DNA from: Candidatus Woesearchaeota archaeon
GTDB taxonomy: Archaea; Nanobdellota; Nanobdellia; Woesearchaeales; ARS49
Direction of reading: 5' to 3'
Length of the DNA stretch: 64,000 nt
Assembly (NCBI GenBank): GCA_016203225.1
Contig: JACQNC010000014.1
Coordinates: 91,715-155,714 of the forward strand
The position numbers and the translations under genes are program-made. Shown in pieces: positions 1-64,000 of this stretch. Positions within the stretch are counted from its first letter, which is position 1. Each line of letters starts with the position of its first letter. The notes under the pieces are model-generated. The model did no database searches. It was not told the origin of the DNA and saw nothing but the letters and a program-made list of their open reading frames with translations.

Positions 1-183
1 CTCACCGATTCGAAAAAGTACTTCTATCTGAAGAATGGCAAGTCTCTCAGAAGCATCGCCGAGCTCGCGGCAGGGATAGACAAGCTGCCTGACGATGTCT
101 TCAACCACCACGTCTCCGACAAGCACAACGACTTCGCGAACTGGATAAAGGACGTTTTCAATGAAGAGCATCTCAGCGAGGCG

Positions 184-1155
184 ATGCGCAAGCTCCGCAC
201 GCGCAAACAGCTCTCTGACCTGCTGAAACGGTTCCTCGAAAAGGGCCATTTTGTACATGAAGTGATCATCATCGGCGGCGGGATCGCGGGCATGAGCGCC
301 GCCGTGTACGCCGCGCGCGGAAGGATGGACTACATCATCATCTCGCCTGACTTCGGCGGCCAGATGAACGTCTCGGGCGAGATCGAGAACTATCCAGGAA
401 TGGCGCACACGAACTTCGCCGAGTTCCAGGACAGGTTCCGCGAGCAGATGACCGCGAACGGGATAGAGTTCATCGACGAAAACGTGAAGGGGATCAAGAA
501 ACTGGATGACGGGCACTTCTTCGTCATCACGGACAAGGCTAAGTATGAAAGCGAAAGTATCATCGTCTGCACCGGGGCCCGTGCGCGACGTTTGAACGTT
601 CCGGGCGAAACCGAGTTCGAGAAGAAAGGGCTCACGTACTGCCACGTCTGCGACGGACCGCTGTTCAAGAACCTCGACGTCGCGATCGTGGGTGGCGGCG
701 ACGCCGCGCTGGAAGCGGCTGCAGGGATGCTGCGCATCGCGCGCAAACTATACTTGATCACCATCAATCCCAATATGACCGGCCACGAATATCTCGTTGA
801 ACGGGTCGTCGGACAGGAGAAGGTCGAAGTCGTCGCGAACGCAAAAACAGTCAAAATCGTGGGTGACAAATCGGTCACCGGCATCGTTGTCGAGCAGAAT
901 GGCAAGCAGCGCACGCTCCCTGTCAAAGGCATAATAGTGGAGATCGGAAGGATCCCGAACGCGGAAGCCGTGAAAGGACTCTGTGAAATCGATGCTGACG
1001 GGCACATCATGGTCGGGAAGGACATGATGACCTCCGTGCCAGGCATCTTCGCGGCAGGCGACTGCGCAGACGGCCACGAATACCAATACGCCATCTCCGC
1101 AGGACAGGCAGTGACCGCATTACTCAAGGCACAACGCTATCTGCGTCGCAGGTAG
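184..1155 (+). CDS. Thioredoxin-reductase-like FAD/NAD(P) flavoprotein. The ORF is open to the window start, so an N-terminal extension is possible.
   Basis: GxGxxG FAD motif IIIGGGIAGMSAAVYA, redox-active CHVCDG (CxxC), C-terminal GDCADG. The reading frame is continuous from nucleotide 1 with no stop, so the true start is unresolved (ATG at 184 or GTG near 265). Confidence 0.75.
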   Translation: MRKLRTRKQLSDLLKRFLEKGHFVHEVIIIGGGIAGMSAAVYAARGRMDYIIISPDFGGQMNVSGEIENYPGMAHTNFAEFQDRFREQMTANGIEFIDENVKGIKKLDDGHFFVITDKAKYESESIIVCTGARARRLNVPGETEFEKKGLTYCHVCDGPLFKNLDVAIVGGGDAALEAAAGMLRIARKLYLITINPNMTGHEYLVERVVGQEKVEVVANAKTVKIVGDKSVTGIVVEQNGKQRTLPVKGIIVEIGRIPNAEAVKGLCEIDADGHIMVGKDMMTSVPGIFAAGDCADGHEYQYAISAGQAVTALLKAQRYLRRR

Positions 1156-1210
1156 AGTCCATTAACTATTTATACCTCCATTACTGCCCGCGTAATGAAA
1201 GAGGTTACCT

Positions 1211-1747
1211 GTGAGATACCTGGCATTCCTGGCATTGTTTCTCGTCCTGCTCGCAGCCTGCCAGCCAGTCATGCCAGCGACCGAGATGAGGACTACTTCG
1301 CCTGAGCCCATGCCTCCTTCGGTGAGTGCGGAACCTTCCGCGCCAGCGCCCGACGGCGAGCCCGCACTCACTGCCGGGTTCAAGCCCACAGGCAAACTCC
1401 TTGTGGATGCGACGACACAGTACATAGAATACAACCAAGCCGACTTCGATGCGGCACGAGCAGCAGGCAAAATCGTCTATCTCGAGTTCTGGGCAGCATG
1501 GTGTCCGTTCTGCCAGCGCCTGGAACCGTTGATCAGGGAATCCATCGCCAACCTGGACGATCCTGGCGTCGTCGCGTTCCGCGTGAACTACGACAATTCA
1601 GCTGACCTCCAGAAAAAATATAATGTCATCTACCAGCACACGCACATCGTCCTCAAGACAGATGGCAGCGTTTCGTGGAAATCGCTAGACACGAACTGGA
1701 ACGATGAACTCTTCAGATCAGAGATCCAAAAAGCGAAAGGTGGTTAA
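1211..1747 (+). CDS. Thioredoxin-like lipoprotein (extracytoplasmic redoxin)
   Basis: Signal peptide with lipobox (LLAAC). Thioredoxin-fold motif WAAWCPFCQ (CxxC). Confidence 0.7.
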   Translation: MRYLAFLALFLVLLAACQPVMPATEMRTTSPEPMPPSVSAEPSAPAPDGEPALTAGFKPTGKLLVDATTQYIEYNQADFDAARAAGKIVYLEFWAAWCPFCQRLEPLIRESIANLDDPGVVAFRVNYDNSADLQKKYNVIYQHTHIVLKTDGSVSWKSLDTNWNDELFRSEIQKAKGG

Positions 1748-2458
1748 GTGGCAGACCTCACGATCGGCATCGCATTCATCGCAGGCATCATCTCGTTCCT
1801 ATCACCGTGCGTGCTGCCCCTGGTTCCGGCATTCCTGAGCTACTTGGCAGGCACGAGCGCGCAAGATATCAAGGAGGGGAAAGCCGCGCGCATGAAGATA
1901 TTCGTCAATTCACTCCTATTCGTGCTCGGATTCTCGGTGGTGTTCTCCATCCTCGGCGTGCTGCTGAACAGCGTCCTGGCGAACGTCGCGTACGACACGC
2001 GCGTCTGGCTCGGACGGATCGGCGGCGTCATCATCATCCTCTTCGCGCTCTATCTGCTCAAGCTTATCAGGTTGCCATTCCTCGAGCGCGAGCACAAATT
2101 GCAGGTCAGGTGGAAAGCCAGTTATTTCACGTCATTCCTGTTCGGCGCGGCCTTCGCGGCCGGCTGGACACCGTGCGTCGGTGCAGTGCTGGGAAGCGTG
2201 CTGACTTTGGCGATCGCGAACCCGGCCCAGGCGTTCCCGCTGCTGTTCTCATACACCCTAGGATTGGGCTTGCCGTTCCTCGCCGTGGGGATCTTCACGT
2301 CGCAGGCGACCAACCTCATCGGTAAAGCCGGCAAGTGGTTAGTGTACTTCAACTACGTAGTCGGCGTGCTGTTATTGATATTAGGCATACTCGTGTTCAC
2401 GAACAAACTTAGCTTGATCGCGAACTTCGCGTTCCTGAACGAGTTCCTGCTCCGATGA
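1748..2458 (+). CDS. ccdA: Cytochrome c-type biogenesis / disulfide electron transporter CcdA (DsbD core)
   Basis: GTG start directly after the upstream stop. Polytopic membrane protein with two Cys-containing motifs (SPCVLPLVP ... GWTPCVG) typical of the CcdA/DsbD family. Confidence 0.8.
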   Translation: MADLTIGIAFIAGIISFLSPCVLPLVPAFLSYLAGTSAQDIKEGKAARMKIFVNSLLFVLGFSVVFSILGVLLNSVLANVAYDTRVWLGRIGGVIIILFALYLLKLIRLPFLEREHKLQVRWKASYFTSFLFGAAFAAGWTPCVGAVLGSVLTLAIANPAQAFPLLFSYTLGLGLPFLAVGIFTSQATNLIGKAGKWLVYFNYVVGVLLLILGILVFTNKLSLIANFAFLNEFLLR

Positions 2459-3594
2459 AAGGAAGGACTGTCGCGCTGATAATCGTGCTTCTATTGATCG
2501 CCGGCGCCGTCTGGTACATCGAGAGCCAGAAACCCGACATCCCTGAATCCGAGCCTACGATAACGCCGACTCTGCGAGGAGGCGCGCTAGAATCGACCTC
2601 TCCAAAAGTCCAGATGACGCTGGACGAGAAAGCGAAGAAGTATCCTGTCGCGCCTGACTTCATCCCGACCGGCGAATGGATAAATTCGGAGCCGTTGACG
2701 ATCGCGGGATTGCGCGGCAAGGTCGTGCTCGTGGACTTCTGGACGTATTCCTGCATCAACTGCATCAGGACCTTGCCGTATCTGACATCTTGGGACGCGA
2801 AGTACCGCGACGCAGGACTCGTGATAGTCGGCTCGCACACGCCTGAGTTCGAGTTCGAGAAGGACATCGAGAACGTCAAGCGCGCCATGGAGAAGCACGG
2901 CATCGCGTATCCAGTGTTCCAGGACAACGAGTTCCGCACGTGGCGGGCGTATAGGAACCAGTACTGGCCGCACAAGTATCTGGTCGACATCGATGGCTTC
3001 ATCAGGTTCGACCACATCGGCGAAGGCGGCTACGTCGAGACAGAAGAACTCATCCAGGAATTGCTCAAAGAACGGATGCAGCGCATGGGTGAAGTGATGG
3101 ACGTAGAGAAACCCATAACGACGCCTGAAGACGTCCAAGAGGTCGACTTCGGCAAGATCAGGACTCCTGAACTTTATTTCGGGTACGCATTCCGCAGACA
3201 TGCGGGCGGCAACGAGGAAGGCTATCCGCCCGAGAAGACTGTTGAGTACCTCGAGCCAAAGAACCGCGGCGTCAACATCCCATACATGGAAGGGACGTGG
3301 AACAACCAGGAAGATTTCATGCAGCTGGAGATTGGCACGGGCAAGGTTTATCTCACGTACAACGCGAAATCCGTAAACATCGTCGCAAGCAGCGATGCCG
3401 GTTCGACGGTCGAAGTCCTTGTCGATGGCGTGCTGGTGGATGCGAACGCAGGAAGCGACGTCGTCGATGGAAGCGTTTCTGTCGCGGACGAGCGGCTTTA
3501 CAACGTCGTCATGAGCGACGATTACGAACCGCACGAGCTAGAATTGCGGATATCCGGGAAAGGGTTCAGGATCTATACGTTCACGTTCGGATGA
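2455..3594 (+). CDS. Membrane-anchored TlpA/ResA-like thiol:disulfide oxidoreductase with C-terminal extra domain (DipZ C-terminal-like)
   Basis: ATGA overlap with ccdA. N-terminal TM helix, thioredoxin fold with WTYSCINC (CxxC), then an unassigned C-terminal domain of about 150 aa. Confidence 0.7.
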   Translation: MKGRTVALIIVLLLIAGAVWYIESQKPDIPESEPTITPTLRGGALESTSPKVQMTLDEKAKKYPVAPDFIPTGEWINSEPLTIAGLRGKVVLVDFWTYSCINCIRTLPYLTSWDAKYRDAGLVIVGSHTPEFEFEKDIENVKRAMEKHGIAYPVFQDNEFRTWRAYRNQYWPHKYLVDIDGFIRFDHIGEGGYVETEELIQELLKERMQRMGEVMDVEKPITTPEDVQEVDFGKIRTPELYFGYAFRRHAGGNEEGYPPEKTVEYLEPKNRGVNIPYMEGTWNNQEDFMQLEIGTGKVYLTYNAKSVNIVASSDAGSTVEVLVDGVLVDANAGSDVVDGSVSVADERLYNVVMSDDYEPHELELRISGKGFRIYTFTFG

Positions 3595-4445
3595 GCCATC
3601 AGGCGTTTCGCCAACGTCTTCAACCACGCGCTCACGATGTTGGTCAATCTCTCCTCATACCCCTCGAAATCATGGTTTGCTCCCTTGATCAGGCGCACTT
3701 CGGCATGAGGGTTCTGTCTGAGCAGCCTTGCCGCAGCCTGCACACCGATAGCTGTGAAGATGTCCTTGGTGCCGATTACCGTGAGTATAGGAATCCTCAG
3801 TTTCCGGTATAACGGGAGCTTTCCTGCATGGAACGGCAAGGCCTTCGCCAACTCGGCGCGCTTTCCAAAAAAGCTAGCGTAAGAAGCCGCGGTTTTTGGG
3901 GCGAATCCTGCGTGCGGCCGCGGATGGGCTGTGAGCAATTCGTCACCCTTGCCGCGCTCAAGCAGCGATTCTGATTCCCGTTCCAATTGCAGCAGCACCT
4001 GCGCTGGCATGAATCTTTGCTGGTTGCCGAACGAGTCCGAAGGAGCGAGGAGCACCAAGCCGTGTACGGCATGGTTCCCGCGCGCAGCGTAATAGGTCGC
4101 TTTCTCGGTGCCTAAGCTATGGCCTTGCAGGATGATCGTACGATACCCTTTCGCTTCAGCGAACCCGATCCAGGCATCGATGTCTTTCACGCAATCCTCA
4201 AAGATCTCCCCAACGCAACCCGGCAGACTCGGCTGGAGAACCCCTGTGCCGCGGTTGTTCGTGCTCAGAAAGCTCACGTTGTGCGTGACGAATTCTGCTG
4301 CCATGTTCCGCATGAAGTCCTCATCATAGAAGTTGCTCGCAGTGCCGTGGACATTTATGACTATCACCGTGCTTGCCGCTTCAAACAGCATTCCGTCAAG
4401 AACTAGACGGTCCTCAGTCTTGACCTGGACGAGCGGGTAGCGCAT
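3573..4445 (-). CDS. Alpha/beta-fold hydrolase
   Basis: Nucleophile elbow GHSLG. Length and composition fit a serine hydrolase. TATA 4466-4475 lies about 25 nt upstream of the start (leaderless). Confidence 0.7.
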   Translation of the reverse strand: MRYPLVQVKTEDRLVLDGMLFEAASTVIVINVHGTASNFYDEDFMRNMAAEFVTHNVSFLSTNNRGTGVLQPSLPGCVGEIFEDCVKDIDAWIGFAEAKGYRTIILQGHSLGTEKATYYAARGNHAVHGLVLLAPSDSFGNQQRFMPAQVLLQLERESESLLERGKGDELLTAHPRPHAGFAPKTAASYASFFGKRAELAKALPFHAGKLPLYRKLRIPILTVIGTKDIFTAIGVQAAARLLRQNPHAEVRLIKGANHDFEGYEERLTNIVSAWLKTLAKRLMAHPNVNV

Positions 4446-4465
4446 CGAGGAGCACCGAATTCGAG

Positions 4466-4475
4466 CCTATATAAT
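4466..4475. promoter_or_regulatory. TATA box CTATATAATT between divergent hydrolase (-) and rhodanese (+) genes
   Basis: About 25 nt from the minus-strand ATG at 4445. Confidence 0.45.
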
Positions 4476-4520
4476 TTTTGCGCGAATCAGGTCATGTGGC
4501 GTAGTTTTTAATACTCCGCG

Positions 4521-4901
4521 ATGCTGCTCTCACCCATGCAAACCTCATTGACGGTCGACGACGTCTGTGATCTCCTCCAACGCCAGGCGCAGATCGTGCT
4601 CCTCGACGTCCGCGAGCCCGCTGAGTGGGCAGAGGCAAGGATCGATGCCGCGACGCTCATCCCGATCAGCAAGCTCGTCGAGGACCTGCCAAAGCTCGGA
4701 CTGCCGAAGGACCAGCAAGTCATCTGCATATGCCGGTCCGGTAGACGGAGCGGACTCGCCGCGGAGTTCCTTCGCAGCCAAGGCTACCAGGCAGCAAACA
4801 TGGAAGGCGGATTACGGCAGTGGTTCATCCACAAACATACAGAAGGGGCGATTGACGATAAAGAATTCAAGCGCGTCGCAGCGTTTTTAGGGCCGCAGTG
4901 A
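4521..4901 (+). CDS. Single-domain rhodanese (sulfurtransferase)
   Basis: Active-site loop CRSGRRS, rhodanese fold length. Confidence 0.7.
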   Translation: MLLSPMQTSLTVDDVCDLLQRQAQIVLLDVREPAEWAEARIDAATLIPISKLVEDLPKLGLPKDQQVICICRSGRRSGLAAEFLRSQGYQAANMEGGLRQWFIHKHTEGAIDDKEFKRVAAFLGPQ

Positions 4902-5117
4902 TCAATCCTTCCCGATATGGAAATACGACCCTGTTTCTGCGCGTCTGCGCCAGAGATACGCGCTGCCAAGATAGAGGAATCCGCTCAAGGCAAGCCCGAA
5001 TGCGCCGCCGAGCATTCCGTCTTTGAAACGCTCTGAATGCTCCGCTCCGAATGCAAGCGCGCCTGCCGAGACCTCACACAGGACGCCGGTGACTATGCGG
5101 ATCTTCCACGATTTCAT
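4902..5117 (-). CDS. Small Gly-rich membrane protein (possible)
   Basis: Internal Met start. Two predicted TM helices rich in G/A. No promoter is evident. Confidence 0.25.
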   Translation of the reverse strand: MKSWKIRIVTGVLCEVSAGALAFGAEHSERFKDGMLGGAFGLALSGFLYLGSAYLWRRRAETGSYFHIGKD

Positions 5118-5260
5118 GCACGCTTTTCGCCATCCGTCTGATGCGAGATTCTCAAGCGACTGATTGTCGGACATGCAGGATCGTGAGTTCCGCGAGTATT
5201 TATTCCTGCCGGCAGCAACGTTTAAAAGCAGCCAGCACTCATTCAACAAAAAGAGGCGGC

Positions 5261-6502
5261 ATGTTCACTATACACTGGAACGACTGCGGTTTCTCCGCGA
5301 AGCAGGTCAGAGCGGTCGCCAAACGGCTCTTGTTCGACGTCCACCAATTGCACCACGTCATCCAGGAACGCATGTACGGAAACGACGCCGCTTCCGTCAT
5401 CCTGCCTTTCGACAAGCGCCACGTCGCGGCCGCGAAGGTCTTGGCGAAGAAGTGCGGCAATGCGGACCTCGTGATCGTTGTCGGCATCGGCGGCTCGAAC
5501 CTAGGCACGCTCGCGGTCCAACAAGCAGTGACGGGCATATTCGACCAACGCATCTTGTATGCGGACACTGTCGATCCTGACGCGACGCACCACATCATAG
5601 ATGAAGCGAAGCGCGTCCTGAAGAGCCATGGCCGCGTCGTACTCAACGCAGTATCAAAATCAGGAAGCACGACCGAGACCATAGCCAACTTCGCGGCGTT
5701 GGTCGACGCGTTGCCGCACAGCGACCATCTCCACATCATCGTCACGACCGATGTCGGCTCGCACTTCGAGCAATTCGCGCGCTCGAAGGGCTACGACGTG
5801 CTCAGCATCCCTACCCATGTCGGCGGGCGTTACAGCGTCTTCTCGACGGTCGGCTTGTTTCCCCTGGCAGTGCTCGGCGTCGACGTCCACCGACTCGTCG
5901 AAGGAGCGCACGACGCGCTCCAACGTTGTTTGAGGAAAAACAATGACAATCCCGCGCTGCTGCTAGCGGCAATCGCTTATCTCAACCATCAGAAAGGCAA
6001 ACGCGTGCACGACACTTTCGTGTTCAGCAAAGACTTGGAAGGCTACGGTAGATGGTATCGGCAGCTGTTGGCTGAGAGCATCGGCAAGGGCGCAGAAGCG
6101 GGCATAATCCCAACTGTTTCCGTAGGCAGCACCGATCTGCACAGCGTCGGCCAGCTTGATCTCGCCGGACCTGACCTGACTTATTATCGCTTCGTGACAG
6201 TCAAGAAAACCCAACACGACCTGCACGTGCCAGACGGCTACGACGCGCTCGTGCCGCTCTCCGGAAAATCATTCTCCACAATCATGGACGCGATACTGAA
6301 AGGCACTCAAGCCGCGTTCAAGAGACACAAGCGACCTTTCATAGAAATCTCACTGCCGGACAAGTCAGAAGAAACCATCGGAGCGCTGCTGCAGACAGAG
6401 ATGGTCAGCGTCATGCTCCTCGGGCATCTCCTGCGAGTCAACCCGTTCGACCAGCCCGCGGTGGAAGAATACAAGAATGTTACGAGAAAGTTGTTGGGCT
6501 AG
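5261..6502 (+). CDS. pgi: Glucose-6-phosphate isomerase (SIS-domain PGI)
   Basis: ATG at 5261 preceded by AGAGG. SIS-domain motifs (VIVVGIGGSNLG). The long upstream extension of the ORF is rejected. Confidence 0.75.
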   Translation: MFTIHWNDCGFSAKQVRAVAKRLLFDVHQLHHVIQERMYGNDAASVILPFDKRHVAAAKVLAKKCGNADLVIVVGIGGSNLGTLAVQQAVTGIFDQRILYADTVDPDATHHIIDEAKRVLKSHGRVVLNAVSKSGSTTETIANFAALVDALPHSDHLHIIVTTDVGSHFEQFARSKGYDVLSIPTHVGGRYSVFSTVGLFPLAVLGVDVHRLVEGAHDALQRCLRKNNDNPALLLAAIAYLNHQKGKRVHDTFVFSKDLEGYGRWYRQLLAESIGKGAEAGIIPTVSVGSTDLHSVGQLDLAGPDLTYYRFVTVKKTQHDLHVPDGYDALVPLSGKSFSTIMDAILKGTQAAFKRHKRPFIEISLPDKSEETIGALLQTEMVSVMLLGHLLRVNPFDQPAVEEYKNVTRKLLG

Positions 6503-6750
6503 ACCAACCGTTTCCCGGTCTCCATGTCCTCAATGTGGATGACGTTCACGGGGCACGAGCGTGCGGCGTCCATCATCTTCTCGAGTTCTGTCTCTTCGAT
6601 GATGAGCTCGAAATGCGCGTCCTTCTTCACGCTGTCCTTCAGCTCGGCCTTGCCATCGTCCAACAGGCGCCAGCGGTCATCATTGGCAGCGACGCACGTC
6701 GCTGCGCCGATGCAGTTCTTCCGTTCATAGATGACTTTGTACTTCTTCAT
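6499..6750 (-). CDS. Small ferredoxin-like iron-sulfur protein
   Basis: Cys motifs CIGAATC ... CP typical of single-cluster ferredoxin-like proteins. 83 aa. Confidence 0.5.
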   Translation of the reverse strand: MKKYKVIYERKNCIGAATCVAANDDRWRLLDDGKAELKDSVKKDAHFELIIEETELEKMMDAARSCPVNVIHIEDMETGKRLV

Positions 6751-6956
6751 CTGCGCGTCCTCGAGGGACCGCCTGTCTTGTATGGAGAATAGCTCCCTTT
6801 CGCCTTCTGGCTCGTCTTTTCGCCGGCCTCTGATTCGAACTCGGTAGTCTCGTCAAAACCGCACACGTTGCACACGCGCATCTGCTGGCCGCGGTACGCG
6901 ACAAGCTTGACGTCAGCGCTCTTGCATCTGGGGCAGGCAGGCATCAGCTTCTGCAT
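6747..6956 (-). CDS. Zinc-ribbon protein
   Basis: CPRC...CNVC pairs (two CxxC). Confidence 0.4.
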   Translation of the reverse strand: MQKLMPACPRCKSADVKLVAYRGQQMRVCNVCGFDETTEFESEAGEKTSQKAKGSYSPYKTGGPSRTRR

Positions 6957-7294
6957 GACTCGAGATAGCCCTGCTCAAAGTCGCGTGCGTATCGCGCGGT
7001 GACGTCGCCGAGCTTGTTGCCCGTGAGATCGTCCGTCGCCTCGATTCCGGTCTGTTCCAGGAAGGCGTCGATTGTCCTGGCGTTCAACCCCTGAGAACTG
7101 CCGACCACGTGGAGCGCGAGAAGTCCGGGTGCCTCGCGCATATCCTGCGCAAGGACGACAATGACTTCTTCGCCTTTTCGTGTGACGCTCACGTATGCGT
7201 TGTTCTCAACCGGGATGAAGCCCCCGAACCGTTGGAGCGTCGCCCGAAGAATCCCTTTGTATGCGCAGATCCGCGCAAGTCCTGTCCATGCCAT
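6944..7294 (-). CDS. Hypothetical protein
   Basis: 116-aa ORF in an operon-like arrangement with its neighbours. Confidence 0.35.
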   Translation of the reverse strand: MAWTGLARICAYKGILRATLQRFGGFIPVENNAYVSVTRKGEEVIVVLAQDMREAPGLLALHVVGSSQGLNARTIDAFLEQTGIEATDDLTGNKLGDVTARYARDFEQGYLESCRS

Positions 7295-7319
7295 GACAAA
7301 GAGAAACCGTGATCGCTTT

Positions 7320-7814
7320 TTAACGCTTTCGATACACTCTGTCGAGATTCACTATCAACTGCCTGCCTTGGAAGCCGGCTTCAGGTTCGTGCCAGTACAG
7401 GACGCCTTTCTCGCCCAGCTTCCAGCACAAAAGCACCTGCCTGCCTTGGAACCAGTAAGGGAAATCGACCAATCCTTGGTCGAGATCCTTCACGATCAAG
7501 CCCTTGTCCAATATCTCCTGCAGCGCGTCGTAGAACCGCAGACAGACTGCATGGAAGACCTTGCTGGCCTGCACGTTGTTGTTGAGCATGAACTGGAAAC
7601 CCTCGTCGGAAGTCACTTCGATCATGCACGAGAACTCCTTGTGGGAATCCACCAACTGCTCGATGGCCATCTTGTGCTCGAGCACGACCTTAAGTTTGCG
7701 AGAAAGCCACGGGACAAGACGGTCTGCCTCTTCGATGGTGAAGAACCGCTTGTCGTCGTTCACGAACAACCGGAAGATTTCCGGATTTATAAAGTGTTCG
7801 TTAGAGAACGCCAC
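7320..7814 (-). CDS. Conserved hypothetical protein (DUF2203-like N-terminus FT.EEA..L.P)
   Basis: Motif FFTIEEADRLVPWL. The domain assignment is tentative. Confidence 0.45.
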   Translation of the reverse strand: MAFSNEHFINPEIFRLFVNDDKRFFTIEEADRLVPWLSRKLKVVLEHKMAIEQLVDSHKEFSCMIEVTSDEGFQFMLNNNVQASKVFHAVCLRFYDALQEILDKGLIVKDLDQGLVDFPYWFQGRQVLLCWKLGEKGVLYWHEPEAGFQGRQLIVNLDRVYRKR

Positions 7815-8641
7815 GTCTTCTGCAGAAGCAAAGCATCCTCTTCGATGTTCGGGCTCTCATCGATGACGACGCCCTTGATCCTGAACTCATCCCAGACCTT
7901 CACGAGTTCCTTCCAGCGCAAGTCGCCGTCCTTCAGATTCAAATGGTTCTTCTCGCCTTTAGGCCCGTAATTGATGCCGCATACCTGTATGTGCATGTTA
8001 TCGAGACCTTCGCGCCCGAGCTCTTTCTCCAATTCCGTCATGATCGCCCTGAACTCATCTGTCGTGTTGTTGATGCCGTTGTATCTCGCGTGCAGGTGCG
8101 CGAAGTCCACGCATGGCAGCACGCCCTCGATGTCCTGCGAGAGCCGGATGCATTCCTTTAGGTCGCCCCACTGCGATTCCTTGCCGGTCGTCTCGGGACG
8201 GAGCCAGACATTTGTCAGTCCCTTGTCCTTCAATTCAGCCATCACGGTCTTGAAGTTCTTCTTGACGATCTCGTACGTCTCCTCTTTGCTTCTTCCAAGA
8301 TAGAATGCGGTGTGCCACGTGATGCTCCAACCGCCGACCTCGTGCATGCGCGTGGCTGCCTCGATCATGCGCTGCATGCTCGGCTTGAGCTTCGTCGCAT
8401 CAACGGGAGAGAGATTGACGTAATACTGCCCGTGGCACGTGAGCACGATGTTGTTGTCTTCCGCGGCCTTCCTGATGAGGGGAGCTTTCTCCTTCGAGAT
8501 GTTGACGCTCTGCACCCATTCCAATTCCATCGCGTCCAAACCTAACTTCCTGCACTGCGCGATGCCGTTCGCGGTGTCGCGCGGCTGCGTCGACATCGGG
8601 ATTCCCGGACTGCCGAAAAGGAGTTCGTTGATTTTCTTCAT
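7787..8641 (-). CDS. Endonuclease IV-like / xylose-isomerase-like TIM-barrel protein (AP endonuclease family 2)
   Basis: Metal-ligand-like motifs HTAFYLG, ETTG and DFAHLHA, spaced as in Nfo-type TIM barrels. Confidence 0.55.
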   Translation of the reverse strand: MKKINELLFGSPGIPMSTQPRDTANGIAQCRKLGLDAMELEWVQSVNISKEKAPLIRKAAEDNNIVLTCHGQYYVNLSPVDATKLKPSMQRMIEAATRMHEVGGWSITWHTAFYLGRSKEETYEIVKKNFKTVMAELKDKGLTNVWLRPETTGKESQWGDLKECIRLSQDIEGVLPCVDFAHLHARYNGINNTTDEFRAIMTELEKELGREGLDNMHIQVCGINYGPKGEKNHLNLKDGDLRWKELVKVWDEFRIKGVVIDESPNIEEDALLLQKTWRSLTNTL

Positions 8642-8654
8642 TTGTCTTCTCGTC

Positions 8655-8760
8655 TCGTCCCAAGTATGATGAGTCCCAAGCGCGATCTCCTCCGGCAGGT
8701 TTGAGGAGTTGTAGCTATCGATTCTGTCCCGTTAAAGCGACTACCAACCTGCTTATGGCT
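8655..8760 (+). repeat. Intergenic structured repeat, copy A (composite)
   Basis: CGTCCCAAGTATGATGAG...CCGGCAGGTTTG...TATCGATTC...CGACTACCAACCTGCTTATGG. Confidence 0.6.
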
Positions 8761-8795
8761 GCAACGGATGCGGTGTGCACGTGAATCGCGAACGT

Positions 8796-9710
8796 TCATG
8801 TCAGGTCCTGATAGTTCGTCAAACCCTTGATTTTCTTGATGACTGAAATGCCTGCGTTGCAGCCTTCACCGACAGACTTCGAGATCTGGTAGTTGCCGCC
8901 TGTGCAGCCGCCGGCAGCGAACACTCCATCGACGTTTGTCTTTCCGTCACGGTCGATCTTGATCGACTGTCCGTCCATCTCGAGCCCGAGTTTCTGGCTG
9001 AACGCCAGTGCGGTCGCGGTGCCGAGCGCCAGGAACACGCCGTCGGGCTTCTCCTCCGAATTGTCCGAGAACTTGACCTTCTCCAGTCTCTTGTCGCCGA
9101 CGAACTCGACAGCGCGGCGCTTGTCGTACTTGATCTCGCGTTGGTCCAGCATCGTCTTCAATTCAGGAGCGATCGAGAACTCCTTGCCGTTCGACACGAT
9201 CGTGATGTCATCAGTCAATCCAGTGAGCTCGAGCGCCTCTTCCGCGGCGAAACTGCTGTGGCCTATCACGAACACCCTCTTGTTCTTGTAGAACGGACCG
9301 TCGCACGCGACGCACGTATGCACGCCGCGGCCCATCAGCTTGTCCTCATTCTTGGCGCCGGAACTCTTCGCGGTCAATCCGGTGGCGATGATCAGCGCCT
9401 TTGATTGGAATTTGCGCGCATCGGCGAGCTTGACCGTGAACGAGCCACCTTTCTCCTCGGCATGCACGACTTCCGCGACAAGGTGCTCGGCGCCGTACTT
9501 CTTGACCTGCTCGACGCCACGGTCCAGTAAATCAGGACCCGAGACACCATCGCTGCCGAGGAAGTTCCCCACCTCCTGCGCCTTTATCAAACCAGTCTTC
9601 TCGATGTCGCCGATCATAAGCACTTTCAGTCCAGCGCGAGCCATGAATATGCTCGCGGCCATGCCTGCGGGACCGGCGCCTATCGTGATACAATCATAGA
9701 TCCCTGGCAT
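8796..9710 (-). CDS. Thioredoxin-reductase-like flavoprotein, translationally coupled to a Rieske protein
   Basis: Start at the internal Met (YDCITIGAGPAGMAA), CVACDG CxxC, GGCTGG near the C-terminus. The ATG overlaps the stop of the upstream Rieske gene by 1 nt (TAATG). Confidence 0.75.
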   Translation of the reverse strand: MPGIYDCITIGAGPAGMAASIFMARAGLKVLMIGDIEKTGLIKAQEVGNFLGSDGVSGPDLLDRGVEQVKKYGAEHLVAEVVHAEEKGGSFTVKLADARKFQSKALIIATGLTAKSSGAKNEDKLMGRGVHTCVACDGPFYKNKRVFVIGHSSFAAEEALELTGLTDDITIVSNGKEFSIAPELKTMLDQREIKYDKRRAVEFVGDKRLEKVKFSDNSEEKPDGVFLALGTATALAFSQKLGLEMDGQSIKIDRDGKTNVDGVFAAGGCTGGNYQISKSVGEGCNAGISVIKKIKGLTNYQDLT

Positions 9711-10015
9711 TAGGCATCCACCAGGATCTGGCCGCCTTCGACCTTGAGCTTGAAGCAGGAAACCGCTGTCGGCGCAGGCGGAGACAAGACCTTGCCAGTC
9801 GTGACATCGAACTGGCCGCCGTGCCACGGACACGTGACCGTGATGCCGTCCAGCTCGCCTTCTCCCAGCGGGCCGCCCTTGTGCGTGCAACGGCCATTTA
9901 TGCAATAGAATTTCCCTTCCACGTTCGCGATGGCGATATCCTTGTCGTTCGCCTTGAACGCGCGGATGTTCCCCAGAGGAACGTCAGATGTCTTGCAGAC
10001 CGGTACGAATGCCAA
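9710..10015 (-). CDS. Rieske [2Fe-2S] ferredoxin-like protein
   Basis: CTHKGGPL and CPWHGGQF boxes (CxH...CxxH). RBS GGGAGGTG and TATA CCTTTTTATAGC upstream. Confidence 0.8.
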   Translation of the reverse strand: MAFVPVCKTSDVPLGNIRAFKANDKDIAIANVEGKFYCINGRCTHKGGPLGEGELDGITVTCPWHGGQFDVTTGKVLSPPAPTAVSCFKLKVEGGQILVDA

Positions 10016-10110
10016 ACCACACCTCCCTTTGGCAGGTACGTGCTAAGCGGGCTATAAAAAGGTTATTGAGAATCCTGACAGATCATAAAGAATAAAAACC
10101 AAGAAATCAA

Positions 10111-10302
10111 TTACGCTTTCGCGACTTTGACCGCTTTCGGACCCTTGTCCCCCTGCTCGATCTCAAAGGAGACCGCGTCGTTCTCTTTCAGCGTGACGCC
10201 CGGCGCAAGTCCGGTCAGGTGGACGAAATACTCCTTTCCATCCTCGCCCGCGATGAAGCCGAATCCCTTTGAAACGTTGAAAAACTTCACTTTTCCTTTC
10301 AT
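10111..10302 (-). CDS. Cold-shock domain protein
   Basis: MKGKVKFFNVSKGFGFI with RNP1/RNP2-like motifs. Start at the internal ATG, preceded by GGGGGT. Confidence 0.85.
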   Translation of the reverse strand: MKGKVKFFNVSKGFGFIAGEDGKEYFVHLTGLAPGVTLKENDAVSFEIEQGDKGPKAVKVAKA

Positions 10303-10437
10303 TCTGCTACCCCCTAAATAGTGGTTATTATCCTGAACAAGTGCGATGGTTTTTAAGCGTTTGCTTTTTAGGTCGCGCATATAGTCTCACCAAGCTAAAT
10401 CTTTAAATCGGTATCCGCGACGCAAAACCCGGTGGTC

Positions 10438-11010
10438 ATGATGAAAACTCCAGATTCTGCGGTCAGTAGGGTGGAACCCATGCGGAACGAGGCAGCGTAC
10501 AAGATGCTCGAATCGCTGCGCAGACACGAGAAGGATGCCGTGCGCGAGTTCGGCAGGCAGGCCACGACGTTCCTCTCGCCCTTTGTCGAGAAGTACGGCG
10601 CGGCCATCAGAGTCTACACGTTCAACGTGGACAAGGTCGGTACGCCCGAGGAAGAATCACTCACGGCAACGCTCGAGATGCCAAAGACGTGGAACATCAA
10701 TTGTCGGCTCAATTGGGCGCCCGGGACCGGCGGCGGACAGGTCGCGTACGTCCGCAAAATCGCGGCAGATGGGAAAGAATTGGTACGCGTCGCAAGTCTC
10801 ATCACGCTGGTCGAGCGCATCAGTCAGAACCTCAGGTTGGAAACCGGCATCAACCATGACCACAACTTCAGCGTGGCGCCTGTCTCAATCGGCATCGCGG
10901 GATGGTACGCGAATGAAAGCCTGCCCCGCATCGCGGCGGCATTCAATGGACTGGACTGCCTGATGGACGTCTACCTGGCGAAAGAACCGGTCACCGCGTC
11001 GCCGGACTGA
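10438..11010 (+). CDS. Hypothetical protein
   Basis: TATA-like CTTTAAATCGG about 30 nt upstream. No recognisable domain. Confidence 0.45.
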   Translation: MMKTPDSAVSRVEPMRNEAAYKMLESLRRHEKDAVREFGRQATTFLSPFVEKYGAAIRVYTFNVDKVGTPEEESLTATLEMPKTWNINCRLNWAPGTGGGQVAYVRKIAADGKELVRVASLITLVERISQNLRLETGINHDHNFSVAPVSIGIAGWYANESLPRIAAAFNGLDCLMDVYLAKEPVTASPD

Positions 11011-12471
11011 CTAGCCCTTCACGTTCCCGATAGGCCTGAGCGCACATACGGGTTTCGAGATGCCGGCGATCTCCATCGTTCGAACGACCTCGGATATGTC
11101 CTTGTACGCGAAGCCTGCCTCTTCAGCAAGACCTGTGAACGTGGTCGTGCGCACGTAGATCCCTCTTTTCTCCATGTCCTTCTGCAACTGCTCACCGCGA
11201 ATGGCGTGCTTCGCCTGCGTGCGCGACATCGTGCGGCCGGAACCGTGCATCGTGCTGCCGAACGTCTCCTCCTCCGCCTTCTTCGTCCCCAACAGCAGGT
11301 AGCTGCCGGTCTCCATCGATCCACCGACTATGACTGGCTGGCCAAGATCGCGATAAAGCGGCGCCAATTCAGCACGCCCGGGACCGAAGCAGCGCGTCGC
11401 GCCCTTGCGATGCACCAAAACCTCCTTGTTCTTGCCGTTCAGTTTGTGCTTCTCGAGCTTCGCGATGTTGTGAGCGACGTCGTAGATCAATTCCATGCCC
11501 AATTCCTTCGGATCCTCCTTGAACACGTGCTTGAACGCCTCGCGGATCTGGTGCGTGATGACCTGCCTGTTCGCGAAAGCGCTATTCGCCGCGCACGCCA
11601 TCGCGTGGAAGTAGGCCTGGCCTTCTTTGGATCTGAACGGCGCGCACGCGAGCTCAGGATCCCGGACAGTGATGCCGTGCGACTTCATCGCAGGACCGAA
11701 CACGTTCAGGTAGTCTGTCGCGATCTGGTGGCCGAAGCCGCGAGAACCGCAGTGCACCATCACGACGACCTGGCCCTCCTCGAGCCCGAACCTCTTCGCG
11801 GCTTTCGCGTCGAAAAGCTCGCCCTTCCGGATGGTCTGGACCTCAAGATAATGATTGCCCGAGCCGAGCGTGCCGAGCTGGTTTATCCCGCGACCCAATG
11901 CCTTCTGGGAAACCTTCGCGGGATCCGCATGGTCGATCGCGCCGAAATCCTCGATGCGTCCGATGTCGCTCTCCCAACCGTAGCCCTGCTCGACGCACCA
12001 CTTCGCGCCACCTTGCATCGCATCCTTCATCTGCGAAGGGTTCATCCGGACAAAGCCCCTGCCTCCGACGCCGGCAGGCACCATCTTGAACAACGTGTCG
12101 ACGAGCTGCTTGATCTTCGGCTGCACGTCCTTCAACTTCAGGTTCGTCTTGATCAAGCGCATGCCGCAATTGATGTCGAACCCGATCCCGCCAGGAGATA
12201 TCACTCCCTTGTCAGGATCGAACGCGGCGACACCGCCTATAGGAAATCCGTAGCCTGAATGCCCGTCTGCCATGCAGTACGCGTGCTTCTGGATGCCGGG
12301 CAGGCACGCGACGTTCGTCAACTGGTCTACGACAGTGTCGTCCATGTCCTTCATGATCGACGGCGTGCCGTAGATACGCGCCGGCACTTGCATGTCGTGC
12401 TTGAACGTCTTCGGAAGTTCCCAGACGACATCGTCGACCTTAGAGAACTGTCTCAACAGCTCGGGATTCAT
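11011..12471 (-). CDS. rtcB: RNA-splicing ligase RtcB
   Basis: Full-length RtcB signature, including metal-binding His and Cys motifs and the GSMETGSY segment. Confidence 0.95.
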   Translation of the reverse strand: MNPELLRQFSKVDDVVWELPKTFKHDMQVPARIYGTPSIMKDMDDTVVDQLTNVACLPGIQKHAYCMADGHSGYGFPIGGVAAFDPDKGVISPGGIGFDINCGMRLIKTNLKLKDVQPKIKQLVDTLFKMVPAGVGGRGFVRMNPSQMKDAMQGGAKWCVEQGYGWESDIGRIEDFGAIDHADPAKVSQKALGRGINQLGTLGSGNHYLEVQTIRKGELFDAKAAKRFGLEEGQVVVMVHCGSRGFGHQIATDYLNVFGPAMKSHGITVRDPELACAPFRSKEGQAYFHAMACAANSAFANRQVITHQIREAFKHVFKEDPKELGMELIYDVAHNIAKLEKHKLNGKNKEVLVHRKGATRCFGPGRAELAPLYRDLGQPVIVGGSMETGSYLLLGTKKAEEETFGSTMHGSGRTMSRTQAKHAIRGEQLQKDMEKRGIYVRTTTFTGLAEEAGFAYKDISEVVRTMEIAGISKPVCALRPIGNVKG

Positions 12472-12896
12472 ACATCCACCACGACGCGAGCTGTCCAGCC
12501 TTTCTTGTCCTGCGTTACCGAGAACTGGTGCAGCGTGATCGCTTTCACGTCGGTGCCGAGCTTCATCTTCTTGTTTATCGTGTCGCCTTTCAGGTGCGCG
12601 TGCAACTGCCAGCCCTTGTTCTTCGCGACAGAGACCTTGAACTCGCTGAACAGCATCTGTTCCGCGTCCTTGACGTACACGAGTTCTGATAAGAATTCGT
12701 ACAGCAACGTCTCGACCGAGTCCTTCTCGAGCGTTATCGTTGTCGTCTCCTTCGGCTTCACGGTCTTCACGTCCACCATCGCGCTCTCGACCGCCAACGC
12801 CGCGTGCTCGAACAACTCACTCAAATCCTTGCCGACTGCCTCGAACGCGAGGTCCGCCATGGCGATGCCTTCGAGAACGCGGAAACCTTTTTTCAT
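12468..12896 (-). CDS. Archease (RtcB activator)
   Basis: MKKGFRVLEG...FEAVG, the typical archease N-terminus. 4-nt overlap with rtcB. TATA CGTTTAAAAG about 29 nt upstream of the ATG at 12896. The longer ORF up to 12947 would use a GTG start. Confidence 0.85.
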   Translation of the reverse strand: MKKGFRVLEGIAMADLAFEAVGKDLSELFEHAALAVESAMVDVKTVKPKETTTITLEKDSVETLLYEFLSELVYVKDAEQMLFSEFKVSVAKNKGWQLHAHLKGDTINKKMKLGTDVKAITLHQFSVTQDKKGWTARVVVDV

Positions 12897-12948
12897 GACG
12901 TCCATTACCGAGAGCTGCCTTTTAAACGTTGCCTTGTGAACATGCACG

Positions 12949-13032
12949 CGTCCCAGAAATTACTCCCCCGGCAGGTTTGAACGGGCTTTACGGTATCGCT
13001 TCGAAAGCCATAACACCACTAACCTGCTTGGG
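12949..13032 (+). repeat. Intergenic structured repeat, copy B (short form)
   Basis: CCCCCGGCAGGTTTG ... ACACCACTAACCTGCTTGGG. The 5' arm is the reverse complement of the 3' arm. Confidence 0.6.
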
Positions 13033-13067
13033 TACGAGCAACGTAGGCATGCAAAAGTGAAGAACTT

Positions 13068-14549
13068 CTACTTCCAGTCCTCAAGCAACCTGACAAGCAG
13101 CCTGACGCCCGCTCCTGTCCCGCCGGAGACGTTCAAGGGACCGTCCTTCTCTATCCACGCCGGCCCTGCGATGTCAAGATGGCACCAGGGAGTCTTGTCG
13201 ACGAACGCCTTCAGGAACGCGGCGCCTGTCTCTGCGCCTGCGCCGCCGGACTTGCCCGAGATGTTCTTCAGGTCGGCGAAATCGCTCTTCATCATGTCGG
13301 AATACTCGTCATAGAGCGGCAACTGCCACGCCCTGTCATCCGTGTGGCCGGCAGCATCCAGGACCGTGCTGATGAGCTTCTGGTCCGTGCCCATCACGCC
13401 AGACGCGACGTTGCCCAACGCGACCACGCAAGCGCCAGTGAGCGTCGCGAGGTCGATTATCGCGGACGGCTTGAACGTTTCAGCATACGACAACGCGTCG
13501 GCGAGCACGATCCTGCCCTCGGCATCCGTGTTCAGCACCTCTATCGTCTTGCCATTGTATGCCTTGATGATGTCGCCCGGCTTGTACGCGTCTCCGCCAG
13601 GCAGGTTCTCGGTGACCGAGAGGAATCCGAGCACGTGAACGGGCAGCTTCAGCTCTGCAGCGGACTTTATCGCAGCGAACACGGCGGCAGCGCCAGCCAT
13701 GTCAGACTTCATGTCTTCCATGTAGTCAGCCGGCTTCAAAGACAGCCCGCCTGAATCGAACGTGACGCCCTTGCCGACGAGCGCGAGCGGAGCGCCCTTC
13801 GCGCCCTCATAGTCGAGCACGAGCAGACGCGGCTCGCGCACGCTGCCCTTGTTGACCGCGAGGATGCCACCCATGCCCATCTTCTCAAGATCCTTCTTGC
13901 CATACGCGGTGAGCTTCACAGGCAGGTCCTTGAGCGCGTTGCGCACGGCCTCCTCCATCTTCTCGGGATACAGCGAGCTCGCGGGCTCATTCACGAGATC
14001 GCGCGTCAATCGCACATTCGTCGCGATGACGCTGCCCCTGCGCGAACCTTCCTCGACATCAGCCTTGTCGGCGTCGACCAGTAATTCCATGTTATCAAGG
14101 AATTTCTGCTTGTCCTTATCGACAGTCTTGTACTTGGTGAACTGGTACAATCCAAGAAGCGCGCCTTCGGCTACGGCCTGGGCTTTCGCCTTGACGGATC
14201 CTTCTACCGCGGCAGAGAGCAATGCAGTCCCTGCTTTCTTCGCGCCCAGGTCCCTGCAGATGCGCGCTGTAGAGCCAGCGGCCTTCCGCAACAGGTGCAG
14301 ATTCGGCTCCTTGCCCAAACCTACGAGGATGACGTACGGCGTAGGCAGCTTGCCAAGCGTCGTGATGGTGCGCACCTTGAGAGGTTCTCCTGTGAATTGC
14401 TTGCGCTCGACCAGGCGCGAGATCGCGCCACCCAGAATCTTGTCAAGCGCCTGCAATTGACCAGTTAACTGGCCTTCGGGCATGCCGACCACGAGCGCGT
14501 CGCCGGCGTACTGTGCGATGCTTTCCTGCGAGATGGAGAGTTTTGTCAT
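13068..14549 (-). CDS. pepA: Leucyl aminopeptidase (M17)
   Basis: NTDAEGRIVLADAL signature. Confidence 0.9.
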   Translation of the reverse strand: MTKLSISQESIAQYAGDALVVGMPEGQLTGQLQALDKILGGAISRLVERKQFTGEPLKVRTITTLGKLPTPYVILVGLGKEPNLHLLRKAAGSTARICRDLGAKKAGTALLSAAVEGSVKAKAQAVAEGALLGLYQFTKYKTVDKDKQKFLDNMELLVDADKADVEEGSRRGSVIATNVRLTRDLVNEPASSLYPEKMEEAVRNALKDLPVKLTAYGKKDLEKMGMGGILAVNKGSVREPRLLVLDYEGAKGAPLALVGKGVTFDSGGLSLKPADYMEDMKSDMAGAAAVFAAIKSAAELKLPVHVLGFLSVTENLPGGDAYKPGDIIKAYNGKTIEVLNTDAEGRIVLADALSYAETFKPSAIIDLATLTGACVVALGNVASGVMGTDQKLISTVLDAAGHTDDRAWQLPLYDEYSDMMKSDFADLKNISGKSGGAGAETGAAFLKAFVDKTPWCHLDIAGPAWIEKDGPLNVSGGTGAGVRLLVRLLEDWK

Positions 14550-14603
14550 GCCTTCGCTGGCCTTGTCGAGTTATATAAGGTTTTTCTTTGCCAGCGCCAT
14601 AAA

Positions 14604-14611
14604 CTTTATAA
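14604..14611 (+). promoter_or_regulatory. TATA box TTTATAAA for the leaderless gene at 14635
   Basis: 24-nt spacing to the ATG. Confidence 0.5.
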
Positions 14612-14634
14612 ACGGCCATCTTCGAAAAAGAGAC

Positions 14635-15654
14635 ATGGGGTTCAAGCAATTCCTTCCTGTGATCGCCTTGCTCATATTGGCAGCGCCTGCGCTCGCCGAC
14701 GCGAGACTCCCGGAAGCAGGTATCGTGCCGGGCTCATTCCTATACAGCATCGACCTTTCGCTCGAGAACATCAAGCTCTTCCTAACTTTCGACCGCGCAG
14801 AACGCATCCGTGTCGGGCTGCAATTCGCGGCAGAACGCATCTCTGAACTGCAGCTCACTCTCATCGAGGATTCGCCCGAACGCGCCGAAGCAGCGCTCGA
14901 GGAACGCAAGGCCCTCCTCGACAAGGTCGCGGTCCAGTTCAAGAAACACCACGGCGATGACGAAGCGGCGTTCGTGGCGGAGATCCAACAGACGCTCGAC
15001 GCGCACGACGCGCTCATCAAGGACGCATACGATGGCGCAGACGCGGGCGAGATCGACTTCTACGACAAAGCCACTGATCAGAACAAGGCATTCAAGGCGG
15101 TAATCGAGGAACGCGCAAAAGACCTGGATATCGAATTGGCAGAGGCCGTTGAGGAGGCGCCTGTCGTATCGGAAGAGACGGTGCCTGCGATCACCGGCGC
15201 GGTCGTCTCTGAGCCTGAACTGCCGAAGGACATCGCGATACACGCGGCAGTGAGCGACGAAGAAACGGACATCGTCGTCACGGGCGATATCGAGCGCAAG
15301 TTCACGCTAGACGTCACCGAACTCGAAGACCTCGTCACAGAGATCGCGAAGCTCCTGGACGTCTCTGAAGACAACGTCAGGGACGCGATGATTGTCGAGG
15401 TCGCGGCGGCCAAACCGAGGATAACCGTCATGATCGAGGGCGACGAAGTCGCGCGCATCACCGTCATAAACAACGGAATCGAGAAGAAGATCGTGCTCGC
15501 CATAACCGATCCCCAGGCAATCGCGGTCGAGGTCGCGCGCCGCACCGGGCTGGACGTGGAGCTCGTGCGAGACGTCATGACGATCACGAAGGATTACAAC
15601 GAAGGGTATTACCTGAACGTCACCATCCCCGCGAACGAGACTAATTCTTCGTGA
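14635..15654 (+). CDS. Secreted acidic Ala/Glu-rich protein
   Basis: TATA TTTATAAA (14604-14611) lies 24 nt upstream of the ATG. Signal peptide MGFKQFLPVIALLILAAPALA. Confidence 0.5.
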   Translation: MGFKQFLPVIALLILAAPALADARLPEAGIVPGSFLYSIDLSLENIKLFLTFDRAERIRVGLQFAAERISELQLTLIEDSPERAEAALEERKALLDKVAVQFKKHHGDDEAAFVAEIQQTLDAHDALIKDAYDGADAGEIDFYDKATDQNKAFKAVIEERAKDLDIELAEAVEEAPVVSEETVPAITGAVVSEPELPKDIAIHAAVSDEETDIVVTGDIERKFTLDVTELEDLVTEIAKLLDVSEDNVRDAMIVEVAAAKPRITVMIEGDEVARITVINNGIEKKIVLAITDPQAIAVEVARRTGLDVELVRDVMTITKDYNEGYYLNVTIPANETNSS

Positions 15655-15680
15655 GCAACAGCGCATTCTACGTTAACCCT

Positions 15681-15794
15681 GTTCCCCGCTTTTCTCCCCA
15701 GGCAGATTGGTAGTCGCTTCATTGCTATCGATTCTATGCCAGTAAAGCGTCAAACCTGCTTGGGACGAGCACACTTCAGTTCATCACGCATGGG
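15681..15794 (+). repeat. Intergenic structured repeat, copy C
   Basis: CCGCTTTTCTCCCCAGGCAGATTGG...TATCGATTC...CAAACCTGCTTGGG...TCATCACGCATGGGG. Confidence 0.65.
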
Positions 15795-15848
15795 GCGACA
15801 GAGTCCTGCATCATAACGTTTTTAAAGCATCCGAAGGGAAGCATTGAC

Positions 15849-16556
15849 ATGAAATACGAGGGAACTGTCGTCCAAGTGCGGCAAGAGACGCCGCGCGTCA
15901 AGACCATCCGCGTGAGTTGGCCGGGCATCGAAGCGTTGCAGTTCGTGCCCGGACAGTTCTTCATGCTCAGCATCCCGGGATTCGTCAACCAAGCAGGCGT
16001 GCAGGTGAGGCGAGCGTACAGCATCGCGAGCGCACCGTTGGACAAGGGCTTTGTCGAATTCACCATCACTTCAAAGACCCCGACAGGACTATCAGCCAGA
16101 GCGCACGAGCTAAAGGTCGGAGACGCCCTGTCGCTCGATGGGCCTGCGGGCCATTTCGGGCTCAAACGACCGGTAAAGGACATCGCGTTCATCGCCGGCG
16201 GTTCAGGAGTCTCGAGCCTCCGTGCCATGTACCGACAGCTTCTGCTCGAAGGTCACCCGGGCCCGATCACGCTCCTGTTCGGCTTCCACGCACCAGAGGA
16301 CTTCATATTCAAGGACGAACTAGCGGAACTCCAACGAAGGCATCCGAACTTCAAAGTCATACCGACAATCACCACAGACGACCCTGCATGGACCGGAAAA
16401 CGCGGTCGTGTCACAGAACTCATCCCTCAGCTCTTCGCGGATACGAAGGACAGTGACTTCTATCTATGCGGTCCTCCTGCGATGGTGGAGGACACTATCA
16501 AGACACTCGCCGGCATCGGCGTGGCCCGCCACCGGATATTCCGTGAGGTATGGTAG
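15849..16556 (+). CDS. Ferredoxin-NADP reductase-like FAD/NAD(P)-binding oxidoreductase
   Basis: RAYSIAS (RxYS) FAD-binding motif and GGSGVS NAD-binding motif. Confidence 0.7.
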   Translation: MKYEGTVVQVRQETPRVKTIRVSWPGIEALQFVPGQFFMLSIPGFVNQAGVQVRRAYSIASAPLDKGFVEFTITSKTPTGLSARAHELKVGDALSLDGPAGHFGLKRPVKDIAFIAGGSGVSSLRAMYRQLLLEGHPGPITLLFGFHAPEDFIFKDELAELQRRHPNFKVIPTITTDDPAWTGKRGRVTELIPQLFADTKDSDFYLCGPPAMVEDTIKTLAGIGVARHRIFREVW

Positions 16557-16891
16557 TCGTCATCGCGGTAACGGACCTGTACTTCCAGGCCAAGATCATA
16601 GAGGTCGCACAGCAAGCCCGTGGTGACATCGTGCTCGCGAGCACGCAGGACGCCGTCCTCGAACAGACCCGCGAACTTGAACCCAGTCATGTCATAATCG
16701 ACCTGGACGAGAAAGCGTTCGATGCCATTGACACCATCAAGCAACTGAAGGAACAGAACGCGAGCGTCCACATCGTAGGGTTCGTAAGCCACGTCCAACG
16801 CGACCTGCAGGCCCGGGCGAAACTCGCGGGTTGTGATGATATCCTGGCGCGAAGCGCGTTCTTCACGAACCTGGCTGGATTGCTCCAGTAG
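16550..16891 (+). CDS. Receiver-domain-like protein (CheY-like)
   Basis: 7-nt overlap with the upstream gene. An acidic-pocket/VIIDLD-like segment is present. Weak. Confidence 0.35.
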   Translation: MVVVIAVTDLYFQAKIIEVAQQARGDIVLASTQDAVLEQTRELEPSHVIIDLDEKAFDAIDTIKQLKEQNASVHIVGFVSHVQRDLQARAKLAGCDDILARSAFFTNLAGLLQ

Positions 16892-17294
16892 ACTCCTGCT
16901 CGATAGGCGAGTCCTTAGCGGTCCTGAAATATTCCCTCGCGATAGTGCCGAGGTCCATTAGAAGCTTCTGTGTGTCCGGAGGGATCTGCTGGACGCTCTC
17001 CCACTGGTGGTGATTCGATAACTCGACACCATCGAACGCCAGATTCCCCCCGTCTGTGTTACGGTAACACTTGAAGTTCAGCTCATAATTCCCGCGTTCG
17101 AGCCTGCCCGTGACTTCTACATCGACCGTGACCGCTTGGGTCCCCTCGAAGTTCACTTCTTGATCGCGTCCCGTGTGGAGAGAGAGCGTCCTGCACTGCG
17201 CTTCACGTTTCAGATACACGAAGAAATCAGTCAGCGCTTTCCAGCGCATCTGATGCGGGAAAGGGATGACTGTTAACTCCTCAAGATCCCCCAT
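16863..17294 (-). CDS. Hypothetical protein
   Basis: Internal Met start chosen to avoid overlap with the methyltransferase gene. Confidence 0.35.
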   Translation of the reverse strand: MGDLEELTVIPFPHQMRWKALTDFFVYLKREAQCRTLSLHTGRDQEVNFEGTQAVTVDVEVTGRLERGNYELNFKCYRNTDGGNLAFDGVELSNHHQWESVQQIPPDTQKLLMDLGTIAREYFRTAKDSPIEQESTGAIQPGS

Positions 17295-17335
17295 GACACC
17301 ATTAAGCCGTAGGGGTTTTATATCGTTTGCTATTC

Positions 17336-18532
17336 TTAAGACGAGGCTTTCGGCCGCATACGGCCCAACATCACACGCGTGGGCTCGTCCATGCGTTCGT
17401 GCTCGAGCTTCCTGCACACGAGAGCCTCGTGCGCGAACACGAACACGTGCAACGTCTTGTCGCCCCTGAGCCTCGACTCGTACTTCCGTCGCTCGGTCCA
17501 GTACTTGTCCGGCGCGAGCTTCTGGCGCAGGACGACCTTGCCCGCGTTCTCCCACATGAGGACCGCGAGGATGTCCTCGAACTTGTTCTCGACCGCGTCC
17601 ACGAGTTCGTAACGCGCCTTGAGATGCGTGCTCGTCAGGAGCGTGTTGCTCGTCAGCAGCGTGTCGCGTTCATCGCTATAAAGGAAGGTGTGCTCGTCGC
17701 CGAGCTTCCAACTCAGGCCCGCTTTCGCGACCGCGGGATCGACCTCGAACATGTACTTCAGCGCCCCGGAGTTCCGCAATGGCCTCTCAGAACCATCACT
17801 CGTGAGTTCATGATGGCCCGGCAGGAGCACCGCGCTGCGTTCGTGGCGTTTTAGGTCTCCAAGATAGACCGTTAGGCGGTTCAGCGAATGGTCGACCGAT
17901 ATGAATTCCTTCTCGCAATCGAGGTCGACCTTCTGGATCTGCGGCGGCAACTCGATCGCGATGCTTGGCGTAAGCTTCCGCGAGGCATCGATCAACTGCC
18001 TGAGCGGCGGTCTGAAGCTCGTGTCGAAGCTCCGCACCTTCTCCTCGGGCGCGCGTTCAGGGTCAACGAACACGATGTCTGCCCCGACAAGGTTCTGCAA
18101 GGCCTTGAGTCCGTCCGCATGGATGAATTCGATGTTGTTCGCGTCCACCTTCTTGGCGTTCTCGAGCGCGTACCTGATCTTGCGCTTATCTATATCGATC
18201 GCGATGACCCTTTTGCAGGTGCGCGCGAACGCGATGGTCTGGATGCCCACCCCGCAACCGACATCGACCAAAGTGTCGCACGCCAGCCGTTTGGCACGGT
18301 ACTGGGCTACAAGCTCGTTGGTCGCGAACCTGAGGTCGTCCTCAGTCAGGTAGTAGTCCTCCGAGGTCTTGGTGGTGGTGAGGCGCGTCTTCGCCACCGA
18401 GCACAGCTCATCAAAGTCATGGAGGTTAAGCTGCTTCGCTATCTGTTCCTTGCTCTTTCCCCGTTTTATGAGCTCCATGATGGTCTTGACATGTACGTCG
18501 ACCATCTGAGGCGTATATGTATCGAAGATCAC
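17336..18532 (-). CDS. Class I SAM-dependent methyltransferase (Tgs1/Methyltransf_15-like motif VDVGCGVGIQTIAFA) with C-terminal domain of unknown function
   Basis: SAM-binding motif I and the post-I acidic residue (VIAIDID). Confidence 0.65.
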   Translation of the reverse strand: MIFDTYTPQMVDVHVKTIMELIKRGKSKEQIAKQLNLHDFDELCSVAKTRLTTTKTSEDYYLTEDDLRFATNELVAQYRAKRLACDTLVDVGCGVGIQTIAFARTCKRVIAIDIDKRKIRYALENAKKVDANNIEFIHADGLKALQNLVGADIVFVDPERAPEEKVRSFDTSFRPPLRQLIDASRKLTPSIAIELPPQIQKVDLDCEKEFISVDHSLNRLTVYLGDLKRHERSAVLLPGHHELTSDGSERPLRNSGALKYMFEVDPAVAKAGLSWKLGDEHTFLYSDERDTLLTSNTLLTSTHLKARYELVDAVENKFEDILAVLMWENAGKVVLRQKLAPDKYWTERRKYESRLRGDKTLHVFVFAHEALVCRKLEHERMDEPTRVMLGRMRPKASS

Positions 18533-18654
18533 GGCGCACCCTTTTTCCCTACTTCAGAAGGCATACATTTATAAACCCTCCTTCTCCTATATGAGTATAC
18601 TCGTTCTCGCGAGAGAATCGGTAGAATAGTAAACAATTCCGGAGAGACCCGTAT

Positions 18655-18804
18655 GCAATTCAATGCAGGCGGCTTCGGCGGACCGCGTCAAATGTTCGAC
18701 GCGACCTGCTCGGAGTGCCAGAAAACGTGTCAGGTTCCGTTCAAGCCCAAGGCCGAACGACCTGTCTACTGCAGCGACTGCTTCAAGAAGCACAAGCCGC
18801 AGTA
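18655..18804 (+). CDS. Small zinc-ribbon protein (49 aa)
   Basis: CSECQKTCQVPFKPKAERPVYCSDCF. RBS GGAGAG. Too short for the supplied ORF track. Confidence 0.5.
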
Positions 18805-18832
18805 ATCCGCTGATCACCTGATTAGCAAGCGA

Positions 18833-18860
18833 ATCCCTTTTCTTTTTGTCCTTTTTTTCA
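18833..18860 (+). terminator. Oligo-T tract (CCCTTTTCTTTTTGTCCTTTTTTTC) downstream of the small zinc-ribbon gene
   Basis: Archaeal-type poly-T termination signal. Confidence 0.35.
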
Positions 18861-18891
18861 TTCTTTAGTGGTTTTCATTCTTTAGTGGTAA
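18858..18891 (+). promoter_or_regulatory. Tandem 17-nt direct repeat (TTCATTCTTTAGTGGTT x2) immediately upstream of a TATA box
   Basis: Two adjacent near-identical copies end 12 nt before TTTATAAA (18903-18910). A candidate transcription-factor site. Confidence 0.45.
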
Positions 18892-18932
18892 CCGTCAGAA
18901 CCTTTATAAAGGGGGTTCTGGTCCCTGCCTTC

Positions 18933-19316
18933 ATGGCAGTAAGTGAAGCGGAATTCCTGGGCGAGTTCGACGAAGCAGTACGCACCCGCGGTCTCGAACG
19001 CATCCCTATCCATACCTACCTGGCATTCCTGCGAACGAAGGAGCTCAGAGATACAGGCACGCGGACAGAATCCTGGCGAAAGGCACGATCGCTATATCAA
19101 GCGATCCGCGGGCTTTATCATCCAGAGACCGTCTGCGACGCCATGGACCTTCTTAGGCGGAGCGTCATCCCCGTATCGCTCGTAGAATCGTGGGCAAAAG
19201 ACGGGAAACTCGTGACGCCTCTCGAATACGATGCAGCATTACAGGGTTATCCTTCACTACGGGAACCGCTCGATATCGCCATACAGTCAGAACTCGAGAA
19301 CGCATTGACCGTCTAG
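18933..19316 (+). CDS. Hypothetical protein
   Basis: TATA 18903-18910 lies about 25 nt upstream of the ATG (leaderless). Confidence 0.45.
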   Translation: MAVSEAEFLGEFDEAVRTRGLERIPIHTYLAFLRTKELRDTGTRTESWRKARSLYQAIRGLYHPETVCDAMDLLRRSVIPVSLVESWAKDGKLVTPLEYDAALQGYPSLREPLDIAIQSELENALTV

Positions 19317-19648
19317 CCTATCACAACTGGCCTGTACAGGACCTTCTTGCCGTGGTCATTCCGCACGACTATCCTCGCGAGATAGACGTCGTCAGCATAC
19401 CAGGGAAGCTCTCCTTCCAAGGTGGTCGCGAAATCGTCATCGTCCTCGAACGGACCCTGCCGAAGCCTTAACCCGAGTTCGGGGATGAACAGCGTGACCG
19501 TGAGGTCCTCCTGGTCGTTCGCATCGACCGATACGTGCGCATACATCGTGCGATCCGCGACATCGACGCTCGCGCGGTCGATCCCGGCGAATGCGGCCAC
19601 AAGCGTGCTGGCAAGCAAAAACCCAAGAACCCAAACAAATCCTTTCAT
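19313..19648 (-). CDS. Secreted hypothetical protein
   Basis: N-terminal signal peptide, acidic. Confidence 0.4.
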   Translation of the reverse strand: MKGFVWVLGFLLASTLVAAFAGIDRASVDVADRTMYAHVSVDANDQEDLTVTLFIPELGLRLRQGPFEDDDDFATTLEGELPWYADDVYLARIVVRNDHGKKVLYRPVVIG

Positions 19649-19750
19649 GCCCTTGGGCGCGTGTCCCTGCTATTAAACGATTGTTGTCATGCATCAAATA
19701 GGTCGTATCCTTTATAAACGGTCATCCAGGACCTCGATTCGGTGAGTGAC

Positions 19751-20038
19751 ATGAAGACGATCCAAGTGGTGGGCGAGACCATCTCGCTCGAAGGCACGTT
19801 CTTGGTGGACGTAGACGCGTCCCAGACGGATGCGATACAACGGACGCTTTCCGCTGCCTTGACGCCCCGCCTCGAGTCGCGGGCCCGGGAACTGGCAGCC
19901 AAACGTGAACGCCCTTATGTCGCGATGGAAGACCCGGACGTAACATTCGACGCCTACGACTTCCCGCATAAGACCGAAGTGGTCTGGGTGGCGACAGCGG
20001 TCGTGTTGATGAAAAAGGATTATATACATCGCCCGTGA
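19751..20038 (+). CDS. Hypothetical protein
   Basis: TATA 19711-19718 lies 33 nt upstream of the ATG. Confidence 0.4.
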   Translation: MKTIQVVGETISLEGTFLVDVDASQTDAIQRTLSAALTPRLESRARELAAKRERPYVAMEDPDVTFDAYDFPHKTEVVWVATAVVLMKKDYIHRP

Positions 20039-20048
20039 CTGTTTCCGC

Positions 20049-20777
20049 ATGCAGCTCGCGAACGGCGTAGACGCCATCGATCTCGCGATATATCTTCCCG
20101 TCCACGAAACGCTAGTCCTGTCCGACCTCCACATGGGATTCGAGGAATCCCTCAACGCGCAAGGCGTCCTCGTGCCCAGGACACACTACAAGGACCTGGT
20201 CGATCGGCTGGAACTCATCTTCGCGGAACTCAAGAACCGCAGACAGCGCGTCAGCCAGGTGGTGATCACGGGCGACCTGAAGCACGAGTTCGGAGGCATC
20301 CGAAGACAGGAGTGGAAAGACGTCTCGCGCATCGTCGACTACCTTCTGCGGCGCGTAGAGAGGCTCGTCCTCATCAAGGGCAACCACGATGTCCAGCTCG
20401 GACCGATCGCGACGCGCCGCGGATTGGAACTCGTCAAGGACGTCCGGCTCGGTGACGTCCTAATAATCCATGGCGACCAGGAGCCCAATGACCTGAAGGG
20501 AGTGACGACCATCATCATGGGGCACGAACATCCCGCCATCGGGTTGCGTAGCGGAACGCGCGTTGAGCGTTTCAAATGCTACCTTGTCGGGAGATACAAG
20601 CGCAAGACGCTCATCGTGCAACCGTCAGCCAATCTCTTGACAGAAGGCAGCGATGTCATGAAAGAACAGACCTTGAGTCCCTTGCTATCAAAAGATATCC
20701 TATCATTCAAGGCTTTCGTCCTAGATGACAAGAAACGGGAGCTGCTCGACTTCGGCGTGATCAGGCGGTTGCGCTAG
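20049..20777 (+). CDS. Calcineurin-like metallophosphoesterase
   Basis: Motifs LSDLHMG, GDL, GNHD, GHEH. Confidence 0.8.
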   Translation: MQLANGVDAIDLAIYLPVHETLVLSDLHMGFEESLNAQGVLVPRTHYKDLVDRLELIFAELKNRRQRVSQVVITGDLKHEFGGIRRQEWKDVSRIVDYLLRRVERLVLIKGNHDVQLGPIATRRGLELVKDVRLGDVLIIHGDQEPNDLKGVTTIIMGHEHPAIGLRSGTRVERFKCYLVGRYKRKTLIVQPSANLLTEGSDVMKEQTLSPLLSKDILSFKAFVLDDKKRELLDFGVIRRLR

Positions 20778-22137
20778 AAACGACGCGGTTCCTGCCCGAG
20801 TTTTTCGCCTGGTACAGCGCTGTGTCAGCCGAGGAGAAAAGCTGGTTGAACCCATCCGCGTTGTCGGGGAACGCTGCCACGCCTATGCTGACGGTGAGAT
20901 TGGCGCGGCCTGGCTCGCCTTTCCGCAGTTCGCTCATCAAAGTCACGGTCTTGTCCGCAATCAACGTCCTCAGATGCTCAGCGACACCCGCAGCATGAAT
21001 CTTGTCGGTGTTCGGCAGGAACACGACGAACTCCTCGCCGCCCCAGCGTCCGACTATATCCGAGGTGCGTACGTTCTCGTGCATGATCCTCGCGACCAAC
21101 GCCAACGCGCGGTCGCCCGCGTCATGGCCGTAGGTGTCGTTGATGCCCTTGAAATGGTCGATGTCGACCACCAGCAACGCGGCGGGCCAACGGTTGCGCC
21201 GCGCCAGCGACAGTTGGGGTTCTGCCAATTGCAGGAACGTGCGCCTGTTCGGGACTTGCGTGAGGAAGTCGATCCCTCCCGCGGCAGCCTCGGTCTCGAC
21301 GTGCTCTGTCCGGTGCACGGCGAACGTCCCGGCGAGGTTCAACACGCGTTCTGCCTCCGGCCCGAGCGCAACCTTGTGCCTGAGGATTATGCGTTGGAGC
21401 TCCTGGAATTCTGAAGGCTTGGAGAACCCCGCGATCACCTTCAGCAACGCGTCAGCGGTCATCTTGTTGGCCTGCTGAAGATCGAGGATGATCCGCTCGA
21501 CCGTACGCTGTTTGGCCAGCGCGAGGTTCAACGCGTCGAGAGCGTCCTTCTGCTTCCGCAACACGAGCTCAAGTGCGCGTTCGACGGCATCGAGGTCGTC
21601 GGCCCACGCGACGGCCTGGTTCGGGCCCGGCTGCGGCGTCTGCTCGATGCTCCGAAGCGTTGCCTGTTCCTGCTCCAGGAGGCGTTTCTTGTCCGACTGC
21701 CTGGCCCGCCAATCGCCCAATCTCGCGGTGATGAACGCGGAGATGTCCGTGATCTGTTTGCGCTTGGCCGCGAGCGCCAGCCTTTCAGCGAACGCGGCTG
21801 CCATGCCCTTCTGTTCGAGTTCCTGCTGCAGAGCTTCCGTATCCTCGAACTGGATCTTCGACTGCTGCAGGATCTGCTGGCGCACTGACTCGAACTCCTG
21901 ATCGAGCGGTCGCAACGTCACCATGAACGAAGGGAAGATATCAGCCATGATGCGAACGATGACCTGCCGGACGGTCGCGGTGTCGTTCTGGCGCAACGCG
22001 AAAATCAACCCCCTGACAAGCTGCCGGTGCGGCTCAATCGTGCCTAGCTCTGCCTCGAGGCTGTGCAATTGCAGCTGTTCGTCAGAAGTGAGGCTGGCGA
22101 GAAGCTGGATGATCCGTCGCGCGTCCTCCTCTTTCAC
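20761..22137 (-). CDS. GGDEF-domain diguanylate cyclase with N-terminal coiled-coil domain
   Basis: Complete GGDEF domain: RRTF, DIDHFKGINDTYGH, GGEEF active-site variant, SIGVA, ADTALYQAK. TATA about 25 nt upstream. Confidence 0.85.
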   Translation of the reverse strand: MKEEDARRIIQLLASLTSDEQLQLHSLEAELGTIEPHRQLVRGLIFALRQNDTATVRQVIVRIMADIFPSFMVTLRPLDQEFESVRQQILQQSKIQFEDTEALQQELEQKGMAAAFAERLALAAKRKQITDISAFITARLGDWRARQSDKKRLLEQEQATLRSIEQTPQPGPNQAVAWADDLDAVERALELVLRKQKDALDALNLALAKQRTVERIILDLQQANKMTADALLKVIAGFSKPSEFQELQRIILRHKVALGPEAERVLNLAGTFAVHRTEHVETEAAAGGIDFLTQVPNRRTFLQLAEPQLSLARRNRWPAALLVVDIDHFKGINDTYGHDAGDRALALVARIMHENVRTSDIVGRWGGEEFVVFLPNTDKIHAAGVAEHLRTLIADKTVTLMSELRKGEPGRANLTVSIGVAAFPDNADGFNQLFSSADTALYQAKNSGRNRVVSSATA

Positions 22138-22162
22138 AGGCGGGATACGACAAGAACTATAT

Positions 22163-22549
22163 TTAAAGCTTCAGGTGGTGCTTGTAGTCTCTCGCAAGCG
22201 CTTCGGTGATGGTCTTGCAATGACCGTCGACTACCGAGAAGGAATTCTTTGAAGCGCCTTCGAGGCGTGAAGAGACGTCATCCTTGTGCGCGCCGAGCAG
22301 GTCCGCGAACGCCGAAGACGGGTCGCGGCATTCCTGAGCAGCGGTCTGGACAGCCTCCGCGAGCAGGGTCACGATGTAGCTCATCGTCCCGAACACGAAC
22401 GCCCGATGGCGCACGTAGTCCGCGGAGAAATCGGTGGGTCGCTCGATGGATTGCTCGCTCGCGAACCGTCTGAGGATCTCCTCGGTGCGTCCTATGCGTT
22501 TCGTCCATTGCTCGAGCACTTCGATGCCCGGCACAGCGACATCTGCCAT
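22163..22549 (-). CDS. Hypothetical protein
   Basis: TATA TTTATAAA (22573-22580) lies 24 nt upstream (leaderless). Confidence 0.45.
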   Translation of the reverse strand: MADVAVPGIEVLEQWTKRIGRTEEILRRFASEQSIERPTDFSADYVRHRAFVFGTMSYIVTLLAEAVQTAAQECRDPSSAFADLLGAHKDDVSSRLEGASKNSFSVVDGHCKTITEALARDYKHHLKL

Positions 22550-22647
22550 GATTTGATGGCAGCGAACAGCTCTTTATAAATCTTTGCTTTTATACTACTT
22601 AAAAGAGACAACAAATCCTTCTTAAACGAAGACCGCAATCATAAGCC

Positions 22648-23289
22648 ATGCTCGCCGTGCTTGCGCCTATCCTGCACATAGACCAGTATCTAGGCATGCT
22701 CATCCAGGAATTCGGGATAATGGTATACGCGCTGCTTTTCTTGATCATCTTCGCAGAGACCGGGCTCGTCGTGTTACCGTTCCTGCCAGGCGACAGCCTG
22801 CTATTCGCGGCAGGCGCGTTCGCCGCGCTCGGCAGCCTCAATATCTGGACCCTGCTGATCCTACTCGCTATCGCCGCGATACTTGGGGACACGGCGAATT
22901 ACTGGATCGGCGCAAAGGTCGGCCCTCGCGTCTTCACCAAGGAACACGGCATCCTCTTCAGGCGCGAATACCTCGACCGCACGCACGCGTTCTACGACAA
23001 GTACGGCACGAAGACGATAATCCTGGCGCGGTTCGTTCCGATCGTTCGCACCTTCGCGCCGTTCGTGGCAGGCATCGGCAAGATGCGCTACGTGACCTTC
23101 CTCGCGTACAACGTCATAGGCGGACTCGCATGGATCATTTTCTTCGTCCTCGGCGGGTTCTACTTCGGCAACATCCCGCTGGTCAAGGACAACTTCGGCC
23201 TCGTCATCATCGTGATAATCGTGCTCTCCGTGCTGCCGCTCGTGTGCGAGATCTGCTACCACAAACTGAAGAAGTGTCCTACTGCCTGA
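22648..23289 (+). CDS. DedA/SNARE-associated family membrane protein
   Basis: Motif ETGLVVLPFLPGDSLLFAAGA. Confidence 0.85.
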   Translation: MLAVLAPILHIDQYLGMLIQEFGIMVYALLFLIIFAETGLVVLPFLPGDSLLFAAGAFAALGSLNIWTLLILLAIAAILGDTANYWIGAKVGPRVFTKEHGILFRREYLDRTHAFYDKYGTKTIILARFVPIVRTFAPFVAGIGKMRYVTFLAYNVIGGLAWIIFFVLGGFYFGNIPLVKDNFGLVIIVIIVLSVLPLVCEICYHKLKKCPTA

Positions 23290-23300
23290 ACGCTCCTTGT

Positions 23301-23450
23301 CGTTCCTCGTCCCTCCGCTTTTCTCCCCCGGCAGTTTTGAGGTCGCGTTACATGCAGAACGCAGCGTTCTGCTGTACAGCCGAGACCTTCGGGCTCGGCA
23401 TGTATCGGTATTGATTCAATAGCAAGTATACCACTACAAACCTGCATGGG
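23301..23450 (+). repeat. Intergenic structured repeat, copy D (with nested hairpin insertions)
   Basis: CCGCTTTTCTCCCCCGGCAGTTTTG...hairpins CAGAACGC/GCGTTCTG and GCCGAG/CTCGGC...TATCGGTATTGATTCAATAG...ACCACTACAAACCTGCATGGG. Confidence 0.65.
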
Positions 23451-23530
23451 CATGGCTGCTTTGGAAGTTTGGGCGGCGTATCTCTGTTTCATGCAGAAGT
23501 TTTTTAAACGGCTTCTTTGCCTTTCAGGGT

Positions 23531-24484
23531 ATGCCTTTGAATGAGAAACTGGACGACATCCAGGATGGCCAAGACGGCATCCCTGGTAGTGACGATGATT
23601 ATGTCGGGGTGCTTGGCTGTCTCCATTACGCAAAACTCGGGCTTCTCACGACCGCTGCAACGGTGGCGCTCATCGCGCTGAGCTGTTCCAACGGCACATT
23701 GCGCGCGAAAGGCGAACAGCAACCGCAGCAGATCGTAATCAAGGAAAGCGAGGAGGACGCAGCCTACCGCCGCGCCCGGCGCGAACACCTCGAAGGAGAC
23801 CTGCCTGCCGCGGTCGGACTATACGAAAAATGCACCGATGATGCGCACAAACGACGCGTCGCATCACACTTATTATCGATCAAGACAACATACCGGACGC
23901 TCGACAGCCTCACGGATCTAACGATACAAAGCCTCAAACGAAACGCACAGACCTATCGCGAGGCCATCCATGACGCGAAGGCGGCTGTCGAAGACGCTCC
24001 CGAGAACCCATCAGCATACGCTGCGCTCGGGAGACTACAAATGTGCGCAGGCAATTTCGACGCAGCCGAGACAGCATACAAGGAATCCTTCGAACTCCTA
24101 CGCAACGCAGGCAAGGACGACGTAGCTGTCCGCGCAGGCATCATCCAAACAGCCATCTTCAAGAAGGACTATGACGCGGCCATCGACCTCGCGGAGAGGA
24201 CATGGAACCTCTATCCCTGGGAGACAGATATCGCCCAGCGACTGATAGATGCGTACAACCTGGCGGGCAGGATAGACAAGGCGCGCTCGGTCGTGTCGGC
24301 ATTGCGCATCCAGGACCCTAAGAACGAAGGATACATCCGTCAAGAGGCCAGCCTCGCGTGGTATTGCGAAGACTACGGCGGTGTCATCGGAGCGTACGCA
24401 GAGCTCATAAAGCGTGATGTCAAGGACAAGCGGTTCCTCCAGGAACAGATAGTCCAGCTCCAGACATTGCTCAAGAATGACTAG
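23531..24484 (+). CDS. TPR-repeat lipoprotein
   Basis: Lipobox-like LSCS after a hydrophobic stretch. Multiple TPR-like helical repeats. Confidence 0.55.
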   Translation: MPLNEKLDDIQDGQDGIPGSDDDYVGVLGCLHYAKLGLLTTAATVALIALSCSNGTLRAKGEQQPQQIVIKESEEDAAYRRARREHLEGDLPAAVGLYEKCTDDAHKRRVASHLLSIKTTYRTLDSLTDLTIQSLKRNAQTYREAIHDAKAAVEDAPENPSAYAALGRLQMCAGNFDAAETAYKESFELLRNAGKDDVAVRAGIIQTAIFKKDYDAAIDLAERTWNLYPWETDIAQRLIDAYNLAGRIDKARSVVSALRIQDPKNEGYIRQEASLAWYCEDYGGVIGAYAELIKRDVKDKRFLQEQIVQLQTLLKND

Positions 24485-24630
24485 AACGCGTGACCGCACG
24501 ACTTGCACGCATGCGTCTTCAACTTCTCCTTGTACTCAGTCGTGAGCCCGAACTGCACCTTGCTCTGACAGCCAGGACAGTGCGGTTCCAGGTTTTCCAC
24601 CTGTTCGAAAAAGTTCACAAGGACGACCAT
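24481..24630 (-). CDS. Small zinc-ribbon protein (49 aa)
   Basis: CPGC...CKSC. AT-rich TATA region upstream (24655-24680). Confidence 0.4.
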   Translation of the reverse strand: MVVLVNFFEQVENLEPHCPGCQSKVQFGLTTEYKEKLKTHACKSCGHAF

Positions 24631-24685
24631 CGGGAAAAACGATGGTGGCTGAGCTTTTAAGCATTTTTATATAAATTATAAAGCA

Positions 24686-27130
24686 TCAGAACCCGCCGAG
24701 CGTGCTCTGGCTCCCTTGCTGCGTGAACTCGTCCACGCTCACGCCCAAAACCGCGAAAATGCGTTCCACCGCAGGGATGACCTGGTGTTCGATGTAGTAG
24801 TCCGCATCATACTCTTCCTGGTCGGCCTCATCCTCGAGCTTGACCCTGTCGCGGATCTTGCCCTTGCCCTTCGTCACTACATACTTGATCATGTCGCCTG
24901 GCCCGACGTCGACACCGCGGGCCTTCAAACGCTGAGCAGCAGCCACGTGCGGACCAATCGCGGCGTACTCGCCCACGTCGCGCGTGAGTTGAGTCCAGAT
25001 GACGACCTTTTCCAAAGGGACCTTGTTGGACTTCAGGTCCGCGATGACACTCTTTACGTGCGCGAGCGCCTTCTGGCCATCACCTTCCCCGAGGATGATC
25101 CGCAAGACCTCCTTCTGGGTCTCCTTCGCGATGAACGCAGTGTTCCGTCTGACCGTCTCGAAGCCACGGATCTTCATGCTGCCCTTGCGGTCGATGAGCG
25201 CGTACTTCTTCTTCGCGCCTGCCTCCGATGCCTTGACAGCGACGAAGATGCCGCGGGGGTAGAAGCTTTCGTATTCCAACTCCATCAGGCCGGGCAATTC
25301 CTTGTTGATGCGCTGCACGAACGCCTTCGCATCATCCTCCGATTTCTTGCCTAGCATAAGAAAAACCGAGTCAGTGTCAGAATAAAGCACGGTGAACTTA
25401 TCCTTCTGCGCGCTCCCGATGACCTTCGTGATATAGTACCGTCCGTACGCGAGGATGCTTTGCCCGCATTCGAAACAGTACCAGCGCGCAGGCGCGAACC
25501 CAAGATAGCCGAAGAACGCGTTGGACAGAACTTTCAACGCCTCACTGCGCGCAGCGAGCAGGGTGTCCTTGGTCTGCTTGAGCAAAACCTTGATACGCGC
25601 GCGGCGCGCGATCAGGTCCTCGATTATGGTCGCGAGGAACCCCCGCTTCTTCGTGCAGAACCGGTACGTTTCGCCTTCCATCGGGACGAGCGGGGCATCC
25701 GGGCAGCAGGAACAGTTAAACGTGCCGGGAGATATGTTGTGAGAGGCGATGATGCTCGGATAAAGCGAACGATAGTCATACACCACGATGTCCTTGTACA
25801 GTCCTGGTGTGGGCTCGAACACGAGCGCGCCTTTGAGACGGAGCTGCATGCGCGCCGATTGCTGCATGTAGGGGGGCCTGTTCGGTGTGACCTCGTTGAA
25901 AGCCGCGGCTTGCTTTATGATGTACCACTCGACGAGCTGCGAGAAGCTCATCCTGTTGATGTCCCACAACGGAAGCCCGATGATCTTGACGAACTCGATC
26001 ATGTTCGGCAACACCTTCAACGTGAGATCGTAAGTGAGCTTGGAATCCTGCAGGTTGTACTTAGCGAACGTGTCCAGCTCCTCGGAGGCTGCGTCCCATG
26101 CGGGCGCGAGCCGGTCAAGGTCGACGTCGTGCTTGCCCTCTCCCAGAAGCTCTCCCGCGACCGCGTCCAGCGTGAACACGTCGGTCTCCATGCTCCTGCT
26201 GATTATCTTCCTTATGAACTTGAAGACGTCGACGTGAACGATGCCCGCGATCTGTGCGGTCGTCTGGCCGCGACCCGAGACCTTCAGCTCGGAATGATCC
26301 AGACCGATGTCGAGCTTGAGCCTGTACTTGTCCGCGCGCGTCCGGATGTACGGCAGGTCGAATCCATCCGAGAAATATCCTGCGAGGATGTCCGGCTTGT
26401 ACTCATCCACGAGCTCCTTGAAGCGCTGCAACAGATCCGCCTCGCTCGGCACGACCTCGATATACTTCTCGTGCGTGGGGAACTGTTTCCACGTGATCAC
26501 CTTGTGGAACCCGTCGCCGTAAAGAGCCAACATAAGGATTGGGTGCTTGTCGGGCATAACGCGCTTGCCCAGAGGATTGTACGTTTCGATGTCGACCGCC
26601 AGGATGCGCGGAGTTGTGAGAGCCTCCTCGTTCGCCTGCTTCACGGACGTGGCTTTCAGGACAGGCACGCGAGACTCCTCGACCATCTGCTCGCCAGTCG
26701 CTTCGATAAGAGTCATCGGTTGAAGGCACTTGTCTATCAGGTACCTACGCGCGAACTTTATGTCGTACTCGAAACAATCCTTGATCCCCGGCCATTTACG
26801 GATGGCGTCCTTTATCTCCGGCACTCCCGACGGCATGTTGACGACCACCTTGAGCAGGCGCTGCTCCTGTTCGTTGACCCGCTTCGTGATGTCCTCTGTC
26901 CTCACAACGAAGAAATCGCCTTCCTTGCTGCTCTGCCGCACTGTCGCGAGGTCGTTCTTCAGGGTCTGAAGGTCATCATCCTTCGGCCAGACATAGAAAT
27001 ACGGCTCGAAACGCGCGTCATGCACGCAGACCTGCTTTCCGTCGGGCGTGCGGCCGTACAAGTGGATGACCGCCTTCTTGTTCAGGATCCGGTACGAGAT
27101 GTCGGTGAGATAAAACCGCAGCGTTGTCAT
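24686..27130 (-). CDS. polB: DNA polymerase family B
   Basis: Motifs YDYRSLYPSII, YSDTDS, KKKYA. Confidence 0.95.
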   Translation of the reverse strand: MTTLRFYLTDISYRILNKKAVIHLYGRTPDGKQVCVHDARFEPYFYVWPKDDDLQTLKNDLATVRQSSKEGDFFVVRTEDITKRVNEQEQRLLKVVVNMPSGVPEIKDAIRKWPGIKDCFEYDIKFARRYLIDKCLQPMTLIEATGEQMVEESRVPVLKATSVKQANEEALTTPRILAVDIETYNPLGKRVMPDKHPILMLALYGDGFHKVITWKQFPTHEKYIEVVPSEADLLQRFKELVDEYKPDILAGYFSDGFDLPYIRTRADKYRLKLDIGLDHSELKVSGRGQTTAQIAGIVHVDVFKFIRKIISRSMETDVFTLDAVAGELLGEGKHDVDLDRLAPAWDAASEELDTFAKYNLQDSKLTYDLTLKVLPNMIEFVKIIGLPLWDINRMSFSQLVEWYIIKQAAAFNEVTPNRPPYMQQSARMQLRLKGALVFEPTPGLYKDIVVYDYRSLYPSIIASHNISPGTFNCSCCPDAPLVPMEGETYRFCTKKRGFLATIIEDLIARRARIKVLLKQTKDTLLAARSEALKVLSNAFFGYLGFAPARWYCFECGQSILAYGRYYITKVIGSAQKDKFTVLYSDTDSVFLMLGKKSEDDAKAFVQRINKELPGLMELEYESFYPRGIFVAVKASEAGAKKKYALIDRKGSMKIRGFETVRRNTAFIAKETQKEVLRIILGEGDGQKALAHVKSVIADLKSNKVPLEKVVIWTQLTRDVGEYAAIGPHVAAAQRLKARGVDVGPGDMIKYVVTKGKGKIRDRVKLEDEADQEEYDADYYIEHQVIPAVERIFAVLGVSVDEFTQQGSQSTLGGF

Positions 27131-27206
27131 GCTCTGACAGGGATTCTGAGACTATATTAACCATTCGGGGCAATCTTTAAATAACGATGCAGGACTTGTT
27201 GAAGCC

Positions 27207-28145
27207 ATGTACGACGTCATCATCATCGGAGGCGGTGCAGCGGGGCTCACCGCGGCCATATACGCCTGTCGCAAGGCGTTCAAGACGCTCGTGGTCTCGC
27301 CAGAATACGGTGGCCAGACCAATCTCACCAGCCACATCGAGAACTATCCAGGATTCATCGTCTCCACGGGCTGGGACCTGATGAGCAAGTTCAAGGAACA
27401 GGCCGAACACTTCGGCGCCGAGACGCGCACCGCGAAAGCGGTCAAGGTCGAGAAAAACGGAGAGAAACAGTTCACGGTTCATTTCGAGGACAAGACGTCC
27501 GAAAAATGCAAAGCGGTCATTCTATGCCACGGTAAGTTGCCACGGCCGCTGAACATCCCTGGCGAGAAGGATTTCCTCGGACGCGGACTTAGCACGTGCG
27601 CGACGTGCGACGCGCCGTTGTACAAGGGCAAGACGGTCGCAGTGATCGGTGGCGGGAACGCCGCGCTCGAGGCTGTCGAGGAACTGCGCAACGCAGGCGC
27701 AAAAAAGGTCTATCTGGTGCACCGTCGCTCTGAATTCCGCGCAGACGAGATCACGGTCAAGAAAGTCAAGGCGTTGCCCGGCGTCGAGTTCGTGCTGAAC
27801 CATTCGCCTTCAGCGATAAAGGGCGACAAGTACGTCACCTCATTCGAAATCGAGGACGTCGCGACCAAGAAGCGCAGGGAACTGAAGGTCGACGGAGTGT
27901 TCTCAGAGATAGGGCATATCGCGGATTCTGAGATGGTCAGACATCTCTGCAAGCTAAACGACCACGCAGAAGTCCTGGTCGACGAGGCGGGGAACACTTC
28001 ATGCCCCGGAATCTTCGCCGCAGGCGACATCACGCCCGTTCGCTACAAGCAGACAGTCATCGCCGCAGGCGAAGGCGCCAAAGCGGCGCTTGAGTGCCAC
28101 CGGTATCTAACTGGCGGCACGGCGACAGGAGAGTACAGTAAGTAG
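27207..28145 (+). CDS. trxB: Thioredoxin reductase
   Basis: MYDVIIIGGGAAG, CATCDA redox centre, GDITP. Confidence 0.85.
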   Translation: MYDVIIIGGGAAGLTAAIYACRKAFKTLVVSPEYGGQTNLTSHIENYPGFIVSTGWDLMSKFKEQAEHFGAETRTAKAVKVEKNGEKQFTVHFEDKTSEKCKAVILCHGKLPRPLNIPGEKDFLGRGLSTCATCDAPLYKGKTVAVIGGGNAALEAVEELRNAGAKKVYLVHRRSEFRADEITVKKVKALPGVEFVLNHSPSAIKGDKYVTSFEIEDVATKKRRELKVDGVFSEIGHIADSEMVRHLCKLNDHAEVLVDEAGNTSCPGIFAAGDITPVRYKQTVIAAGEGAKAALECHRYLTGGTATGEYSK

Positions 28146-28180
28146 ATAGATATTTATTCTTCAGTAGCTTTCTCAGAGTA

Positions 28181-28639
28181 ATGGCGGATGGTGTTTCTGA
28201 TGGGCCGGGATCCGGAGCGCACGTCGGCGGAATTGACGAACTGCTCGAAGCAACAACGGTAGACTTTCCAAAGCCGTTCCGGTTGCATGAGCTTGAAAAA
28301 TTCTTCGTCTATCTGTGCCAGCAGCACGGTATCGAAACGGCATACACTGTCGAGAAGCATAAGCGCACCGGGACAAAATACGACGATCAAGGGAATCAGC
28401 AGAAAGCGGAAAAACCATTGCTCGGCACGGTGAGCGCGGCAGGGATGATGCATACTCGGGAGCCGCCTTTCAAGACGTGCGGGTTCCGCACAGAACATGC
28501 CAGAAACACGAGCAGAATCAAGGCAGTCCATTTCGAAACGATCCCTGGATATGATGCTCTCTCAGAATACCGTCCAGAAGAAGTGCAGTTCTGGGCATAC
28601 ATCAAGCGCGCAGCTCAGGAATACTTCTCGAAGCTCTAG
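28181..28639 (+). CDS. Hypothetical protein
   Basis: Preferred over the overlapping minus-strand ORF on amino-acid composition. Weak. Confidence 0.3.
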   Translation: MADGVSDGPGSGAHVGGIDELLEATTVDFPKPFRLHELEKFFVYLCQQHGIETAYTVEKHKRTGTKYDDQGNQQKAEKPLLGTVSAAGMMHTREPPFKTCGFRTEHARNTSRIKAVHFETIPGYDALSEYRPEEVQFWAYIKRAAQEYFSKL

Positions 28640-28647
28640 CCCAAACA

Positions 28648-28657
28648 TTTTTATAAT
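28648..28657 (+). promoter_or_regulatory. TATA box TTTTTATAAT for the tandem small zinc-finger genes
   Basis: About 26 nt upstream of the ATG at 28679. Confidence 0.45.
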
Positions 28658-28678
28658 CATGACCTTGCTATTTTCCCC

Positions 28679-28846
28679 ATGACACTCTACCGTTGCCATA
28701 CGTGCAGCAAAGAGAGCACGAAAAAAGGGATGTGCCCCCAGTGCAATAGGGCATTCGAGAAGACCTGCGGCGTGTGCGGGCACAACATCGACTGCTGCAC
28801 ATGCACGGGCGACATACCCCAGACTAAAGGCGTGCCGCGTAAATGA
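28679..28846 (+). CDS. Small Cys-rich zinc-finger protein (55 aa)
   Basis: TATA 28648-28657 lies about 26 nt upstream of the ATG (leaderless). CxxC...CPQC...CGVC...CCTC. Confidence 0.45.
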   Translation: MTLYRCHTCSKESTKKGMCPQCNRAFEKTCGVCGHNIDCCTCTGDIPQTKGVPRK

Positions 28847-28959
28847 TGACGTACCCGCCGTGCCCTGAGTGCCACGGCCACGAGTTCGACTTCGACAAAA
28901 AGACAGGAAAACTGACCTGCAAGAAATGCGGGTACACAACATATCTGAAGGTGATCTGA
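28843..28959 (+). CDS. Small zinc-ribbon protein (38 aa)
   Basis: ATGA overlap with the preceding small gene. CPEC...CKKC. Confidence 0.4.
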   Translation: MMTYPPCPECHGHEFDFDKKTGKLTCKKCGYTTYLKVI

Positions 28960-28992
28960 ATCGGAGAATTACACAAAGCCCAACGCGTCGGC

Positions 28993-29598
28993 GTGTTCGT
29001 CGACGTGCAGAACCTCTACTACTCCGCGAAATTCACGCACAGCGCGCTCCCGAACTTCAGGCCGATACTCGATGATGTAGTCCGCGGCCGTACGCTCGTC
29101 AGGGCGATCGCGTATGTCATCCGCGCCGAGGAAGTCAACCGAGAGGAATTCTTCAACGTCCTATCGAACATGGGTTTCGAGATCCGCGCCAAGGACGTCC
29201 AAGTCTTCGCCGATGGCGCCAAGAAGGGCGACTGGGACATCGGAATCGCGATGGACGCCATCGAGCTCGCGCCCAGGCTAGACACGATAATAATCGTGTC
29301 AGGCGACGGCGACTTCGTGCCGTTGGTTGAACACCTGCGTAGAGCGCTCGGCTGCCGAGTCGAAGCGGCCGCGTACGGCAAGAACACGTCGCAGAAACTG
29401 ATCGAAGCGGTCGACCTGTTCACCGATCTCGACAAGAACCCGAAATACCTGCGCGGCCATAGACCGCACGAGGAACGTCACGGCGAGATAGACACGCACG
29501 CGGTCAAGGCAGTGACTGAGCTACGGACAGAGATAACCAGTGCACCATCTCAACGGCCGAGACAGCAGATGCGCAGGCGCAGACCACAACGGAAGTGA
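28993..29598 (+). CDS. NYN/LabA-like PIN-domain protein
   Basis: VFVDVQN ... IIIVSGDGDFVPLV. GTG start. Confidence 0.7.
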   Translation: MFVDVQNLYYSAKFTHSALPNFRPILDDVVRGRTLVRAIAYVIRAEEVNREEFFNVLSNMGFEIRAKDVQVFADGAKKGDWDIGIAMDAIELAPRLDTIIIVSGDGDFVPLVEHLRRALGCRVEAAAYGKNTSQKLIEAVDLFTDLDKNPKYLRGHRPHEERHGEIDTHAVKAVTELRTEITSAPSQRPRQQMRRRRPQRK

Positions 29599-29602
29599 GA
29601 CC

Positions 29603-29926
29603 ATGTTGAGCATCACATCGCAGAATTTCCGGTCTGAAGTCTTGGGCAGCAAGCTGCCGGTCATAGTCGATTTCTGGGCAGAATGGTGCGGCCCCTGCCG
29701 CATGCTCGGCCCGGTGTTCGAGAAAGTCTCGAAGGACTTCGCAGGCAAGATGACGTTCGCGAAGCTGAACGTCGACACGTCGCCCGAGCTCGCGCAGAAG
29801 TACGACGTGCGCGGCATCCCGTGCATGATCATATTCAAGAACGGCAAGGAAGCAGATAGATTGGTAGGTGCGCTTTCTGAGAGTATCTTGCGCGAGAAGA
29901 TCACGTCTGCGTTGAGAAGCCCTTGA
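29603..29926 (+). CDS. trxA: Thioredoxin
   Basis: WAEWCGPCR. RBS GGAAGTGAG. ATG at 29603. Confidence 0.85.
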   Translation: MLSITSQNFRSEVLGSKLPVIVDFWAEWCGPCRMLGPVFEKVSKDFAGKMTFAKLNVDTSPELAQKYDVRGIPCMIIFKNGKEADRLVGALSESILREKITSALRSP

Positions 29927-30015
29927 TTATGCTTGGTTCTGACGGTGGAATGCCTATCCGTCAAAATTGCTGAAGAAGGTGAAGGTTTTTAAGTCGGTAA
30001 ATCATATTCTGTCTT

Positions 30016-30597
30016 ATGGATGCGAAAGAGATCTTTGAATTGGATTTAAACAAGATTGGTTTTGATCAAAGAATATCTGCAGCAGATGGCAAGAGTAGAG
30101 CTCAACAAGTCTATGTTTGGCTTGCAGGCAAGGTGACCTATGATGATGACCTTGCAATAAAGAAGATGCACGTTGAAGCATCAGGGCCTAATGCTGATCC
30201 GCGTCTCTCGCGTGAAGTGCGAAGCATTCAACGTACTGCGCAACAAGTTATCGAAGGGGGTAAAGGAGTTTGTATCGAGCTCGCAGTTGCCTATGTCGCT
30301 TTGGCCAACATGTGTGGTTTAGACGCACATGTGGCACAGGTCCGCGAATCTTGCTTTGGCGAGAAATTCCACCAGAAAGGTGCACCATGGGGCCACGTAT
30401 GTGCGGCAGTTACTTTTCAGGAGACTATCGCGGTGGATTTAGATCAAGCATATAACAAACAAGGCATAACAATCAATGAAAAACCGAGCGGCTTCCAAGT
30501 GCCCCATCGAAAGCTTGAACGCATGCCACTTGAGCGATTATTGTTTGTATATGACTCTGCAGAAATGTTTGCGCAAATGTACGAAGAATCGGATTGA
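30016..30597 (+). CDS. Transglutaminase-like cysteine-protease-fold protein. The gene is markedly lower in GC than its surroundings.
   Basis: Cys/His/Asp triad context (GVCIELA ... H ... D). Low GC by eye. Confidence 0.45.
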   Translation: MDAKEIFELDLNKIGFDQRISAADGKSRAQQVYVWLAGKVTYDDDLAIKKMHVEASGPNADPRLSREVRSIQRTAQQVIEGGKGVCIELAVAYVALANMCGLDAHVAQVRESCFGEKFHQKGAPWGHVCAAVTFQETIAVDLDQAYNKQGITINEKPSGFQVPHRKLERMPLERLLFVYDSAEMFAQMYEESD

Positions 30598-30625
30598 TTA
30601 AGAAATCATACCTTCTAGGAGGGTC

Positions 30626-31420
30626 TCACGCCGCGAAATACCTGCTCACTAGGTAGATCGCCATCACGCCCACTCCGAACCAGGCGAGCTGGATCAGCGA
30701 CTTCGGGAATTCCTGGTCGTGATGCAGCTCAGGGATGAGGTCTGCGGCAGCTATGTAGATGAAGCCGCCTGCGGCGAACGCCAGCAGCGCAGGTTCGGCG
30801 GACTCGACGGCCTCTGCGTAGAAGAACGCGACCAGCGCTCCGAGAACGGCCGTGAGCGCAGTGAGGAAGTTGTAGAACAAAGCTCTCGTCCGGCTCAGGC
30901 CTGAATAGATAAGGACGCTGAAGTCGCCTATCTCCTGGGGGATCTCATGCAGGATCACCGCGAGCGTGGTGACGACGCCCAATCCGGGATTGACGACGAA
31001 CGTCGCCGCGATGATCACTCCATCGAGGAAGTTGTGCACGCCGTCGCCGAACAGGTTCAGCCAGGCGACCGGCTTCACCTGCTTCGGGTGCCCATGATGG
31101 CCGTGACCTTCGGCGTGATGCGTCTCGCATCTGCCGTTGTGGCAGTGGTACCAATACATTAGCTTCTCGACAACGAAGAACAGCACGATGCCGCCCAGAA
31201 CGAACGAGAAGATAGGCAGGCCTCCATCCGCGGCCACAGCTTCAGGTATGAGGTCGAAGAACGCCGCTGCCAGGAGCGCGCCCGCCGCGAAACTGACGAG
31301 CGGGAACATGAGTTTCTCGATGCGCTTGACGTTGAAGAACAGTAAGAACGCTCCGATGAATGAAACGATACTGACCGTGAAGACCGCCAACAGAATGGTC
31401 GCGAGCGTTGAAAATGCCAT
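30626..31420 (-). CDS. ZIP-family metal (Zn/Fe) transporter
   Basis: HEIPQEIGDF signature and His-rich loop. Confidence 0.85.
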   Translation of the reverse strand: MAFSTLATILLAVFTVSIVSFIGAFLLFFNVKRIEKLMFPLVSFAAGALLAAAFFDLIPEAVAADGGLPIFSFVLGGIVLFFVVEKLMYWYHCHNGRCETHHAEGHGHHGHPKQVKPVAWLNLFGDGVHNFLDGVIIAATFVVNPGLGVVTTLAVILHEIPQEIGDFSVLIYSGLSRTRALFYNFLTALTAVLGALVAFFYAEAVESAEPALLAFAAGGFIYIAAADLIPELHHDQEFPKSLIQLAWFGVGVMAIYLVSRYFAA

Positions 31421-31508
31421 GATACCTCTTTTGCGGGAATGAGCCCTGCAAGATTTAAAAGCGTTGTGGTCGCATAACGTTTAAAAAGGCAGCCGCTGTT
31501 GCAGCCTT

Positions 31509-32171
31509 GTGCTCAAAAAACCGGTGATAGTGGTCAATTTCAAGGCCTATAAGGAGGCCACTGGCGTGAACGCGGTCAAGCTCGCGAAAGTCTGCGACCA
31601 CATCGCGCTGGAGCTCAACGCGAACATCGCAGTCGCCGTGCAAGCCGTTGATCTCTTCAGGGTAGCGGCGGCCGTCAAGATCCCTGTGCTTTGCCAGCAC
31701 GTGGACGGGGTCAACTACGGCCAACACACCGGCGCGATACTGCCTGAGGCGATCGTGCAGGCCGGCGGCGCAGGAAGCCTGATCAACCACAGCGAATGGC
31801 GCATCCCCCTTCCGAACATCGACGCCGCCATAAGGCACTGCAGACCATTGGGGCTGGACGTCATCGCGTGCGCAGACACTCCCGCCAACGCGAAGGCGGT
31901 CGCAGCGTTGAGCCCGTCATTCCTCGCGATCGAGCCGCCTGAACTGATCGGCGGCAACATGTCTGTGTCCGTGGCGCGCCCTGAAGTCATCACCGAGACG
32001 ACGAGCGTAGTCAAGCGTGTCCCTGTGCTGTGCGGCGCGGGCGTGCACACCCGCGACGACGTCGCGAAAGCGATCGAGCTCGGCGCTGTCGGCGTCTTGG
32101 TCTCTTCGGGCGTCGTGTTGTCGAAGAATCCTGAAGCCGTCTTGAAGGAATTGGTTGTGGGGCTGGGATAG
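31509..32171 (+). CDS. tpiA: Triosephosphate isomerase (archaeal type)
   Basis: VVNFKAY, INHSE, archaeal short-form length. Confidence 0.9.
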   Translation: MLKKPVIVVNFKAYKEATGVNAVKLAKVCDHIALELNANIAVAVQAVDLFRVAAAVKIPVLCQHVDGVNYGQHTGAILPEAIVQAGGAGSLINHSEWRIPLPNIDAAIRHCRPLGLDVIACADTPANAKAVAALSPSFLAIEPPELIGGNMSVSVARPEVITETTSVVKRVPVLCGAGVHTRDDVAKAIELGAVGVLVSSGVVLSKNPEAVLKELVVGLG

Positions 32172-32185
32172 CGTTCTACACGTTC

Positions 32186-32290
32186 TCGTCCCAGGCGTGA
32201 TGAGTTTCGCCACGATTGACCTCGCGTTACCGCTATCGATTCTATTCCAATAACGCGACTACAAACCTGCTTGGGCACTTAGCCTGGGGG
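32186..32290 (+). repeat. Intergenic structured repeat, copy E (long form)
   Basis: CGTCCCAGGCGTGATGAGTTTCGCCACGATTGAC...TATCGATTCTATTCCAATAACGCGACTACAAACCTGCTTGGG...AGCCTGGGGG. Confidence 0.7.
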
Positions 32291-32309
32291 AGAAAGCCTG
32301 AGAAAGTCC

Positions 32310-32921
32310 TTACGGGACTTCGACGAATATCTTGTAGATCTTCTTCGTGTACCAGACGCTCAAGTCAGAGTTCGCATCGCACGTGCCGGGTGGCGTCGCG
32401 CCGTATTGAGAGACGTCCCACACGCACACGTTGAACGAGTACGTGCCTTGCGGCGTGGGGGCGTTATCGGCGATGCTGTCGCCCACCACGACCCGGATGG
32501 GAATCGCTTGGTAGTCATTGTTCTTTATCGCGTGCGGGCCAGGCGAGTAAAGCACCCAGTTGTTCGTGATGTAGACCGGAGAGGTCTCCATTATCTCGGT
32601 CTCCTGTGCGTCGAACCCTTTGCTGAACTCCACGCTCACTCCGAACTCTGAATTCCGGCCGAGCACGTTCTGCACGCCAAGCCAGAACGTCGCGCCCTTG
32701 CCGCGCGAAAGACGCGCCTTGTTCAACGGGATCGCTACGATGTTGCCGTCGCGGATGAGAGACACGAGCTGAGCCTCCGTGTCGCGGTCGAGCTCCTGCC
32801 TGAACTCCTCGGTCGTCGTGTAGAACTGGCGCAGGAACCACAACGATCCCGCGAAGATGATGACTGTCAGTATCAGGATGACGAAGAAACCGATGCTCAG
32901 CTCGAAACCTCTTTTGTCCAT
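32310..32921 (-). CDS. Pilin-like protein with class-III-type signal peptide
   Basis: MDKRG|FELSIGFFVILIL: a charged N-region, then a hydrophobic stretch with Glu near its start. Confidence 0.45.
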   Translation of the reverse strand: MDKRGFELSIGFFVILILTVIIFAGSLWFLRQFYTTTEEFRQELDRDTEAQLVSLIRDGNIVAIPLNKARLSRGKGATFWLGVQNVLGRNSEFGVSVEFSKGFDAQETEIMETSPVYITNNWVLYSPGPHAIKNNDYQAIPIRVVVGDSIADNAPTPQGTYSFNVCVWDVSQYGATPPGTCDANSDLSVWYTKKIYKIFVEVP

Positions 32922-32954
32922 GCGTCAAACATCCGTTGTAGGCCTTACATTTCT

Positions 32955-33042
32955 GCCCAAGCACGATTGACGTCGCGTTATCGGCGTCGAATCGACTGCA
33001 ATGAGGCAACTACAAACCTGCCTGGGCACGAGCAGCTTGGGA
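32955..33042 (+). repeat. Intergenic structured repeat, copy F
   Basis: CTGCCCAAGCACGATTGACGTCGCGTTATCGGCGTCGAATCG...CAACTACAAACCTGCCTGGG...GCAGCTTGGG. Confidence 0.65.
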
Positions 33043-33052
33043 AGCAACGATT

Positions 33053-34441
33053 TCAAATGCTTCCCGGGGTTATGAACGTGATCTTCTCCAACGATTTCGT
33101 GAACGTGCCCTTCTTGACCTGGGCGTTCTGTTCGTACGAGTATGCGACGCTCAACGTCACCGTGTGCTGCGCCTCGGGACGCGCGACGAACGTGATGGGG
33201 ACGTCTGCAGTGACGGTCTGGCCAACGGCGTTCAATTCCTGGTTGACGACGACGAACCCCAGCTCCTTGCTGCCGTCGAGGGCGCGCACGGTCTCGATCC
33301 TGACCTTGCTGATGCCTGCCTGGACCTCGTATAGTGTGAATTCGGCGCGCAAGCGCTCCGTGACTGTGTTGAACGGCTTGTTGTACGTGTACCGATTGTT
33401 CAGGTGGAAGATGTTGAGGTTGCGGTCGTCGAACAGCGACACGGGCGTGACCTGGATTCCTGATCGCACCTGCGCGACGCACGCCTGAGACTGGCAGCCC
33501 AGGTCCATGTACTGGCCGGCGCTCCCCGAACAGGGCCCGCAGTCTGCTGCGCAGGTGCACTTGTTCTCGTTTCCGTCGCACTGGAAGTTGCCGCACGCGC
33601 CCGCGATAGGGGTGTGCTCGCAGAAGAACTGCGTCTCCGGCCCGCACGTGTCCTCGGTGCCTGCGTTGCCGTCGTCGCAGTCAGGACAGCCGTAATCGAC
33701 GTTAGGCTTGACCCACAAGAACGTCGTGCCGCGGTACGGGCTCAGGAGTTGGCCTGTCTTGCGCTGCGAAGATATAGTGTATTCGTAGTCGATCTTGAGC
33801 TGAGGATCGGTCACAGATCCCTCGAGGTCAGCCGTGACCAAATCGAGATGCAGGTCGTCGCTCACGGCGGCGCCCTTGCCAGAGAACGGCTTGTTCGCGT
33901 CACTGTCGATCAGGATGACGTTCTGCTTGTTTTTGAGCGCAGAGAGCTCGTAGCCGATGATGCGCACGTCGCTCGCGCCGGTCGCGATGGTGTCGAGCGT
34001 AGTCCGGACAGTGAACGGGTCGCGCTTGAAGTTGAACGGCTGGTTGTAAGTGACAGTGACCTTGAACTGGTTGCCCAGGCTGTTTATCGGGTTGGTGACG
34101 CTCACTGGCTTCACGTTCGCCTGAGGCACGGCGATGCTGCACACCGTGTCATCATTGATGCAGGTCTTCTGCAGAAGCGTGCTGCCCGGAACCGCGCCCG
34201 CGCACGTGCCGCAATCGGCTGCGCAGATGCACTCGTTCTCTGTGGTTTCACACTGGCCGTTCCCGCACGCGCCAGGGATCGGCGTGCGGACGCACTTGTT
34301 GTCGACACAACTGCTCGTGTATCCCTGCTTGTCGCAATCAGCTGCCTTTGCGCACTCCTTCTTTGCGCAGCCGGCGAGTATTATGGCGAAAGCAAGAAGA
34401 CCTACGAACAGTACGACCTTCACACCCTTTTTCATGGTCAT
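33053..34441 (-). CDS. Secreted Cys-rich lipoprotein with internal tandem duplication
   Basis: Lipobox LAGC. Two copies of the module CGNxQC...ENxCxCAADCGxC, each followed by a beta-rich domain. Confidence 0.55.
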   Translation of the reverse strand: MTMKKGVKVVLFVGLLAFAIILAGCAKKECAKAADCDKQGYTSSCVDNKCVRTPIPGACGNGQCETTENECICAADCGTCAGAVPGSTLLQKTCINDDTVCSIAVPQANVKPVSVTNPINSLGNQFKVTVTYNQPFNFKRDPFTVRTTLDTIATGASDVRIIGYELSALKNKQNVILIDSDANKPFSGKGAAVSDDLHLDLVTADLEGSVTDPQLKIDYEYTISSQRKTGQLLSPYRGTTFLWVKPNVDYGCPDCDDGNAGTEDTCGPETQFFCEHTPIAGACGNFQCDGNENKCTCAADCGPCSGSAGQYMDLGCQSQACVAQVRSGIQVTPVSLFDDRNLNIFHLNNRYTYNKPFNTVTERLRAEFTLYEVQAGISKVRIETVRALDGSKELGFVVVNQELNAVGQTVTADVPITFVARPEAQHTVTLSVAYSYEQNAQVKKGTFTKSLEKITFITPGSI

Positions 34442-34471
34442 GCGTTAACAGAGGATGCTATAAAAACTTGC

Positions 34472-34586
34472 TGTTCCGTTGCAGTCCCCGCGTTTCTTCC
34501 CAGGCACGATTGACGTGGCATCATCGGTATCGATTCAATAGTCATAACACCACTACCAACCTGCGTGGGAATCATCACGCCTGGGA
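34472..34586 (+). repeat. Intergenic structured repeat, copy G
   Basis: CCCAGGCACGATTGACG...TATCGATTCAATAGTCATAACACCACTACCAACCTGCGTGGG...TCATCACGCCTGGG. Confidence 0.7.
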
Positions 34587-34602
34587 CAGCAATGTTTTGG
34601 TC

Positions 34603-34929
34603 TCAGTTGAACTTCCCTTCCTTGCTCAATCCTGAGATGGCTGCCTGGAGCTTCTCGGCGTACTTCATCAGGTCCTTCTCCATCTCGTCGACCATCTTGC
34701 CGCACAACGGGTGGTTGGCGTCGGCGGCGTCCTTCTTGTAGTACTGCTTGATGCGCCAGATGATGCTCTTGACGTCAGCGAGAAGGCGGGTCTTGTTATA
34801 ATTACAGTTCTGCATCGCGGTCACCTCTTTCAGGAGGGTTTTAGGAAACGCGCTTATTAAGGTTTCGCGAATTTGGGCGCAGTAGAGAGTCTCGCGCTCA
34901 CATGCTTGCCCCATTATGATCTGCCGCAA
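34603..34929 (-). CDS. Hypothetical protein
   Basis: 108-aa ORF upstream of the lipoprotein gene. Confidence 0.3.
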   Translation of the reverse strand: MRQIIMGQACERETLYCAQIRETLISAFPKTLLKEVTAMQNCNYNKTRLLADVKSIIWRIKQYYKKDAADANHPLCGKMVDEMEKDLMKYAEKLQAAISGLSKEGKFN

Positions 34930-35788
34930 GCATCACGGAAAAGCTTTTATCTTTCCTCAACCAAATCCGCTGAAAAAAGGTGATGTGGTGCGACTCAGAC
35001 AGCTATTCCTGGCAGTGACGCTCGCGTTCCTGCTCGCGCCTCTCGCGCTCGCCCACGAAGGCGAGAGCGAAGCAGCAGAGCTCTTCGAGAACGCGATGGT
35101 CTGGCTGAACTTCGCGGCGGCCGTCGCGTGCGTGATAGTCGCGTTCGCGACAATGAACCGCGCAGGCAGCATCCTTGGTCGTGCATACGTCTTCATCACG
35201 GCGAGCATACTATTCTTCACCGGCATCCGCCTATTCTTTTTCCTAACTGAAAGCACATCAGTTATCGCCGTCACCGAGGCCACGCGCGCGGTCTGGTGGC
35301 ATATCATGTTCTACACCGCGACCGGATTGTTCCTTGCCGCGCTCAACGCGCTACGCACATTCAGGAAAGTGGAACGCACGGACATGACTACGCTCGCGAC
35401 CTTCTTCGCACTCGGCGGCTGGCTCGTACTCCTGTTCGCCCTCGCCATGCCGCTTGACTCTTGGACCGCGGGCTGGTTCGAGGCCACTCTCTGGGACAGG
35501 AGCGGGATCATCCACTTCATCGCGTTCGCGTTCATCGCGTACACCTGGTGGATGCTACTAAGCCTGCGCAAGACCTTCGGAAAGGTCGTCACCGCGGCAT
35601 CGGCGTCATTCCTGGTCTCGCTGGCGTTCTTCGGGTTCGTGCACCTCTGGGAACTGCTGGGCGAGAGCTGGAACGTACTCCCGTTTTCGAGTGAAGTCAT
35701 CGAACTCGTCGAAGGCCCGTTATTCCTTGTCGCGCTAATCGCATTCCTTGCAGCACTCTGGAGGATCAGGTCAGCCCTGCCTAAATGA
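34916..35788 (+). CDS. Polytopic membrane protein (start uncertain; GTG at 34985 or 34988 would give a cleaner signal peptide)
   Basis: Multiple TM helices. 4-nt overlap with the next gene. Confidence 0.5.
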   Translation: MICRKHHGKAFIFPQPNPLKKGDVVRLRQLFLAVTLAFLLAPLALAHEGESEAAELFENAMVWLNFAAAVACVIVAFATMNRAGSILGRAYVFITASILFFTGIRLFFFLTESTSVIAVTEATRAVWWHIMFYTATGLFLAALNALRTFRKVERTDMTTLATFFALGGWLVLLFALAMPLDSWTAGWFEATLWDRSGIIHFIAFAFIAYTWWMLLSLRKTFGKVVTAASASFLVSLAFFGFVHLWELLGESWNVLPFSSEVIELVEGPLFLVALIAFLAALWRIRSALPK

Positions 35789-36300
35789 CCATGGAACAGC
35801 TATTCGACGATTCCAACGTGACATTGGTGCTCATGAAGGAGCGCGATCTCGCAGGCCAGACGAAGCAGGTCGTCAGCCAGTTCAGCGGCACAAAACGCAT
35901 CTGCGTGTTCGCCATCGCCAAACCGGCGGCAGCTCTCGCGCGCGAACTGAAAAGCGCGGGCATCAAGGACGAACAGCTCTATTTCGTCGACGCAGTGAGC
36001 AAGTGTGCGGGGGTCAAGCCGTGCAGCAGGATAGACGCTATCGAGGACCTCACAGACATGAGCATAGCATACACCGAAGCCTTGCGCAAAGGCTGCGATG
36101 CGGGATTGCTCGCGGCGCTGGCCGTGCTCTTCTCCTATGTCGATGAGGAGACGTTGATCAAGTTCATCGCCGCGCTATCGCAGAAGACCAGGGCCCAAAA
36201 TACGCGCTTGGCTATACTCACGCTCTGGGACGAGAAAACGCATCCAGTTCTGCGCGAGGCCTTCCCATTCATGGACAAGATCCTGGACCTTCGCGCGTAA
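35785..36300 (+). CDS. Hypothetical protein
   Basis: ATGA overlap with the upstream membrane-protein gene. Confidence 0.4.
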   Translation: MTMEQLFDDSNVTLVLMKERDLAGQTKQVVSQFSGTKRICVFAIAKPAAALARELKSAGIKDEQLYFVDAVSKCAGVKPCSRIDAIEDLTDMSIAYTEALRKGCDAGLLAALAVLFSYVDEETLIKFIAALSQKTRAQNTRLAILTLWDEKTHPVLREAFPFMDKILDLRA

Positions 36301-36365
36301 TCTTTATAAACCGATACCCTTTTAAGCAAGTCCAGCTACCCGCATTTCAGAAAGAGGTGACCCGC

Positions 36366-36992
36366 ATGAATAAGAAGGCAGCGCTCGAGCTGTCCATCAA
36401 CGCGATCGTCGTTCTCATCCTAGCAATCACAATCCTCGGCTTGGGAATCGGCTTCATCAGGGGCCAGTTCGGCGGCCTGAGCGAGCAGTTCACACAGGTC
36501 AGGGCCGAGATCAAGGACCAGCTCATCACCAAGATCCGCGAATCGGGCGACCTGCTCGTGTTCAACCGCGCCGAGCTCGAGGTGGCGACGGGCAAGAAGG
36601 ACACGTTCTACATCGGGGTCAAGAACACGGAAAGCAACCCTGACGGAGACACCGTCTGTTACCAGATAGGCGTCAAGTGCATCCGCTCACTGAAATCGGA
36701 CAACTCCTGCACGCCGGACATCCAAGGCGACGCGGGCAACAACATCGTCGTCGGCGGAAAGGTCGACGGCCAAGGCGCGGACCAGGTAACGTGGTTCCAG
36801 GTGTTCGACACCGTCGACATCAAGAATCTCGACGTCGGCGTCTATCCAGTCACGGTGCAGATCGCGAAGGGCAAGCCAGACACGTACGCGATGGAGATCA
36901 TCGTGGCGAAAGACAGCCAGAACGGCGACTGCAGCCGTGGCGGCGTGTTCACACGCTACCAGAGCAAACAGTTCTTCGTAGTGCTCTCCTGA
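36366..36992 (+). CDS. Pilin-like protein with class-III-type signal peptide
   Basis: MNKKAALELSINAIVVLILAI, the same ELSI motif as the gene at 32310-32921. RBS AAGAGGTGA. TATA 36303-36310. Confidence 0.45.
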   Translation: MNKKAALELSINAIVVLILAITILGLGIGFIRGQFGGLSEQFTQVRAEIKDQLITKIRESGDLLVFNRAELEVATGKKDTFYIGVKNTESNPDGDTVCYQIGVKCIRSLKSDNSCTPDIQGDAGNNIVVGGKVDGQGADQVTWFQVFDTVDIKNLDVGVYPVTVQIAKGKPDTYAMEIIVAKDSQNGDCSRGGVFTRYQSKQFFVVLS

Positions 36993-37000
36993 GGAAAAAC

Positions 37001-37228
37001 ATGGCACACCACAAGATGAAGCGGCGATTGTCGTCCAGCGAGGAGTTCGAGGTCATGAAGCTCGTGCTGGACAAATTCCTCTGGCTCGGAACTGCCTTCC
37101 TCGCGTGGGGACTCTACACGGTGCTGACCGCGGATTTCGCGTCCGGCATGTACCGTATCCTCATCGGAGCCTTGCTGTTCATAGTCTTCGCGGGCATCAT
37201 CGTCCGCGAATTCGAGATGATAAGGTAA
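37001..37228 (+). CDS. Small membrane protein (75 aa)
   Basis: RBS GAGGAAAAAC. Two TM helices. Confidence 0.4.
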   Translation: MAHHKMKRRLSSSEEFEVMKLVLDKFLWLGTAFLAWGLYTVLTADFASGMYRILIGALLFIVFAGIIVREFEMIR

Positions 37229-37248
37229 AGGGTTCTTCATTTCTTTGC

Positions 37249-37388
37249 TTTCCCGTTGCAGGCCTGCTCGCGCCCCAGCGTGATGAGTTTTGCCACGATT
37301 GACGTCGTTTTATCGGTGTCGAATCAATAGCGATAACACCACTACAAACCTGCAGGGGTAGCTGTGCTTTAGCTCATCACGCTTGGGA
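37249..37388 (+). repeat. Intergenic structured repeat, copy H (long form)
   Basis: CCCCAGCGTGATGAGTTTTGCCACGATTGACGTCG...GTCGAATCAATAGCGATAACACCACTACAAACCTGCAGGGG...CTCATCACGCTTGGG. Confidence 0.7.
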
Positions 37389-37441
37389 ACGTGGGTGCAA
37401 GGAGCATAACGCATTTATAGCACTGATTCAGGCTCACAATT

Positions 37442-38422
37442 ATGCGCATCGTGGTCACGGGAGGGGCGGGGTTCATCGGCAGCAGCGTCTGCGGCGCGCT
37501 CGTCCGGCGCGGCGATGAGGTCGTCTGCATCGACAATTTCAACGATTACTACGTCACATCGAGCCCGGACGGTCGCAGGTTCGCGTCACGCAAGATGAAC
37601 AACATCGCGTCATTGCGGGACGATCCAAGTTTCCATCTCCAGACCCGCGACATCACCGACCGGCTCGCTATGGAAGCGACGTGGCCCCGTGCCGTCGACG
37701 CGGTCGTGCACCTCGCCGCCCGCGCAGGCGTACGCGCATCTTTCGATGACGTCTCGATCTACGAACAGACGAACGTGTCCGGCACCAGCGACGTCCTGGA
37801 AATCGCGTTCGCCCATAGCGTGCGAAGGTTCATCATCGCCTCATCATCATCCGTCTACGGAACGAACGAGAAAGTGCCGTTCTCCGAGGACGACCCCACA
37901 GAACGCACCATCTCCCCCTATGCGATCACCAAGAAGAGGATGGAACAGGACTGCCGCGCATTCCACGACGCGCATCCCGAAACGCGCATGACGCTGCTCA
38001 GGTTCTTCACGGTCTACGGGCCTCGCGGTCGGACAGACATGGCTCCCTACAGGATAGTGGACCGATGCTCACGAGGCGCGCCTTTCGAGCGCAACGGAGA
38101 CGGCACGATACTCCGCGATTTCACGCACGTCAGCGACATCGTCGACGGATTGATGCGCGCGATAGACACGCCTTTCCCGTTCGAGACCATCAATCTCGGC
38201 AACAACCAACCGATCGCGCTGAACCAGTTCATCGCGATCGCGGAACTGATCGTCGGAGCGAAACTCAGGATCGAACAGAAAAACGCCCAACAAGGCGATG
38301 TGCCCATAACTTATGCGGACATCTCAAAAGCGCAACGGCTCCTCGGCTGGCAGCCCGCGACGACCATCGAACAAGGGATCGCGAACCTGGTCGAGTGGTA
38401 CAACAGGAATCCCGAGCCCTAA
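37442..38422 (+). CDS. NAD-dependent nucleotide-sugar epimerase/dehydratase
   Basis: VTGGAGFIGS Rossmann motif, YxxxK. Confidence 0.85.
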   Translation: MRIVVTGGAGFIGSSVCGALVRRGDEVVCIDNFNDYYVTSSPDGRRFASRKMNNIASLRDDPSFHLQTRDITDRLAMEATWPRAVDAVVHLAARAGVRASFDDVSIYEQTNVSGTSDVLEIAFAHSVRRFIIASSSSVYGTNEKVPFSEDDPTERTISPYAITKKRMEQDCRAFHDAHPETRMTLLRFFTVYGPRGRTDMAPYRIVDRCSRGAPFERNGDGTILRDFTHVSDIVDGLMRAIDTPFPFETINLGNNQPIALNQFIAIAELIVGAKLRIEQKNAQQGDVPITYADISKAQRLLGWQPATTIEQGIANLVEWYNRNPEP

Positions 38423-39342
38423 ACCAAGACGATCCTCTGCAGCTCCTCTGACGTCCTGCATCGCGTCAACGCCAAGCGCAACGCGGCACCGCCGACAACG
38501 CCTTTGCTGAACATGATGGCATGGTTCTTGACGATGCCGAAGTCCAGCGCGTGTTCCTTCGCCAAGTCGAGGAACTCATCGAACAATGACAATCTGTCCC
38601 TCATCTCGTACGCACCTGTCTTCAGGTACTGATCGATCTGCGTGAAAAGGAACGGGTTCCCGACAGCGCCGCGGGCGAGCATTATTGCATCGACGCCGGA
38701 TTCATCAAGACGCCGCTTGAACGTCTCAGGCGTGAACACGTCGCCGTTGCCGATCACGGGGATGTCCACCGCGTCCTTCACGCGCTTGACGATATCCCAA
38801 TCCGCCCGGCCTGAGTAACCCTGCGCCTGTGTCCTTCCGTGCACGGCGATGGCGGCCGCGCCCGCGTCCTCGACTATCTTAGCCACCTCGACGGCGTTGA
38901 TAGTCTTCGCGTCTATCCCTGCCCTGATCTTGACCGTCACGGGCCTGCTGACGGAAGACGCGAGCTTGTTGACGAACGACGCTATCCTCTCAGGAGAACG
39001 CAGCATCTCGCTGCCCGCGCCGGTCTTGATGACCTTCCATGCAGGACAGCCGCAATTGATGTCGATGACATCGAACCGGTCCTCGAACATCCTCGCCGCA
39101 TCGACAACATCCTTGATCTCGTTGCCGAACAACTGCACGGCGACAGGAGTCTCGGACACGTCGGTATGCACCATGCGATGCGTATGCGCGTTGCCGCGCA
39201 CGAGCCCTGTGCCTGACACGAATTCCGTGCACGTGAGCCCCGCGCCGTAACGCTTGCACAACGCCCTGAAAGCGACATCGGTCACGCCGGCCATCGGGCT
39301 AAGGATGGCTGGACTCGAGAGTCTCGGGAACGCGGAAGTCAT
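38419..39342 (-). CDS. dus: tRNA-dihydrouridine synthase
   Basis: Dus family motifs (IDINCGCP, FMN-binding TIM barrel). Confidence 0.85.
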   Translation of the reverse strand: MTSAFPRLSSPAILSPMAGVTDVAFRALCKRYGAGLTCTEFVSGTGLVRGNAHTHRMVHTDVSETPVAVQLFGNEIKDVVDAARMFEDRFDVIDINCGCPAWKVIKTGAGSEMLRSPERIASFVNKLASSVSRPVTVKIRAGIDAKTINAVEVAKIVEDAGAAAIAVHGRTQAQGYSGRADWDIVKRVKDAVDIPVIGNGDVFTPETFKRRLDESGVDAIMLARGAVGNPFLFTQIDQYLKTGAYEMRDRLSLFDEFLDLAKEHALDFGIVKNHAIMFSKGVVGGAALRLALTRCRTSEELQRIVLV

Positions 39343-39374
39343 GAGGTGTCTTTGAGAAACGGGCTATTTATTGT

Positions 39375-39683
39375 TTACGCGCCCGGATCCTGATGCGGGG
39401 GCGGTGCCCGCGGTCTGTAGCGCTCGAACACGAGCTTGACTGTCTCGTAGTCGTTCGCAGGGCAGGTCCAGCGAGCAGCATTCATGTCTATGTTCATGTC
39501 TGCCATGGGCACGTTGAGGTCGCTCAGCGTCCTGCGCACGCGTGCATAGATTGTGTTCCACGAATCACCGATCTTGAGCTTGTGCGTGAACGAGGGCAGA
39601 CAGGGACTGTTCTCCTGATGCAGGAGAACGTGCGTCTTTTCGGCCTGCAATAATTCCACCAGCGTTACCTTCCCCATATGCAT
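39375..39683 (-). CDS. Hypothetical protein
   Basis: ORF only. Confidence 0.3.
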   Translation of the reverse strand: MHMGKVTLVELLQAEKTHVLLHQENSPCLPSFTHKLKIGDSWNTIYARVRRTLSDLNVPMADMNIDMNAARWTCPANDYETVKLVFERYRPRAPPPHQDPGA

Positions 39684-39741
39684 CTTTCTATCGGTTCCCT
39701 ATTTAAGATTTTCCTACGTATTAACTAATGAGTGATAAAAA

Positions 39742-40545
39742 ATGACAACATTCTTAAACCATCCTGGTGCCTTCTCCACCATGTCATTAGAATCATACGC
39801 GCGCGAATCGCCGCTGCCGCGGTCCCTGTCAGAGGGACAGCTCAAGGCAGGCATAGACAAGTGCAGAGCGGCGCTCGGAGACATAGAGCGAGCGCCATTG
39901 CGCATCCAGCACGGTCTCCTGGAAGAGAATGGCCTGGCACTGAATCGTCAATGCAAGTTCAACCCGACAGCCGCGATAGCGTACAGCATCATGACAGGCT
40001 ACCACGCAGAGCTGGTAGAGTTCAACTGGAAAGAGTTCGAGAGCCTCGAGGGCCAGCACGCGGACACTAAGCTATTCGACCTTCACTATTTCGCGGGAAG
40101 CAACGACGTAAAGCGATGCGAACTCCACAAGTTCAAGCCAGAGGGGTTCCACGCAAAAGCTACGCACCACTTCCAGACGTCATACGGCCTATGGGCAGTG
40201 ATAGGGGCGGCGCACCAACACATCGCGTACCGGCACGCGCGCTTCGCGCACGTATGCCAGGTGCTGCAGCAGCTCACGGGCCAGCAGTTGATTGCGAACG
40301 TCCACATGCATGTCCAAGCCGCGCGCGATCTGCTCACGCCGGATCATTCCGACCTCGGACAGGTCCTCAACACTATCGAGGAGATGAGCGAATGGCTCTC
40401 GCGCCAGCCCGGACTGCAGCAGGACGCAGCCACAATCATCTCCTACGCAGACCCCTGGCTGGAATGGATCCAGAACAGATGCGATTATGACAAGCACATG
40501 TCGATCATCGGACGCATCCATGACCAGGCCGCGAAAAAGTTATAA
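39742..40545 (+). CDS. Hypothetical protein
   Basis: 267-aa ORF with His-rich segments. Confidence 0.45.
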   Translation: MTTFLNHPGAFSTMSLESYARESPLPRSLSEGQLKAGIDKCRAALGDIERAPLRIQHGLLEENGLALNRQCKFNPTAAIAYSIMTGYHAELVEFNWKEFESLEGQHADTKLFDLHYFAGSNDVKRCELHKFKPEGFHAKATHHFQTSYGLWAVIGAAHQHIAYRHARFAHVCQVLQQLTGQQLIANVHMHVQAARDLLTPDHSDLGQVLNTIEEMSEWLSRQPGLQQDAATIISYADPWLEWIQNRCDYDKHMSIIGRIHDQAAKKL

Positions 40546-40568
40546 ACGCGCAACGCAGTTCTTACGAC

Positions 40569-41024
40569 GTGGTCCTCGACACGATCATGATATGGCTCTC
40601 GCAATGGGGCCCCGTAATCCCTGCGCTGTGCGTGCTGTTGACGCGCGACAAGAAGGTGATTCTTCGGGCGACCATCGCGTTCGCACTCACGTATGGGCTT
40701 TCCGAGGCGCTCAAGCTCGCCACACTGAGGCCGCGGCCCTATGCTGTCGGAGACGCGACGCTCATCGGCAAAGAACCTCTGGACCAATGGAGCTTCCCAA
40801 GCAAGCACGCCTCGACCACGTTCAGCCTGGCGGCATCTACGATCATGCACCGGCGCGTGCTCGGCAGCGTCGCGCTCGCGTTCTCGGCGCTCATCGCGTA
40901 CTCAAGAGTGTATCTCGGCGTGCACTACTGGACAGACGTCCTGGCAGGAGCGTTTCTCGGCGTGCTCGTGGCCGTGTTGGTCGACCACGCGTTCGTCCTG
41001 GTTGAGCGCAGACGCCATCAATAG
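40569..41024 (+). CDS. PAP2-family phosphatase
   Basis: KLATLRPRP, SFPSKH, SRVYLGVHYWTD. Confidence 0.8.
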   Translation: MVLDTIMIWLSQWGPVIPALCVLLTRDKKVILRATIAFALTYGLSEALKLATLRPRPYAVGDATLIGKEPLDQWSFPSKHASTTFSLAASTIMHRRVLGSVALAFSALIAYSRVYLGVHYWTDVLAGAFLGVLVAVLVDHAFVLVERRRHQ

Positions 41025-41029
41025 TAATC

Positions 41030-41037
41030 TTTATAAA
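41030..41037 (+). promoter_or_regulatory. TATA box TTTATAAA for rpl10e
   Basis: 24-nt spacing to the ATG at 41061. Confidence 0.5.
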
Positions 41038-41060
41038 CCCATATCGGGGGTCATCAATCC

Positions 41061-41603
41061 ATGGCCCGAATCCGTAAGTTCGTCGCGTACCGGCACCTGA
41101 AGCGTGCCTACACGCGATTCTCCAAGTACAAGGTGAAGAACTTCGTCCGCGCAAGACCTGTCTGCAAGGTAGTGCGTTTCGACATGGGCGAGCAACGGAA
41201 GGACTATGATCTCCTGCTCCAACTCATCCCGATGACCGAGGAGGGCTTCCAGATCCGCGACAACGCGATCGAGAGCGCGCGACAAGGCGCCAACAGGGTC
41301 CTCGAAGGCGCGCTCGGCAAGAACGGCTACTTCCTGCGCACAAAAATCTACCCGCACCACATCCTTAGAGAGAACCCGCTCGCTGCAGGAGCAGGCGCCG
41401 ACCGTATGAGCACCGGAATGGCGCACAACTACGGAAAGCCGATGGGCATCGCCGCCCAGGTAAAACGCCACCAACCCATCTTCGAGTGCTGGATCAACAA
41501 GCCCAACATCGAGCTGGCGAAGAAAGCCCTGAAGCGCGCGTCATACAAGATCCCGAACCATTACACAATCACCATCAAGGACCTGAAAAATTCGAAACAG
41601 TAG
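41061..41603 (+). CDS. rpl10e: 50S ribosomal protein L10e (uL16)
   Basis: MARIRKF...YRH N-terminus. TATA 41030-41037 lies 24 nt upstream. Confidence 0.9.
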   Translation: MARIRKFVAYRHLKRAYTRFSKYKVKNFVRARPVCKVVRFDMGEQRKDYDLLLQLIPMTEEGFQIRDNAIESARQGANRVLEGALGKNGYFLRTKIYPHHILRENPLAAGAGADRMSTGMAHNYGKPMGIAAQVKRHQPIFECWINKPNIELAKKALKRASYKIPNHYTITIKDLKNSKQ

Positions 41604-41611
41604 TGCGTTTA

Positions 41612-41932
41612 ATGGCACTCGAGATAGATATCGTCGAACTCTTCGAGAAACACGGTTTGCGCGTCGTACAGATCGAGGCCAACACTCCGCTGAGTATTTG
41701 TCGACAGCTGCCGCCTGTGCGACAGCTCGCGCCTGATAGGAGCTATGCTGTCGTGAACGCCAACTCGCCATCACCCAGGATTCCGCTTGCGCGGGTAGGT
41801 GATGATCAGTATCTCCTGCTGGTCTATTTTTCGATGACTGCTGGCGGCATAATGCTGGACTTTCCTCGGATGAGCAACGCCATTCCGCTAAAAGAATTCT
41901 ATGATATTGTCGCGCGCATGGAACTGCGCTAA
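41612..41932 (+). CDS. Hypothetical protein
   Basis: ORF downstream of rpl10e. Confidence 0.3.
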   Translation: MALEIDIVELFEKHGLRVVQIEANTPLSICRQLPPVRQLAPDRSYAVVNANSPSPRIPLARVGDDQYLLLVYFSMTAGGIMLDFPRMSNAIPLKEFYDIVARMELR

Positions 41933-43371
41933 TACGCCTTCGCGAAATACGTCATGCTCGTCGCGGGCTTGCCGCACTGCACGCAAACCCCTGAAGCTTT
42001 CTTGTCGAACGGGATGCAGCGTGATGTCGCGCCTTCTGTCTTCTCCTTGATGTGGTCCTCGCACGTCGCGCTGCCGCAGAACGGCGCCAAAACCATCTTG
42101 CGTTCCTTGATGTGCTTGATCAGGTCGTCCATTGACGAGGCCTCGACGCGATTGCCGTCGAGGAACCTCTTTGCAGTATCGTACAAGTTCTGGTGTATCT
42201 CGTCAAGCAAAGTCTTGACGCGGTCCTTCGCGTTCAACAGGCTGGCTGTCTCTTTCGTGCCTTTGTCGCGGCGTGCGAGCACGCACTGCTTGTGCTGCAG
42301 ATCCTTCGGACCGATCTCGATCCTGACAGGCACGCCTTGGAGCTCCCATTGGTTGAACTTCCAGCCCGGACTGTATTCCTCGCGGTCATCGAGATGCGCG
42401 CGGATGTGGTGCGCTTCAAGCTCCGTCTTCAGGTGCTTCGCTTCCTGCAAGACAGCATCCTTCGAATCGGTGAACAGGATAGGGACGATCACCGCTTGCA
42501 CAGGCGCGACTCGAGGCGGCATCACCATTCCCTTGTCGTCGGCATGCAACATCACGGCGGCGCCGATCAAACGCGTAGAGATTCCCCACGAGTTGTACCA
42601 CGGCACGTGCTCCTGCTCATCATTGCCGATGAACTTCACATTGAAAGCTTCCATGAACCCCTGCCCCAGGTTGTGCGATGTGCCAAGCTGCAACGCGCGG
42701 CCGTCAGGCATCAAACCCTCGAAAGTGAACGTCTTTTTCGCGCCTGCGAACTTCTCCTTCTCGGTCTTCTGGCCGGGGATCGAGGGGATGGCGAGCAAGT
42801 CCTTCGCCAATTTGACGTATTCGTCCAGCACGAGCAGCACGTCCTTCTCGCACTCATCCTCTGTCGCGTAGATGCAGTGGCCTTCCTGCCACAAGAACTC
42901 GCGCGTGCGAAGGAACAACCGCGTCTGGTTGGTCTCCCAGCGCACCACATTTGCCCACTGGTTGATCTTCAACGGCAGGTCCCGCCATGAACGCGTCCAC
43001 TTCGCGAAACTGTCCGCGATTATGGTCTCGCTCGTCGGCCGCACTGCGACGCGTTCCTCGTCACTGGACTTGTTCGCGATCCACGCGACTTCGGGCGAGA
43101 AACCCTCGGCGTGCTTCGCCTCGCGCTTGAAGAAAGACTCGGGAACGAAGAGAGGAAAGTACGCATTCTTGACGCCGATGCGGTGCATGACTGGATTGAA
43201 GTATTCCTGCACTTTCTGCCAAATAGCATACGCGTTCGGCCGGATGATCATGCAGCCCTTGACAGGCGAATAGTCCGCCAATTCCGCTTTCTGGATCACC
43301 TCAGGATACCACTCGGCGAAGTCGGACTTCTTCACCGTGATTCCCAACGTCTGCTCCACCTTCTTTGGCAT
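41929..43371 (-). CDS. proS: Prolyl-tRNA synthetase (archaeal/eukaryal type)
   Basis: Class II motifs and C-terminal zinc domain. Start placed at the Met 23-30 nt downstream of the palindromic TATA 43394-43401. Confidence 0.9.
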   Translation of the reverse strand: MPKKVEQTLGITVKKSDFAEWYPEVIQKAELADYSPVKGCMIIRPNAYAIWQKVQEYFNPVMHRIGVKNAYFPLFVPESFFKREAKHAEGFSPEVAWIANKSSDEERVAVRPTSETIIADSFAKWTRSWRDLPLKINQWANVVRWETNQTRLFLRTREFLWQEGHCIYATEDECEKDVLLVLDEYVKLAKDLLAIPSIPGQKTEKEKFAGAKKTFTFEGLMPDGRALQLGTSHNLGQGFMEAFNVKFIGNDEQEHVPWYNSWGISTRLIGAAVMLHADDKGMVMPPRVAPVQAVIVPILFTDSKDAVLQEAKHLKTELEAHHIRAHLDDREEYSPGWKFNQWELQGVPVRIEIGPKDLQHKQCVLARRDKGTKETASLLNAKDRVKTLLDEIHQNLYDTAKRFLDGNRVEASSMDDLIKHIKERKMVLAPFCGSATCEDHIKEKTEGATSRCIPFDKKASGVCVQCGKPATSMTYFAKAY

Positions 43372-43393
43372 GACCGATTTTCCGGCCAGCACA

Positions 43394-43401
43394 TTTATAA
43401 A
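43394..43401. promoter_or_regulatory. Palindromic TATA box TTTATAAA shared bidirectionally by proS (-) and the 43431 (+) gene
   Basis: Both start codons lie 23-30 nt from the box. Confidence 0.5.
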
Positions 43402-43430
43402 TGTTTGTGCAGCTCAACGAAGAGGGGCAT

Positions 43431-43982
43431 ATGGACGTTCGAGAATCAAATGACGGTTTAGCAACAGTCTTCACCTATGAGCGATTCCGCGCCTATGCCG
43501 TGTTCGGCAGGCTTCAGCGCAAACTCGAAGACGTCACCATGCGGGATTTCGAGCGCGGACAGGTGCAACGTCAAGGCGCTCGTGATTTCATTGCAGGATT
43601 CCACTGCCAGGATCCGCTCGAGCTCACCGTCGTCCGCATGTCCAATGCGGAGGCATCGATTGTGGGTTGTGCGCTTGTGCATGAGAAACTCCAGCAGGCG
43701 GTCCGACGCTTCATCGATGAGAACGGATTCGTCAGCCAGCCTCCTCAACAGCCATTCATCCATCAGACAAGAACGGCAATCACCCTGGTCGAGACGACAA
43801 ACTATCGCAACTGCTCGTGGATCGGAGCGATGCTACAGGTGACCCCTGACCAAGCATGGGGTGCGGCACGGTATTCCAATTTCCGCATGATGTATCTCGG
43901 CGAACGCCAGCAGGACGCGATCCTTGTCGCGGCGAAACGCTTCGGCCTGCCGCTCGGCATGCTCGCCAACATGTTCTCCTGA
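43431..43982 (+). CDS. Hypothetical protein
   Basis: Shares the bidirectional TATA with proS. Confidence 0.4.
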   Translation: MDVRESNDGLATVFTYERFRAYAVFGRLQRKLEDVTMRDFERGQVQRQGARDFIAGFHCQDPLELTVVRMSNAEASIVGCALVHEKLQQAVRRFIDENGFVSQPPQQPFIHQTRTAITLVETTNYRNCSWIGAMLQVTPDQAWGAARYSNFRMMYLGERQQDAILVAAKRFGLPLGMLANMFS

Positions 43983-44019
43983 CACATAGATGTCACTCGG
44001 TTTTTAAAGGACAAAGCGC

Positions 44020-44844
44020 TTGTGCATCGCAGTGAGTTCCTTCATCAGACAAGTGGCCTACACCGCGACGGTACTCGCGTCCCTGTTACTTCCCGGATGC
44101 ATCTCCCCAGGAAAGGTCACGGAGGAGACCGCGAGCTACGTCTCCTATCGCTCACGGCACGAGCTCGAATCATTGCTGAGGGAAGGACTCCAGCATCCCG
44201 AGAATCAGCGCACGTTCCGCGCGCTCCGCACCGCGATGGTTGCAGATGGTACAGAGCGCGGAGGATTCTTCGCGGACAGCAGGTACGTCCAGTTCTTCTC
44301 AGTCAAGAACGAGCTCGAGAACGCCAACGCGCACCTAGACGCCGCACGCAAAGGCGATATCGCCGCATGCTGCGCGCTAGAGAACCACATAAGACTCGCT
44401 AGTTACGTGCGCACAAAGAACCAAGGCTGCCTCGTGCCGCTCACACACCTGTATCCCGTCCTCTACCAGGCCCGCAGCGGCGCGATGGCCGACGCGCCCT
44501 GGAGGATGTTCACCGAACAGTTCAATGTTGAAGTCAAGCCGTGGATGTACTGCATGGATGGCGCGGATTTCGCCGCGAAGCAGCGCCAGGCAGGAGGCCC
44601 GCTCATCGCGCACGTGCACTACCACGCCGGTAGGTGCACGTCCACGCGCGACGGGCGCGACACGCCAAACCAAGCTTCGCGCATCGATGAGGAGCTCGGT
44701 CTTGATCGGCCCGAACTAGTGATGGTTCCGCACGAAGATAAATTGGAGGCGTGGCTCACGTGGAAAAGCGTCGAGACCTTCGTCGGCAGCATCCCGATGG
44801 GAGAATCTTCTGTTTTAGTTGGACCGGCTCTGTTGGAGAAATAA
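44020..44844 (+). CDS. Hypothetical lipoprotein
   Basis: LLPGC lipobox. Confidence 0.4.
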   Translation: MCIAVSSFIRQVAYTATVLASLLLPGCISPGKVTEETASYVSYRSRHELESLLREGLQHPENQRTFRALRTAMVADGTERGGFFADSRYVQFFSVKNELENANAHLDAARKGDIAACCALENHIRLASYVRTKNQGCLVPLTHLYPVLYQARSGAMADAPWRMFTEQFNVEVKPWMYCMDGADFAAKQRQAGGPLIAHVHYHAGRCTSTRDGRDTPNQASRIDEELGLDRPELVMVPHEDKLEAWLTWKSVETFVGSIPMGESSVLVGPALLEK

Positions 44845-45037
44845 AGACCAAAGCTTTTAAATCCGCATTCTTAAACGAATCAAAAGTACTTCAAGGGCCT
44901 GTAGCATACGAGCCGTGCCTCCGAATCTCGGCTGTCGCTGCAGTCCCATTCGCTACGCTCTTGGGCCTGTAGCATAACTTGGATAGTGCGGTGGGCTTCG
45001 GACCCATTGATCGGGGTTCAAATCCTCGCAGGCCCGC

Positions 45038-45328
45038 TTATTCTTCCTCATCAGAAAACGGTTCCCGGCACTTGATCGGGTTCGCGACGACGGTCTGTCG
45101 GACGTAGCCTCGCACGTACTCACCGAATTCATTCCTTGCTGCGTCGTCAGTCCTGCTCTTGAGTTTATCGATAACAGACATAGTCCCGTCAGGATTCGCG
45201 ATGCAAACGTGATAACCCAGATCATCCTTGCGCAACTCGAAATGTGTCGGTTCATCGAGTGCCACTTCGAGTTTGTCCACCAAGGTCATGCAGGTCGAAA
45301 CCGTGCGTGGTGCGATGATTTCATCCAT
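45038..45328 (-). CDS. Hypothetical protein
   Basis: ORF only. Confidence 0.3.
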   Translation of the reverse strand: MDEIIAPRTVSTCMTLVDKLEVALDEPTHFELRKDDLGYHVCIANPDGTMSVIDKLKSRTDDAARNEFGEYVRGYVRQTVVANPIKCREPFSDEEE

Positions 45329-45370
45329 ATCGCACTAGATCGTAAATGAATATATTAGGCTATCGAAGAA

Positions 45371-45568
45371 CTAGGACTCTTCGCGGCGCTTCATCAGCCG
45401 CGTGACGTAGCCCGCGACAGTGTTGCGGATCTTCTTGCTCGCGACGCCGCCCATGTGCTGTTCGACCAGGACCTTGTTCTCATCGAATGATTCCTTCATC
45501 ACGCTCTTGTGGTCGCGCAGCAGCTGGAAACTGAGGCGTTTGATCATTTGTGTCTTGATGCGTCCCAT
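45371..45568 (-). CDS. rps17e: 30S ribosomal protein S17e
   Basis: MGRIKTQMIKR...YVTRLMKR. Confidence 0.85.
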   Translation of the reverse strand: MGRIKTQMIKRLSFQLLRDHKSVMKESFDENKVLVEQHMGGVASKKIRNTVAGYVTRLMKRREES

Positions 45569-45723
45569 AAATCACTATCGACGGAAGAGAAGCATTTTGC
45601 AGTCGGGAAGGTATATAAATGTTTGCACGAACTATTCTTTCTGAACTATATTTTCTTGTTCTATATGCTTTGTGAAGGAAAAGTTTAAGAATCCATGCAC
45701 GCACATCCTTTCGAGGTGATTTT

Positions 45724-46176
45724 GTGGAAAACACGAAGCTCAGGTGGGGCTCTACATTGATGATGATCGCGGGCCTCTCCTTCATCGGGTATGCGGCACT
45801 ATTCTTTTTCAGGAACTTCACCGATCAGTTCCTTGAACTCGGCATCAGCGCGGCACAGGTGAATGTCGGAAGGGCAGAAATCACCGCATTTAGCCCATCG
45901 CTGTTCAACTATATCAGTCATCTGCACGTCGCAGTTTCTGGGTTCATCGCAGCAACAGGACTTGCGGTTGTTGGACTCGCGTGGCATGGCGTGCGCAAAG
46001 GCATGCGTTGGGCTTGGGGGTATGCGGTCGCAGCACCGGTGCTCGGCCTCGCGGTCGCGTTGCCGCTGCATTATGTCTATGGGATCGCAACGATTGGCCA
46101 CCTGGGCTTGATTTATCTTGCGACAGCGATCTTTGTCATAGGCGCGATCGTGGCATTACTCGGGCTTAAAGAATAG
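45724..46176 (+). CDS. Membrane protein
   Basis: Four predicted TM helices. Confidence 0.4.
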   Translation: MENTKLRWGSTLMMIAGLSFIGYAALFFFRNFTDQFLELGISAAQVNVGRAEITAFSPSLFNYISHLHVAVSGFIAATGLAVVGLAWHGVRKGMRWAWGYAVAAPVLGLAVALPLHYVYGIATIGHLGLIYLATAIFVIGAIVALLGLKE

Positions 46177-46245
46177 GGATGAATAGGGATTTTTTGTTTT
46201 CATTTACAAATCTTTTTAAATGGTCAGGCATCTGTTTCTGTTCAC

Positions 46246-46317
46246 GGGCCCGTGGTCTAGCGGTATGACGTCTCGTTGACGTCGAGAAGGTCGCCAGTTC
46301 GAATCTGGCCGGGCCCA
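46246..46317 (+). tRNA. tRNA-Val (anticodon GAC)
   Basis: 7-bp acceptor GGGCCCG/CGGGCCC, anticodon stem TCTCG/CGAGA with loop TTGACGT, T-arm GCCAG-TTCGAAT-CTGGC, discriminator A. TATA-like TCTTTTTAAATGG about 30 nt upstream. Confidence 0.85.
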
Positions 46318-46373
46318 CTCTTTTTTCCTCAGAATGCACAAAACATAAAAACAGGAAGTTACTTTTAAACGTC

Positions 46374-46952
46374 ATGAAAATTTGGTGGGTGATAGGATTC
46401 AGCGTCTTCCTTGCAGCATGTTCGACCGGTGCGCAGACCACAGACCCGTACGCGTCACTCGGCGACGGCGTGCCCGTGGAGGGAGAGACTGGCGCCATAG
46501 CTTCTTACGCCGCAGAAGTCGGCTCGCAGAAAGGCGAGCAGGCTCCCGATTTCACCATCAATACCGTAGACGGCAAGGACGTCACGCTCTCGCGGCTGCT
46601 GCTCGACAAGCCTGTCCTGGTCTATTTCTGGACGACGTGGTGCCCGGCGTGCCAACACGACCTCGGTGTCATGAAAGAAATCTATCCCGCATACAAAGAC
46701 GATTTCGAGATCATCGCGATCAACATGGACCTTGACGAGGACGAGAACGTCATCAGGAACTACTTGCGAGAGAAACCTAACCCTGGTATCCAGTTCGCGG
46801 CAGGCACGGAAGCCATCCTGCGCGATTATGACGTCATCTACACGAGCACGAAAGTGCCTGTCGGGAAAAACGGAGTCATCCTCTGGCGCGGCTCGGGCGA
46901 GATGGAACGCGACCTGATGGTGACCCTGTTCGAAGGCTTGAAGAACTCATAA
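46374..46952 (+). CDS. TlpA/redoxin-like thioredoxin-fold lipoprotein
   Basis: Lipobox LAAC. WTTWCPACQ. Confidence 0.75.
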   Translation: MKIWWVIGFSVFLAACSTGAQTTDPYASLGDGVPVEGETGAIASYAAEVGSQKGEQAPDFTINTVDGKDVTLSRLLLDKPVLVYFWTTWCPACQHDLGVMKEIYPAYKDDFEIIAINMDLDEDENVIRNYLREKPNPGIQFAAGTEAILRDYDVIYTSTKVPVGKNGVILWRGSGEMERDLMVTLFEGLKNS

Positions 46953-47000
46953 TAGCCGCAAAAGCAACCTTTAAATAGGCCACGGCTTTAAATCCCCCAG

Positions 47001-48089
47001 ATGGTCTTGAAAAAAGAGGAGTATTTCAAGTACTTTTTCCTGGCGTTGTTCGCCCTAATCGCATTCCTAAGCTTCCAGATCGCGAAGCCGTTCCTGGGCG
47101 CGATCCTTTCAAGCTTCGTCCTCGCGTACACGTTCCACCCGGTGTACCGTTGGTTGGTGAAGTATCTCAAGAGCCCGACAATCTCTGCGCTGCTCATCAG
47201 TCTCGTGCTCATCGCGACACTCATACTGCCGATATTCTTCGTGGCAGACAACATAGTCACCGACGCGCGAGTGGGGTACGTCCTACTCAAGCAGAAACTC
47301 GCAACTGGCAACATCTTCGGCGTCGCTTGCCCCGAAGACGCGACATCGTTCGCGTGCAGGATGACCGGTCCGATCAAGAACTTCCTCGCTGACCCCCAGA
47401 CCAACGCCTACCTGCAGGAGGCCATCAGCAACGGAACAGCATTCCTGTTAACAGAGATATCTGGATTCCTGTTGAGTCTCCCGAAGATATTACTGAAGCT
47501 CGCAGTCACGTTCTTCATCATGTTCTACCTGTTCATAGACGGAGAGACACTTGTACAGCGCGGTCGACGGCTCATCCCGCTCACCGAGAAACACCAGCAG
47601 CACATCCTGCAGAAGCTGCAGGACGTCACGTTCGCGGTCGTCTATGGCAGTCTCATAGTCGCGCTCATCCAAGGCGCACTAGGTGGCCTAGGATTCTGGC
47701 TCTTCGGCATCGGAAGCCCGTTGCTCTGGGGAAGCGTGATGGCGGTCTTCGCGCTGGTGCCTTTTGTCGGCACGGCAGCGGTATGGCTGCCCGCGAGCAT
47801 CTTCCTAATGGTGGTTGGCGCTTCTGACGGCGACCCTAACATAGTCTGGAACGGAATCGGGCTGCTCCTATGGGGCGCGCTGCTCGTCAGCACCATCGAC
47901 AACTTCCTCAAGCCGAAGATCATCGGCGAACGCGCAGGCGTCCACCCTGCCATGGTGTTGGTCGGAGCGTTGGGCGGACTCGCGCTGATAGGCTTCATCG
48001 GGTTCGTAGTGGGTCCTTTGATCCTCGGACTGCTAAAGACCTTCATCGACATCTACGAACGCGAAGAGCTCAAAAGGAACGGACGATGA
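47001..48089 (+). CDS. AI-2E family transporter (PerM/UPF0118)
   Basis: Characteristic C-terminal TM core (GGLGFWLFGIGSPLLWG...VPFVG). Confidence 0.85.
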   Translation: MVLKKEEYFKYFFLALFALIAFLSFQIAKPFLGAILSSFVLAYTFHPVYRWLVKYLKSPTISALLISLVLIATLILPIFFVADNIVTDARVGYVLLKQKLATGNIFGVACPEDATSFACRMTGPIKNFLADPQTNAYLQEAISNGTAFLLTEISGFLLSLPKILLKLAVTFFIMFYLFIDGETLVQRGRRLIPLTEKHQQHILQKLQDVTFAVVYGSLIVALIQGALGGLGFWLFGIGSPLLWGSVMAVFALVPFVGTAAVWLPASIFLMVVGASDGDPNIVWNGIGLLLWGALLVSTIDNFLKPKIIGERAGVHPAMVLVGALGGLALIGFIGFVVGPLILGLLKTFIDIYEREELKRNGR

Positions 48090-48160
48090 GGCTCCCATTC
48101 AAAGACAATGCCCAAGTAGTGCTTGTGCAAGCCTTTGATAGGGAACCGAGCACACAATGA
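48086..48160 (+). CDS. Putative 24-aa leader/coupling ORF (MRLPFKDNAQVVLVQAFDREPSTQ)
   Basis: ATGA overlap with the AI-2E stop (48086-48089). Its TGA overlaps the AMP phosphorylase ATG (48157-48160). Its first 7 codons echo the AMP phosphorylase start MRLPVKD. Confidence 0.35.
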   Translation: MRLPFKDNAQVVLVQAFDREPSTQ

Positions 48161-49653
48161 GACTCCCTGTCAAAGACATGGATATCGCCACTGGCAGCGT
48201 CCGCGTCGTGATCCTAAACCAGCAGGACGCGGCGCGCATGGATCTGCACGCGAACGACCGACTCTTCCTACGCAAAGGTGGCCGTAAGGCCATAGCCATC
48301 CTTGATGTGGCCGAGAGCGAGAAGGCTGTCCCGCCGGGCAGGATCGGGCTTTTCGAGGAAGTGCTCGACGCTCTCAATGCGAAACACAATGACATCGTGG
48401 ACTTCATCCTCGCACGCAAACCCGAAAGCATTGATTCAATCAAGCTCAAGATGGACGGCAAGGAACTCACGCCCTCGCAGATAAACGGCATAGTGAAGGA
48501 CATCGTTCACAGCAACCTCACTGATGTCGAGCTCACGAGCTTCGTGACGGCGAACTACATACATGGCATGACCATGAACGAGGTCGTCAGCCTGACGAAG
48601 AGCATGGCGTATTCAGGGCTGCATCTTTCCTTACGAAGAAGACCGATCATGGACGTCCACAGCATCGGCGGAGTGCCGGGGAACAGGACAACGCCGATTG
48701 TCGTGCCCATCGTGGCAGCGGCGGGATTGACGATCCCTAAGACGAGCTCGCGCGCGATCACGTCCCCCGCCGGAACGGCCGATGCGCTCGAAGTGCTCAC
48801 GAACGTGATCCTGCCGAAGGAGAAACTCGAGCGGCTTGCGTATCAATTGGGAGGATTCATGGTGTGGGGAGGCGCAATATCTTTGGCGCCAGCAGATGAC
48901 AAGATAATCGCTGTCGAGCACCCACTGAACATCGATGCCGAAGGCCAGATGCTGGCCAGCATAATGGCCAAGAAAGCTTCGGTGGGAGCGACGCATCTGC
49001 TGTTGGAGATCCCCATCGATAGGAACGGCAAGGTCCGCGATGAGCGCCGTGCGCTGCACTTGAAGAACGCATTCTGCACTTTGGGAAACAAGCTCGGCAT
49101 AGATGTGCATGTCCTTGTTACGGATGGTTCGCAGCCGATCGGCAATGGAATAGGGCCCGCGCTCGAGGCGCGCGACGTGATATGGGTATTGACGGATGAC
49201 CGTCGAGGGCCTCAGGACCTGCGCGAGAAAAGCCTCATCATGGCGGGCAAGCTCCTCGAGATGGGCAATTGCTGCAAAAGAGGCGAAGGCTACGCTACTG
49301 CCGAACGCATACTCGATTCAGGAGAAGCGTACGCGAAATTCATCGAGATCATCAAGGCGCAAGGCGGACCCCGCATAGTCAAAGCGGACGCGGTGCCTTT
49401 GAGCGCGCATACTTTCATCGTGCGCGCGCCTCGCAATGGCACGATCACGAACATGGACAACAAGGCCCTGGCAAGCATCGCGAAAGCCGCTGGCGCGCCT
49501 TCTGACCACGGCAGCGGGATCTTCCTGCACAAGCACCGCAGCGAAAACGTGCGCCGAGGCGAACCGTTGTACACGATACACGCCGGCAGCCGCGACGAAC
49601 TCAGGTATGCGACATCCGCGGCACGCGCATTCAACGGAGTGAGCATCCGATGA
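48157..49653 (+). CDS. AMP phosphorylase (type III thymidine-phosphorylase family)
   Basis: Length about 500 aa. Motifs SIGGVPGNRTTP, TSSRAITSPAGTAD. Confidence 0.85.
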   Translation: MRLPVKDMDIATGSVRVVILNQQDAARMDLHANDRLFLRKGGRKAIAILDVAESEKAVPPGRIGLFEEVLDALNAKHNDIVDFILARKPESIDSIKLKMDGKELTPSQINGIVKDIVHSNLTDVELTSFVTANYIHGMTMNEVVSLTKSMAYSGLHLSLRRRPIMDVHSIGGVPGNRTTPIVVPIVAAAGLTIPKTSSRAITSPAGTADALEVLTNVILPKEKLERLAYQLGGFMVWGGAISLAPADDKIIAVEHPLNIDAEGQMLASIMAKKASVGATHLLLEIPIDRNGKVRDERRALHLKNAFCTLGNKLGIDVHVLVTDGSQPIGNGIGPALEARDVIWVLTDDRRGPQDLREKSLIMAGKLLEMGNCCKRGEGYATAERILDSGEAYAKFIEIIKAQGGPRIVKADAVPLSAHTFIVRAPRNGTITNMDNKALASIAKAAGAPSDHGSGIFLHKHRSENVRRGEPLYTIHAGSRDELRYATSAARAFNGVSIR

Positions 49654-50087
49654 AGCTTGCAGAACAAGACAAGCAGTTCCTGATGGCCCTGTTCTATGGG
49701 ACCGCGATAATCGTTTTCTGGCGCGGAGTGTGGGGGATATTCGACGCCATCCCGATACTGAACAACGTGTACGTCTCGTTCTTCATCGGACTTGCCGCGC
49801 TGACTCTGACCGGCATGATCTATCGCGAATTCGACTTCTTCTCGCAACGCGCGAACAAGCTCACGAAAGTTCTCCACGGAGTGTTGACAGAAGCCAAGCG
49901 CGAAGAAGGTTACCTGATCCACTACTTCGACGAATTGACGGGCAAGCACGAGACCATCCAACCTCGGAAAGTGCGTCGGATCGAGCACAACGTCATGGTC
50001 GTAGAAGACAAAGGCCACGAGATATTCATCCCGCTGCACAGGATCTCCAAGATCCACAAGGACGGGAAGGCGATTTGGACGAAGTAA
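49650..50087 (+). CDS. Membrane protein
   Basis: ATGA overlap with the upstream gene. Two N-terminal TM helices. Confidence 0.45.
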   Translation: MKLAEQDKQFLMALFYGTAIIVFWRGVWGIFDAIPILNNVYVSFFIGLAALTLTGMIYREFDFFSQRANKLTKVLHGVLTEAKREEGYLIHYFDELTGKHETIQPRKVRRIEHNVMVVEDKGHEIFIPLHRISKIHKDGKAIWTK

Positions 50088-50096
50088 AAATATTCT

Positions 50097-50210
50097 ACGT
50101 TCGTTGCTCCCCCGGCATGATTGACGTCGCTTCAAAAGCATCACATCGATAACGATGAAGCAACCACAAACCTGCCTGGGGAGATTACGCTTGGAACGCA
50201 CCTGGGAGGG
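50097..50210 (+). repeat. Intergenic structured repeat, copy I
   Basis: CTCCCCCGGCATGATTGACGTCGC...ACATCGATAACGATGAAGCAACCACAAACCTGCCTGGGG...ACGCTTGG...CCTGGGAGGG. Confidence 0.65.
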
Positions 50211-50250
50211 GTAGCAAAGCTTTAAAGCGCAAGCAAAGGCGCATGATCAT

Positions 50251-52191
50251 ATGCAATTCAAAGGCTTTACCTTAGACGACTTCCAGATCAAGTCCATAGA
50301 GGCGGTCGAAAGGAACGAATCCGTCGTCGTCTCGGCCGCGACAGGCACTGGAAAGACGTTGATCGCGGACTACGTCATCGACAAGTTCATCAACCAGAAG
50401 CGGCGCGTAATCTACACGGCGCCGATCAAGGCGTTATCGAACCAGAAATTCAGGGATTTCAAGCGGCATTACGGCCCCGAGAGCGTCGGTATAATCACCG
50501 GCGACGTGCAGATCAACACGGAAGCGATGATACTCGTGATGACTACAGAGATCTACCGCAACATGCTTCTATCGCACGACCCGTTGCTCGACACGGTCGC
50601 GTATGTCGTGTTCGACGAGATCCACTACATCTCCGACATCGAACGCGGCACGATCTGGGAGGAGAGCATAATCTTCTCGCCAGCACATCTACGCTTTCTC
50701 TGTCTTTCTGCGACGATCCCGAACGCAAACCAGTTCGCGGCCTGGATCGAGAGCATCCGGAAGCACACCGTGACCGTCGTGAAATATGCCCAACGTGCCG
50801 TCCCTCTCCAACATCTGCTGTTCGACGAGTCATTCGGACTACAAGAACCGAAAGAGATGCGCAACATCCTAGCGATACCTGAACAACGGCCACGAGGTAA
50901 GCACAAGCACGATAAAAAAAAGGAATTTCCTGTCGTCTCGCCCAGCGATGTCGTCAAGGAACTCAAGAGCCGCGGGCTCATGCCCTGCTTCTACTTCGTA
51001 TTCTCAAGGAAAGAGTGCGAAAGAAAGGCTGAAGAGGTCGCGCGCCAGTTCGACCTGCTTCCTGGTGCGAAAAAAGGTGAGGTCGGCGAGATTTTCCGCA
51101 AGGTCATACCGGAAGAACTGCGCGAACTCGAAAGCGTGCGAATGGTGCGACAGCTCGCATCGAAAGGCGTCGCCGTCCACCACGCAGGATTGTTGCCGCA
51201 GTTGAAGGAGGCGGTCGAACTGTTGTTCACCGCAGGCCTCATCTCGGTCCTTTTCACGACGGAGACGTTCGCGGTCGGCATCAACATGCCCGCTAAAGCG
51301 GTCATATTCTCGTCTTTGACAAAGTGGGACGGCATGAACTTCCGCATGCTCAACTCCAAGGAATACTTCCAGCTCGCCGGACGCGCGGGTCGTAGAGGCA
51401 TCGACACGATTGGCTACGCGATCGGCGTGGTAGATAGGAAAATGACTGACTTGGACCGTTACTTGCATCTAGTTTCCGGCGACACCGAGCCCATCAGATC
51501 GCAATTCAGGCTGTCGTTCAACACCGTTATGCATCTCGTGGCGCACCACAACGCCGAGGAACGCGAGATCATCCTCAAGAGCAACTTCGACTATTTCGTC
51601 CAGAAGCAGGAGGGCTCGCACGTGCGTATAATGGCGAGCTTCAACAACAAGCTCAAGGCGCTCACAAAGATGGGCTACGTGACTCCCGACGGAAAGATGA
51701 CGTGGAAAGGCAACTTTCTGCTTAATATCTACGCGAACGAGCTGCTCTTAGGCGAGATTTTTGGCACAGACCTGCACCAGCAGTTGACCGAGCTCGAGTT
51801 ATGCCTGTTGATCGCTGGAATCGTCTTTGAGGAGCGCAAGAACACCATCTTCCACACCAAATGCAGGAACGACGAGTACAACCGCGTCGCACGGCAGACG
51901 TACGACGCCATAATCGCCAAATTGGGCGCCAATCGTTACGTGCAGGAGAATCTGAACAAGTTCGCATTGCAACGACTCTCACTTCTGGTCACGCGCTGGG
52001 CGTCCGGCGCTGAGTTCATGGAGATCCTGCAGTACACCGAAGTGCCTGAAGGCGACATCGTGCACATGATACTGCGCAACTGCGACGCCTTGCGGCAATT
52101 GCGTCACGCGACGGACGACGAGGCGCTCAAGACCAAACTCTTGGGCTGTCTGCAACGGATGTACCGCGACGTCGTCAAGGTCAATCTCTAA
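50251..52191 (+). CDS. Ski2-like superfamily-2 helicase (DEIH) with DSHCT-like C-terminal region
   Basis: Walker A AATGTGKT, DEIH, SAT, QLAGRAGRRG. C-terminal segment resembling DSHCT. Confidence 0.8.
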   Translation: MQFKGFTLDDFQIKSIEAVERNESVVVSAATGTGKTLIADYVIDKFINQKRRVIYTAPIKALSNQKFRDFKRHYGPESVGIITGDVQINTEAMILVMTTEIYRNMLLSHDPLLDTVAYVVFDEIHYISDIERGTIWEESIIFSPAHLRFLCLSATIPNANQFAAWIESIRKHTVTVVKYAQRAVPLQHLLFDESFGLQEPKEMRNILAIPEQRPRGKHKHDKKKEFPVVSPSDVVKELKSRGLMPCFYFVFSRKECERKAEEVARQFDLLPGAKKGEVGEIFRKVIPEELRELESVRMVRQLASKGVAVHHAGLLPQLKEAVELLFTAGLISVLFTTETFAVGINMPAKAVIFSSLTKWDGMNFRMLNSKEYFQLAGRAGRRGIDTIGYAIGVVDRKMTDLDRYLHLVSGDTEPIRSQFRLSFNTVMHLVAHHNAEEREIILKSNFDYFVQKQEGSHVRIMASFNNKLKALTKMGYVTPDGKMTWKGNFLLNIYANELLLGEIFGTDLHQQLTELELCLLIAGIVFEERKNTIFHTKCRNDEYNRVARQTYDAIIAKLGANRYVQENLNKFALQRLSLLVTRWASGAEFMEILQYTEVPEGDIVHMILRNCDALRQLRHATDDEALKTKLLGCLQRMYRDVVKVNL

Positions 52192-52502
52192 GTGCCACCC
52201 ACATAGTGCCTATCTGTTTTCTTTGGTTTTAGGCTGAACTCTCACTTTTGCAGAACAAACTCCTGTTTTGACGAACAGCTTCGATCGCTTTTCGAACAAG
52301 CCAGCACTTTTGTTATTATTTCTATATAAAAAATATTTATATTGACAATCCTCGTTCGCAATCTACAGCACCGAGCTAAATCCAAGAGGAAAGTGTGCAT
52401 TGAAGGGTCAAATTAACACACCGGTACCTGCTGTAGCTAGGCACTATGCAAATACGCGCTTTGAAAGGCGCTAATCAACCCTCAACAAATCATAGAAGCG
52501 TC

Positions 52503-52528
52503 TTTATTCACAAAAAGTGAGCTTATGA
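52503..52528 (-). terminator. Perfect 9-bp hairpin AAAAGTGAG-N8-CTCACTTTT followed by T-tract at the 3' end of the membrane-protein gene
   Basis: Inverted repeat read directly. Located at the stop codon of the 52523 gene. Confidence 0.4.
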
Positions 52529-53116
52529 CTCACTTTTCAGGATGGCATGCCTCATGCCAGCGCGAGCAACTTCCTGCTGCCCAGAAATCAGTCTCAAACT
52601 GCGCTCGACAGTCTGCATCACGCGCACAAGAGGCCGAGCCTCGCGCAAGAGCTTCTCTTCCTTTGCGAGCGCCTCTGCTTCCCGCAACAGCTTCGCCTCG
52701 CGCGCCAGCACTATCTCGTGCGCGACCTTCTGCGCTTCAGCTATCTCCTCGCCAGCGAGCGCCAGAGACGTGAACCGCGCATAAATCCTGAATCCGAGGT
52801 ACAACGGTAGCACAGCCAAGATGTCTAGCCAGTACAGCTTCACGAACTTCACGACATTCTGAACGTGGAACCACTTGAACGTCAGATCGACGACAAAAAA
52901 GAACAGTATGAACTGGTCGAGATAAGCGATCAGCGGCCCGAACGGCTCAAGACTATACAGCGTCCACAACGGATTATCAAGCACCAATTCGATGGCCAAG
53001 ATCACAAGCAAATAGGGAATGATCATGTCAGTGAACCATTCGAACCAGCGCAGCACCTTCCAACGATGATGGTGCTCGCCGAGCAGGTCATGATGCGACG
53101 CAAGCCTCTTTTTCAC
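52523..53116 (-). CDS. Membrane protein with C-terminal coiled coil (start uncertain; GTG 53116 or ATG 53026)
   Basis: The long ORF to 53266 is rejected because it runs through the TATA box. Hairpin plus T-stretch terminator at the 3' end. Confidence 0.4.
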   Translation of the reverse strand: MKKRLASHHDLLGEHHHRWKVLRWFEWFTDMIIPYLLVILAIELVLDNPLWTLYSLEPFGPLIAYLDQFILFFFVVDLTFKWFHVQNVVKFVKLYWLDILAVLPLYLGFRIYARFTSLALAGEEIAEAQKVAHEIVLAREAKLLREAEALAKEEKLLREARPLVRVMQTVERSLRLISGQQEVARAGMRHAILKSES

Positions 53117-53242
53117 AGGCAGCAAAAACAAACGGTTGCTTAAAAACGTTGCTGGCAAGAATCCGCAATATTTATAAATGGCATTTTTCCCGTTACTCCT
53201 AGCGTGTGAATTCTGACGGGGGACGTTGCTAGATACACAACC

Positions 53243-55162
53243 ATGAACGTAGGACAAACAGGTCAAACGCTGGACGCGATCATCAAGGACGAGCCACAGC
53301 TCGTGCTAAAGAACAACATAGCGCGCGCGTGGAAGCACGCGATCGCGAAGGGCGGTTTCGGCACGCTGCTGCTCGCGAGGTTCGACAACGTCTTCGCATT
53401 CGGCGCAGAATTGATCAATCAGGGAGAGGCAGACCCGGCGATCCTTGGGCTTGAAGGGATCCCGTATTCTCCCCGTCCCGAGAACGGTCAAGGCTGGCTT
53501 CCGACGCCCATAGAGGATCCTCAAGTAAGAAAACGCGTCATAAAGGCAGGCCAAGACAGCTGGACAGCATACCAGAACGCACGCGCCCAGAAGGCGCCAG
53601 ACCAGGGACCGACCATCGACCGCGGCGACGTCATAATGCAGTACTGTGACTTTCTCAGACAGATGGATATCGAGCTAACGCAAAGCCCGCTCCTCGCGGT
53701 AAAAGTGCTCATCCCTCCAACCGGCAAGAACGCGGATGAAGAGCGCGTCTTCAGGAGCGAGGTCGAGCGCAAGTTCATCGACGAGTACTTCATGCTCCGC
53801 AGGCTGAAACACCCGAACATCGTCAGAACGCATGGACTCATCGAGGACCCGAAGTACGGCTGGACGCTTTACATGGACTACATAGACGGCCTGACCCTGG
53901 AGGACTATATCATTTCCCAAGAAGACAAGCGTCTACCTGCGCCTGTCGCGTTGAAGATCGTCGAGCGCGTCGCGGACGCGGTGAAGTACTGCCACGCGAA
54001 CGGCATCATCCATCGCGACATCAAACCGGCGAACGTCCTCATCAAGATCGACGGGGTCGAGGCAGATGGCACGCCCAAACTCATCCCGTACCTGTGCGAT
54101 TTCGGCATCAGCAAGAACGTCGACAGCTCGCAGACGACAATCATCAATCTTGGAAGCCCGCATCACGTGTCTCCCGAACAGGCGTGCGGCAACCCGGTGA
54201 CGTTCGCGTCCGACGTCTACCAGCTCGGTTCGCTGCTTTTCGAGATGGTCACGGGCAAAGGCGCATACGAAGGGCTCAGTATCGACGCCACGCTCACCCT
54301 TCTGCGCAACCCGACGATCGATCATCCCACTGTGGTGAGGGATTACCTTCCGAACCTCTCCGAACGCGTCAAGGACCTAATCGAGGTCGCCAGACGCAAG
54401 GATCCCGAGAAGCGTTGGATAATGGACAAGTTCATCTCCGAAGCGCGCTACATCATCGAGAAGGGACTCTATGACGAAACGCCACGCCGAAGCCCCACGC
54501 GGACAGAGCTAATCGAACTCTGGAAAGTCGTCGACCTCCGAAGGGCCGAACTCGAGACAAAGATCCAATTCATCCGTTTCGAGGAGGACATCGATAAGGC
54601 CAAGGAACTGTACAAGGCGGGCGATTTCATAGAATTCGAGATGAAAGTCACATCGTTCGCGGCGCAGCTCGCTGAGCGCCCCCAACGGTACACCAAGTTG
54701 AAGGAGGAGCTCACGCGCCTCCTGCTCGAAGTCGCAGACAACAGATTGAAGGCGAAGGAATACACCCAGGTCGGCACCGCGCTCACATACGTAACGAAAT
54801 GCATCGACGGACTCAAGAACGTCGATACCAAGGTCTACGGGGAGGAGTGCCAGAAACTCTCGGTGCAATTCGGGCCGCACTCGCTGTTCGTCAGCAACTT
54901 CAGCAATGTCGCCGATTCCCTGAAGAGCGTAGAGAAAGGCATCAAGGATGTCTACACTCTCCGAACCATGAACAAACCCTTCAGCGACAAGCTCAGCTCG
55001 CTCGAACTCCAACTGACAGGCGTGCGCGGCGTCTGGACGAACACGCCGCGTGAGAGCATCGGTTCCGCCTATGAGCGCATGGGACAACAGATCACCGACA
55101 TCGAGGACGCGTTGACAGATCTCAAACGCGAGACGCGCATCGACCGGTCATCAGGACAATAA
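53243..55162 (+). CDS. Hanks-type Ser/Thr protein kinase with N- and C-terminal extra domains
   Basis: HRDIKPANVL, DFGISK, SPE motif. C-terminal coiled-coil region. Confidence 0.85.
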   Translation: MNVGQTGQTLDAIIKDEPQLVLKNNIARAWKHAIAKGGFGTLLLARFDNVFAFGAELINQGEADPAILGLEGIPYSPRPENGQGWLPTPIEDPQVRKRVIKAGQDSWTAYQNARAQKAPDQGPTIDRGDVIMQYCDFLRQMDIELTQSPLLAVKVLIPPTGKNADEERVFRSEVERKFIDEYFMLRRLKHPNIVRTHGLIEDPKYGWTLYMDYIDGLTLEDYIISQEDKRLPAPVALKIVERVADAVKYCHANGIIHRDIKPANVLIKIDGVEADGTPKLIPYLCDFGISKNVDSSQTTIINLGSPHHVSPEQACGNPVTFASDVYQLGSLLFEMVTGKGAYEGLSIDATLTLLRNPTIDHPTVVRDYLPNLSERVKDLIEVARRKDPEKRWIMDKFISEARYIIEKGLYDETPRRSPTRTELIELWKVVDLRRAELETKIQFIRFEEDIDKAKELYKAGDFIEFEMKVTSFAAQLAERPQRYTKLKEELTRLLLEVADNRLKAKEYTQVGTALTYVTKCIDGLKNVDTKVYGEECQKLSVQFGPHSLFVSNFSNVADSLKSVEKGIKDVYTLRTMNKPFSDKLSSLELQLTGVRGVWTNTPRESIGSAYERMGQQITDIEDALTDLKRETRIDRSSGQ

Positions 55163-55201
55163 GCTTTAAATCAGCGTCTACTGTTTTCTTGTTATGTCTT
55201 C

Positions 55202-55316
55202 AGCAATCCATTGGCACCGTCGCATGCGCGCAGACACGCGTCTGCGGCCGCGACGTTGCCGTGCGAATACCGCATCACGCAGTATCCGTATGCACAATCA
55301 TTATGGCACCGTCGCA
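55202..55316 (+). repeat. Direct repeat: about 22 nt of tRNA-Ser upstream region plus the first 13 nt of the tRNA, duplicated 92 nt upstream
   Basis: CAATCCATTGGCACCGTCGCAT (55205-55226) versus CAATCATTATGGCACCGTCGCAT (55296-55317). A 7-bp hairpin CGCAGAC-ACGC-GTCTGCG lies between the two copies. Confidence 0.6.
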
Positions 55317-55387
55317 TAATCCGGTAGTGCGTCCGCCTTGAGAGCGGATCCCGCAAGGGGCTGCAGGTTCAAATCCTGCCGGTGCCG
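55305..55387 (+). tRNA. tRNA-Ser (anticodon TGA)
   Basis: Acceptor GGCACCG/CGGTGCC, anticodon stem TCCGC/GCGGA with loop CTTGAGA, long variable arm, T-arm GCAGG-TTCAAAT-CCTGC, discriminator G. Confidence 0.75.
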
Positions 55388-55615
55388 TCAGTTTTGGCTT
55401 CAGCTAGTGTTTTACATAATCTTTCAATATTGAATTTAATACGAACGAAAGCCCTAAATACTAAACAAAGTATAAAAATGACTGCAGTTATGCTCGGTGA
55501 ATTTAGAAAGCTTTAAATATAAGCTGCGAACATTATTATTAAAGTTAATTGTGTTGCAACATACACATTACGCGAGAGAGCGCTACGGGTTTGGGGGGCG
55601 TTCTCGAGGTGCACC

Positions 55616-56545
55616 ATGATGTACGTCAAAAAGTGTCCGGAATGCGGCGGTATCAACCTGTTCATGAACCGCGAGAAAGGCGAGATCATCTGCAAAGACT
55701 GCGGACTCGTCGTCGAGGACAAGATGGTCGAGTTCGGCCAGGAATGGCGCGAATTCGATTCCGACGGCGGCGATGAAGGCTCGCGCAGACGCACCGGCGC
55801 GCCGATGACGTACACGCAGTTCGACCAGGGCCTCGGCACCGAAGTCGGCCAGAAAGCCGACCTGCTCTCTCTCGGCGCGAAAGATCGCAACAAGTTCTTC
55901 CGTCTCAGAAAGTGGCAGTATCGCATCAGCACCGCGATCGAGCGCAACCTGAAATTGGCTCTCGCGGAATTGAAGCGCGTCTCATCCTACTTGAAGCTGC
56001 CGAAGTCAGTCGAGGAAGAGGCAGCGATGATCTACACGCAGGCCGTGCAACGCGGGCTCGTGCGCGGTCGTTCGATGGAATCCGTCGTCTCGGGCGCTTT
56101 GTACGCGGCCTGCAGGCGCCACGAAGTCCCCCGCACGCTCGATGAGTTGAGCGAAGCCTCCGGCATCGAGAAGAAGGAGATCGGGCGCACGTACAGGTTC
56201 GTCACGCGCGAACTCGGCATCACTATTCTGCCGTCGAACCCTGCGGACTACATCGCGCGCTTCGCTAGTTCGTTGAAGCTTTCGCCTGAGACGCAGTCGA
56301 AGGCAGTCGACATACTGGAATCCGCCCAGCACGAGGAATTGACCTCGGGACGCGGTCCCACGGGCATCGCTGCTGCCGCCTTGTACGTCTCGGCGTTGAT
56401 CCACGGCGAGAAGCGCACGCAGCGCGAAGTCGCAGACGTCGCGGGCGTCACGGAAGTCACCATCCGAAACCGCTACAAGGAACTCCTCGAGAAGCTGAAG
56501 CTCGAACGCGAAATCAAGAAGACGAAGAAGAAGGGGAAGAAGTAA
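55616..56545 (+). CDS. tfb: Transcription initiation factor TFB
   Basis: N-terminal zinc ribbon CPECGG...CKDCG and two cyclin-fold repeats. RBS GAGGTG. Confidence 0.95.
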   Translation: MMYVKKCPECGGINLFMNREKGEIICKDCGLVVEDKMVEFGQEWREFDSDGGDEGSRRRTGAPMTYTQFDQGLGTEVGQKADLLSLGAKDRNKFFRLRKWQYRISTAIERNLKLALAELKRVSSYLKLPKSVEEEAAMIYTQAVQRGLVRGRSMESVVSGALYAACRRHEVPRTLDELSEASGIEKKEIGRTYRFVTRELGITILPSNPADYIARFASSLKLSPETQSKAVDILESAQHEELTSGRGPTGIAAAALYVSALIHGEKRTQREVADVAGVTEVTIRNRYKELLEKLKLEREIKKTKKKGKK

Positions 56546-56857
56546 TTACTTCCATATTTTCTTTTCGAAATCTCTTATCTTATTATCTTCGAACTCAAGT
56601 CCTTCGCTTTCTAACAATGTCTTCTTGCGTTGAAGCTCTTTCCCCGCAGTCTTCCCCATGAATCCCCCTAAATAACCATCAGAAGCGACGACGCGGTGGC
56701 ACGGCACTTCAGGTGCGTACGGGTTGCAGCGCAGCGCCTGGCCCACAGCCCTAGGGCTGCTCTGGAGCGCCTTTGCCAGTAGCAGGTACGTCGATACCTT
56801 TCCCTGCGGTATCATCCTGCACAGGCGGTACACGTTGTTCTGGAACGGTGTTGGCAT
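56546..56857 (-). CDS. ogt: Methylated-DNA-protein-cysteine methyltransferase (short MGMT domain)
   Basis: VPCHRVV active-site motif, helix-turn-helix region. Confidence 0.7.
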   Translation of the reverse strand: MPTPFQNNVYRLCRMIPQGKVSTYLLLAKALQSSPRAVGQALRCNPYAPEVPCHRVVASDGYLGGFMGKTAGKELQRKKTLLESEGLEFEDNKIRDFEKKIWK

Positions 56858-57938
56858 AGCGTGATTCGAGCGCGCCGATATGCTGCTCGATGAATGCCTC
56901 TAGCTCAAGGTGCGTCTTCAGTTCGCGGAAGTTCTGCGGACCATCAATCACGGGTTCCCTCACGTCTGGCCACTGCAGGCGGTGTGCCTGCACTCTTGCC
57001 GCCTTTTTGTCGTACTTGGTGTGGAGCGCCTGTTCGGCAAGCACGATGACCTCTTTAGATGCATTGCCGAACACAACGGACTGGCGTTGCGCACGCTCGA
57101 TCACAATGTCGAACATCCTCGTGAACGCCACAGGATCGATCTCCTGGACATCGGTGAAATCCAGCACGATATGCTCGGCCTTCGCGAGGTGGCTTGCTTG
57201 GATCAGCCGGGAATTGAACGTGATTACATCCTCGGGCTTGGCAAGACCCTCGATCACAACTGTCGGCTCGTCCTTTATTCGGTAGACTGGAAGCTTGAAC
57301 AGGTTTGCCACGTAGTTCACCGCAGAGAGAACCCAAGTGAGGTGCAGCTTCTTCATCCGTTCCTCGACAGGCATCGCGAGCGTGATGAGCGCGCCCGCAT
57401 AATCAAGACCATAACTGGTAGGATGCTTATAGAGATAGACATCGTCCTGGAACACGACCCCTGTTCCGTCTTTTTTCCTGAGCGGAATCGCGGAGTTGAT
57501 GATGAGCTTCTCGAGCGGCGACTGCCTGAAATCCGCGATAATCTTGCGCACGTTCGCTTCCTTGCCCTCGGGCGAAATCAGGTGGAGGTCATGAAGATCC
57601 TCACGGAACCTCGTCACCCTACGCTGGACCACGGCGACATCGCCCTCCTGCTCAGCGATGATGGCTATGCGGTTCGCCATCGGCCGGAGCGCGTCCACGT
57701 AGAGATGCGATGACAGGTATTCCCGGAAATGCTTCCGGGGTGCCACGAGCTCCTTCGGATCGTAACCAGTGATGCTCGTGATTCCTGGGCTCGCGTAGGC
57801 GATCTCGGACTGGCTGTCAAGGATTATGAACGGGTACCGGAACGGCTTACGGTTACTATAGTGGTCGAGGGCCTGATCCTTAATGAAGCTCACGCCCTGC
57901 GCTCTGCGCCATTCGGGATCAAGATCAGGATTTGTCAA
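56751..57938 (-). CDS. PAS-STAS domain protein. Its 3' end overlaps ogt by at least about 90 nt, and by about 107 nt as annotated.
   Basis: PAS-like segment (ITGYDPKEL). STAS-like C-terminal domain (LDFTDVQEIDPVAFTRMFDIV). Confidence 0.5.
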   Translation of the reverse strand: MTNPDLDPEWRRAQGVSFIKDQALDHYSNRKPFRYPFIILDSQSEIAYASPGITSITGYDPKELVAPRKHFREYLSSHLYVDALRPMANRIAIIAEQEGDVAVVQRRVTRFREDLHDLHLISPEGKEANVRKIIADFRQSPLEKLIINSAIPLRKKDGTGVVFQDDVYLYKHPTSYGLDYAGALITLAMPVEERMKKLHLTWVLSAVNYVANLFKLPVYRIKDEPTVVIEGLAKPEDVITFNSRLIQASHLAKAEHIVLDFTDVQEIDPVAFTRMFDIVIERAQRQSVVFGNASKEVIVLAEQALHTKYDKKAARVQAHRLQWPDVREPVIDGPQNFRELKTHLELEAFIEQHIGALESRYANTVPEQRVPPVQDDTAGKGIDVPATGKGAPEQP

Positions 57939-59103
57939 TCGTCTTCACCACTGCATTGAATGTGGTATCTGACGGTTTCTGTTTATAAGCTTTCGCCGCC
58001 TCGATTACGTCCTTGTCCTTGATCCTCATCCCTTTCTTCGTCAACACGTCGCGCCAGACCATCAGGAACTGGCAGAGTTGCGTGACGTTATGGGCTTTCT
58101 TGCTCTGATGCGTGCGTTCCCAGTCGATCAGGACGACCTTGTTTTTCGCGACGATGGCGTTCTTCAACGGGCGGTGCATCTCTTCCTTCGCGACTCCGAG
58201 CTTGTCCAACACGAACCCTTGATGCAGCAAGTCCCTGAGCAACGGCTTGATTTGGGCCTTCCTCGCTTTCGGCAGCCAGTCCTTCAGGAAAACCCCTTCG
58301 ACAAATTCGTACACGACAAGATCGGGCTTCGCCATGAGCAGTTTCGGGCCGAGCCCGTGCTTGTTGACTAGCTCGAGCGTCCTGCCCTCGTTCCTGACGC
58401 GGCCCTCGGCTTCACTGGTGGGCTTCTTGATCTTTATCGCGACCTTTCTGCCGTTGTGCATCGCCGTGAATATTACACCGCGCTGGCCTTCATCAAGGTA
58501 ATGGATGTCCGAGAACCCCATCGGCTCGAGTTTCTGCGCAGTCTCGTTCTTGGCCAATTGATAGATGAACAATTCCTCGAAGAACTGCCTGCTCGACGCC
58601 AACTGTTTGAACTCGAAACCGTTGAGCTTGATCAATTCCTCCACCTTGTGACGGTTCGTGAGGTTCGAGAAAAGCAAAAGGATAGAACCTCCTGTCTTCA
58701 GATGATGCGGCGCGTCCGCGAGGAAACGCTCCACGACCTCGTATCCTTTCTTGCCTCCGATGAGCGCCATGTCCGGCTTGTTCTTGTCAGCCGGAAGGTA
58801 TGGCGGGTTGAAGATGATAGTGTCGAACTGCGTGCCTTTGAGCTTGCCTTTCTTGAACACGGCGAAGAGATCCGAGACGTAGCATTCGAGCTTGCGTTTC
58901 TTGATCGTCCGCTTGCAGTGCTTGACTGCAGCGGGATTCTTGTCGACAGCGATGACGCGCTCGACCTGTCTCAATTCCAGCGCAGCCTCTGCCTGGATGC
59001 CCGAGCCGGTGCCCATATCCAACACGACACCTTTCGCGTTCTTCCGGACCTGGTCCGAGAGCAACAAAGAATCCTCACGCGGCTCGTAGATGCTCTTTTT
59101 CAC
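57925..59103 (-). CDS. Fusion of Mtq2/HemK-like glutamine-N5 methyltransferase with an atypical Bud32/RIO/Kdo-kinase-like domain
   Basis: N-terminal motifs YEPREDSLLL, DMGTGSG, NPPY. The C-terminal kinase-like fold has VAIK and IDWE, but the catalytic loop reads HRPLKN and lacks the canonical Asp. Confidence 0.65.
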   Translation of the reverse strand: MKKSIYEPREDSLLLSDQVRKNAKGVVLDMGTGSGIQAEAALELRQVERVIAVDKNPAAVKHCKRTIKKRKLECYVSDLFAVFKKGKLKGTQFDTIIFNPPYLPADKNKPDMALIGGKKGYEVVERFLADAPHHLKTGGSILLLFSNLTNRHKVEELIKLNGFEFKQLASSRQFFEELFIYQLAKNETAQKLEPMGFSDIHYLDEGQRGVIFTAMHNGRKVAIKIKKPTSEAEGRVRNEGRTLELVNKHGLGPKLLMAKPDLVVYEFVEGVFLKDWLPKARKAQIKPLLRDLLHQGFVLDKLGVAKEEMHRPLKNAIVAKNKVVLIDWERTHQSKKAHNVTQLCQFLMVWRDVLTKKGMRIKDKDVIEAAKAYKQKPSDTTFNAVVKTIDKS

Positions 59104-59142
59104 GCGTTGGAATCAAGAGAATTCGTATTTAAAGGTTTGGAA

Positions 59143-59640
59143 CTAAGCCTGTTTGCGTACCCGTTTGCTCAAGTTCCCGGCAAATGTCGCCACAACAATT
59201 CCTCCGTAATACCCACTATACTCATGCGGCCGCGAGTGGTACCTGAGATCCCTGAATGACAGTCCACTCTCAGGCACCTCGCGGTTTACCGTAAGTTCCA
59301 ATCCCTCAGAACCTTGCGTGATGACGTTGAACAGCTCAAATGACGGTTTCCGGTCGCCCAACAGGCGTATCCTGACCTCACCGCAGGAAAGATCGGCATT
59401 CGCGCACCTGCCGATGGCGCGCAATGCTTTCCACGTCCTGAGAAGCAGATCTTCTGCTCGAACATGACATGGTGCTTCCATCGTCTCTGCGAACACAGCT
59501 TCTGCGTCTGCTGTCACTATCAGCTGCTGTGTGGGCCTGCCTGGATGATCAAGTACCTGCCAGCCAGGGAGAACGCCTCCCGGGCATTGCGCAAGAACTG
59601 CGGGCCGATCCGGGAGATACGCACGACTGATGTGCCTCAT
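59143..59640 (-). CDS. Hypothetical protein (start uncertain; the ORF is open up to 59823)
   Basis: Internal Met chosen to avoid overlap with the small zinc-ribbon gene. Confidence 0.3.
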   Translation of the reverse strand: MRHISRAYLPDRPAVLAQCPGGVLPGWQVLDHPGRPTQQLIVTADAEAVFAETMEAPCHVRAEDLLLRTWKALRAIGRCANADLSCGEVRIRLLGDRKPSFELFNVITQGSEGLELTVNREVPESGLSFRDLRYHSRPHEYSGYYGGIVVATFAGNLSKRVRKQA

Positions 59641-59705
59641 TTCGCGAGATGTAGCCAAGAATTCGAGACGATTGAATGAGTATCGTTGGACGACAGTCAC
59701 TGAAC

Positions 59706-59855
59706 TCACGAAAGAACACCCAAGCACTTCGTCTCCTTGTGTCCGCAGCCTTCGCACACCCAGTTGATGTACTTGGCGTTGCCTGATATGGAGGCGAAAT
59801 TCTTGATCATGCGCGCAGAACACCTAGGACAGCGCCCTTCCTTCTTCTCTTCCAT
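59706..59855 (-). CDS. Small zinc-ribbon protein (49 aa)
   Basis: TATA TTATATAG lies about 25 nt upstream of the ATG (leaderless). CPRC...CEGC. Confidence 0.4.
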   Translation of the reverse strand: MEEKKEGRCPRCSARMIKNFASISGNAKYINWVCEGCGHKETKCLGVLS

Positions 59856-60384
59856 GGCGTCCAAACGCCGCATCATTCTATATAAGCATTTTGTGTGTGC
59901 AGAATATGCAGTCACAAAGCATAAAAAGCGGGCCAGAAACTGCGGAGTCGTGCCCGGCTATAAGAGAAGAAGAGTCGAAAAAGAGTCCCCCGTAACCAGG
60001 GACCCAGATGGACGCACTTGGGCTGAGTTCCGACGCTACACCACCAAGACCCTCGCTGAAGCGCGGGCCTGGTTCGAGGTCGCAGGCTTCGACTACCGCG
60101 TCGTGCGCAAGGGCAAAGATCAAGCATTGTTTATCCTACGCGACCAACAGGACCAGGTCGCGAAGCGTTATGGCTGGGTGACGCTCATACAGGTCCTAGA
60201 CGCGGATGAGTCCGCTTCGATAAAGACCTGGCTCGACACGAAGAACATCGAATCACGACTCGTGCCCGGCCCGGATAACCGCGCGGCCGTTTGCGTGCAG
60301 CTGAAGGACCACGAGCGCGCAGCGCGCGAGTACAGCGCCGAACAACACGCTCAACGTTACCGGCAGAACGGACTCACGGGATAG
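59737..60384 (+). CDS. Hypothetical protein. The true start is probably well downstream of 59737, because the 5' part of the ORF runs through the TATA box.
   Basis: ORF with coding-like composition in its 3' two-thirds. Confidence 0.3.
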   Translation: MCPQPSHTQLMYLALPDMEAKFLIMRAEHLGQRPSFFSSMASKRRIILYKHFVCAEYAVTKHKKRARNCGVVPGYKRRRVEKESPVTRDPDGRTWAEFRRYTTKTLAEARAWFEVAGFDYRVVRKGKDQALFILRDQQDQVAKRYGWVTLIQVLDADESASIKTWLDTKNIESRLVPGPDNRAAVCVQLKDHERAAREYSAEQHAQRYRQNGLTG

Positions 60385-60817
60385 CGCGGAGGTATTCCTT
60401 CACGCGTTCGATTATGGTCTTCAGATAGAATTTCTCGATCTTCTCCTCGAACAAGTCAATCAGTTTCGCGTTCTCTGCGATACGGTACTGGTTACCGAGC
60501 TTCTCGACAAGATACAGGTCGCGCAGACGCTTCAATTGCCTTCGGATGTTCGACGGCGCTACACCGTGCACCTGCACCAAGGCTTTCTTCCTCGATTCCT
60601 TGACGCGCCTCTCGACCTCGACAGAGTCCAAAGACTCCTTTGATGCGATAAGCACGCCGAGGATGTCGACGATGACGTCGCGAGAATCGCCAGGCTGCAA
60701 CAGCCCGAGACTCAAGCAGATTTTCTTCATCAAATCGCGTCCGTGAAGGTCGTACGGTTTCTCGTACTTGCGCAGCGTGAGCTCTGCAAGCGGCTGTTCG
60801 CGGGCGACCTTCGGCAT
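60374..60817 (-). CDS. Hypothetical (possible winged-helix) protein
   Basis: 147-aa basic protein. Confidence 0.4.
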   Translation of the reverse strand: MPKVAREQPLAELTLRKYEKPYDLHGRDLMKKICLSLGLLQPGDSRDVIVDILGVLIASKESLDSVEVERRVKESRKKALVQVHGVAPSNIRRQLKRLRDLYLVEKLGNQYRIAENAKLIDLFEEKIEKFYLKTIIERVKEYLRAIP

Positions 60818-60856
60818 CGCTCGAAAGATTTAGGCGGAAGTATTTATGCTTTGCCG

Positions 60857-63800
60857 CTACTCTTCCTCTGAGACCACGTCGAAATGTATCGAGAATATCT
60901 CGTCCTTGACCTGTTCGGTCGAGTTGTGGTGGTGTTTTTTCGCGGGCGGCATAAGATCGAGCTTCAGCGACGACGCTCCCACTTTCTCTTTCATCTGTTC
61001 TGCCCAGTCCTTCAGCATCAGAACAAGAGATTCCTTGCCCTCGATGTGCAGGTCGATCCGGTCGGTCTTCTCCAAATTCGCCTTCTTGCGCGCTTCCTGG
61101 ATGCGGCGCGTGACCTCACGCGCATAGCCTTCTGCTTCGAGCTCGTCCGTGACCTCCTTGTCCAGGTACACGATCCCGTTTGAGAACGGCACCTCGACCA
61201 AGTGTCCAGGAACAGAGCGCGTGACGTTGAACTGGTCAGGCGTGAGAGTGAAATCCTTGCCATCGAATGATAACTTGTGCGTGCCTGCCCATTGCATGCT
61301 CTTGCGGATGTCGGCCAAATCCGCCTTCTGCAACGCCTGTACGACCTTCGGCGCGTCCTGTTTGAACGCCTTGCCGACAGCTGACGTGTTCACGCTGACC
61401 TGTTCCTTGACTTCAGGCAGCGAATCCTGCACTGCGACGTGCTTGACGTTCGTCTGCGTCTTGATGACGTTGCCTAGCGCTTGCACGGCTTTCTTGACAT
61501 CGGCGTCCATCGAGACTACTACGACACCCTTGACCGGCCATCTGACGCCGAGCTTGATCTTCTCGCGGCCGAACAATGCCGCCTGTATGATCGAGCCAGC
61601 GAGCTTGAAGTGCTGCTCCAACGCGGCATCGATCTCATGATTGTGCGGCTTGGGCCAGTCGAGCAAGTGCACGCTCTCCGCCTTCAATCCGAAAGCTTCG
61701 CGCATGTCCTGGTACATCTGCTCGGCGATGAACGGCGCGACAGGCGCGAACATAGCTACTGTGTCTAGCAGCACGCGATAGATAGTCGACACGACAGCGG
61801 TCTTCTCCTCCTCGGTGCCTGTGTTCGCCTTGTCGCGCACGAGCTGGATGTACGTGCGCGAAAGTTCGAGGTACAGGTCCTCGACCAGCCACGGCACCTC
61901 ATTCAGATGGTAGGAATCGAAGCGCTGCGTGATCTCCTTGATGGTCGTGTTGAGCTTGCTGAGGATGTACTTCTCTGGCACGTCAAGCGCGCATTTCTCC
62001 GACGGCGTGATGCCTGACGCCTTCGTCAGGTCAATCAGATAATTGTGGACGTTCCACAACACGAGCATGTTCTTGTACTTTAGCTTGATGTCCTCGAAAT
62101 TGTAGACTTGATCGAGGCCGGGTTGCGCAGACCCTATCTGGTAGTACCGCAAGGCGTCGGCGCCGTATTCCTTCACGATCTCCTCCGGCTCGATCTGGTT
62201 GCCTAGCGACTTCGACATCTTGCGCCCGAGCGCGTCGTCGATGAAACCGTGCATGTACACGGTCTTGAAGCTGGGCTTGCCGAACGCGAGCATTGAAGCC
62301 ACCATCAACAGGTTGAACCAACCCCTTATCTGGTCCTTGCCCTCCAAGATGAACTCCGCAGGGAACAACTTCTTGAACAAGTCATCGCGCTTCGGATAAT
62401 CGAGGCAATTCCACGACGCCGTGCCGGCATCGACCCAGACGTCGAAGATGTCCGGGATACGCCTCTTGACGCCGCCGCACGAGCACTTGTACGTGACCTC
62501 GTCGATCCAGGGCTTGTGCAGCTTGTTTACTTTTGCCTTTGCAGCCGCTTCCAATTCTTCGACAGAGCCGAAGACGTCGTACTTCGCGCAATTCTCGCAC
62601 CGCCAGATCGGGACAGGCGTGCCCCAGAAGTTCTGCTTCGTGATGCTGTTGTCACGGAGATTCTTGAGCCAGGAGTCGAACGCGTTGAACGCCGCTTCAG
62701 GCACCCACGCGATGCGCTTGTTTGCCTCTACCATCTTGTCCTTAAGGTCCTCGACCTTGAAGAACCACTGCTTCGTCGTGCGGAAGATGATCGGATCGTG
62801 GCAGCGCTGGCAGTGGGCGTACTCGTGCTCGACCTTGGTGGTCGCGATCAGGACGCCACGCTTCTGCAACGCATCGATGAATTTCGCATCGTCATTCTTT
62901 GCCTTCAAACCGCTGAATTCCTTCCAGTCAGCAGGGAATTTGCCTTGCTCGTCGACCACGTTCCACGCAGGCAGCCCGTTGCGGTGCCCCACCTCGTAGT
63001 CCTCAGGACCACAGCCCGGCGCGCAGTGCACGAGCCCAGTGCCGGCAGACGTGTCGACGTATTCCTCGCTCAAAACGACAGTGTGCGTCTTCGGGGATTG
63101 CCTCTTGATCTCCTTGTAGTCCTTGATGACGTCGCTGAACGGGTGCTCGTACTCGAGCCCTTCGAGCGTCGCGCCCTTGAACTCCTCCAAGACCCTCATC
63201 TGTTTCTCGGCGACGGCCGTGACGACGACTCCTGCGAGCGCTTTAGCGAGGATCCAGACCTCGTTGTCGACCTGCGCGCGGACGTAGTCGAGCTCAGGAT
63301 TGACCATGACCGCGAGGTTCAGCGGGATGGTCCACGGCGTCGTTGTCCAGATGACGAGGAACTCGTCCTTCCTGTCCTTCACAGGGAGCTTGACGAAGAT
63401 GCTCGTGTCGGTGACGGTCGCGTACTCCAATTCATGCTTGGCGAGGTTTGTCTGGCACGTCGCGCACCAGGACATCGTGCGAAGACCTTCGTACAGCCTG
63501 CTTTGCTCGTGCGCGCGCTTCGCGAGGAACCATTCACCGTTGATGAACTCGCGCGTGATTGGTTGGTAGGCGTTCTCGAAGTCCATCCAGACGCCGAGGC
63601 GCCGGAACGTGTCGTTCATGATCTTCATCATGTCGACAGAGAACTTCTCGCACTCGGTCGTGAATTTCGCGACGCCGAACTGCTCGATGTCCTTCTTTAG
63701 GAACACGTCGAACTTCTTGCGCACCTTGTTCTCAGTCGGAAGGCCGTGCATGTCGTAGCCAGCCCTGTCCCAGACGTCGAAGCCGGCCATGCGCTTGTAG

Positions 63801-63991
63801 CGCAACACCATGTCCTTCATGCACTTGTTCCAGCTCGTGCCGATGTGGACCTTGCCTGAAGTGTACGGCGGGCCGTCAAGGAAGTAGTACGGCTTCTTGC
63901 CCTTCACCTTCTCTTTGGCCTTTGCGTAGACTTTGTGCTGGTTCCAGAAATTCAGCACCGCAGGCTCCACCGCTTTTGGATCGTAACTCAT
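60857..63991 (-). CDS. ileS: Isoleucyl-tRNA synthetase
   Basis: HIGH-type motif (PYTSGKVHIGT), KMSKS, editing domain. 1044 aa. ATG at 63991. Confidence 0.95.
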   Translation of the reverse strand: MSYDPKAVEPAVLNFWNQHKVYAKAKEKVKGKKPYYFLDGPPYTSGKVHIGTSWNKCMKDMVLRYKRMAGFDVWDRAGYDMHGLPTENKVRKKFDVFLKKDIEQFGVAKFTTECEKFSVDMMKIMNDTFRRLGVWMDFENAYQPITREFINGEWFLAKRAHEQSRLYEGLRTMSWCATCQTNLAKHELEYATVTDTSIFVKLPVKDRKDEFLVIWTTTPWTIPLNLAVMVNPELDYVRAQVDNEVWILAKALAGVVVTAVAEKQMRVLEEFKGATLEGLEYEHPFSDVIKDYKEIKRQSPKTHTVVLSEEYVDTSAGTGLVHCAPGCGPEDYEVGHRNGLPAWNVVDEQGKFPADWKEFSGLKAKNDDAKFIDALQKRGVLIATTKVEHEYAHCQRCHDPIIFRTTKQWFFKVEDLKDKMVEANKRIAWVPEAAFNAFDSWLKNLRDNSITKQNFWGTPVPIWRCENCAKYDVFGSVEELEAAAKAKVNKLHKPWIDEVTYKCSCGGVKRRIPDIFDVWVDAGTASWNCLDYPKRDDLFKKLFPAEFILEGKDQIRGWFNLLMVASMLAFGKPSFKTVYMHGFIDDALGRKMSKSLGNQIEPEEIVKEYGADALRYYQIGSAQPGLDQVYNFEDIKLKYKNMLVLWNVHNYLIDLTKASGITPSEKCALDVPEKYILSKLNTTIKEITQRFDSYHLNEVPWLVEDLYLELSRTYIQLVRDKANTGTEEEKTAVVSTIYRVLLDTVAMFAPVAPFIAEQMYQDMREAFGLKAESVHLLDWPKPHNHEIDAALEQHFKLAGSIIQAALFGREKIKLGVRWPVKGVVVVSMDADVKKAVQALGNVIKTQTNVKHVAVQDSLPEVKEQVSVNTSAVGKAFKQDAPKVVQALQKADLADIRKSMQWAGTHKLSFDGKDFTLTPDQFNVTRSVPGHLVEVPFSNGIVYLDKEVTDELEAEGYAREVTRRIQEARKKANLEKTDRIDLHIEGKESLVLMLKDWAEQMKEKVGASSLKLDLMPPAKKHHHNSTEQVKDEIFSIHFDVVSEEE

Positions 63992-64000
63992 CGATGGACG

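Follow-up and report, generated by a model that had tools for sequence, protein, structure and literature searches.

Short noncoding repeats of palindromic structure are represented in prokaryotes by several described groups, including MITEs such as Correia/NEMIS of Neisseria, ERIC/IRU of enterobacteria, RUP of Streptococcus and SM1-4 of Sulfolobus, the REP/REPIN sequences (RAYT, HUH Y1), and the attC sites of integrons. Integrons have been reported from archaeal metagenome-assembled genomes, and REPIN-RAYT systems are, to our knowledge, reported only from Bacteria. A survey found tagged REPs in bacterial phyla only (PMC3733652), and a MITE census counted 105 per Mb in a Woesearchaeal genome, one of the highest densities among archaea (PMC11602168). 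The stretch of DNA analysed here (64 kb, hereafter the window) comes from Candidatus Woesearchaeota, a DPANN archaeon with a small genome, and carries nine copies of a palindromic repeat, about 140 per Mb, within a housekeeping chromosomal stretch (Table 1).

The family is a previously undescribed element of an ordinary MITE/REP-like kind. Like the MITEs named above, it is 75-180 bp long, noncoding and intergenic, has numerous diverged copies and deletion derivatives, duplicates a short target on insertion, and is present in some related genomes where others lack it; moreover, its terminal and internal inverted repeats allow the whole unit to fold back, as in hairpin MITEs. Unlike them, it resembles no described family in sequence, no insertion sequence sharing its ends is known as a partner, its best-conserved bases (AACCTGC.TGGG) are internal rather than at the extreme ends, and its copies are kept at orthologous sites under position-specific constraint and in largely uniform orientation. 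As in REP/REPIN sequences, extragenic palindromes are formed from two inverted halves, persist vertically in the lineage over the long term with a stable master sequence, and form mosaics with other small hairpins, while GTAG (as ACTAC on the plus strand) and CGTC motifs, placed at the base of the inner stem and the outer ends, recall described tags (PMC3733652). However, the arms taken singly are not short hairpins, the loop is ~21 nt rather than 2-5 nt, GTAG is partly paired instead of forming an unpaired terminal tag, and no RAYT gene was seen in the window or the related loci. By analogy, the closest behaviour would be that of bacterial REPIN, ERIC or Correia elements.

Table 1. Repeat copies and nested module, in window coordinates.
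Feature	Extent	Core	Strand	Setting	Remarks
Copy A	8642..8794	8685-8761	+ (ambiguous in leave-one-out scoring)	Pyr_redox_2 stop / AP_endonuc_2 start	153-nt lineage-specific insertion; direct TTCAT at 8637-8641 and 8795-8799
Copy B	12947..13047	12961-13036	+	PepA stop / archease promoter	candidate duplication only: CATGCA at 12941-12946 and 13048-13053
Copy C	15681..15799	15692-15768	+	DUF5667 gene / FAD/NAD-binding oxidoreductase promoter	arms appear swapped: GTAGTCGC arm 5'
Copy D	23301..23478	23321-23454	+	VTT-domain gene / TPR gene promoter	holds nested module
Nested module	23351..23402		+	within copy D	52-nt double hairpin; TA at 23349-23350 and 23403-23404
Copy E	32185..32292	32200-32279	+	convergent TIM / 203-aa pilin-like genes	long form with CCCAGGCGTGATGAG
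Copy F	32932..33050	32951-33030	+	within minus-strand gene pair: 462-aa gene then 203-aa gene	
Copy G	34472..34594	34494-34573	+	adjoins promoter of 462-aa gene	
Copy H	37249..37391	37283-37362	+	upstream of epimerase promoter	long form: outer arms CCCCAGCGTGATGAG and CTCATCACGCTTGGG both present
Copy I	50097..50199	50105-50184	+	MJ1316-domain gene / Ski2-like helicase promoter	site covered by no relative's contig

The family is real and non-random, as the original prediction held: searches with nhmmer profiles and a covariance model returned the same nine loci in the 64 kb and no others. The 23-nt 3' box gave five matches at <=3 mismatches, all on the plus strand (0.00 expected), and the 14-nt CAAACCTGCCTGGG gave 13 at <=2 mismatches against 0.32 expected, representing 3' arms on the plus strand and 5' arms when the minus strand is read; automatic repeat detection also recovers the family (repeat families D1-D5 and D7). 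Likewise, open reading frames, Pfam and gene calls bear out the intergenic placement of all nine copies, in which no coding capacity was detected, and the predicted absence of a transposase from the window holds, with no transposase, integrase or HUH protein in Pfam searches and gene tables of the window or of ~190 kb of related loci. No Rfam family was matched by the elements, even at permissive thresholds, in agreement with the claim that they belong to no known RNA class. Pattern scans of GTDB representative genomes and JGI metagenomes yielded chance matches only, the pattern being specific to one subtype; restriction to the window is refuted by copies in a sister genome and two more distant lineages.

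The core is an imperfect palindrome of ~75 nt, composed of CCCnGGCA.G.TTGA.GT.GC, a TCGA.TC centre and GC.ACTACAAACCTGC.TGGG, in which two ~25-bp arms flank a centre of ~21 bp. Nested inverted modules (CGTCCCAGGCGTGATGAG...CTCATCACGCCTGGGACG and CCGTTGCAG...CTGCAACGG) enclose it and have been lost to differing extents from copy to copy; the copies are mosaic deletion derivatives. The terminal and nested inverted repeats described earlier are present, and the outer boxes exist (CATCACGCCTGGG / CCCAGGCGTGATGAG) but form a module in some copies only; the proposed internal box TATCGATTCAATAG occurs in just three copies at <=2 mismatches, and what is conserved there is TCGA.TC.

The strict co-orientation once claimed for the copies is less strict than it appeared, because the element is nearly palindromic. 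Leave-one-out scoring places B, D, E, F, G, H and I clearly on the plus strand, leaves copy A tied (34.4 vs 33.6 bits) and favours the minus strand for copy C (52.4 vs 35.1 bits), whose plus orientation we infer only from the sister genome's ortholog (48.8 vs 25.0 bits). Co-orientation is clear for 7–8 of nine copies, and the bias comes from 7-8 informative copies, mostly inherited, within a single 64-kb window.

Evidence of movement comes from comparison with related loci. At site A, relatives L005 (RtcB 93% identical) and L008 have Pyr_redox and AP_endonuc genes overlapping as ATGA with zero spacer, an empty site at which the window has 153 nt extra and a duplicated ATGAA/TTCAT. This comparison verifies copy A as an insertion with a 5-bp target duplication (TTCAT), and since the insertion is recent, the family still moves; HUH transposition would not be expected to leave a 5-bp duplication of the target. 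An empty site confirms the duplication for copy A alone; the candidate at copy B is 6 bp rather than 5. In the outgroups, sites F and G are gaps of 1 and 32 nt (L016) and site E a gap of 9 nt (L017). New copies enter intergenic DNA, operon junctions included, and make a short target duplication. The target-site duplication and empty sites that the original prediction proposed to look for were found, and together with the inverted repeats, the noncoding sequence and the lack of a transposase in the window they support its MITE/REP-like reading.

The most interesting property of the family, and one not visible to the original prediction, is its long-term retention combined with position-specific conservation. 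Between the sister genome and the window, proteins are ~90% identical and 4-fold sites 53.8% (33% by chance). Of the seven sites that can be compared in full, six (C, D, E, F, G and H) are occupied by an orthologous copy in the sister genome, whose contig L005 ends within a partial copy at site B. The orthologs lie in L009 (C and D) and in L012 at 4130-4209 (E), 4943-5022 (F), 6482-6561 (G) and 10209-10288 (H); in addition, site G is occupied by a copy (10497-10568, nhmmer E = 6e-7) and site F by a partial one in L013 (TIM 77% identical), and L017 and L008 hold diverged family members. Orthologs have site-specific features in common, namely the GTAGTCGCTT arm at C (in L009), GTGATGAGTTTTGCCA at H and GTGG at G, and copy H and its ortholog also share the subfamily-specific GTGATGA(G/A)TTTTGCCA. 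Most copies in the window are old, predating the split of the sister species, and have not moved since. Some concerted evolution does occur: the arm type differs between the two genomes at F and G (CACGATTGAC vs CAGGTTTGAG), resembling gene conversion, and the form of copy E has changed.

Overall identity is similar among orthologs (67%), paralogs (67%) and cross-genome non-orthologs (64%). Orthologs are 85% identical at columns conserved among the other family members and 44% identical at variable columns, a contrast that uncertain alignment of the variable centre may exaggerate; the arms-only test, which avoids most of this uncertainty, gives 13.7% differences at conserved and 54.7% at variable columns (Fisher p = 7e-9), with d of about 0.15 and 0.98, respectively, vs 0.72-0.78 at 4-fold sites. 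Relative to synonymous sites, evolution is roughly fivefold slower at about half of the positions in the core, and the positions interleaved with these change at about the neutral rate. Taken whole, element-bearing spacers show no higher conservation than the rest of the intergenic DNA (65.5% vs 73.5%), so the case for constraint rests on the position-specific rates.

On balance, we consider it probable that the repeats are lineage-specific, non-autonomous, palindromic MITE-like mobile DNA whose conserved bases are read by a trans-acting protein. The conservation pattern hints that something, probably a protein, still reads the elements; the protein would recognise the conserved bases as sequence, and this recognition, not an RNA fold, would hold the family consensus stable. 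The likeliest reader would be a mobilising enzyme, for example a possibly domesticated transposase whose gene lies elsewhere in the genome, with a host DNA-binding factor as an alternative; more speculatively, an enzyme acting on one DNA strand during replication would agree with the near-uniform orientation over 42 kb. A less probable competitor is that the copies are purely selfish, decaying MITEs without present function, their seeming conservation due to gene conversion among numerous copies in the genome and to occasional replacement through new insertion at favoured intergenic sites, for which the conversion-like or replacement-like changes at E, F and G, the mosaic derivatives, the ordinary average conservation of the spacers and the recent mobility of copy A all speak. 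Unbiased conversion, however, permits the consensus to drift, yet the consensus sequences of the two genomes agree at 49 of 52 columns despite the divergence at 4-fold sites, and identity within genomes (0.67 and 0.60) is not clearly above that between them (0.64). Slow and fast columns alternate base by base, a pattern that tract-wise conversion does not explain; the orthologs keep their site-specific features and were therefore not replaced; and turnover is slow, the two genomes differing at only one of the eight sites open to comparison. Purifying selection on individual positions and retention at orthologous sites would also be expected of host chromosomal sites that no longer move and are kept by host selection, whether upstream regulatory sites or polar sites bound by a factor in replication, segregation or chromosome folding, and co-orientation over 42 kb whatever the gene direction, as well as copy ends 12-25 nt from the neighbour's BRE/TATA box in six of nine cases, would suit such a role. 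We regard it as unlikely, given that at least one recent insertion with target duplication shows the family still moving, that copies also lie between convergent genes and in operons, where they serve no promoter, that promoter distance varies, that outgroups manage without elements at the same junctions, and that no candidate binding protein is known.

The original prediction's preferred alternative, transcribed structured small RNAs or cis-acting RNA hairpins, draws on a consensus that forms a long hairpin (74.4% of cells paired, vs 31-48% with partners slid), on the orientation common to most copies, and on four copies lying in sense between co-directional genes, where read-through would transcribe them. 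Pairing is nevertheless a property of the consensus only, shuffling partners between copies giving 75.1%, and compensatory pairing is absent: the covariation score is 0.115 vs 0.130 shuffled, so the compensatory changes sought in the terminal stem do not exceed the controls. Furthermore, RNAalifold retains seven pairs (-2.66 kcal/mol), MFE z-scores are weak (+0.5 to -2.35), G.T mispairs show no significant excess over A.C (29 vs 19, p = 0.19), and the 3' arm is far better conserved than its pairing partner. The copies have no common upstream promoter and no terminator enrichment, and their orientation is independent of neighbouring genes, A, B and F being antisense to their operons. With Rfam also without a match, a structured RNA is rejected as improbable. 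Least credible of all are integron-like attC recombination sites marking gene cassettes, which the elements (60-140 nt) resemble in being imperfect palindromes of similar length, in a single orientation and with recurrent, conserved stem mismatches. The arms of the elements read 5'-GGTTTG...CAAACC-3', not 5'-RYYYAAC...GTTRRRY-3', and have no R''/R' core sequences; the sites are 0.7-13 kb apart, form no cassette array and enclose housekeeping genes (RtcB, PolB, TIM, ProRS) that are syntenic in element-free relatives, and the window has no integrase. Arm sequence, spacing, intervening housekeeping genes and the lack of an integrase in the window effectively refute attC sites.

The two extra hairpins noted in copy D were confirmed as the nested module, which consists of CAGAACG-CAG-CGTTCTG plus GCCGAG-N8-CTCGGC and was not detected outside the elements. 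The sister genome's ortholog of copy D (L009) lacks it at that position, and that genome carries the same 52-nt module in copy C, on the far side of the centre, in the opposite orientation and again flanked by TA. The module is a separate, smaller unit that inserts into the AT-rich centre of the elements with TA target duplications.

[quoted passage not shown] Profile searches and a covariance model return precisely the nine loci of the original prediction and none further in the 64 kb, all nine between genes as it had claimed, and the family is also recovered by automated repeat detection without prior information. With up to three mismatches allowed, the 23-nt 3' box has five matches, every one on the + strand, where 0.00 are expected in the window, and the 14-mer CAAACCTGCCTGGG has 13 at up to two mismatches against 0.32 expected, corresponding to 3' arms on the + strand and the complementary 5' arms on the - strand. 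Elements measure 100-180 nt, and further copies occur in three other lineages. The host DNA (GC ~57%, GC skew on the + strand mostly negative; also present in the Logan assemblies of SRR12113383 and SRR12113384) carries archaeal housekeeping genes, namely RtcB with archease, short-form TIM, family-B DNA polymerase, ProRS, an IleRS-type synthetase, L10e, TFB, a Ski2-like helicase and AMP phosphorylase, with no transposase, integrase or Orc1/Cdc6 gene among the window genes in Pfam searches.

Alignment of the nine copies, and later of 16, defines a core of ~75 nt that consists of a 5' arm (CCCnGGCA.G.TTGA.GT.GC.TTA), a centre of ~21 nt containing TCGA.TC, and a 3' arm (TAA.GC.ACTACAAACCTGC.TGGG). 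The arms, CCCnGGCAgGtTTGA... and ...CAAACCTGCnTGGG, are imperfect reverse complements, with 74% of cells pairing versus 31-48% when slid, and form the terminal inverted repeats typical of a MITE. An inner stem, GTCGCGTTA/TAACGCGAC, surrounds the ~21-nt loop, the individual arms are not self-complementary, and GTAG (ACTAC on the + strand) and CGTC lie partly paired at the stem foot. Outside the core follow nested inverted modules, CGTCCCAGGCGTGATGAG / CTCATCACGCCTGGGACG and then the outermost CCGTTGCAG / CTGCAACGG, which are lost to differing degrees among copies, so that the "long" and "short" forms distinguished earlier arose by deletion from a single, longer nested palindrome. The outer CATCACGCCTGGG module that had been proposed is a feature of some copies and not of others, and just three of the copies carry, at up to two mismatches, the internal box TATCGATTCAATAG that was said to be conserved. 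There are two distinct types of 5' arm, CAGGTTTGAG and CACGATTGAC; every copy of the second type mispairs with its 3' arm at two positions, which are the same in all of them.

Strict co-orientation, as originally proposed, holds in softened form. Leave-one-out scoring assigns a clear + orientation to B, D, E, F, G, H and I and leaves A undecided, and copy C scores higher on the - strand because its ACTAC-bearing arm lies on the 5' side; the centre of C matches the + copies, and its sister-genome ortholog has the window + sense clearly (48.8 vs 25.0 bits). Of the nine copies, seven to eight are therefore informative, and these point the same way without exception (two-sided p ~0.008-0.016). The claim that orientation is independent of neighbouring genes stands, since A, B and F run antisense to the operons in which they lie, as opposed to C, D, H and I, which run sense. 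A strand-specific mechanism involving single-stranded DNA could underlie the shared orientation, which is a guess. In six of the nine copies the element ends 12-25 nt from the BRE/TATA box of the neighbouring gene, a proximity that may perhaps reflect merely where insertion is tolerated. Separately, the motif (A/G)AAC(G/C)TTTA(T/A)AA(A/G)C recurs ~25-30 nt upstream of start codons beside many genes and is probably the BRE/TATA promoter of the clade, whose mRNAs would be mostly leaderless or short-leader.

Evidence for mobility comes from the closest relative, a sister genome reached through RtcB, PolB and TIM homologs in Logan run SRR32573209 (loci L005, L009 and L012; proteins 79-93% identical). 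In its locus L005 and in the more distant relative L008, the Pyr_redox stop overlaps the AP_endonuc start as ATGA, whereas the same junction in the window holds 153 nt comprising copy A, with ATGAA (TTCAT on the + strand) on both sides. The filled and empty junctions and the flanking ATGAA identify copy A as an insertion with a 5-bp target duplication, and this comparison makes it the sole verified case for the main element. In outgroups, site F corresponds to a 1-nt gap and site G to a 32-nt gap (L016, GCA_964550175.1, a genome mostly free of the elements), and site E to a 9-nt gap (L017). The elements are furthermore small, non-coding and multicopy, and thereby possess the generic features of MITEs, with no partner transposase among the loci examined: Pfam searches found neither an autonomous relative nor a transposase sharing the element ends in the window or the related loci.

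The two extra hairpins noticed in copy D are indeed present and prove to be a separate 52-nt module with TA on either side. Copy D of the sister genome is free of this module and copy C has it instead, on the opposite side of the centre, inverted and again flanked by TA/TA. As the module occupies different copies in the two genomes, with TA/TA at two independent insertions, it represents a second, smaller mobile hairpin that targets the first element; it was not found outside the elements. Further small hairpins that the window orthologs lack occur in the sister genome in copy F (CTCGCCT...AGGCGAG) and towards the outside of copy D (TCGAACG-NNN-CGTTCGA, twice in tandem), which suggests a wider population of mini-hairpin inserts inside elements.

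The family is also old. At orthologous positions the sister genome has copies in the same orientation for sites C, D, E, F, G and H, so that both genomes are filled at six of the seven sites that allow full comparison, with a partial copy at B in addition and only A missing from the sister. The copies are orthologous by descent, as shared site-specific features show: the GTAGTCGCTT arm in the C pair, GTGATGA(G/A)TTTTGCCA in the H pair and GTGG in the G pair. Contig L005 ends inside the partial copy at B, and assembly breaks may thus be due in part to the repeats, although assembly of the window's own population ran through copies E-G. An inversion of this partial copy relative to copy B was considered and dropped, as ~40 nt of near-palindrome (orientation scores 17.7 vs 14.9 bits) is too little to decide. 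In a third lineage (L013, TIM 77% identical) site G holds a significant copy and site F a partial one, and a fourth (L017 and L008) holds diverged family members. The proteins of L013 and L014 (GCA_035476335.1, DATILO010000085.1) are labelled 'Candidatus Binatia bacterium' at NCBI; gene order (PolB, thioredoxin reductase, NYN, Zip, TIM, a 468-aa gene) and repeat copies are those of the Woesearchaeal clade, and the contig is probably mis-binned. At site E of L016, a 150-nt spacer contains a vaguely similar palindrome, GTCCCCGGCCGTTATTGTAGCGTCG...GCTAACGGTTCTAATCGGGGC, which matches 22 of 42 conserved columns, is not significant under either model and could be a very old, degenerate family member. 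Two element patterns gave 0 matches in viral contigs. The pattern GCAGGTTKGTNGT-N25-45-CNANGTCAATCRTG, which covers only the window 'CACGATTGAC' subtype and under-samples the family, had one match in GTDB genomes and one in JGI metagenomes, both judged chance because they lie in coding-like DNA and have no profile match.

Unexpected, too, is the rate at which individual positions change. Between window and sister genome, 4-fold degenerate sites are 53.8% identical (chance 33%; d ~0.72-0.78), orthologous element pairs 67%, paralogs inside the window also 67%, and cross-genome non-orthologous copies 64%. With column classes taken from other copies only, which avoids circularity, orthologs are 85% identical at family-conserved columns and 44% at family-variable columns; in the arms alone, differences amount to 13.7% versus 54.7% (Fisher p = 7e-9), corresponding to d ~0.15 and ~0.98. 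The family consensus is identical between the two genomes at 49 of 52 columns, so that the conserved master sequence and long-term vertical persistence known from REP/REPIN families are seen here too. Slow and fast columns alternate at single-base scale, a pattern not generated by tract-wise gene conversion; some conversion does occur, as arm type has switched at F and G between the genomes. Element-bearing spacers are not better conserved overall, being 65.5% identical as against 73.5% on average for other spacers (range 48% to 94%), so the case for constraint rests on column-specific rates rather than overall identity. From these alignments we infer that about half of the core positions are likely to be under purifying selection, acting on sequence rather than on pairing.

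This distinction bears directly on the transcribed structured RNA that the original prediction had offered beside its MITE/REP-like reading: the latter was right, and pairing, folds, covariation and Rfam all speak against the former. Across the full 23-pair hairpin of the 16-copy alignment, 74.4% of cells pair versus 75.1% with the 3' letters shuffled among copies, and the compensatory base changes expected in the stem did not appear (covariation 0.115 vs a shuffled mean of 0.130; 424 of 500 shuffles at least as high), so the hairpin belongs to the consensus and shows no copy-by-copy repair. RNAalifold retains seven terminal pairs (-2.66 kcal/mol, covariation term -0.12), single copies fold marginally better than shuffles (z +0.5 to -2.35), and G.T mispairs (29) are not significantly commoner than A.C mispairs (19; p = 0.19), giving no sign of one folding strand. 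In an Rfam search of the whole window only three tRNAs reach the gathering score, and in E-value mode over 32.1-37.5 kb (copies E-H) the best overlapping match has E = 1.4, far below threshold. A C/D-box sRNA, hinted at by GTGATGA with TTGA 12 nt later, has no D box and no Rfam match, the motif being one arm of a perfect inverted repeat.

Other readings fare no better. A peptide-coding, RPE-like element is contradicted by stops in all frames in several copies and by the lack of any frame open across copies, and bacterial-type terminators are not enriched. Archaeal ORB repeats of a replication origin are at odds with copies spread over 42 kb and with the lack of an Orc1/Cdc6 gene in the window. 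Integron attC sites, defined by R'' RYYYAAC and R' GTTRRRY core sites, a neighbouring intI gene and a cassette array, are excluded: the elements have GGTTTG...CAAACC, the opposite arm polarity, the window has no integrase, and the copies are separated by syntenic housekeeping genes.

REPIN-RAYT systems, in which palindromic repeats flank a single-copy gene for an HUH Y1 transposase (RAYT), are not known from outside Bacteria. The window elements resemble REPs and REPINs in persistence and inverted-doublet architecture, and differ in unit structure: REP units are hairpins of 20-40 nt, one end of which bears an unpaired GTAG or CGTC tag (PMC3733652), whereas here the arms are not hairpins, the loop is ~21 nt and GTAG/CGTC are partly paired. 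Tagged REPs occurred only in bacterial phyla in that survey (PMC3733652), and no RAYT (HUH Y1) gene flanked by repeats was seen in the ~190 kb covered by the window and its related loci. A MITE census ranks a Woesearchaeal genome, at 105 per Mb, with the most MITE-dense archaea (PMC11602168), a comparison of density and not of sequence.

A protein that still recognises the copies would be the simplest source of the sequence-level constraint, and it could be a mobilising enzyme encoded elsewhere or a host factor. Rather unlikely, in our estimation, is the bolder proposal that the family is the archaeal counterpart, or an exapted derivative, of the REPIN-RAYT vertically inherited replicator, one that predates several species splits in a streamlined DPANN genome, is kept under single-base purifying selection by a dedicated protein reading it, and doubles as a landing pad for a second mobile hairpin; such a protein may work on a single DNA strand at replication, and the common orientation would then be accounted for. 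Among cellular genomes, those of DPANN archaea rank with the smallest and most compact, and at ~140 copies per Mb the elements would make up roughly 1-2% of one, a load whose long tolerance is unexpected unless it is harmless or useful. Follow-up is merited by the conservation of particular positions, over long times and at orthologous sites, in a streamlined archaeal genome, and by the nested second element. With half of each copy's bases fixed while synonymous sites are largely randomised, the family offers a tractable case for how small mobile palindromes persist, whether because the host has recruited them or because, following a proposal for bacterial REPINs, a transposase has been domesticated. 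Covariance model and consensus moreover provide a marker for the Woesearchaeal clade.

Positions of the features discussed, in the window and in related loci
Feature	Sequence	Position
Pyr_redox/AP_endonuc junction with copy A	window	8642-8794
52-nt module in copy D	window	23351-23402
20-nt family D14, the (A/G)AAC(G/C)TTTA(T/A)AA(A/G)C motif	window	14599, 19705, 27170, 36297, 41024
Extra hairpin in sister copy F	L012	4870-4940
Tandem hairpins in sister copy D	L009	5837-5872
Palindrome at site E	L016	10694-10775
Two genes between RtcB and Rieske gene	window	10031-11012
Matching junction, sister genome	L005	1988-2034
Segment of lower GC	L005	4951-5553
Zinc-ribbon leader	window	18559-18706 (and 18860-18968)
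Leader hairpin, distant relative	L008	6760-6840
98-nt direct repeat	window	33525-33622, 34197-34294

Several features of the surrounding DNA were recorded alongside. A cold-shock-domain gene and a 176-aa function-unassigned gene lie between RtcB and the Rieske gene of the window, and the matching sister junction is a 47-nt spacer without either, a lineage-specific gain or loss. Conversely, ~600 nt of lower GC in L005, with no window counterpart and with a 25-nt direct repeat (CCTGTCCCCGNTGCAAAAGCACNGA) at its borders, a duplicate of the beginning of the downstream 70-aa gene, looks like a foreign-DNA insertion. The 462-aa Cys-rich secreted/lipoprotein-like gene flanked by copies F and G contains a 98-nt direct repeat (73% identical), which suggests an internal domain duplication. 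Finally, the leader of a ~50-aa zinc-ribbon gene (MQFNAGGFGGPRQMFDATCSECQK...) shares 89-91% identity with its sister counterpart, against a coding average of 80%, and holds a hairpin, TTCTCGCGAGAGAA, recognisable too in the distant relative L008; it has no Rfam match and may be a conserved 5' UTR element or small RNA.

Follow-up and report, generated by a model that had tools for sequence, protein, structure and literature searches.

Does any archaeon make cyclic di-GMP (c-di-GMP)? The molecule is regarded as an essentially bacterial messenger, and a gene for a GGDEF-type diguanylate cyclase lying among archaeal genes raises the questions of whether it belongs to its host and what its product does. 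There is to date no archaeon in which c-di-GMP has been found (PMC10249747, PMC8646023). GGDEF domains occur in archaeal proteins such as CAJ37382 of Methanocella arvoryzae (REC-PAS-PocR-GGDEF-HD-GYP) and a REC-GGDEF protein of Ca. Micrarchaeum, both presumably from Bacteria (PMC5847659; 10.1101/2021.11.05.467447), and in the literature that we searched there was no assay of an archaeal diguanylate cyclase of the kind described here. The leading censuses leave open whether GGDEF and HD-GYP genes in archaeal metagenome-assembled genomes (MAGs) are real or contamination (PMC5847659; PMC10086821; 10.1101/2021.11.05.467447).

We analyzed a 64-kb stretch of a contig from a Woesearchaeota (DPANN) MAG, referred to below as the window. 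Our reading, to which we give a probability of roughly three in four, is that it carries a genuine chromosomal Woesearchaeota gene encoding a soluble, cytoplasmic diguanylate cyclase, for which we propose a mechanism, a promoter and a history.

Results

A first-pass annotation of this DNA had placed a complete GGDEF domain, preceded by an N-terminus of about 290 residues, at 20761..22137 and had proposed a search with PF00990 as a check. The open reading frame there, on the minus strand, is complete, begins with GTG and encodes 458 aa, comprising an N-terminal helical module and a GGDEF diguanylate cyclase domain (GenBank MBI4145595.1). HMM, PDB and fold matches place the catalytic domain at residues 289-451 (20785..21273, minus strand). 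PF00990 matched these residues over profile positions 3-161 of 161 (Pfam; E=1.2e-45, 155.6 bits, cut-off 23.8), TIGR00254 matched them at E=6.8e-52 (175.6 bits, cut-off 37.4), and all of the motifs that the annotation had quoted were present: PNRRTF, DIDHFKGINDTYGH, GGEEF, SIGVA and ADTALYQAK. The matches in the PDB by sequence were GcbC, WspR, PleD and DosC. The AF2 model of the domain (pLDDT about 86-95) has the palm-like GGDEF fold and superposed in Foldseek on solved active diguanylate cyclases with TM scores of 0.85-0.90, rmsd of 2.3-2.8 Å and E down to 6.5e-16.

The N-terminus was likewise recovered, as a predicted all-helical module of 288 aa (21274..22137, minus strand) with no family assignment. 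Searches of Pfam and NCBIfam, a sequence search of the PDB, and a PDB fold search at E<=1e-3 all returned no match for it, and we found no transmembrane or hydrophobic segment within it. In AF2 models, long helices span residues 113-166 and 172-222, and a helix at 260-287 runs into the GGDEF domain; the model of the module, built on 4 sequences, is of moderate confidence (pLDDT 66). Only three relatives of the module were present among 1.84e9 protein representatives, each of them fused to a GGDEF domain. An exhaustive phmmer search found only 2 relatives, a DNA-pattern scan of JGI metagenomes found none, and a scan of GTDB representatives, a collection that does not hold the MAG itself, gave bacterial GGDEF-only matches. 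Judged by these searches, the N-terminal region defines a tiny family that is always GGDEF-fused. Its best-conserved motif, D19-E20-Q21...H25-x-L27-E28-A29-E30-L31...H37 (22027..22083, minus strand), consists of invariant columns in the four-member alignment and is a candidate ligand, metal or partner interface.

The four-member alignment also bears on catalysis. The active-site motif GGEEF (residues 366-370; 21028..21042, minus strand) aligns with the GGEEF of WspR and GcbC; all four family members keep G366, G367, E368 and E369 unchanged, and F370 gives way to I in one. D325, K330, N333, D342, K445 and R449 are invariant columns as well. By correspondence with PleD, we take D325 and E368 to be the metal ligands, N333 and D342 the guanine contacts, and K445 and R449 the phosphate contacts, the counterparts in PleD being D327 for metal, N335 and D344 for guanine, and K442 and R446 for phosphates. 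The catalytic positions are thus invariant throughout a family in which N-terminal identity is just 26-31% (P0124 and P0125 against the window protein). An allosteric inhibitory site (I-site), R357-T-S-D360 (21058..21069, minus strand), lies 5 residues upstream of GGEEF, the spacing of the subclass with RxxD 5 residues before GG[D/E]EF; it aligns with RSSD of WspR and RPAD of GcbC, and R357 and D360 are invariant across the family. The motif DIDHFKGINDTYGHDAGD matches WspR, GcbC and 3ign column for column. From these residues, the domain is apparently an active diguanylate cyclase.

Two other readings of the domain have to be weighed against these residues. In work by Hallberg in 2016, Hypr-GGDEF enzymes reportedly have a Ser or Thr where PleD has its specificity residue D344. 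All four members of the present family have Asp there (Asp342), and the DxD-FK-ND-GH-GD pattern is identical to that of the c-di-GMP-forming WspR and GcbC, which argues against an active domain with another product, such as 3',3'-cGAMP, or an NTPase. That idea draws on the promiscuity of some GGDEF enzymes, the Hypr class (cited in PMC10249747), and on the lack of a recognizable c-di-GMP receptor or phosphodiesterase nearby in the window; we consider it unlikely. The domain could also be catalytically silent and act as a receptor or scaffold that binds c-di-GMP or GTP. Degenerate GGDEF receptors of this sort are common in bacteria. Moreover, the sole DPANN case in the literature, the REC-GGDEF protein of Ca. 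Micrarchaeum, is described as inactivated (PMC5847659). The Woesearchaeota domain, in contrast, is intact: GGEEF, both metal ligands, and the guanine and phosphate contacts are all present and family-invariant, and the dN/dS of the domain is 0.095, making a silent domain distinctly improbable.

We then have to ask whether the gene is archaeal at all, because bacterial GGDEF DNA may have been misjoined to, or misbinned with, an archaeal contig. For matches in archaeal MAGs this is what the literature suspects by default: reviews treat GGDEF and HD-GYP genes from such MAGs as potentially contaminant (PMC5847659; 10.1101/2021.11.05.467447; PMC10086821), the nearest GGDEF domains are all bacterial, and the adjoining DedA gene matches a bacterial equivalog model. 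The cyclase gene, however, sits inside a 64-kb run of archaeal DNA and overlaps an archaeal phosphoesterase gene by 17 nt. The first-pass annotation had called its surroundings archaeal, and HMM matches in the window bear this out, with PolB, RtcB, the TIGR00024 phosphoesterase, archease, L10e, TFB, archaeal-type ProRS and a DSHCT helicase distributed on both sides of the gene. TFB shares 86-95% identity with named proteins of Woesearchaeota and Nanoarchaeota, the closest named relatives being Woesearchaeota. Two further assemblies carry the identical arrangement with the same junctions; only L003 counts as fully independent, since L001 and L002 may share samples with the MAG. In L003, from a different sample, the locus is collinear at ~81% nucleotide identity with the same gene order, and the cyclase orthologue is 80% identical.

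Comparison of the window with L003 gave a dN/dS of 0.112 for the cyclase (0.115 for the N-terminal region and 0.095 for the GGDEF domain) versus 0.05-0.20 for its neighbors, values that are approximate because the dS of the orthologues, about 0.9-1.7, is near saturation. We also made the comparison of GC content and codon usage that the annotation had suggested. Few genes in the window have codon usage as host-typical as that of the cyclase gene (distance 0.101 versus a window mean of 0.18), whose GC3 is normal. A local rise in GC to 0.628 at 21-22 kb had suggested recent horizontal transfer, but the gene matches its host in codon usage and GC3 and the extra GC falls at first codon positions, so we rejected this.

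The immediate neighborhood combines conserved backbone with lineage-specific genes. On one side, a gene for an archaeal metallophosphoesterase (20049..20777, plus strand; TIGR00024, E=1e-51) is convergent with the cyclase gene and overlaps its 3' end by 17 nt. On the other side, beyond a small orphan ORF, lie genes for a DedA-family membrane protein (22648..23289, plus strand; NF008102, E=7e-79, above cut-off) and a TPR-repeat protein (23531..24484, plus strand; Pfam TPR families), both found in L003 and absent from L091 and L090, and then the backbone gene for a family-B DNA polymerase (24686..27130, minus strand), which is syntenic in L003, L090 and L091. L090 and L091 are more distant relatives and represent the empty site, with the same backbone and a SET-domain gene where the block would sit. 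The GGDEF gene, the orphan ORF, DedA and TPR therefore constitute a lineage-specific four-gene block that is absent from related Woesearchaeota sharing the backbone. No meaningful direct or inverted repeats were detected around the block. We also considered the adjoining metallophosphoesterase as a dedicated c-di-GMP phosphodiesterase and disfavored it, since it is conserved backbone and is present in relatives without the GGDEF gene.

The annotation had credited the cyclase gene with a TATA element of its own. A TATA-like octamer, TTTAAATA (22160..22167, minus strand), does sit 22 nt upstream of the GTG, where it overlaps the stop codon of the orphan ORF, and TATA-like octamers across the window peak 21-23 nt before start codons. 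The octamer is kept in L003 although the spacer has diverged, and conservation picks up exactly at the GTG, past that spacer, which supports the start assignment. A distant relative, L085, repeats this layout, with an identical octamer that stands 22 nt before the start and overlaps the stop of the upstream ORF.

With archaeal flanks on both sides, an orthologous locus in an independent sample, host-like codons, purifying selection equal to that on the neighbors, and a promoter of host geometry, assembly or binning error, which the annotation had named as one way in which its proposal might fail, is now very unlikely, and the absence of flanking repeats also speaks against it. The contamination reading is effectively refuted. 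The cyclase gene is intact and selectively maintained in a Woesearchaeota archaeon.

The origin of the catalytic domain is a separate matter. In GTDB representative genomes the best 80 loci were all bacterial, with at most 47% identity, and the best domain-only match sat in a bacterial gene context. A neighbor-joining tree of GGDEF domains was star-like: the four-member family grouped together in 1 of 100 bootstraps and its three closest members in 14 of 100, so the tree points to no donor and does not establish the family as monophyletic. We infer from the sequence matches that the domain probably came from Bacteria.

The orphan ORF (22163..22549, minus strand; 128 aa, GenBank MBI4145596.1) lies 25 nt upstream of the GGDEF gene on the same strand and has a TATA-like octamer of its own, TTTATAAA (22573..22580, minus strand), 23 nt upstream. 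This octamer falls inside a nearly invariant region of ~60 nt that forms a divergent promoter region common to the ORF and DedA. In L003 the ORF has 75% amino acid identity and a dN/dS of 0.20, and the window and L003 copies make up the entire family among 5.8e9 proteins. It had no match in Pfam, NCBIfam or PADLOC. L085 has a small ORF of 109 aa in the corresponding upstream position, and hhalign aligned it with the 128-aa ORF collinearly but weakly (E=0.07); phmmer gave no match when the small ORFs upstream of the different family members were compared, and the upstream ORF in L087 is unrelated. We rejected the notion that the 128-aa ORF is a split-off piece of the sensor, as it resembles neither the N-terminal module nor any PDB chain. 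We regard its product as a candidate partner or regulator of the cyclase.

We looked in the window for the remainder of a c-di-GMP pathway. None of its ~67 ORFs of at least 90 aa encodes an EAL (PF00563), HD-GYP or other HD-type, PilZ or second GGDEF protein, in agreement with the annotation, which had seen no EAL or HD-GYP partner. A scan at Rfam gathering thresholds gave no c-di-GMP riboswitch, only 3 tRNAs. Within the window, then, there is neither a phosphodiesterase nor a known receptor to complete a c-di-GMP system.

The GGDEF domain is related to the Cas10 palm domain, and a faint Cas10-Cmr2_palm2 annotation appears on some homologue matches. Along with the lineage-specific, variable nature of the block and the orphan status of the partner gene, this could point to an anti-virus defense that works through a nucleotide signal, like CBASS or type III CRISPR, instead of housekeeping signaling. 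Against this, six proteins (the cyclase and those adjacent, the 128-aa protein included) yielded 0 PADLOC-DB matches at E<=0.01, no nuclease, pore or TIR-type effector is adjacent, and the canonical GGDEF family scores are far above any Cas10-like score. We judge a defense role highly improbable.

Discussion

The catalytic domain described here is of a known kind, and it is the helical sensor module and the verified archaeal host that are new. Taken as a whole, the protein is most likely a diguanylate cyclase that is soluble, inhibited by its product and gated by a novel helical module for dimerization and sensing. We base the mechanism on the conserved residues and on what is established for enzymes of the PleD, WspR and DgcZ type. 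Each GGDEF domain would bind one GTP-Mg2+, and two such domains would meet as an antiparallel dimer to convert 2 GTP to c-di-GMP and 2 PPi. The 288-aa helical module most likely acts as dimerization stalk and sensor, deciding whether the catalytic domains meet productively; counted in favor of a stalk are the helix at 260-287, which abuts the GGDEF domain, and the presence of stalk-plus-GGDEF structures among the best fold matches. As its input, the sensor might take either a ligand or metal at the invariant DEQ..H.LEAEL..H motif or the orphan 128-aa protein as a binding partner. Binding of c-di-GMP at the RxxD site (R357-D360) would provide feedback inhibition. Transcription would start from the gene's own host-type TATA promoter and yield a leaderless or near-leaderless mRNA. 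The four-gene block probably entered the lineage before the window and L003 split, bringing a catalytic domain ultimately of bacterial type, and the gene would since have become fully domesticated. Of these steps, we infer that the N-terminus dimerizes and senses, that the 128-aa protein takes part, and that c-di-GMP is made in vivo.

Among characterized enzymes, the I-site cyclases PleD (Caulobacter), WspR (Pseudomonas) and GcbC (P. fluorescens) have GGDEF domains 39-42% identical to the Woesearchaeota domain in structural alignments. They share its GGEEF motif, its metal, guanine and phosphate contacts, an RxxD 5 residues upstream and the fold (TM 0.85-0.90). Unlike them, the Woesearchaeota cyclase has an archaeal host and an archaeal TATA/leaderless promoter, and in place of a REC, PAS, GAF or membrane sensor it has the 288-aa helical module. 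SiaD, which is activated by the small protein SiaC (PDB 7e6g), and DgcB (6ttr) have a helical stalk directly before the GGDEF domain, as here, and were among the best extended fold matches. The SiaD model NF038266 (diguan_SiaD) was also the second-best NCBIfam match, over the GGDEF domain only and at 153.6 bits versus a cut-off of 290. As with SiaD and SiaC, a small protein of about 110-130 aa is encoded beside the cyclase. The resemblance goes no further than architecture: at 288 aa the N-terminal module of the Woesearchaeota protein is much longer and is unrelated in sequence, Pfam and NCBIfam searches with the 128-aa ORF were negative, and partner-switch genes of the SiaA/SiaB type were not observed. 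By analogy, the 128-aa protein may be hypothesized to be a SiaC-like activator.

The enzyme also differs from the archaeal GGDEF proteins reported earlier. It has no REC, PAS or HD-GYP domain, unlike CAJ37382 and the Ca. Micrarchaeum protein. Its archaeal provenance rests on synteny, selection, codon usage and promoter, and not only on bin membership. By several independent genomic lines, the Woesearchaeota locus thus settles for one case the question of whether such a gene is real or a contaminant. As a short, soluble and apparently active enzyme it can feasibly be synthesized and assayed without culturing the organism, and the locus is a concrete candidate for testing the use of c-di-GMP by any archaeon. 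Its N-terminal module is a new and very rare putative sensor domain.

Should the cyclase prove active, one would next ask which products of a reduced DPANN genome break down and perceive c-di-GMP, and whether the messenger is linked to a host-attached lifestyle. We entertain tentatively, as a possibility that we consider doubtful on present evidence, that the genes for the 128-aa protein and the helical-sensor GGDEF protein form a self-contained, archaea-specific c-di-GMP module, with a TATA promoter of its own at conserved spacing, that circulates among DPANN (the window organism, that of L003 and probably that of L085) and gives these episymbionts true signaling. Archaea would then have their first functional c-di-GMP system, one with non-canonical receptors, and it may control surface attachment to a host or biofilm, or even emit a signal for neighboring bacteria.

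A complete GGDEF domain

The first-pass annotation had reported a complete GGDEF domain, and all of the motifs it quoted are present in the ORF at 20761-22137 (minus strand), which starts with GTG and encodes 458 amino acids. The PF00990 comparison it proposed showed that residues 289-451 cover the whole GGDEF profile (155.6 bits against a threshold of 23.8 bits, E=1.2e-45), and the same residues match TIGR00254 (E=6.8e-52). The catalytic domain is a canonical member of the known GGDEF family; the protein is deposited in GenBank as MBI4145595.1, already labelled GGDEF, on a 173,765-bp Woesearchaeota contig. Searches of PDB sequences with the cyclase returned only diguanylate cyclases, among them GcbC, a Marinobacter cyclase, WspR, DosC and PleD. 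In an AlphaFold2 model the GGDEF domain had pLDDT values of about 86-95, and its predicted fold superposed on PDB diguanylate cyclases with TM scores of 0.85-0.90 at 2.3-2.8 Å.

Residue-level alignment placed DIDHFKGINDTYGHDAGD, RTSD and GGEEF against the counterpart motifs of WspR, GcbC and 3ign. We take D325 and E368 to be the equivalents of the PleD metal residues D327 and E370, N333 and D342 those of the guanine residues N335 and D344, K445 and R449 those of the phosphate residues K442 and R446, and R357xxD360 that of the inhibitory site R359xxD362. None of these residues varies among the four known family members (4/4), and we consider it improbable that the GGDEF domain is a degenerate receptor. 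Since the guanine-specifying Asp is kept, the cyclase is excluded on sequence grounds from the cGAMP-forming Hypr subclass, and synthesis of an alternative product such as cGAMP would be very unlikely.

A rare N-terminal helical module

The roughly 290-residue N-terminus noted at first pass comprises 288 residues that are predicted to be all-helical, with long helices at 113-166 and 172-222 and a helix at 260-287 that would continue into the GGDEF domain. Confidence in this part of the model was moderate, with an overall pLDDT of 66 that rose to 83-93 in two core stretches. These 288 residues matched no Pfam or NCBIfam model and contained no transmembrane segment; a profile search of PDB sequences had no match, and Foldseek matches in the PDB were limited to helical bundles of generic or designed type, none of them at E<=1e-3. 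When 1.84 billion representative proteins were searched exhaustively with phmmer, P0002 (the 80% orthologue) fell in the query's own cluster, and the real relatives beyond the cyclase were just two, P0124 (E=1e-21) and P0125 (E=5e-13). In both (2/2) the module is likewise joined to a GGDEF domain that is intact, and the four-member family shares the invariant motif D19-E20-Q21...H25-x-L-E28-A-E30-L...H37, plus W143 and W178. We regard the module as a helical domain that is new and very rare. The distant members lie on contigs of 1.7-2.7 kb with a GC of 0.355 (L087-L089) or 0.535 (L085-L086), and this very different base composition indicates that the architecture of module plus GGDEF has spread across quite different genomes. 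The position and shape of the module would suit a dimerisation stalk or sensor such as many cyclases have; the stalk-plus-GGDEF structures SiaD-SiaC, GCN4-WspR and DgcB were among the best extended fold matches of the cyclase model.

Promoter and upstream gene

A TATA element belonging to the gene had also been proposed, and the octamer TTTAAATA does lie at 22160-22167 (minus strand), overlapping the stop codon of the upstream ORF and 22 nt before the GTG, a spacing typical of the window. At L003, an orthologous locus from an independent sample, the octamer is kept, the 22-nt spacer has diverged and conservation restarts exactly at the GTG, which supports this codon as the start. Across the window, 13 loose-motif matches to TATA-like octamers precede a start codon by 21-23 nt, as at L10e, TrxR and triose-phosphate isomerase, and almost none lie at other distances; TTTAAATA itself occurs five times on both strands, four of them 22-23 nt before a start codon. 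This spacing indicates that the cyclase gene uses the host promoter geometry and is apparently leaderless, and it implies leaderless or near-leaderless mRNAs for most genes of this woesearchaeal genome. Examples of the TTTAWAWA octamer are found at 27176-27183 (+), 46970-46977 (+), 59126-59133 (-) and 22573-22580.

On the same strand, 25 nt upstream of the cyclase gene, is an orphan 128-aa ORF (22163-22549, minus strand). Its ATG is preceded at 23 nt by a separate TATA, which lies in a divergent promoter region of ~60 nt that is almost invariant and is shared with DedA. It is 75% identical to its L003 counterpart (dN/dS 0.20); those two sequences were the whole family among 5.8 billion proteins, and no Pfam, NCBIfam, PADLOC or PDB match was found. 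On L085, the contig encoding P0124, a 109-aa ORF ends 25 nt before the cyclase gene and TTTAAATA overlaps its stop codon, 22 nt from the cyclase start, as in the window. The two small proteins could be aligned collinearly by hhalign (22% identity, weak E=0.07) and phmmer was negative; the ORF upstream of P0125 is unrelated to the 128-aa ORF. By analogy with SiaC, which activates SiaD, we hypothesize that the 128-aa protein may be a partner or regulator of the cyclase.

Archaeal provenance

A 2018 census of archaeal signalling proteins listed a single GGDEF protein in complete archaeal genomes, CAJ37382 of Methanocella arvoryzae, and an inactivated REC-GGDEF in Ca. Micrarchaeum, and left the genuineness of such genes open (PMC5847659). 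Romling (2022) regarded GGDEF proteins on archaeal contigs as still to be confirmed (PMC10086821), and Galperin and Chou treated archaeal HD-GYPs from MAGs as potential contamination (10.1101/2021.11.05.467447). Braun et al. obtained more than 300 BLAST hits, many from Asgard and DPANN bins, and did not find c-di-GMP in Haloferax or Sulfolobus (PMC8646023); a 2023 review stated that c-di-GMP was not described in archaea (PMC10249747). Our literature phrase searches for archaeal diguanylate cyclases gave no match.

Five observations speak against contamination or a chimera here, and we give that explanation very little weight. The gene sits within the window, and 17 nt of it overlap a convergent archaeal phosphoesterase gene. 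Its junctions are identical in two other assemblies, possibly from the same samples as the MAG. The L003 contig comes from an unrelated run; it aligns collinearly with the window for 14.7 kb, with about 81% nucleotide identity, and has the 80% identical orthologue in the same slot. In the comparison of GC and codon usage that the annotation had advised, made here against the other window ORFs, the gene is host-like: its codon usage lies at a distance of 0.101 from the remaining window, one of the lowest values for the 67 ORFs (which average 0.18), and its GC3 falls in the normal range. The GC rise at 21-22 kb stems from first codon positions and hence reflects amino-acid composition. The dN/dS against the L003 orthologue was 0.112 (0.115 for the N-terminal part, 0.095 for the GGDEF part), within the 0.05-0.20 of neighbouring genes, with dS near saturation and all of these ratios approximate.

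HMM scans of essentially all window ORFs recovered each of the archaeal neighbours named at first pass, PolB (a family-B DNA polymerase), TFB (with a zinc ribbon), RtcB, archease and L10e, together with the archaeal TIGR00024 phosphoesterase, an archaeal/eukaryotic-type ProRS, a Ski2-like DSHCT helicase and an MJ1316 domain. At 86-95% identity, the closest named relatives of TFB (55616-56545) all come from MAGs of Candidatus Woesearchaeota or Nanoarchaeota. The same scans agreed with the reported lack of an EAL or HD-GYP partner; neither these nor PilZ or a second GGDEF was found among the ORFs of the 64-kb window, which also gave no c-di-GMP riboswitch. A PADLOC search at E<=0.01 with six proteins, the cyclase, the 128-aa ORF product and neighbours, found no defence-system component, and it is very unlikely that the gene belongs to a defence system.

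Evolutionary history

The 80 best matches to the cyclase among 185,579 species-representative genomes were all bacterial, from many phyla, and covered the GGDEF domain only, at no more than 47% identity. The best domain-only match was surrounded by sigma-70, OmpA, FecR and EAL genes, and a neighbour-joining tree of GGDEF domains pointed to no donor.

Two woesearchaeal loci that are more distantly related, L091 and L090, have 67-78% protein identity to the window and keep the backbone of FNR, REC, methyltransferase, zinc-ribbon, 98-aa ORF and phosphoesterase, followed by PolB and TrxR. Their phosphoesterase-PolB interval is 1.2-1.4 kb and holds a SET-domain gene alone (PF00856, E=8e-27; L091 7723-8127, L090 ~694-1146, both minus strand), convergent with the phosphoesterase; GGDEF, 128-aa ORF, DedA and TPR are all missing from the slot. 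The interval is thus a variable hotspot on a conserved backbone, and the 3.7-kb block at 20761-24484 is lineage-specific. Either it was acquired before the window and L003 lineages separated, or it was lost elsewhere; no repeats that would mark an insertion flank it. DedA (22648-23289, plus strand) matches a bacterial equivalog model (NF008102, 264.6 bits, cut-off 236) and is missing in the empty-site relatives, so the whole four-gene block may be of bacterial-type origin.

As backbone genes, the phosphoesterase and the weak stand-alone REC-like ORF (16550-16891) are not taken to be partners dedicated to the cyclase. That ORF and a 639-aa eukaryotic-type Ser/Thr protein kinase whose C-terminal extension is long and helical (53243-55162, plus strand), just upstream of TFB, are the sole signalling proteins found in the window besides the cyclase. 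Between TrxR and PolB, L003 has an additional gene for a stand-alone response-regulator receiver (1633-2067, plus strand) that the window lacks; in the window the two genes are only 77 nt apart.

Other features of the window

The 50-aa zinc-ribbon protein (PF23477 zf_Tbcl_2; 18653-18805, plus strand) is 100% identical to its L003 orthologue. Over ~370 nt including the promoter (~18500-18870) the DNA is 94% identical, against ~81% in surrounding genes, with a dS of 0.035 against ~0.9, which could reflect strong nucleotide-level constraint or recent exchange. Two ORFs of ~200 aa without a Pfam match (32310-32921, minus strand; 36357-36992, plus strand) have N-termini (MDKRGFELSIGFFVILIL... and MTRMNKKAALELSINAIVVLILA...) resembling archaeal class-III (type IV pilin-like) signal peptides and possibly encode surface or attachment structures; a Cys-rich secreted protein (33053-34441) lies nearby. 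Thiol-redox genes are unusually dense (184-3594, 8796-9905, 27207-28145, 29540-29926 and 46374-46952), comprising three thioredoxin-reductase-like flavoproteins, a DsbD-type membrane protein and several thioredoxin and AhpC/TSA-family proteins.

Interpretation

The first-pass reading is supported. We put at roughly three in four the probability that the gene encodes a domesticated, soluble diguanylate cyclase of the Woesearchaeon that is inhibited by its own product and controlled through the novel helical module. New here are the documentation that the gene is archaeal, an N-terminal module of a previously undescribed kind with a very small family, and a TATA-linked arrangement of two genes that is conserved. 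Whether any archaeon employs c-di-GMP thereby becomes a question that one recombinant protein could address directly.

Follow-up and report, generated by a model that had tools for sequence, protein, structure and literature searches.

A conserved, unannotated operon, rearranged in a Woesearchaeota-type archaeon, encodes a candidate surface complex

A candidate envelope operon of DPANN archaea

The locus described here, found in a 64-kb stretch of DNA (the window) from a Ca. Woesearchaeota MAG, probably represents an envelope operon that is conserved but unannotated in Woesearchaeota-type DPANN archaea and is rearranged here; it encodes a candidate surface complex, and we put this reading at roughly 55%. 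All of the locus proteins are annotated as "hypothetical" by NCBI, and none matches Pfam, NCBIfam, or PADLOC. The original prediction described a novel cell-surface appendage locus. Unannotated it is, but the operon itself is present in every relative examined, so that its novelty is one of annotation status only. A pilin-like envelope complex at this locus is plausible; an extended appendage is unsupported, as Foldseek returned no pilins, no pilin HMM matched, and no assembly machinery is linked to the locus in the neighbourhoods examined. The genes of the locus are as follows:

32310-32921, - strand: pilin1, 203 aa, N-terminus MDKRGFELSIGFFVILIL; leader MDKRG, conserved hydrophobic helix, Ig-like beta-sandwich
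33053-34441, - strand: lipoprotein, 462 aa, lipobox LAGC; a module of a 12-Cys region and then a beta-sandwich, occurring twice in tandem
34603-34914, - strand: orf103, small helical protein (70 aa in the NCBI version)
34985-35788, + strand: polytopic membrane protein, ~266 aa, start revised; accessory operon neighbour
35785-36300, + strand: cytoplasmic protein, 171 aa; an ATGA overlap couples its translation to that of the membrane protein
36366-36992, + strand: pilin2, 208 aa, N-terminus MNKKAALELSINAIVVLIL, starting with MNKKA and then ALELSIN; paralogue of pilin1
37001-37228, + strand: small TM protein, 75 aa, conserved, two hydrophobic helices; core operon member

Operon synteny and inversion

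In relatives, the gene order is pilin2, a 73-aa 2-TM protein, (a 66-aa TM protein), the lipoprotein, and pilin1, all on one strand and convergent with tpiA. This four-gene operon is conserved in seven distinct loci of relatives in which the contig extends far enough (L002, L006, L008, L009, L010, L012, and L013), at family identities down to ~25%; in relatives, the lipoprotein and pilin1 genes are spaced by 1 nt or overlap. L010 lacks the 73-aa gene, and L004 shows pilin1 and tpiA only because its contig ends.

In the window, a 2.7-kb segment comprising orf103, the membrane protein, the 171-aa protein, pilin2, and the small TM protein, and bounded by copies G and H of a repeat described below, is inverted relative to the co-directional operon of L006. 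The order in the window recurs in L001, a separate Logan assembly that matches 16.8 kb of the window at 100% identity. As judged by this comparison with L006, a rearrangement at the repeats, one of the possibilities raised by the original prediction, is supported, and the repeats may themselves have produced the inversion. G and H share the same nominal orientation, an arrangement that does not on its own predict inversion through homologous recombination.

The Walker A motif (G..G.GK[ST]) is absent throughout the 64-kb window, and the 20 window ORFs scanned contain no Pfam match to T2SSE, T2SSF, or Peptidase_A24, in agreement with the earlier statement that the window holds no assembly ATPase, platform, or prepilin peptidase. 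Nor does any T2SSE, T2SSF (TadC), or Peptidase_A24 occur within ~10 kb in the locus's own neighbourhood or in the seven distinct loci of relatives.

Pilin-like proteins

The two ELSI proteins, both present as ORFs and with GAGGTGA lying 5 nt upstream of the pilin2 start, are paralogues as predicted (BLASTP E=2e-11, 34% identity across the N-terminal 85 aa). A profile search recovered 2136 family representatives at E<=1e-3, counted at 50% identity, and 942 at E<=1e-10. The family is seen only in the operon, with each paralogue single-copy per locus examined and with housekeeping neighbours.

The N-terminus is the most conserved region of the family, with the consensus M-N-K-[KR]-[GA]-[IFLM]-[EQ]-L-S-[IV]-x-F-x-V, and column entropy across 93 diverse members is lower over the N-terminal 30 residues (1.4-1.6 bits) than elsewhere (2.3-2.8 bits). 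The leader is mostly 4-5 aa long and lies ahead of the hydrophobic domain. Position -1 is G in 56 members, A in 36, and S in 1, a restriction that amounts to a single evolutionary observation and not 93 independent ones, since these members form one homologous family; position -2 is K/R in 86 of the 93, and position +2 is E/Q in all but one (92/93).

The general criteria published for archaeal class III signal peptides call for a charged -2 position, G/A/S at -1, and processing ahead of the H-domain (PMC4371748). Pilin1 and pilin2 fit this general class III (prepilin) design, which is conserved across the family. The predicted class III architecture is thus borne out in part: the -1 residue in 93/93 members, the charged -2 position, and the short leader agree with it, but the FlaFind 1.2 motif, which pilin2 passes, fails for pilin1 (203 aa) and 85/93 family members because of E/Q at +2. 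Pfam and NCBIfam models for pilins, archaellins, and class III peptides likewise failed to match either protein, their N-terminal fragments, or the 93 family members, and the sole sequence match to a filament subunit, 8fk7 "Flagellin", is not significant (E=0.32).

The AF2 model of pilin1 (pLDDT 94.3) consists of a helix (residues 4-42) and a beta-sandwich, and the top 50 PDB matches in Foldseek are PapD-like, MSP, or Ig-like domains, with no pilins among them. These results support pilin1 and pilin2 as extracytoplasmic helix-plus-beta-sandwich proteins, encoded alongside a conserved Cys-rich lipoprotein.

Lipoprotein, small proteins, and accessory module

The 462-aa Cys-rich protein is, as first proposed, a tandem-duplicated lipoprotein with an LAGC lipobox; its two halves are homologues of one another, aligning across 194 aa at 30% identity (E=1e-21), and a 98-nt DNA repeat in the gene agrees with this. 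The lipobox and cysteines are conserved in its homologues (n=64), and across operons the protein contains one or two modules of a 12-Cys region plus a beta-sandwich. Its AF2 model (pLDDT 93.2) forms two beta-sandwich lobes.

Both small ORFs noticed earlier are of coding type, with GC3 values of 0.83 for 37001-37228 (+) and 0.78 for 34603-34914 (-) versus 0.55 for an antisense ORF. The 75-aa protein has orthologues in five loci (50-79% identity) and is charged where its helices meet the membrane boundary (D24, K25, REFE); orf103 has no counterpart in the relatives' loci and no family match.

For the membrane protein, the probable start is GTG 34985/34988 (266-267 aa, matching NCBI) in place of 34916. 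Its stop overlaps the ATG of the 171-aa ORF (ATGA, 35785-35788), consistent with the translational coupling proposed previously. It is 45% identical to L006:1937-2725, and the 171-aa protein is 38% identical to L006:2727-3218; of the relatives, just the two closest, L006 and L007, have them, and they constitute a lineage-restricted accessory neighbouring module. The only family match of the 171-aa protein, DUF7504, is weak (E=0.015) and misses the cutoff.

Repeat family

The repeats form part of a quasi-palindromic family dispersed over intergenic DNA, with nine sites in the 64 kb, listed here without strand:

8687-8759: outside the locus; weak (CM E=0.24, nhmmer E=1.5e-7)
12963-13034: outside the locus; E=5e-7
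15695-15767: outside the locus; E=1.9e-10; the only copy scoring best on the + strand
23320-23452: outside the locus; split by a ~55-nt insertion bearing two small hairpins
32190-32275: copy E, between convergent tpiA and pilin1; outer-palindrome left half CCCAGGCGTGATGAG; CM 79.2 bits, - strand
32941-33026: copy F, between the lipoprotein and pilin1 genes; 95.1 bits
34484-34569: copy G, left inversion boundary; followed by outer-palindrome right half ATCATCACGCCTGGG; 87.8 bits
37273-37397 (repeat 37273-37358): copy H, right inversion boundary; both outer-palindrome halves
50107-50182: outside the locus; full copy, 86.6 bits

The window contains 10 occurrences of a 12-nt core motif, versus 0.61 expected, and each repeat copy also matches its own opposite strand. 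Compensatory changes maintain pairing in the stems (80.7% of cells paired versus 29-48% with a slid partner), and copy H folds on the - strand at -54.6 kcal/mol (z=-3.0). Eight of the nine copies score best on the - strand, an orientation that does not track transcription. The repeats are absent from ~126 kb of relatives' loci, and we regard them as a REP/MITE-like family of imperfect palindromes (~75-125 nt) found, among the sequences examined, only in this genome. Copy F separates the lipoprotein gene from pilin1; in relatives the two abut or overlap. The original prediction placed a copy at every intergenic junction of the locus, which overstated their distribution: copies are present at four of eight junctions, with none between orf103 and the membrane protein, the membrane and 171-aa proteins, the 171-aa protein and pilin2, or pilin2 and the small TM protein.

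Proposed complex and alternative explanations

The core operon encodes a pilin2-like protein (~208 aa), a 73-75-aa 2-TM protein, the Cys-rich lipoprotein, and a pilin1-like protein (~203 aa). The two paralogues would be synthesised with very short basic leaders (MNKK-G/A), inserted in a Sec-dependent manner, and cleaved after G/A, probably by a prepilin-type (A24) peptidase encoded elsewhere, so that the conserved hydrophobic helix would begin [IFLM]-E-L-S. Together with the 2-TM protein and the lipid-anchored lipoprotein, they may make up a heteromeric surface complex anchored in the membrane, or a short stalk resembling a pseudopilus; a long pilus driven by a dedicated motor of its own is less likely.

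It is also possible, with distinctly lower probability, that pilin1 and pilin2 are uncleaved type II signal-anchor proteins whose TM helix packs against the 2-TM protein in an envelope complex, with no link to a prepilin peptidase or type IV system. The silence of the pilin HMMs, the FlaFind 1.2-negative outcome for 85/93 members, a fold matching generic Ig-like domains, and the co-conservation of a 2-TM partner with charged membrane-boundary residues are all consistent with this; pilus machinery is linked in no neighbourhood examined, and the limitation of the family to the operon, with single paralogue copies and housekeeping neighbours, suits a structural membrane complex. However, G/A/S at -1 in 93/93, K/R at -2 in 86/93, and a 4-5-residue leader correspond to the substrate requirements of prepilin peptidases, the N-terminus is the best conserved part, as in type IV pilins, and the hydrophobic segment opens with polar E, S, and N, like the N-termini of mature pilins. 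An extended type IV pilus-like appendage, composed of major and minor pilins with a tip or adhesin lipoprotein and relying on an ATPase, platform, and peptidase encoded elsewhere, appears unlikely. Two paralogues sharing one operon, N-termini resembling class III signal peptides, and the predicted helix and beta-sandwich architecture would be compatible with such a fibre, and functional pilin genes may sit apart from pilB/pilC, for which H. volcanii pilA1-6 provide a precedent (PMC4371748). Yet no secretion ATPase or TadC is linked in any neighbourhood examined, down to ~25% family identity, nothing among solved pilins or archaellins gave a significant match in structure or sequence, and the lipid-anchored and 2-TM partners suggest a membrane-proximal complex over a fibre.

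Still more doubtful is the idea that the four repeats in the locus are cis-regulatory RNA structures (terminators, processing sites, or stabilisers) selected for control of its expression. The genes for orf103, the lipoprotein, pilin1, and the small TM protein do each have a copy immediately on their 3' side; three of them are on the - strand, where the folds are stabler (-35 to -55 versus -22 to -50 kcal/mol on the + strand), and the stems carry compensatory changes. Five further copies in the 64 kb nevertheless occupy intergenic positions unrelated to the locus, copies H and that at 50107 are in - orientation against flanking genes on the + strand, orthologous operons, in which the genes abut, all lack the repeats, Rfam gives no match, and folding z-scores are modest (-1 to -3.4). 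Dispersal, orientation, and absence from orthologous operons thus weaken the locus-specific RNA-level regulation suggested at the outset.

Comparison with known systems

Returning to the candidate surface complex, we compared its pilin-like proteins with archaeal type IV pilins and other class III proteins, the FlaFind-positive substrates of PibD, FlaK, and EppA (PilA1-6, AapA/B, UpsA/B, EpdA-E). Both groups have a short basic leader, a charged -2, G/A/S at -1, and a hydrophobic domain of ~22-25 residues preceded by the processing site; in both, the N-terminus is most conserved, a long N-terminal helix precedes an Ig-like beta-sandwich, and paralogue pairs occur within one operon, whose genes may sit apart from pilB/pilC. 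The locus family differs in its near-invariant E/Q at +2, where known archaeal pilins have [ILMVTAS]; EppA substrates have Q at +1 and E at +5. Also unlike archaeal pilins, it lacks a Pfam/NCBIfam pilin match, has no ATPase or TadC next to it in any locus examined, and has each paralogue in single copy per locus examined, in a housekeeping setting.

The repeats resemble REP/BIME sequences, MITEs, and palindrome-associated elements in being imperfect palindromes of 75-125 nt that are strictly intergenic, multi-copy (9 per 64 kb), sometimes nested, largely of one chromosomal orientation (8/9), and linked to a rearrangement breakpoint. In contrast to these elements, no RAYT/TnpA or other transposase occurs among the scanned window ORFs; target-site duplications are not definable, and the host, unlike that of bacterial REP/BIME, is a DPANN archaeon.

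ArlF/ArlG (FlaF/FlaG) of the archaellum are adjacent paralogues of ~150-200 aa that act as a membrane-to-envelope anchor; in each, a hydrophobic helix at the N-terminus is joined to a beta-sandwich ectodomain. The locus shares the adjacent paralogue pair and the helix plus beta-sandwich, a likeness by architecture only, but has neither an archaellin-type sequence match nor nearby arl genes, and its partners are a lipoprotein and a 2-TM protein.

Bas loci carry their own assembly components, a dedicated ATPase (BasE) and a membrane protein (BasF), and Bas cargo consists of sugar-binding proteins. The locus, by contrast, has no ATPase, platform gene, or substrate-binding domain, and its partner is a Cys-rich lipoprotein. 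We nonetheless favour Bas as a functional analogue: in the Sulfolobus bindosome (Bas), class III signal peptides are found on surface proteins forming a membrane-associated assembly and not a pilus (PMC3047682), and prepilin-type N-termini may similarly serve a cell-envelope complex, and not a long filament, in the locus described here.

Gene Content of the Locus

All of the open reading frames (ORFs) originally described here are present in the sequence. They include genes for two pilin-like proteins with an "ELSI" motif, designated pilin1 and pilin2:

Genes of the locus
32310–32921, − strand: pilin1, 203 aa
33053–34441, − strand: lipoprotein, 462 aa
34603–34914/34929, − strand: orf103, a small ORF of 103 aa
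34985/34988–35788, + strand: polytopic membrane protein, 266 aa
35785–36300, + strand: 171-aa ORF, its start overlapping the stop of the membrane protein (ATGA)
36366–36992, + strand: pilin2, 208 aa, with an upstream GAGGTGA ribosome-binding site
37001–37228, + strand: 75-aa ORF with two hydrophobic helices

The start of the membrane protein is most likely the GTG at 34985/34988, judging from the fit to its orthologue and from the NCBI call. GC3 is coding-type for the locus ORFs (0.77–0.86, versus 0.55 for an overlapping antisense ORF). NCBI annotates the genes as HY493_05405–05435 and names every product "hypothetical protein", and scans of all seven locus proteins against Pfam, NCBIfam, and PADLOC gave no significant match. 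The 171-aa protein scores 16.2 bits (E = 0.015) against DUF7504 (PF24336), under the Pfam gathering threshold of 27 bits; its PDB matches, to designed armadillo repeats, were set aside as compositional and lacking qualifying stretches. orf103, for which NCBI annotates only a 70-aa version, has coding-type GC3 (0.78), lies inside the inverted segment described below, and adjoins copy G of a palindromic repeat; nothing corresponds to it in the relatives' loci, and it matches no family. A separate Logan assembly of the same locus (L001) shows 100% identity to the window along a 16.8-kb stretch that covers the locus, so the gene order is not a mis-join of this Candidatus Woesearchaeota metagenome-assembled genome (MAG).

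A Conserved Operon in Related Genomes

Homologues of pilin1 and the lipoprotein led to seven distinct neighbourhoods, in which family identity falls as low as about 25%. Contigs that reach far enough (L002, L006, L008, L009, L010, L012, and L013) share an order on one strand: a pilin2-like gene, a gene for a 73-aa transmembrane (TM) protein, sometimes one for a 66-aa YgaP-like TM protein, the lipoprotein gene (271–466 aa), and a pilin1-like gene. The 73-aa TM gene is absent in L010, and L004 covers only pilin1 and the triosephosphate isomerase gene (tpiA) before the contig ends. Spacers within the operon measure 0–60 nt, the operon is convergent with tpiA, and genes for ZIP, thioredoxin, NYN, thioredoxin reductase, and PolB recur as neighbours. 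Given this shared order, with each paralogue present once per examined locus, the operon is apparently vertically inherited and not a variable accessory pilin cluster. For the polytopic membrane protein and the 171-aa protein, orthologues are confined to L006 and L007, where their genes immediately precede pilin2 and run in the same direction; L008 genes of 258 aa and 168 aa were rejected as their orthologues on the grounds of 25% and 15% identity and a different architecture.

The L006 locus reads epimerase (−), then membrane protein, 163-aa protein, pilin2, 73-aa protein, lipoprotein, and pilin1 (all +), then tpiA (−). The window differs from it in one respect, namely that the segment containing the membrane protein, the 171-aa protein, pilin2, the small TM protein, and orf103 is inverted in place. 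This segment ends in repeat copies G (34484–34569) and H (37273–37358/37397), and a further copy, F, separates the lipoprotein gene from pilin1, two genes that abut or overlap in relatives. A rearrangement at the repeats, one of the two roles originally suggested for them, is supported by the inversion between G and H relative to L006.

Several other genes in these genomes can be mentioned. In the window, a 458-aa protein has a GGDEF diguanylate cyclase domain with a strong match (20761–22137, −; E = 1.2e-45), c-di-GMP signalling being uncommon in archaea, and one of 639 aa has a eukaryotic-type Ser/Thr kinase domain (53243–55162, +; Pkinase E = 4e-38). In L006 a guanylate-cyclase-domain gene lies beside the operon region. 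Homologues of pilin1 and the lipoprotein on an 11-kb contig (P0009 and P0168) carry the label 'Candidatus Binatia bacterium' (VLJ21_04240/04245), probably because a contig of DPANN origin was mis-binned with a bacterial MAG.

Neither this genome's neighbourhood nor the loci of the seven relatives contain a T2SSE ATPase, a T2SSF platform, or an A24 peptidase gene. The lack of such machinery in the window, part of the original description, is in line with the searches: the Walker A motif G..G.GK[ST] is absent from the whole 64 kb, and there are no Pfam matches to T2SSE, T2SSF, or A24 peptidase among the window ORFs scanned. For published pilins, linkage to ATPase and platform genes is not obligatory (PMC4371748).

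The Prepilin-Like Proteins

pilin1 and pilin2 are paralogous, as proposed (BLASTP E = 2e-11, 34% identity across the first 85 residues). A family profile built from pilin1 homologues and pilin2 and searched against 1.84 billion cluster representatives retrieved 2136 proteins at E ≤ 1e-3 and 942 at E ≤ 1e-10, almost all of 175–235 aa. The N-terminal consensus of 93 diverse aligned members is M-N-K-[KR]-[GA]-[IFLM]-[EQ]-L-[SA]-[IV]-[NSTG]-F-[IL]-V-x-[LI]-I. Position −1, before the hydrophobic segment, is G in 56 members, A in 36, and S in one (G in pilin1, A in pilin2); position −2 is K or R in 86/93, including both window proteins, and position +2 is E or Q in 92/93. The leader is mostly 4–5 residues long (5 in 49 members; 4–7 in 70 of the 83 that pass a relaxed rule), and the 24-residue segment after it contains at most one charged residue, the processing site preceding the hydrophobic domain. 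Column entropy in the family alignment is 1.4–1.6 bits over the first 30 positions versus 2.3–2.8 bits elsewhere.

In archaeal class III signal peptides, residue −1 is G, A, or S (PMC4371748), and the family combines this with a charged −2 residue and a short leader before the hydrophobic domain. The FlaFind 1.2 motif, [KRDE][GA][ALIFQMVED][ILMVTAS] as quoted in PMC4307647, fits pilin2 (K-A/A-L, the slash marking the processing site) and fails in pilin1 (R-G/F-E); it fits 8 of the 93 members and fails in the other 85 because of the E or Q at +2. Neither the full proteins nor the 93 members match pilin, archaellin, or class III models in Pfam or NCBIfam, and isolated N-terminal fragments of 29–46 aa match no Pfam pilin model at E up to 10. 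The relevant library models are Class_IIIsignal, Pilin_N, N_methyl, and Arch_flagellin in Pfam and the archaeal pilin/flagellin N-terminal models in NCBIfam. The class III assignment made originally therefore stands in part: its general features, including a processing motif with G, A, or S at −1 in 93/93, are kept throughout the homologues, while FlaFind 1.2 does not recognise pilin1 and the pilin HMMs recognise none of these proteins.

The AlphaFold2 model of pilin1, built from the 93-sequence alignment (pLDDT 94.3), consists of helices at residues 4–42 and 46–57 followed by a beta-sandwich. Foldseek matches it in the PDB to PapD-like, MSP, WxLIP, and other Ig-like domains (best E = 1.3e-6, TM 0.4–0.54), with no pilin among the top 50 matches. 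A PDB search with the family profile also gave only WxLIP/Ig-like matches (E about 0.01), the sole filament-subunit match, archaeal 8fk7, being non-significant at E = 0.32. Taken together, the N-terminus, the HMM searches, the model, and the Foldseek matches suggest that pilin1 and pilin2 lie outside the cytoplasm and combine a prepilin-like N-terminus with a helix and an Ig-like domain; as members of the pilin class they are candidates only.

A profile of pilin2 orthologues (A10) repeatedly gave weak PDB matches to influenza HA2 over positions 30–120 (E = 0.003–0.005, about 20 bits), the two having a C-[FY]-x-I-x-x-K-C motif in common. We consider this likeness spurious, as it rests on the short C-x-x-I-x-x-K-C motif and the model of the paralogue pilin1 is a beta-sandwich from about residue 60; the matching part of HA2 is largely helical.

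The Lipoprotein and Small Proteins

The signal peptide of the lipoprotein ends in an LAGC lipobox (the window protein reads MTMKKGVKVVLFVGLLAFAIILAGC), in which at least 90% of 51 aligned homologues keep L22 and C25; lipidation is predicted. There are 64 homologues, all unnamed, and the 51 aligned are 28–66% identical and conserve the lipobox and the cysteine columns. The two halves of the protein are homologous (E = 1e-21), each with 12 cysteines followed by a beta-sandwich, and the model (pLDDT 93.2) has two sandwich lobes. Its best Foldseek matches in the PDB are Vps26/arrestin-type two-lobed sandwiches; at TM 0.2–0.3 these indicate fold class only, and we discount them as a clue to function. 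The protein has no match to a well-characterised intracellular family. Counterparts of the 75-aa protein in five other loci share 50–79% identity with it.

In a distant relative, a bacterial-type gene for prolipoprotein diacylglyceryl transferase (LGT, PF01790; L010 11223–11978 and L011 8012–8767) adjoins tpiA and the operon, which hints that an Lgt-type enzyme may lipidate the lipobox protein in some of these archaea. The window also contains a cluster at 1211–3594 (+), together with 29540–29926 (+), encoding a lipobox protein, a membrane protein that is CcdA-like by eye only, and a thioredoxin-like/AhpC protein (Thioredoxin_10 E = 2.3e-27), and a thioredoxin gene is conserved near the operon in most loci. 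Such thioredoxin-type genes would fit extracytoplasmic disulfide handling for a lipoprotein with 24 cysteines.

An Intergenic Repeat Family

Searches with nhmmer and a covariance model found nine repeat sites in the 64 kb, all intergenic and outside ORFs with coding-type GC3, some of them enclosed by a second palindrome with a C-box-like GTGATGA:

Repeat sites and second palindrome
8687, 12963, 15695, 23320–23452, 32202, 32953, 34496, 37285, 50107; 8/9 best on − strand: repeat
37273–37397, 32190–32204, 34570–34584, 8659–8675, 15776–15796: second palindrome, CCCAGGCGTGATGAG...CTCATCACGCCTGGG

The 12-nt core occurs 10 times in the window versus 0.61 expected. The repeat is an imperfect palindrome, every copy also matching the model on the opposite strand (nhmmer), and the second palindrome flanks the core on the left, the right, or both sides depending on the copy, so the family is nested or composite. 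The copy at 23320–23452 is split by an insert of about 55 nt (23357–23402) with two perfect small hairpins, GCAGAACGCAGCGTTCTGC and GCCGAGACCTTCGGGCTCGGC.

No copy was found in about 126 kb of relatives' loci (covariance model, nhmmer); the tpiA–pilin1 spacer of L002, considered as a relative of copy E, is unsupported by either method. Among the matches listed for a 17-nt repeat pattern in genome contigs there were only single chance ones in unrelated bacteria. A two-anchor pattern matched twice in a metagenome collection, neither match being significant with the repeat model, and contig L118 was rejected as a copy since its match is inside a long ORF and the contig is unlike the locus. Rfam 15 at its gathering threshold recognises only three tRNAs in the window and none of the repeats. 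Among the window ORFs scanned there is no transposase (RAYT, TnpA, or parent IS), and no target-site duplications are definable from the sequence around the copies.

The original prediction offered RNA-level regulation of the locus as a function of these repeats. Their − strand folds are more stable than those of the + strand (e.g., −39.2 vs −33.6 and −38.8 vs −22.4 kcal/mol). In a hand-registered structure, 80.7% of cells are paired versus 29–48% with slid partners, and six pairs carry double changes, in a set of five sequences only; RNAalifold on a MAFFT alignment gave almost no consensus structure because that alignment ignores structure, and the hand-registered one was used instead. Individual hairpins may affect transcript ends. 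The copies are dispersed over the window, oriented independently of the flanking genes, and absent in relatives, and we regard locus-specific RNA regulators as very improbable. The simplest reading is a REP/MITE-like element expanded in this genome: like such elements, the repeats are multi-copy, strictly intergenic, self-complementary, and conserved in sequence between copies. Cumulative GC skew drops almost monotonically across the window. By analogy with IS200/IS605-type elements, whose insertion is strand-specific relative to replication, the 8/9 orientation bias could reflect insertion of the same kind. As a REP/MITE-like element, the family would be an example of a palindrome that has spread through a small DPANN genome and remodelled a conserved operon.

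A Candidate Envelope Complex

We favour, at a probability of roughly 0.55, a conserved envelope complex that would bring together pilin1 and pilin2, the 2-TM protein, and the Cys-rich lipoprotein with its lipid anchor. In this reading, a peptidase whose gene lies elsewhere probably processes the two prepilin-like proteins. The main rival, that the N-termini of pilin1 and pilin2 are uncleaved signal anchors, is possible and appreciably less probable; pilin models do not match these N-termini, and the processing motif is kept across the family. A true long pilus, the cell-surface appendage of the original prediction, would account for the prepilin-like N-termini, but no locus is linked to assembly machinery and the partner proteins are membrane-tethered, which makes it unlikely.

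The operon products are predicted with high confidence to be extracytoplasmic. Every related locus that was examined has the four-gene operon, and at 50% identity the family comprises more than 2000 clusters. Neither is annotated, and neither turned up in literature searches; their parts are of known kinds (a prepilin-like N-terminus, an Ig-like ectodomain, a lipobox lipoprotein, and palindromic repeats). Woesearchaeota and other DPANN archaea are abundant and mostly uncultivated and presumably live in attachment to other cells; to our knowledge almost nothing is known about their envelope and attachment machinery. The ubiquity of the operon in the loci examined, its lack of annotation, its predicted extracytoplasmic products, and the missed prepilin-like N-terminus make it a candidate core DPANN surface complex. 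They also suggest that pilin censuses based on FlaFind and Pfam under-count such proteins in this lineage.

A bolder proposal, which we consider unlikely, is that the [KR]-[GA]/[IFLM]-E-L-S proteins are a new prepilin-like class, forming with the lipoprotein and 2-TM protein a surface structure that is shared by all sampled members of this lineage, needs no dedicated ATPase or platform, and uses Glu at +2 to register subunits. If this is correct, that residue would have the subunit-registering role of Glu+5 in bacterial pilins, and the class would have been missed by current predictors and HMM libraries. The structure might be a short stalk, pseudopilus- or stator-like, that displays a disulfide-knotted adhesin, and could serve as a host-contact apparatus of these presumed episymbionts.

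Among known systems, ArlF/ArlG are a close analogy to pilin1 and pilin2 by architecture only. For the favoured envelope complex, the closest functional analogy is the Sulfolobus bindosome, in which class III signal peptides serve outside pili (PMC3047682).
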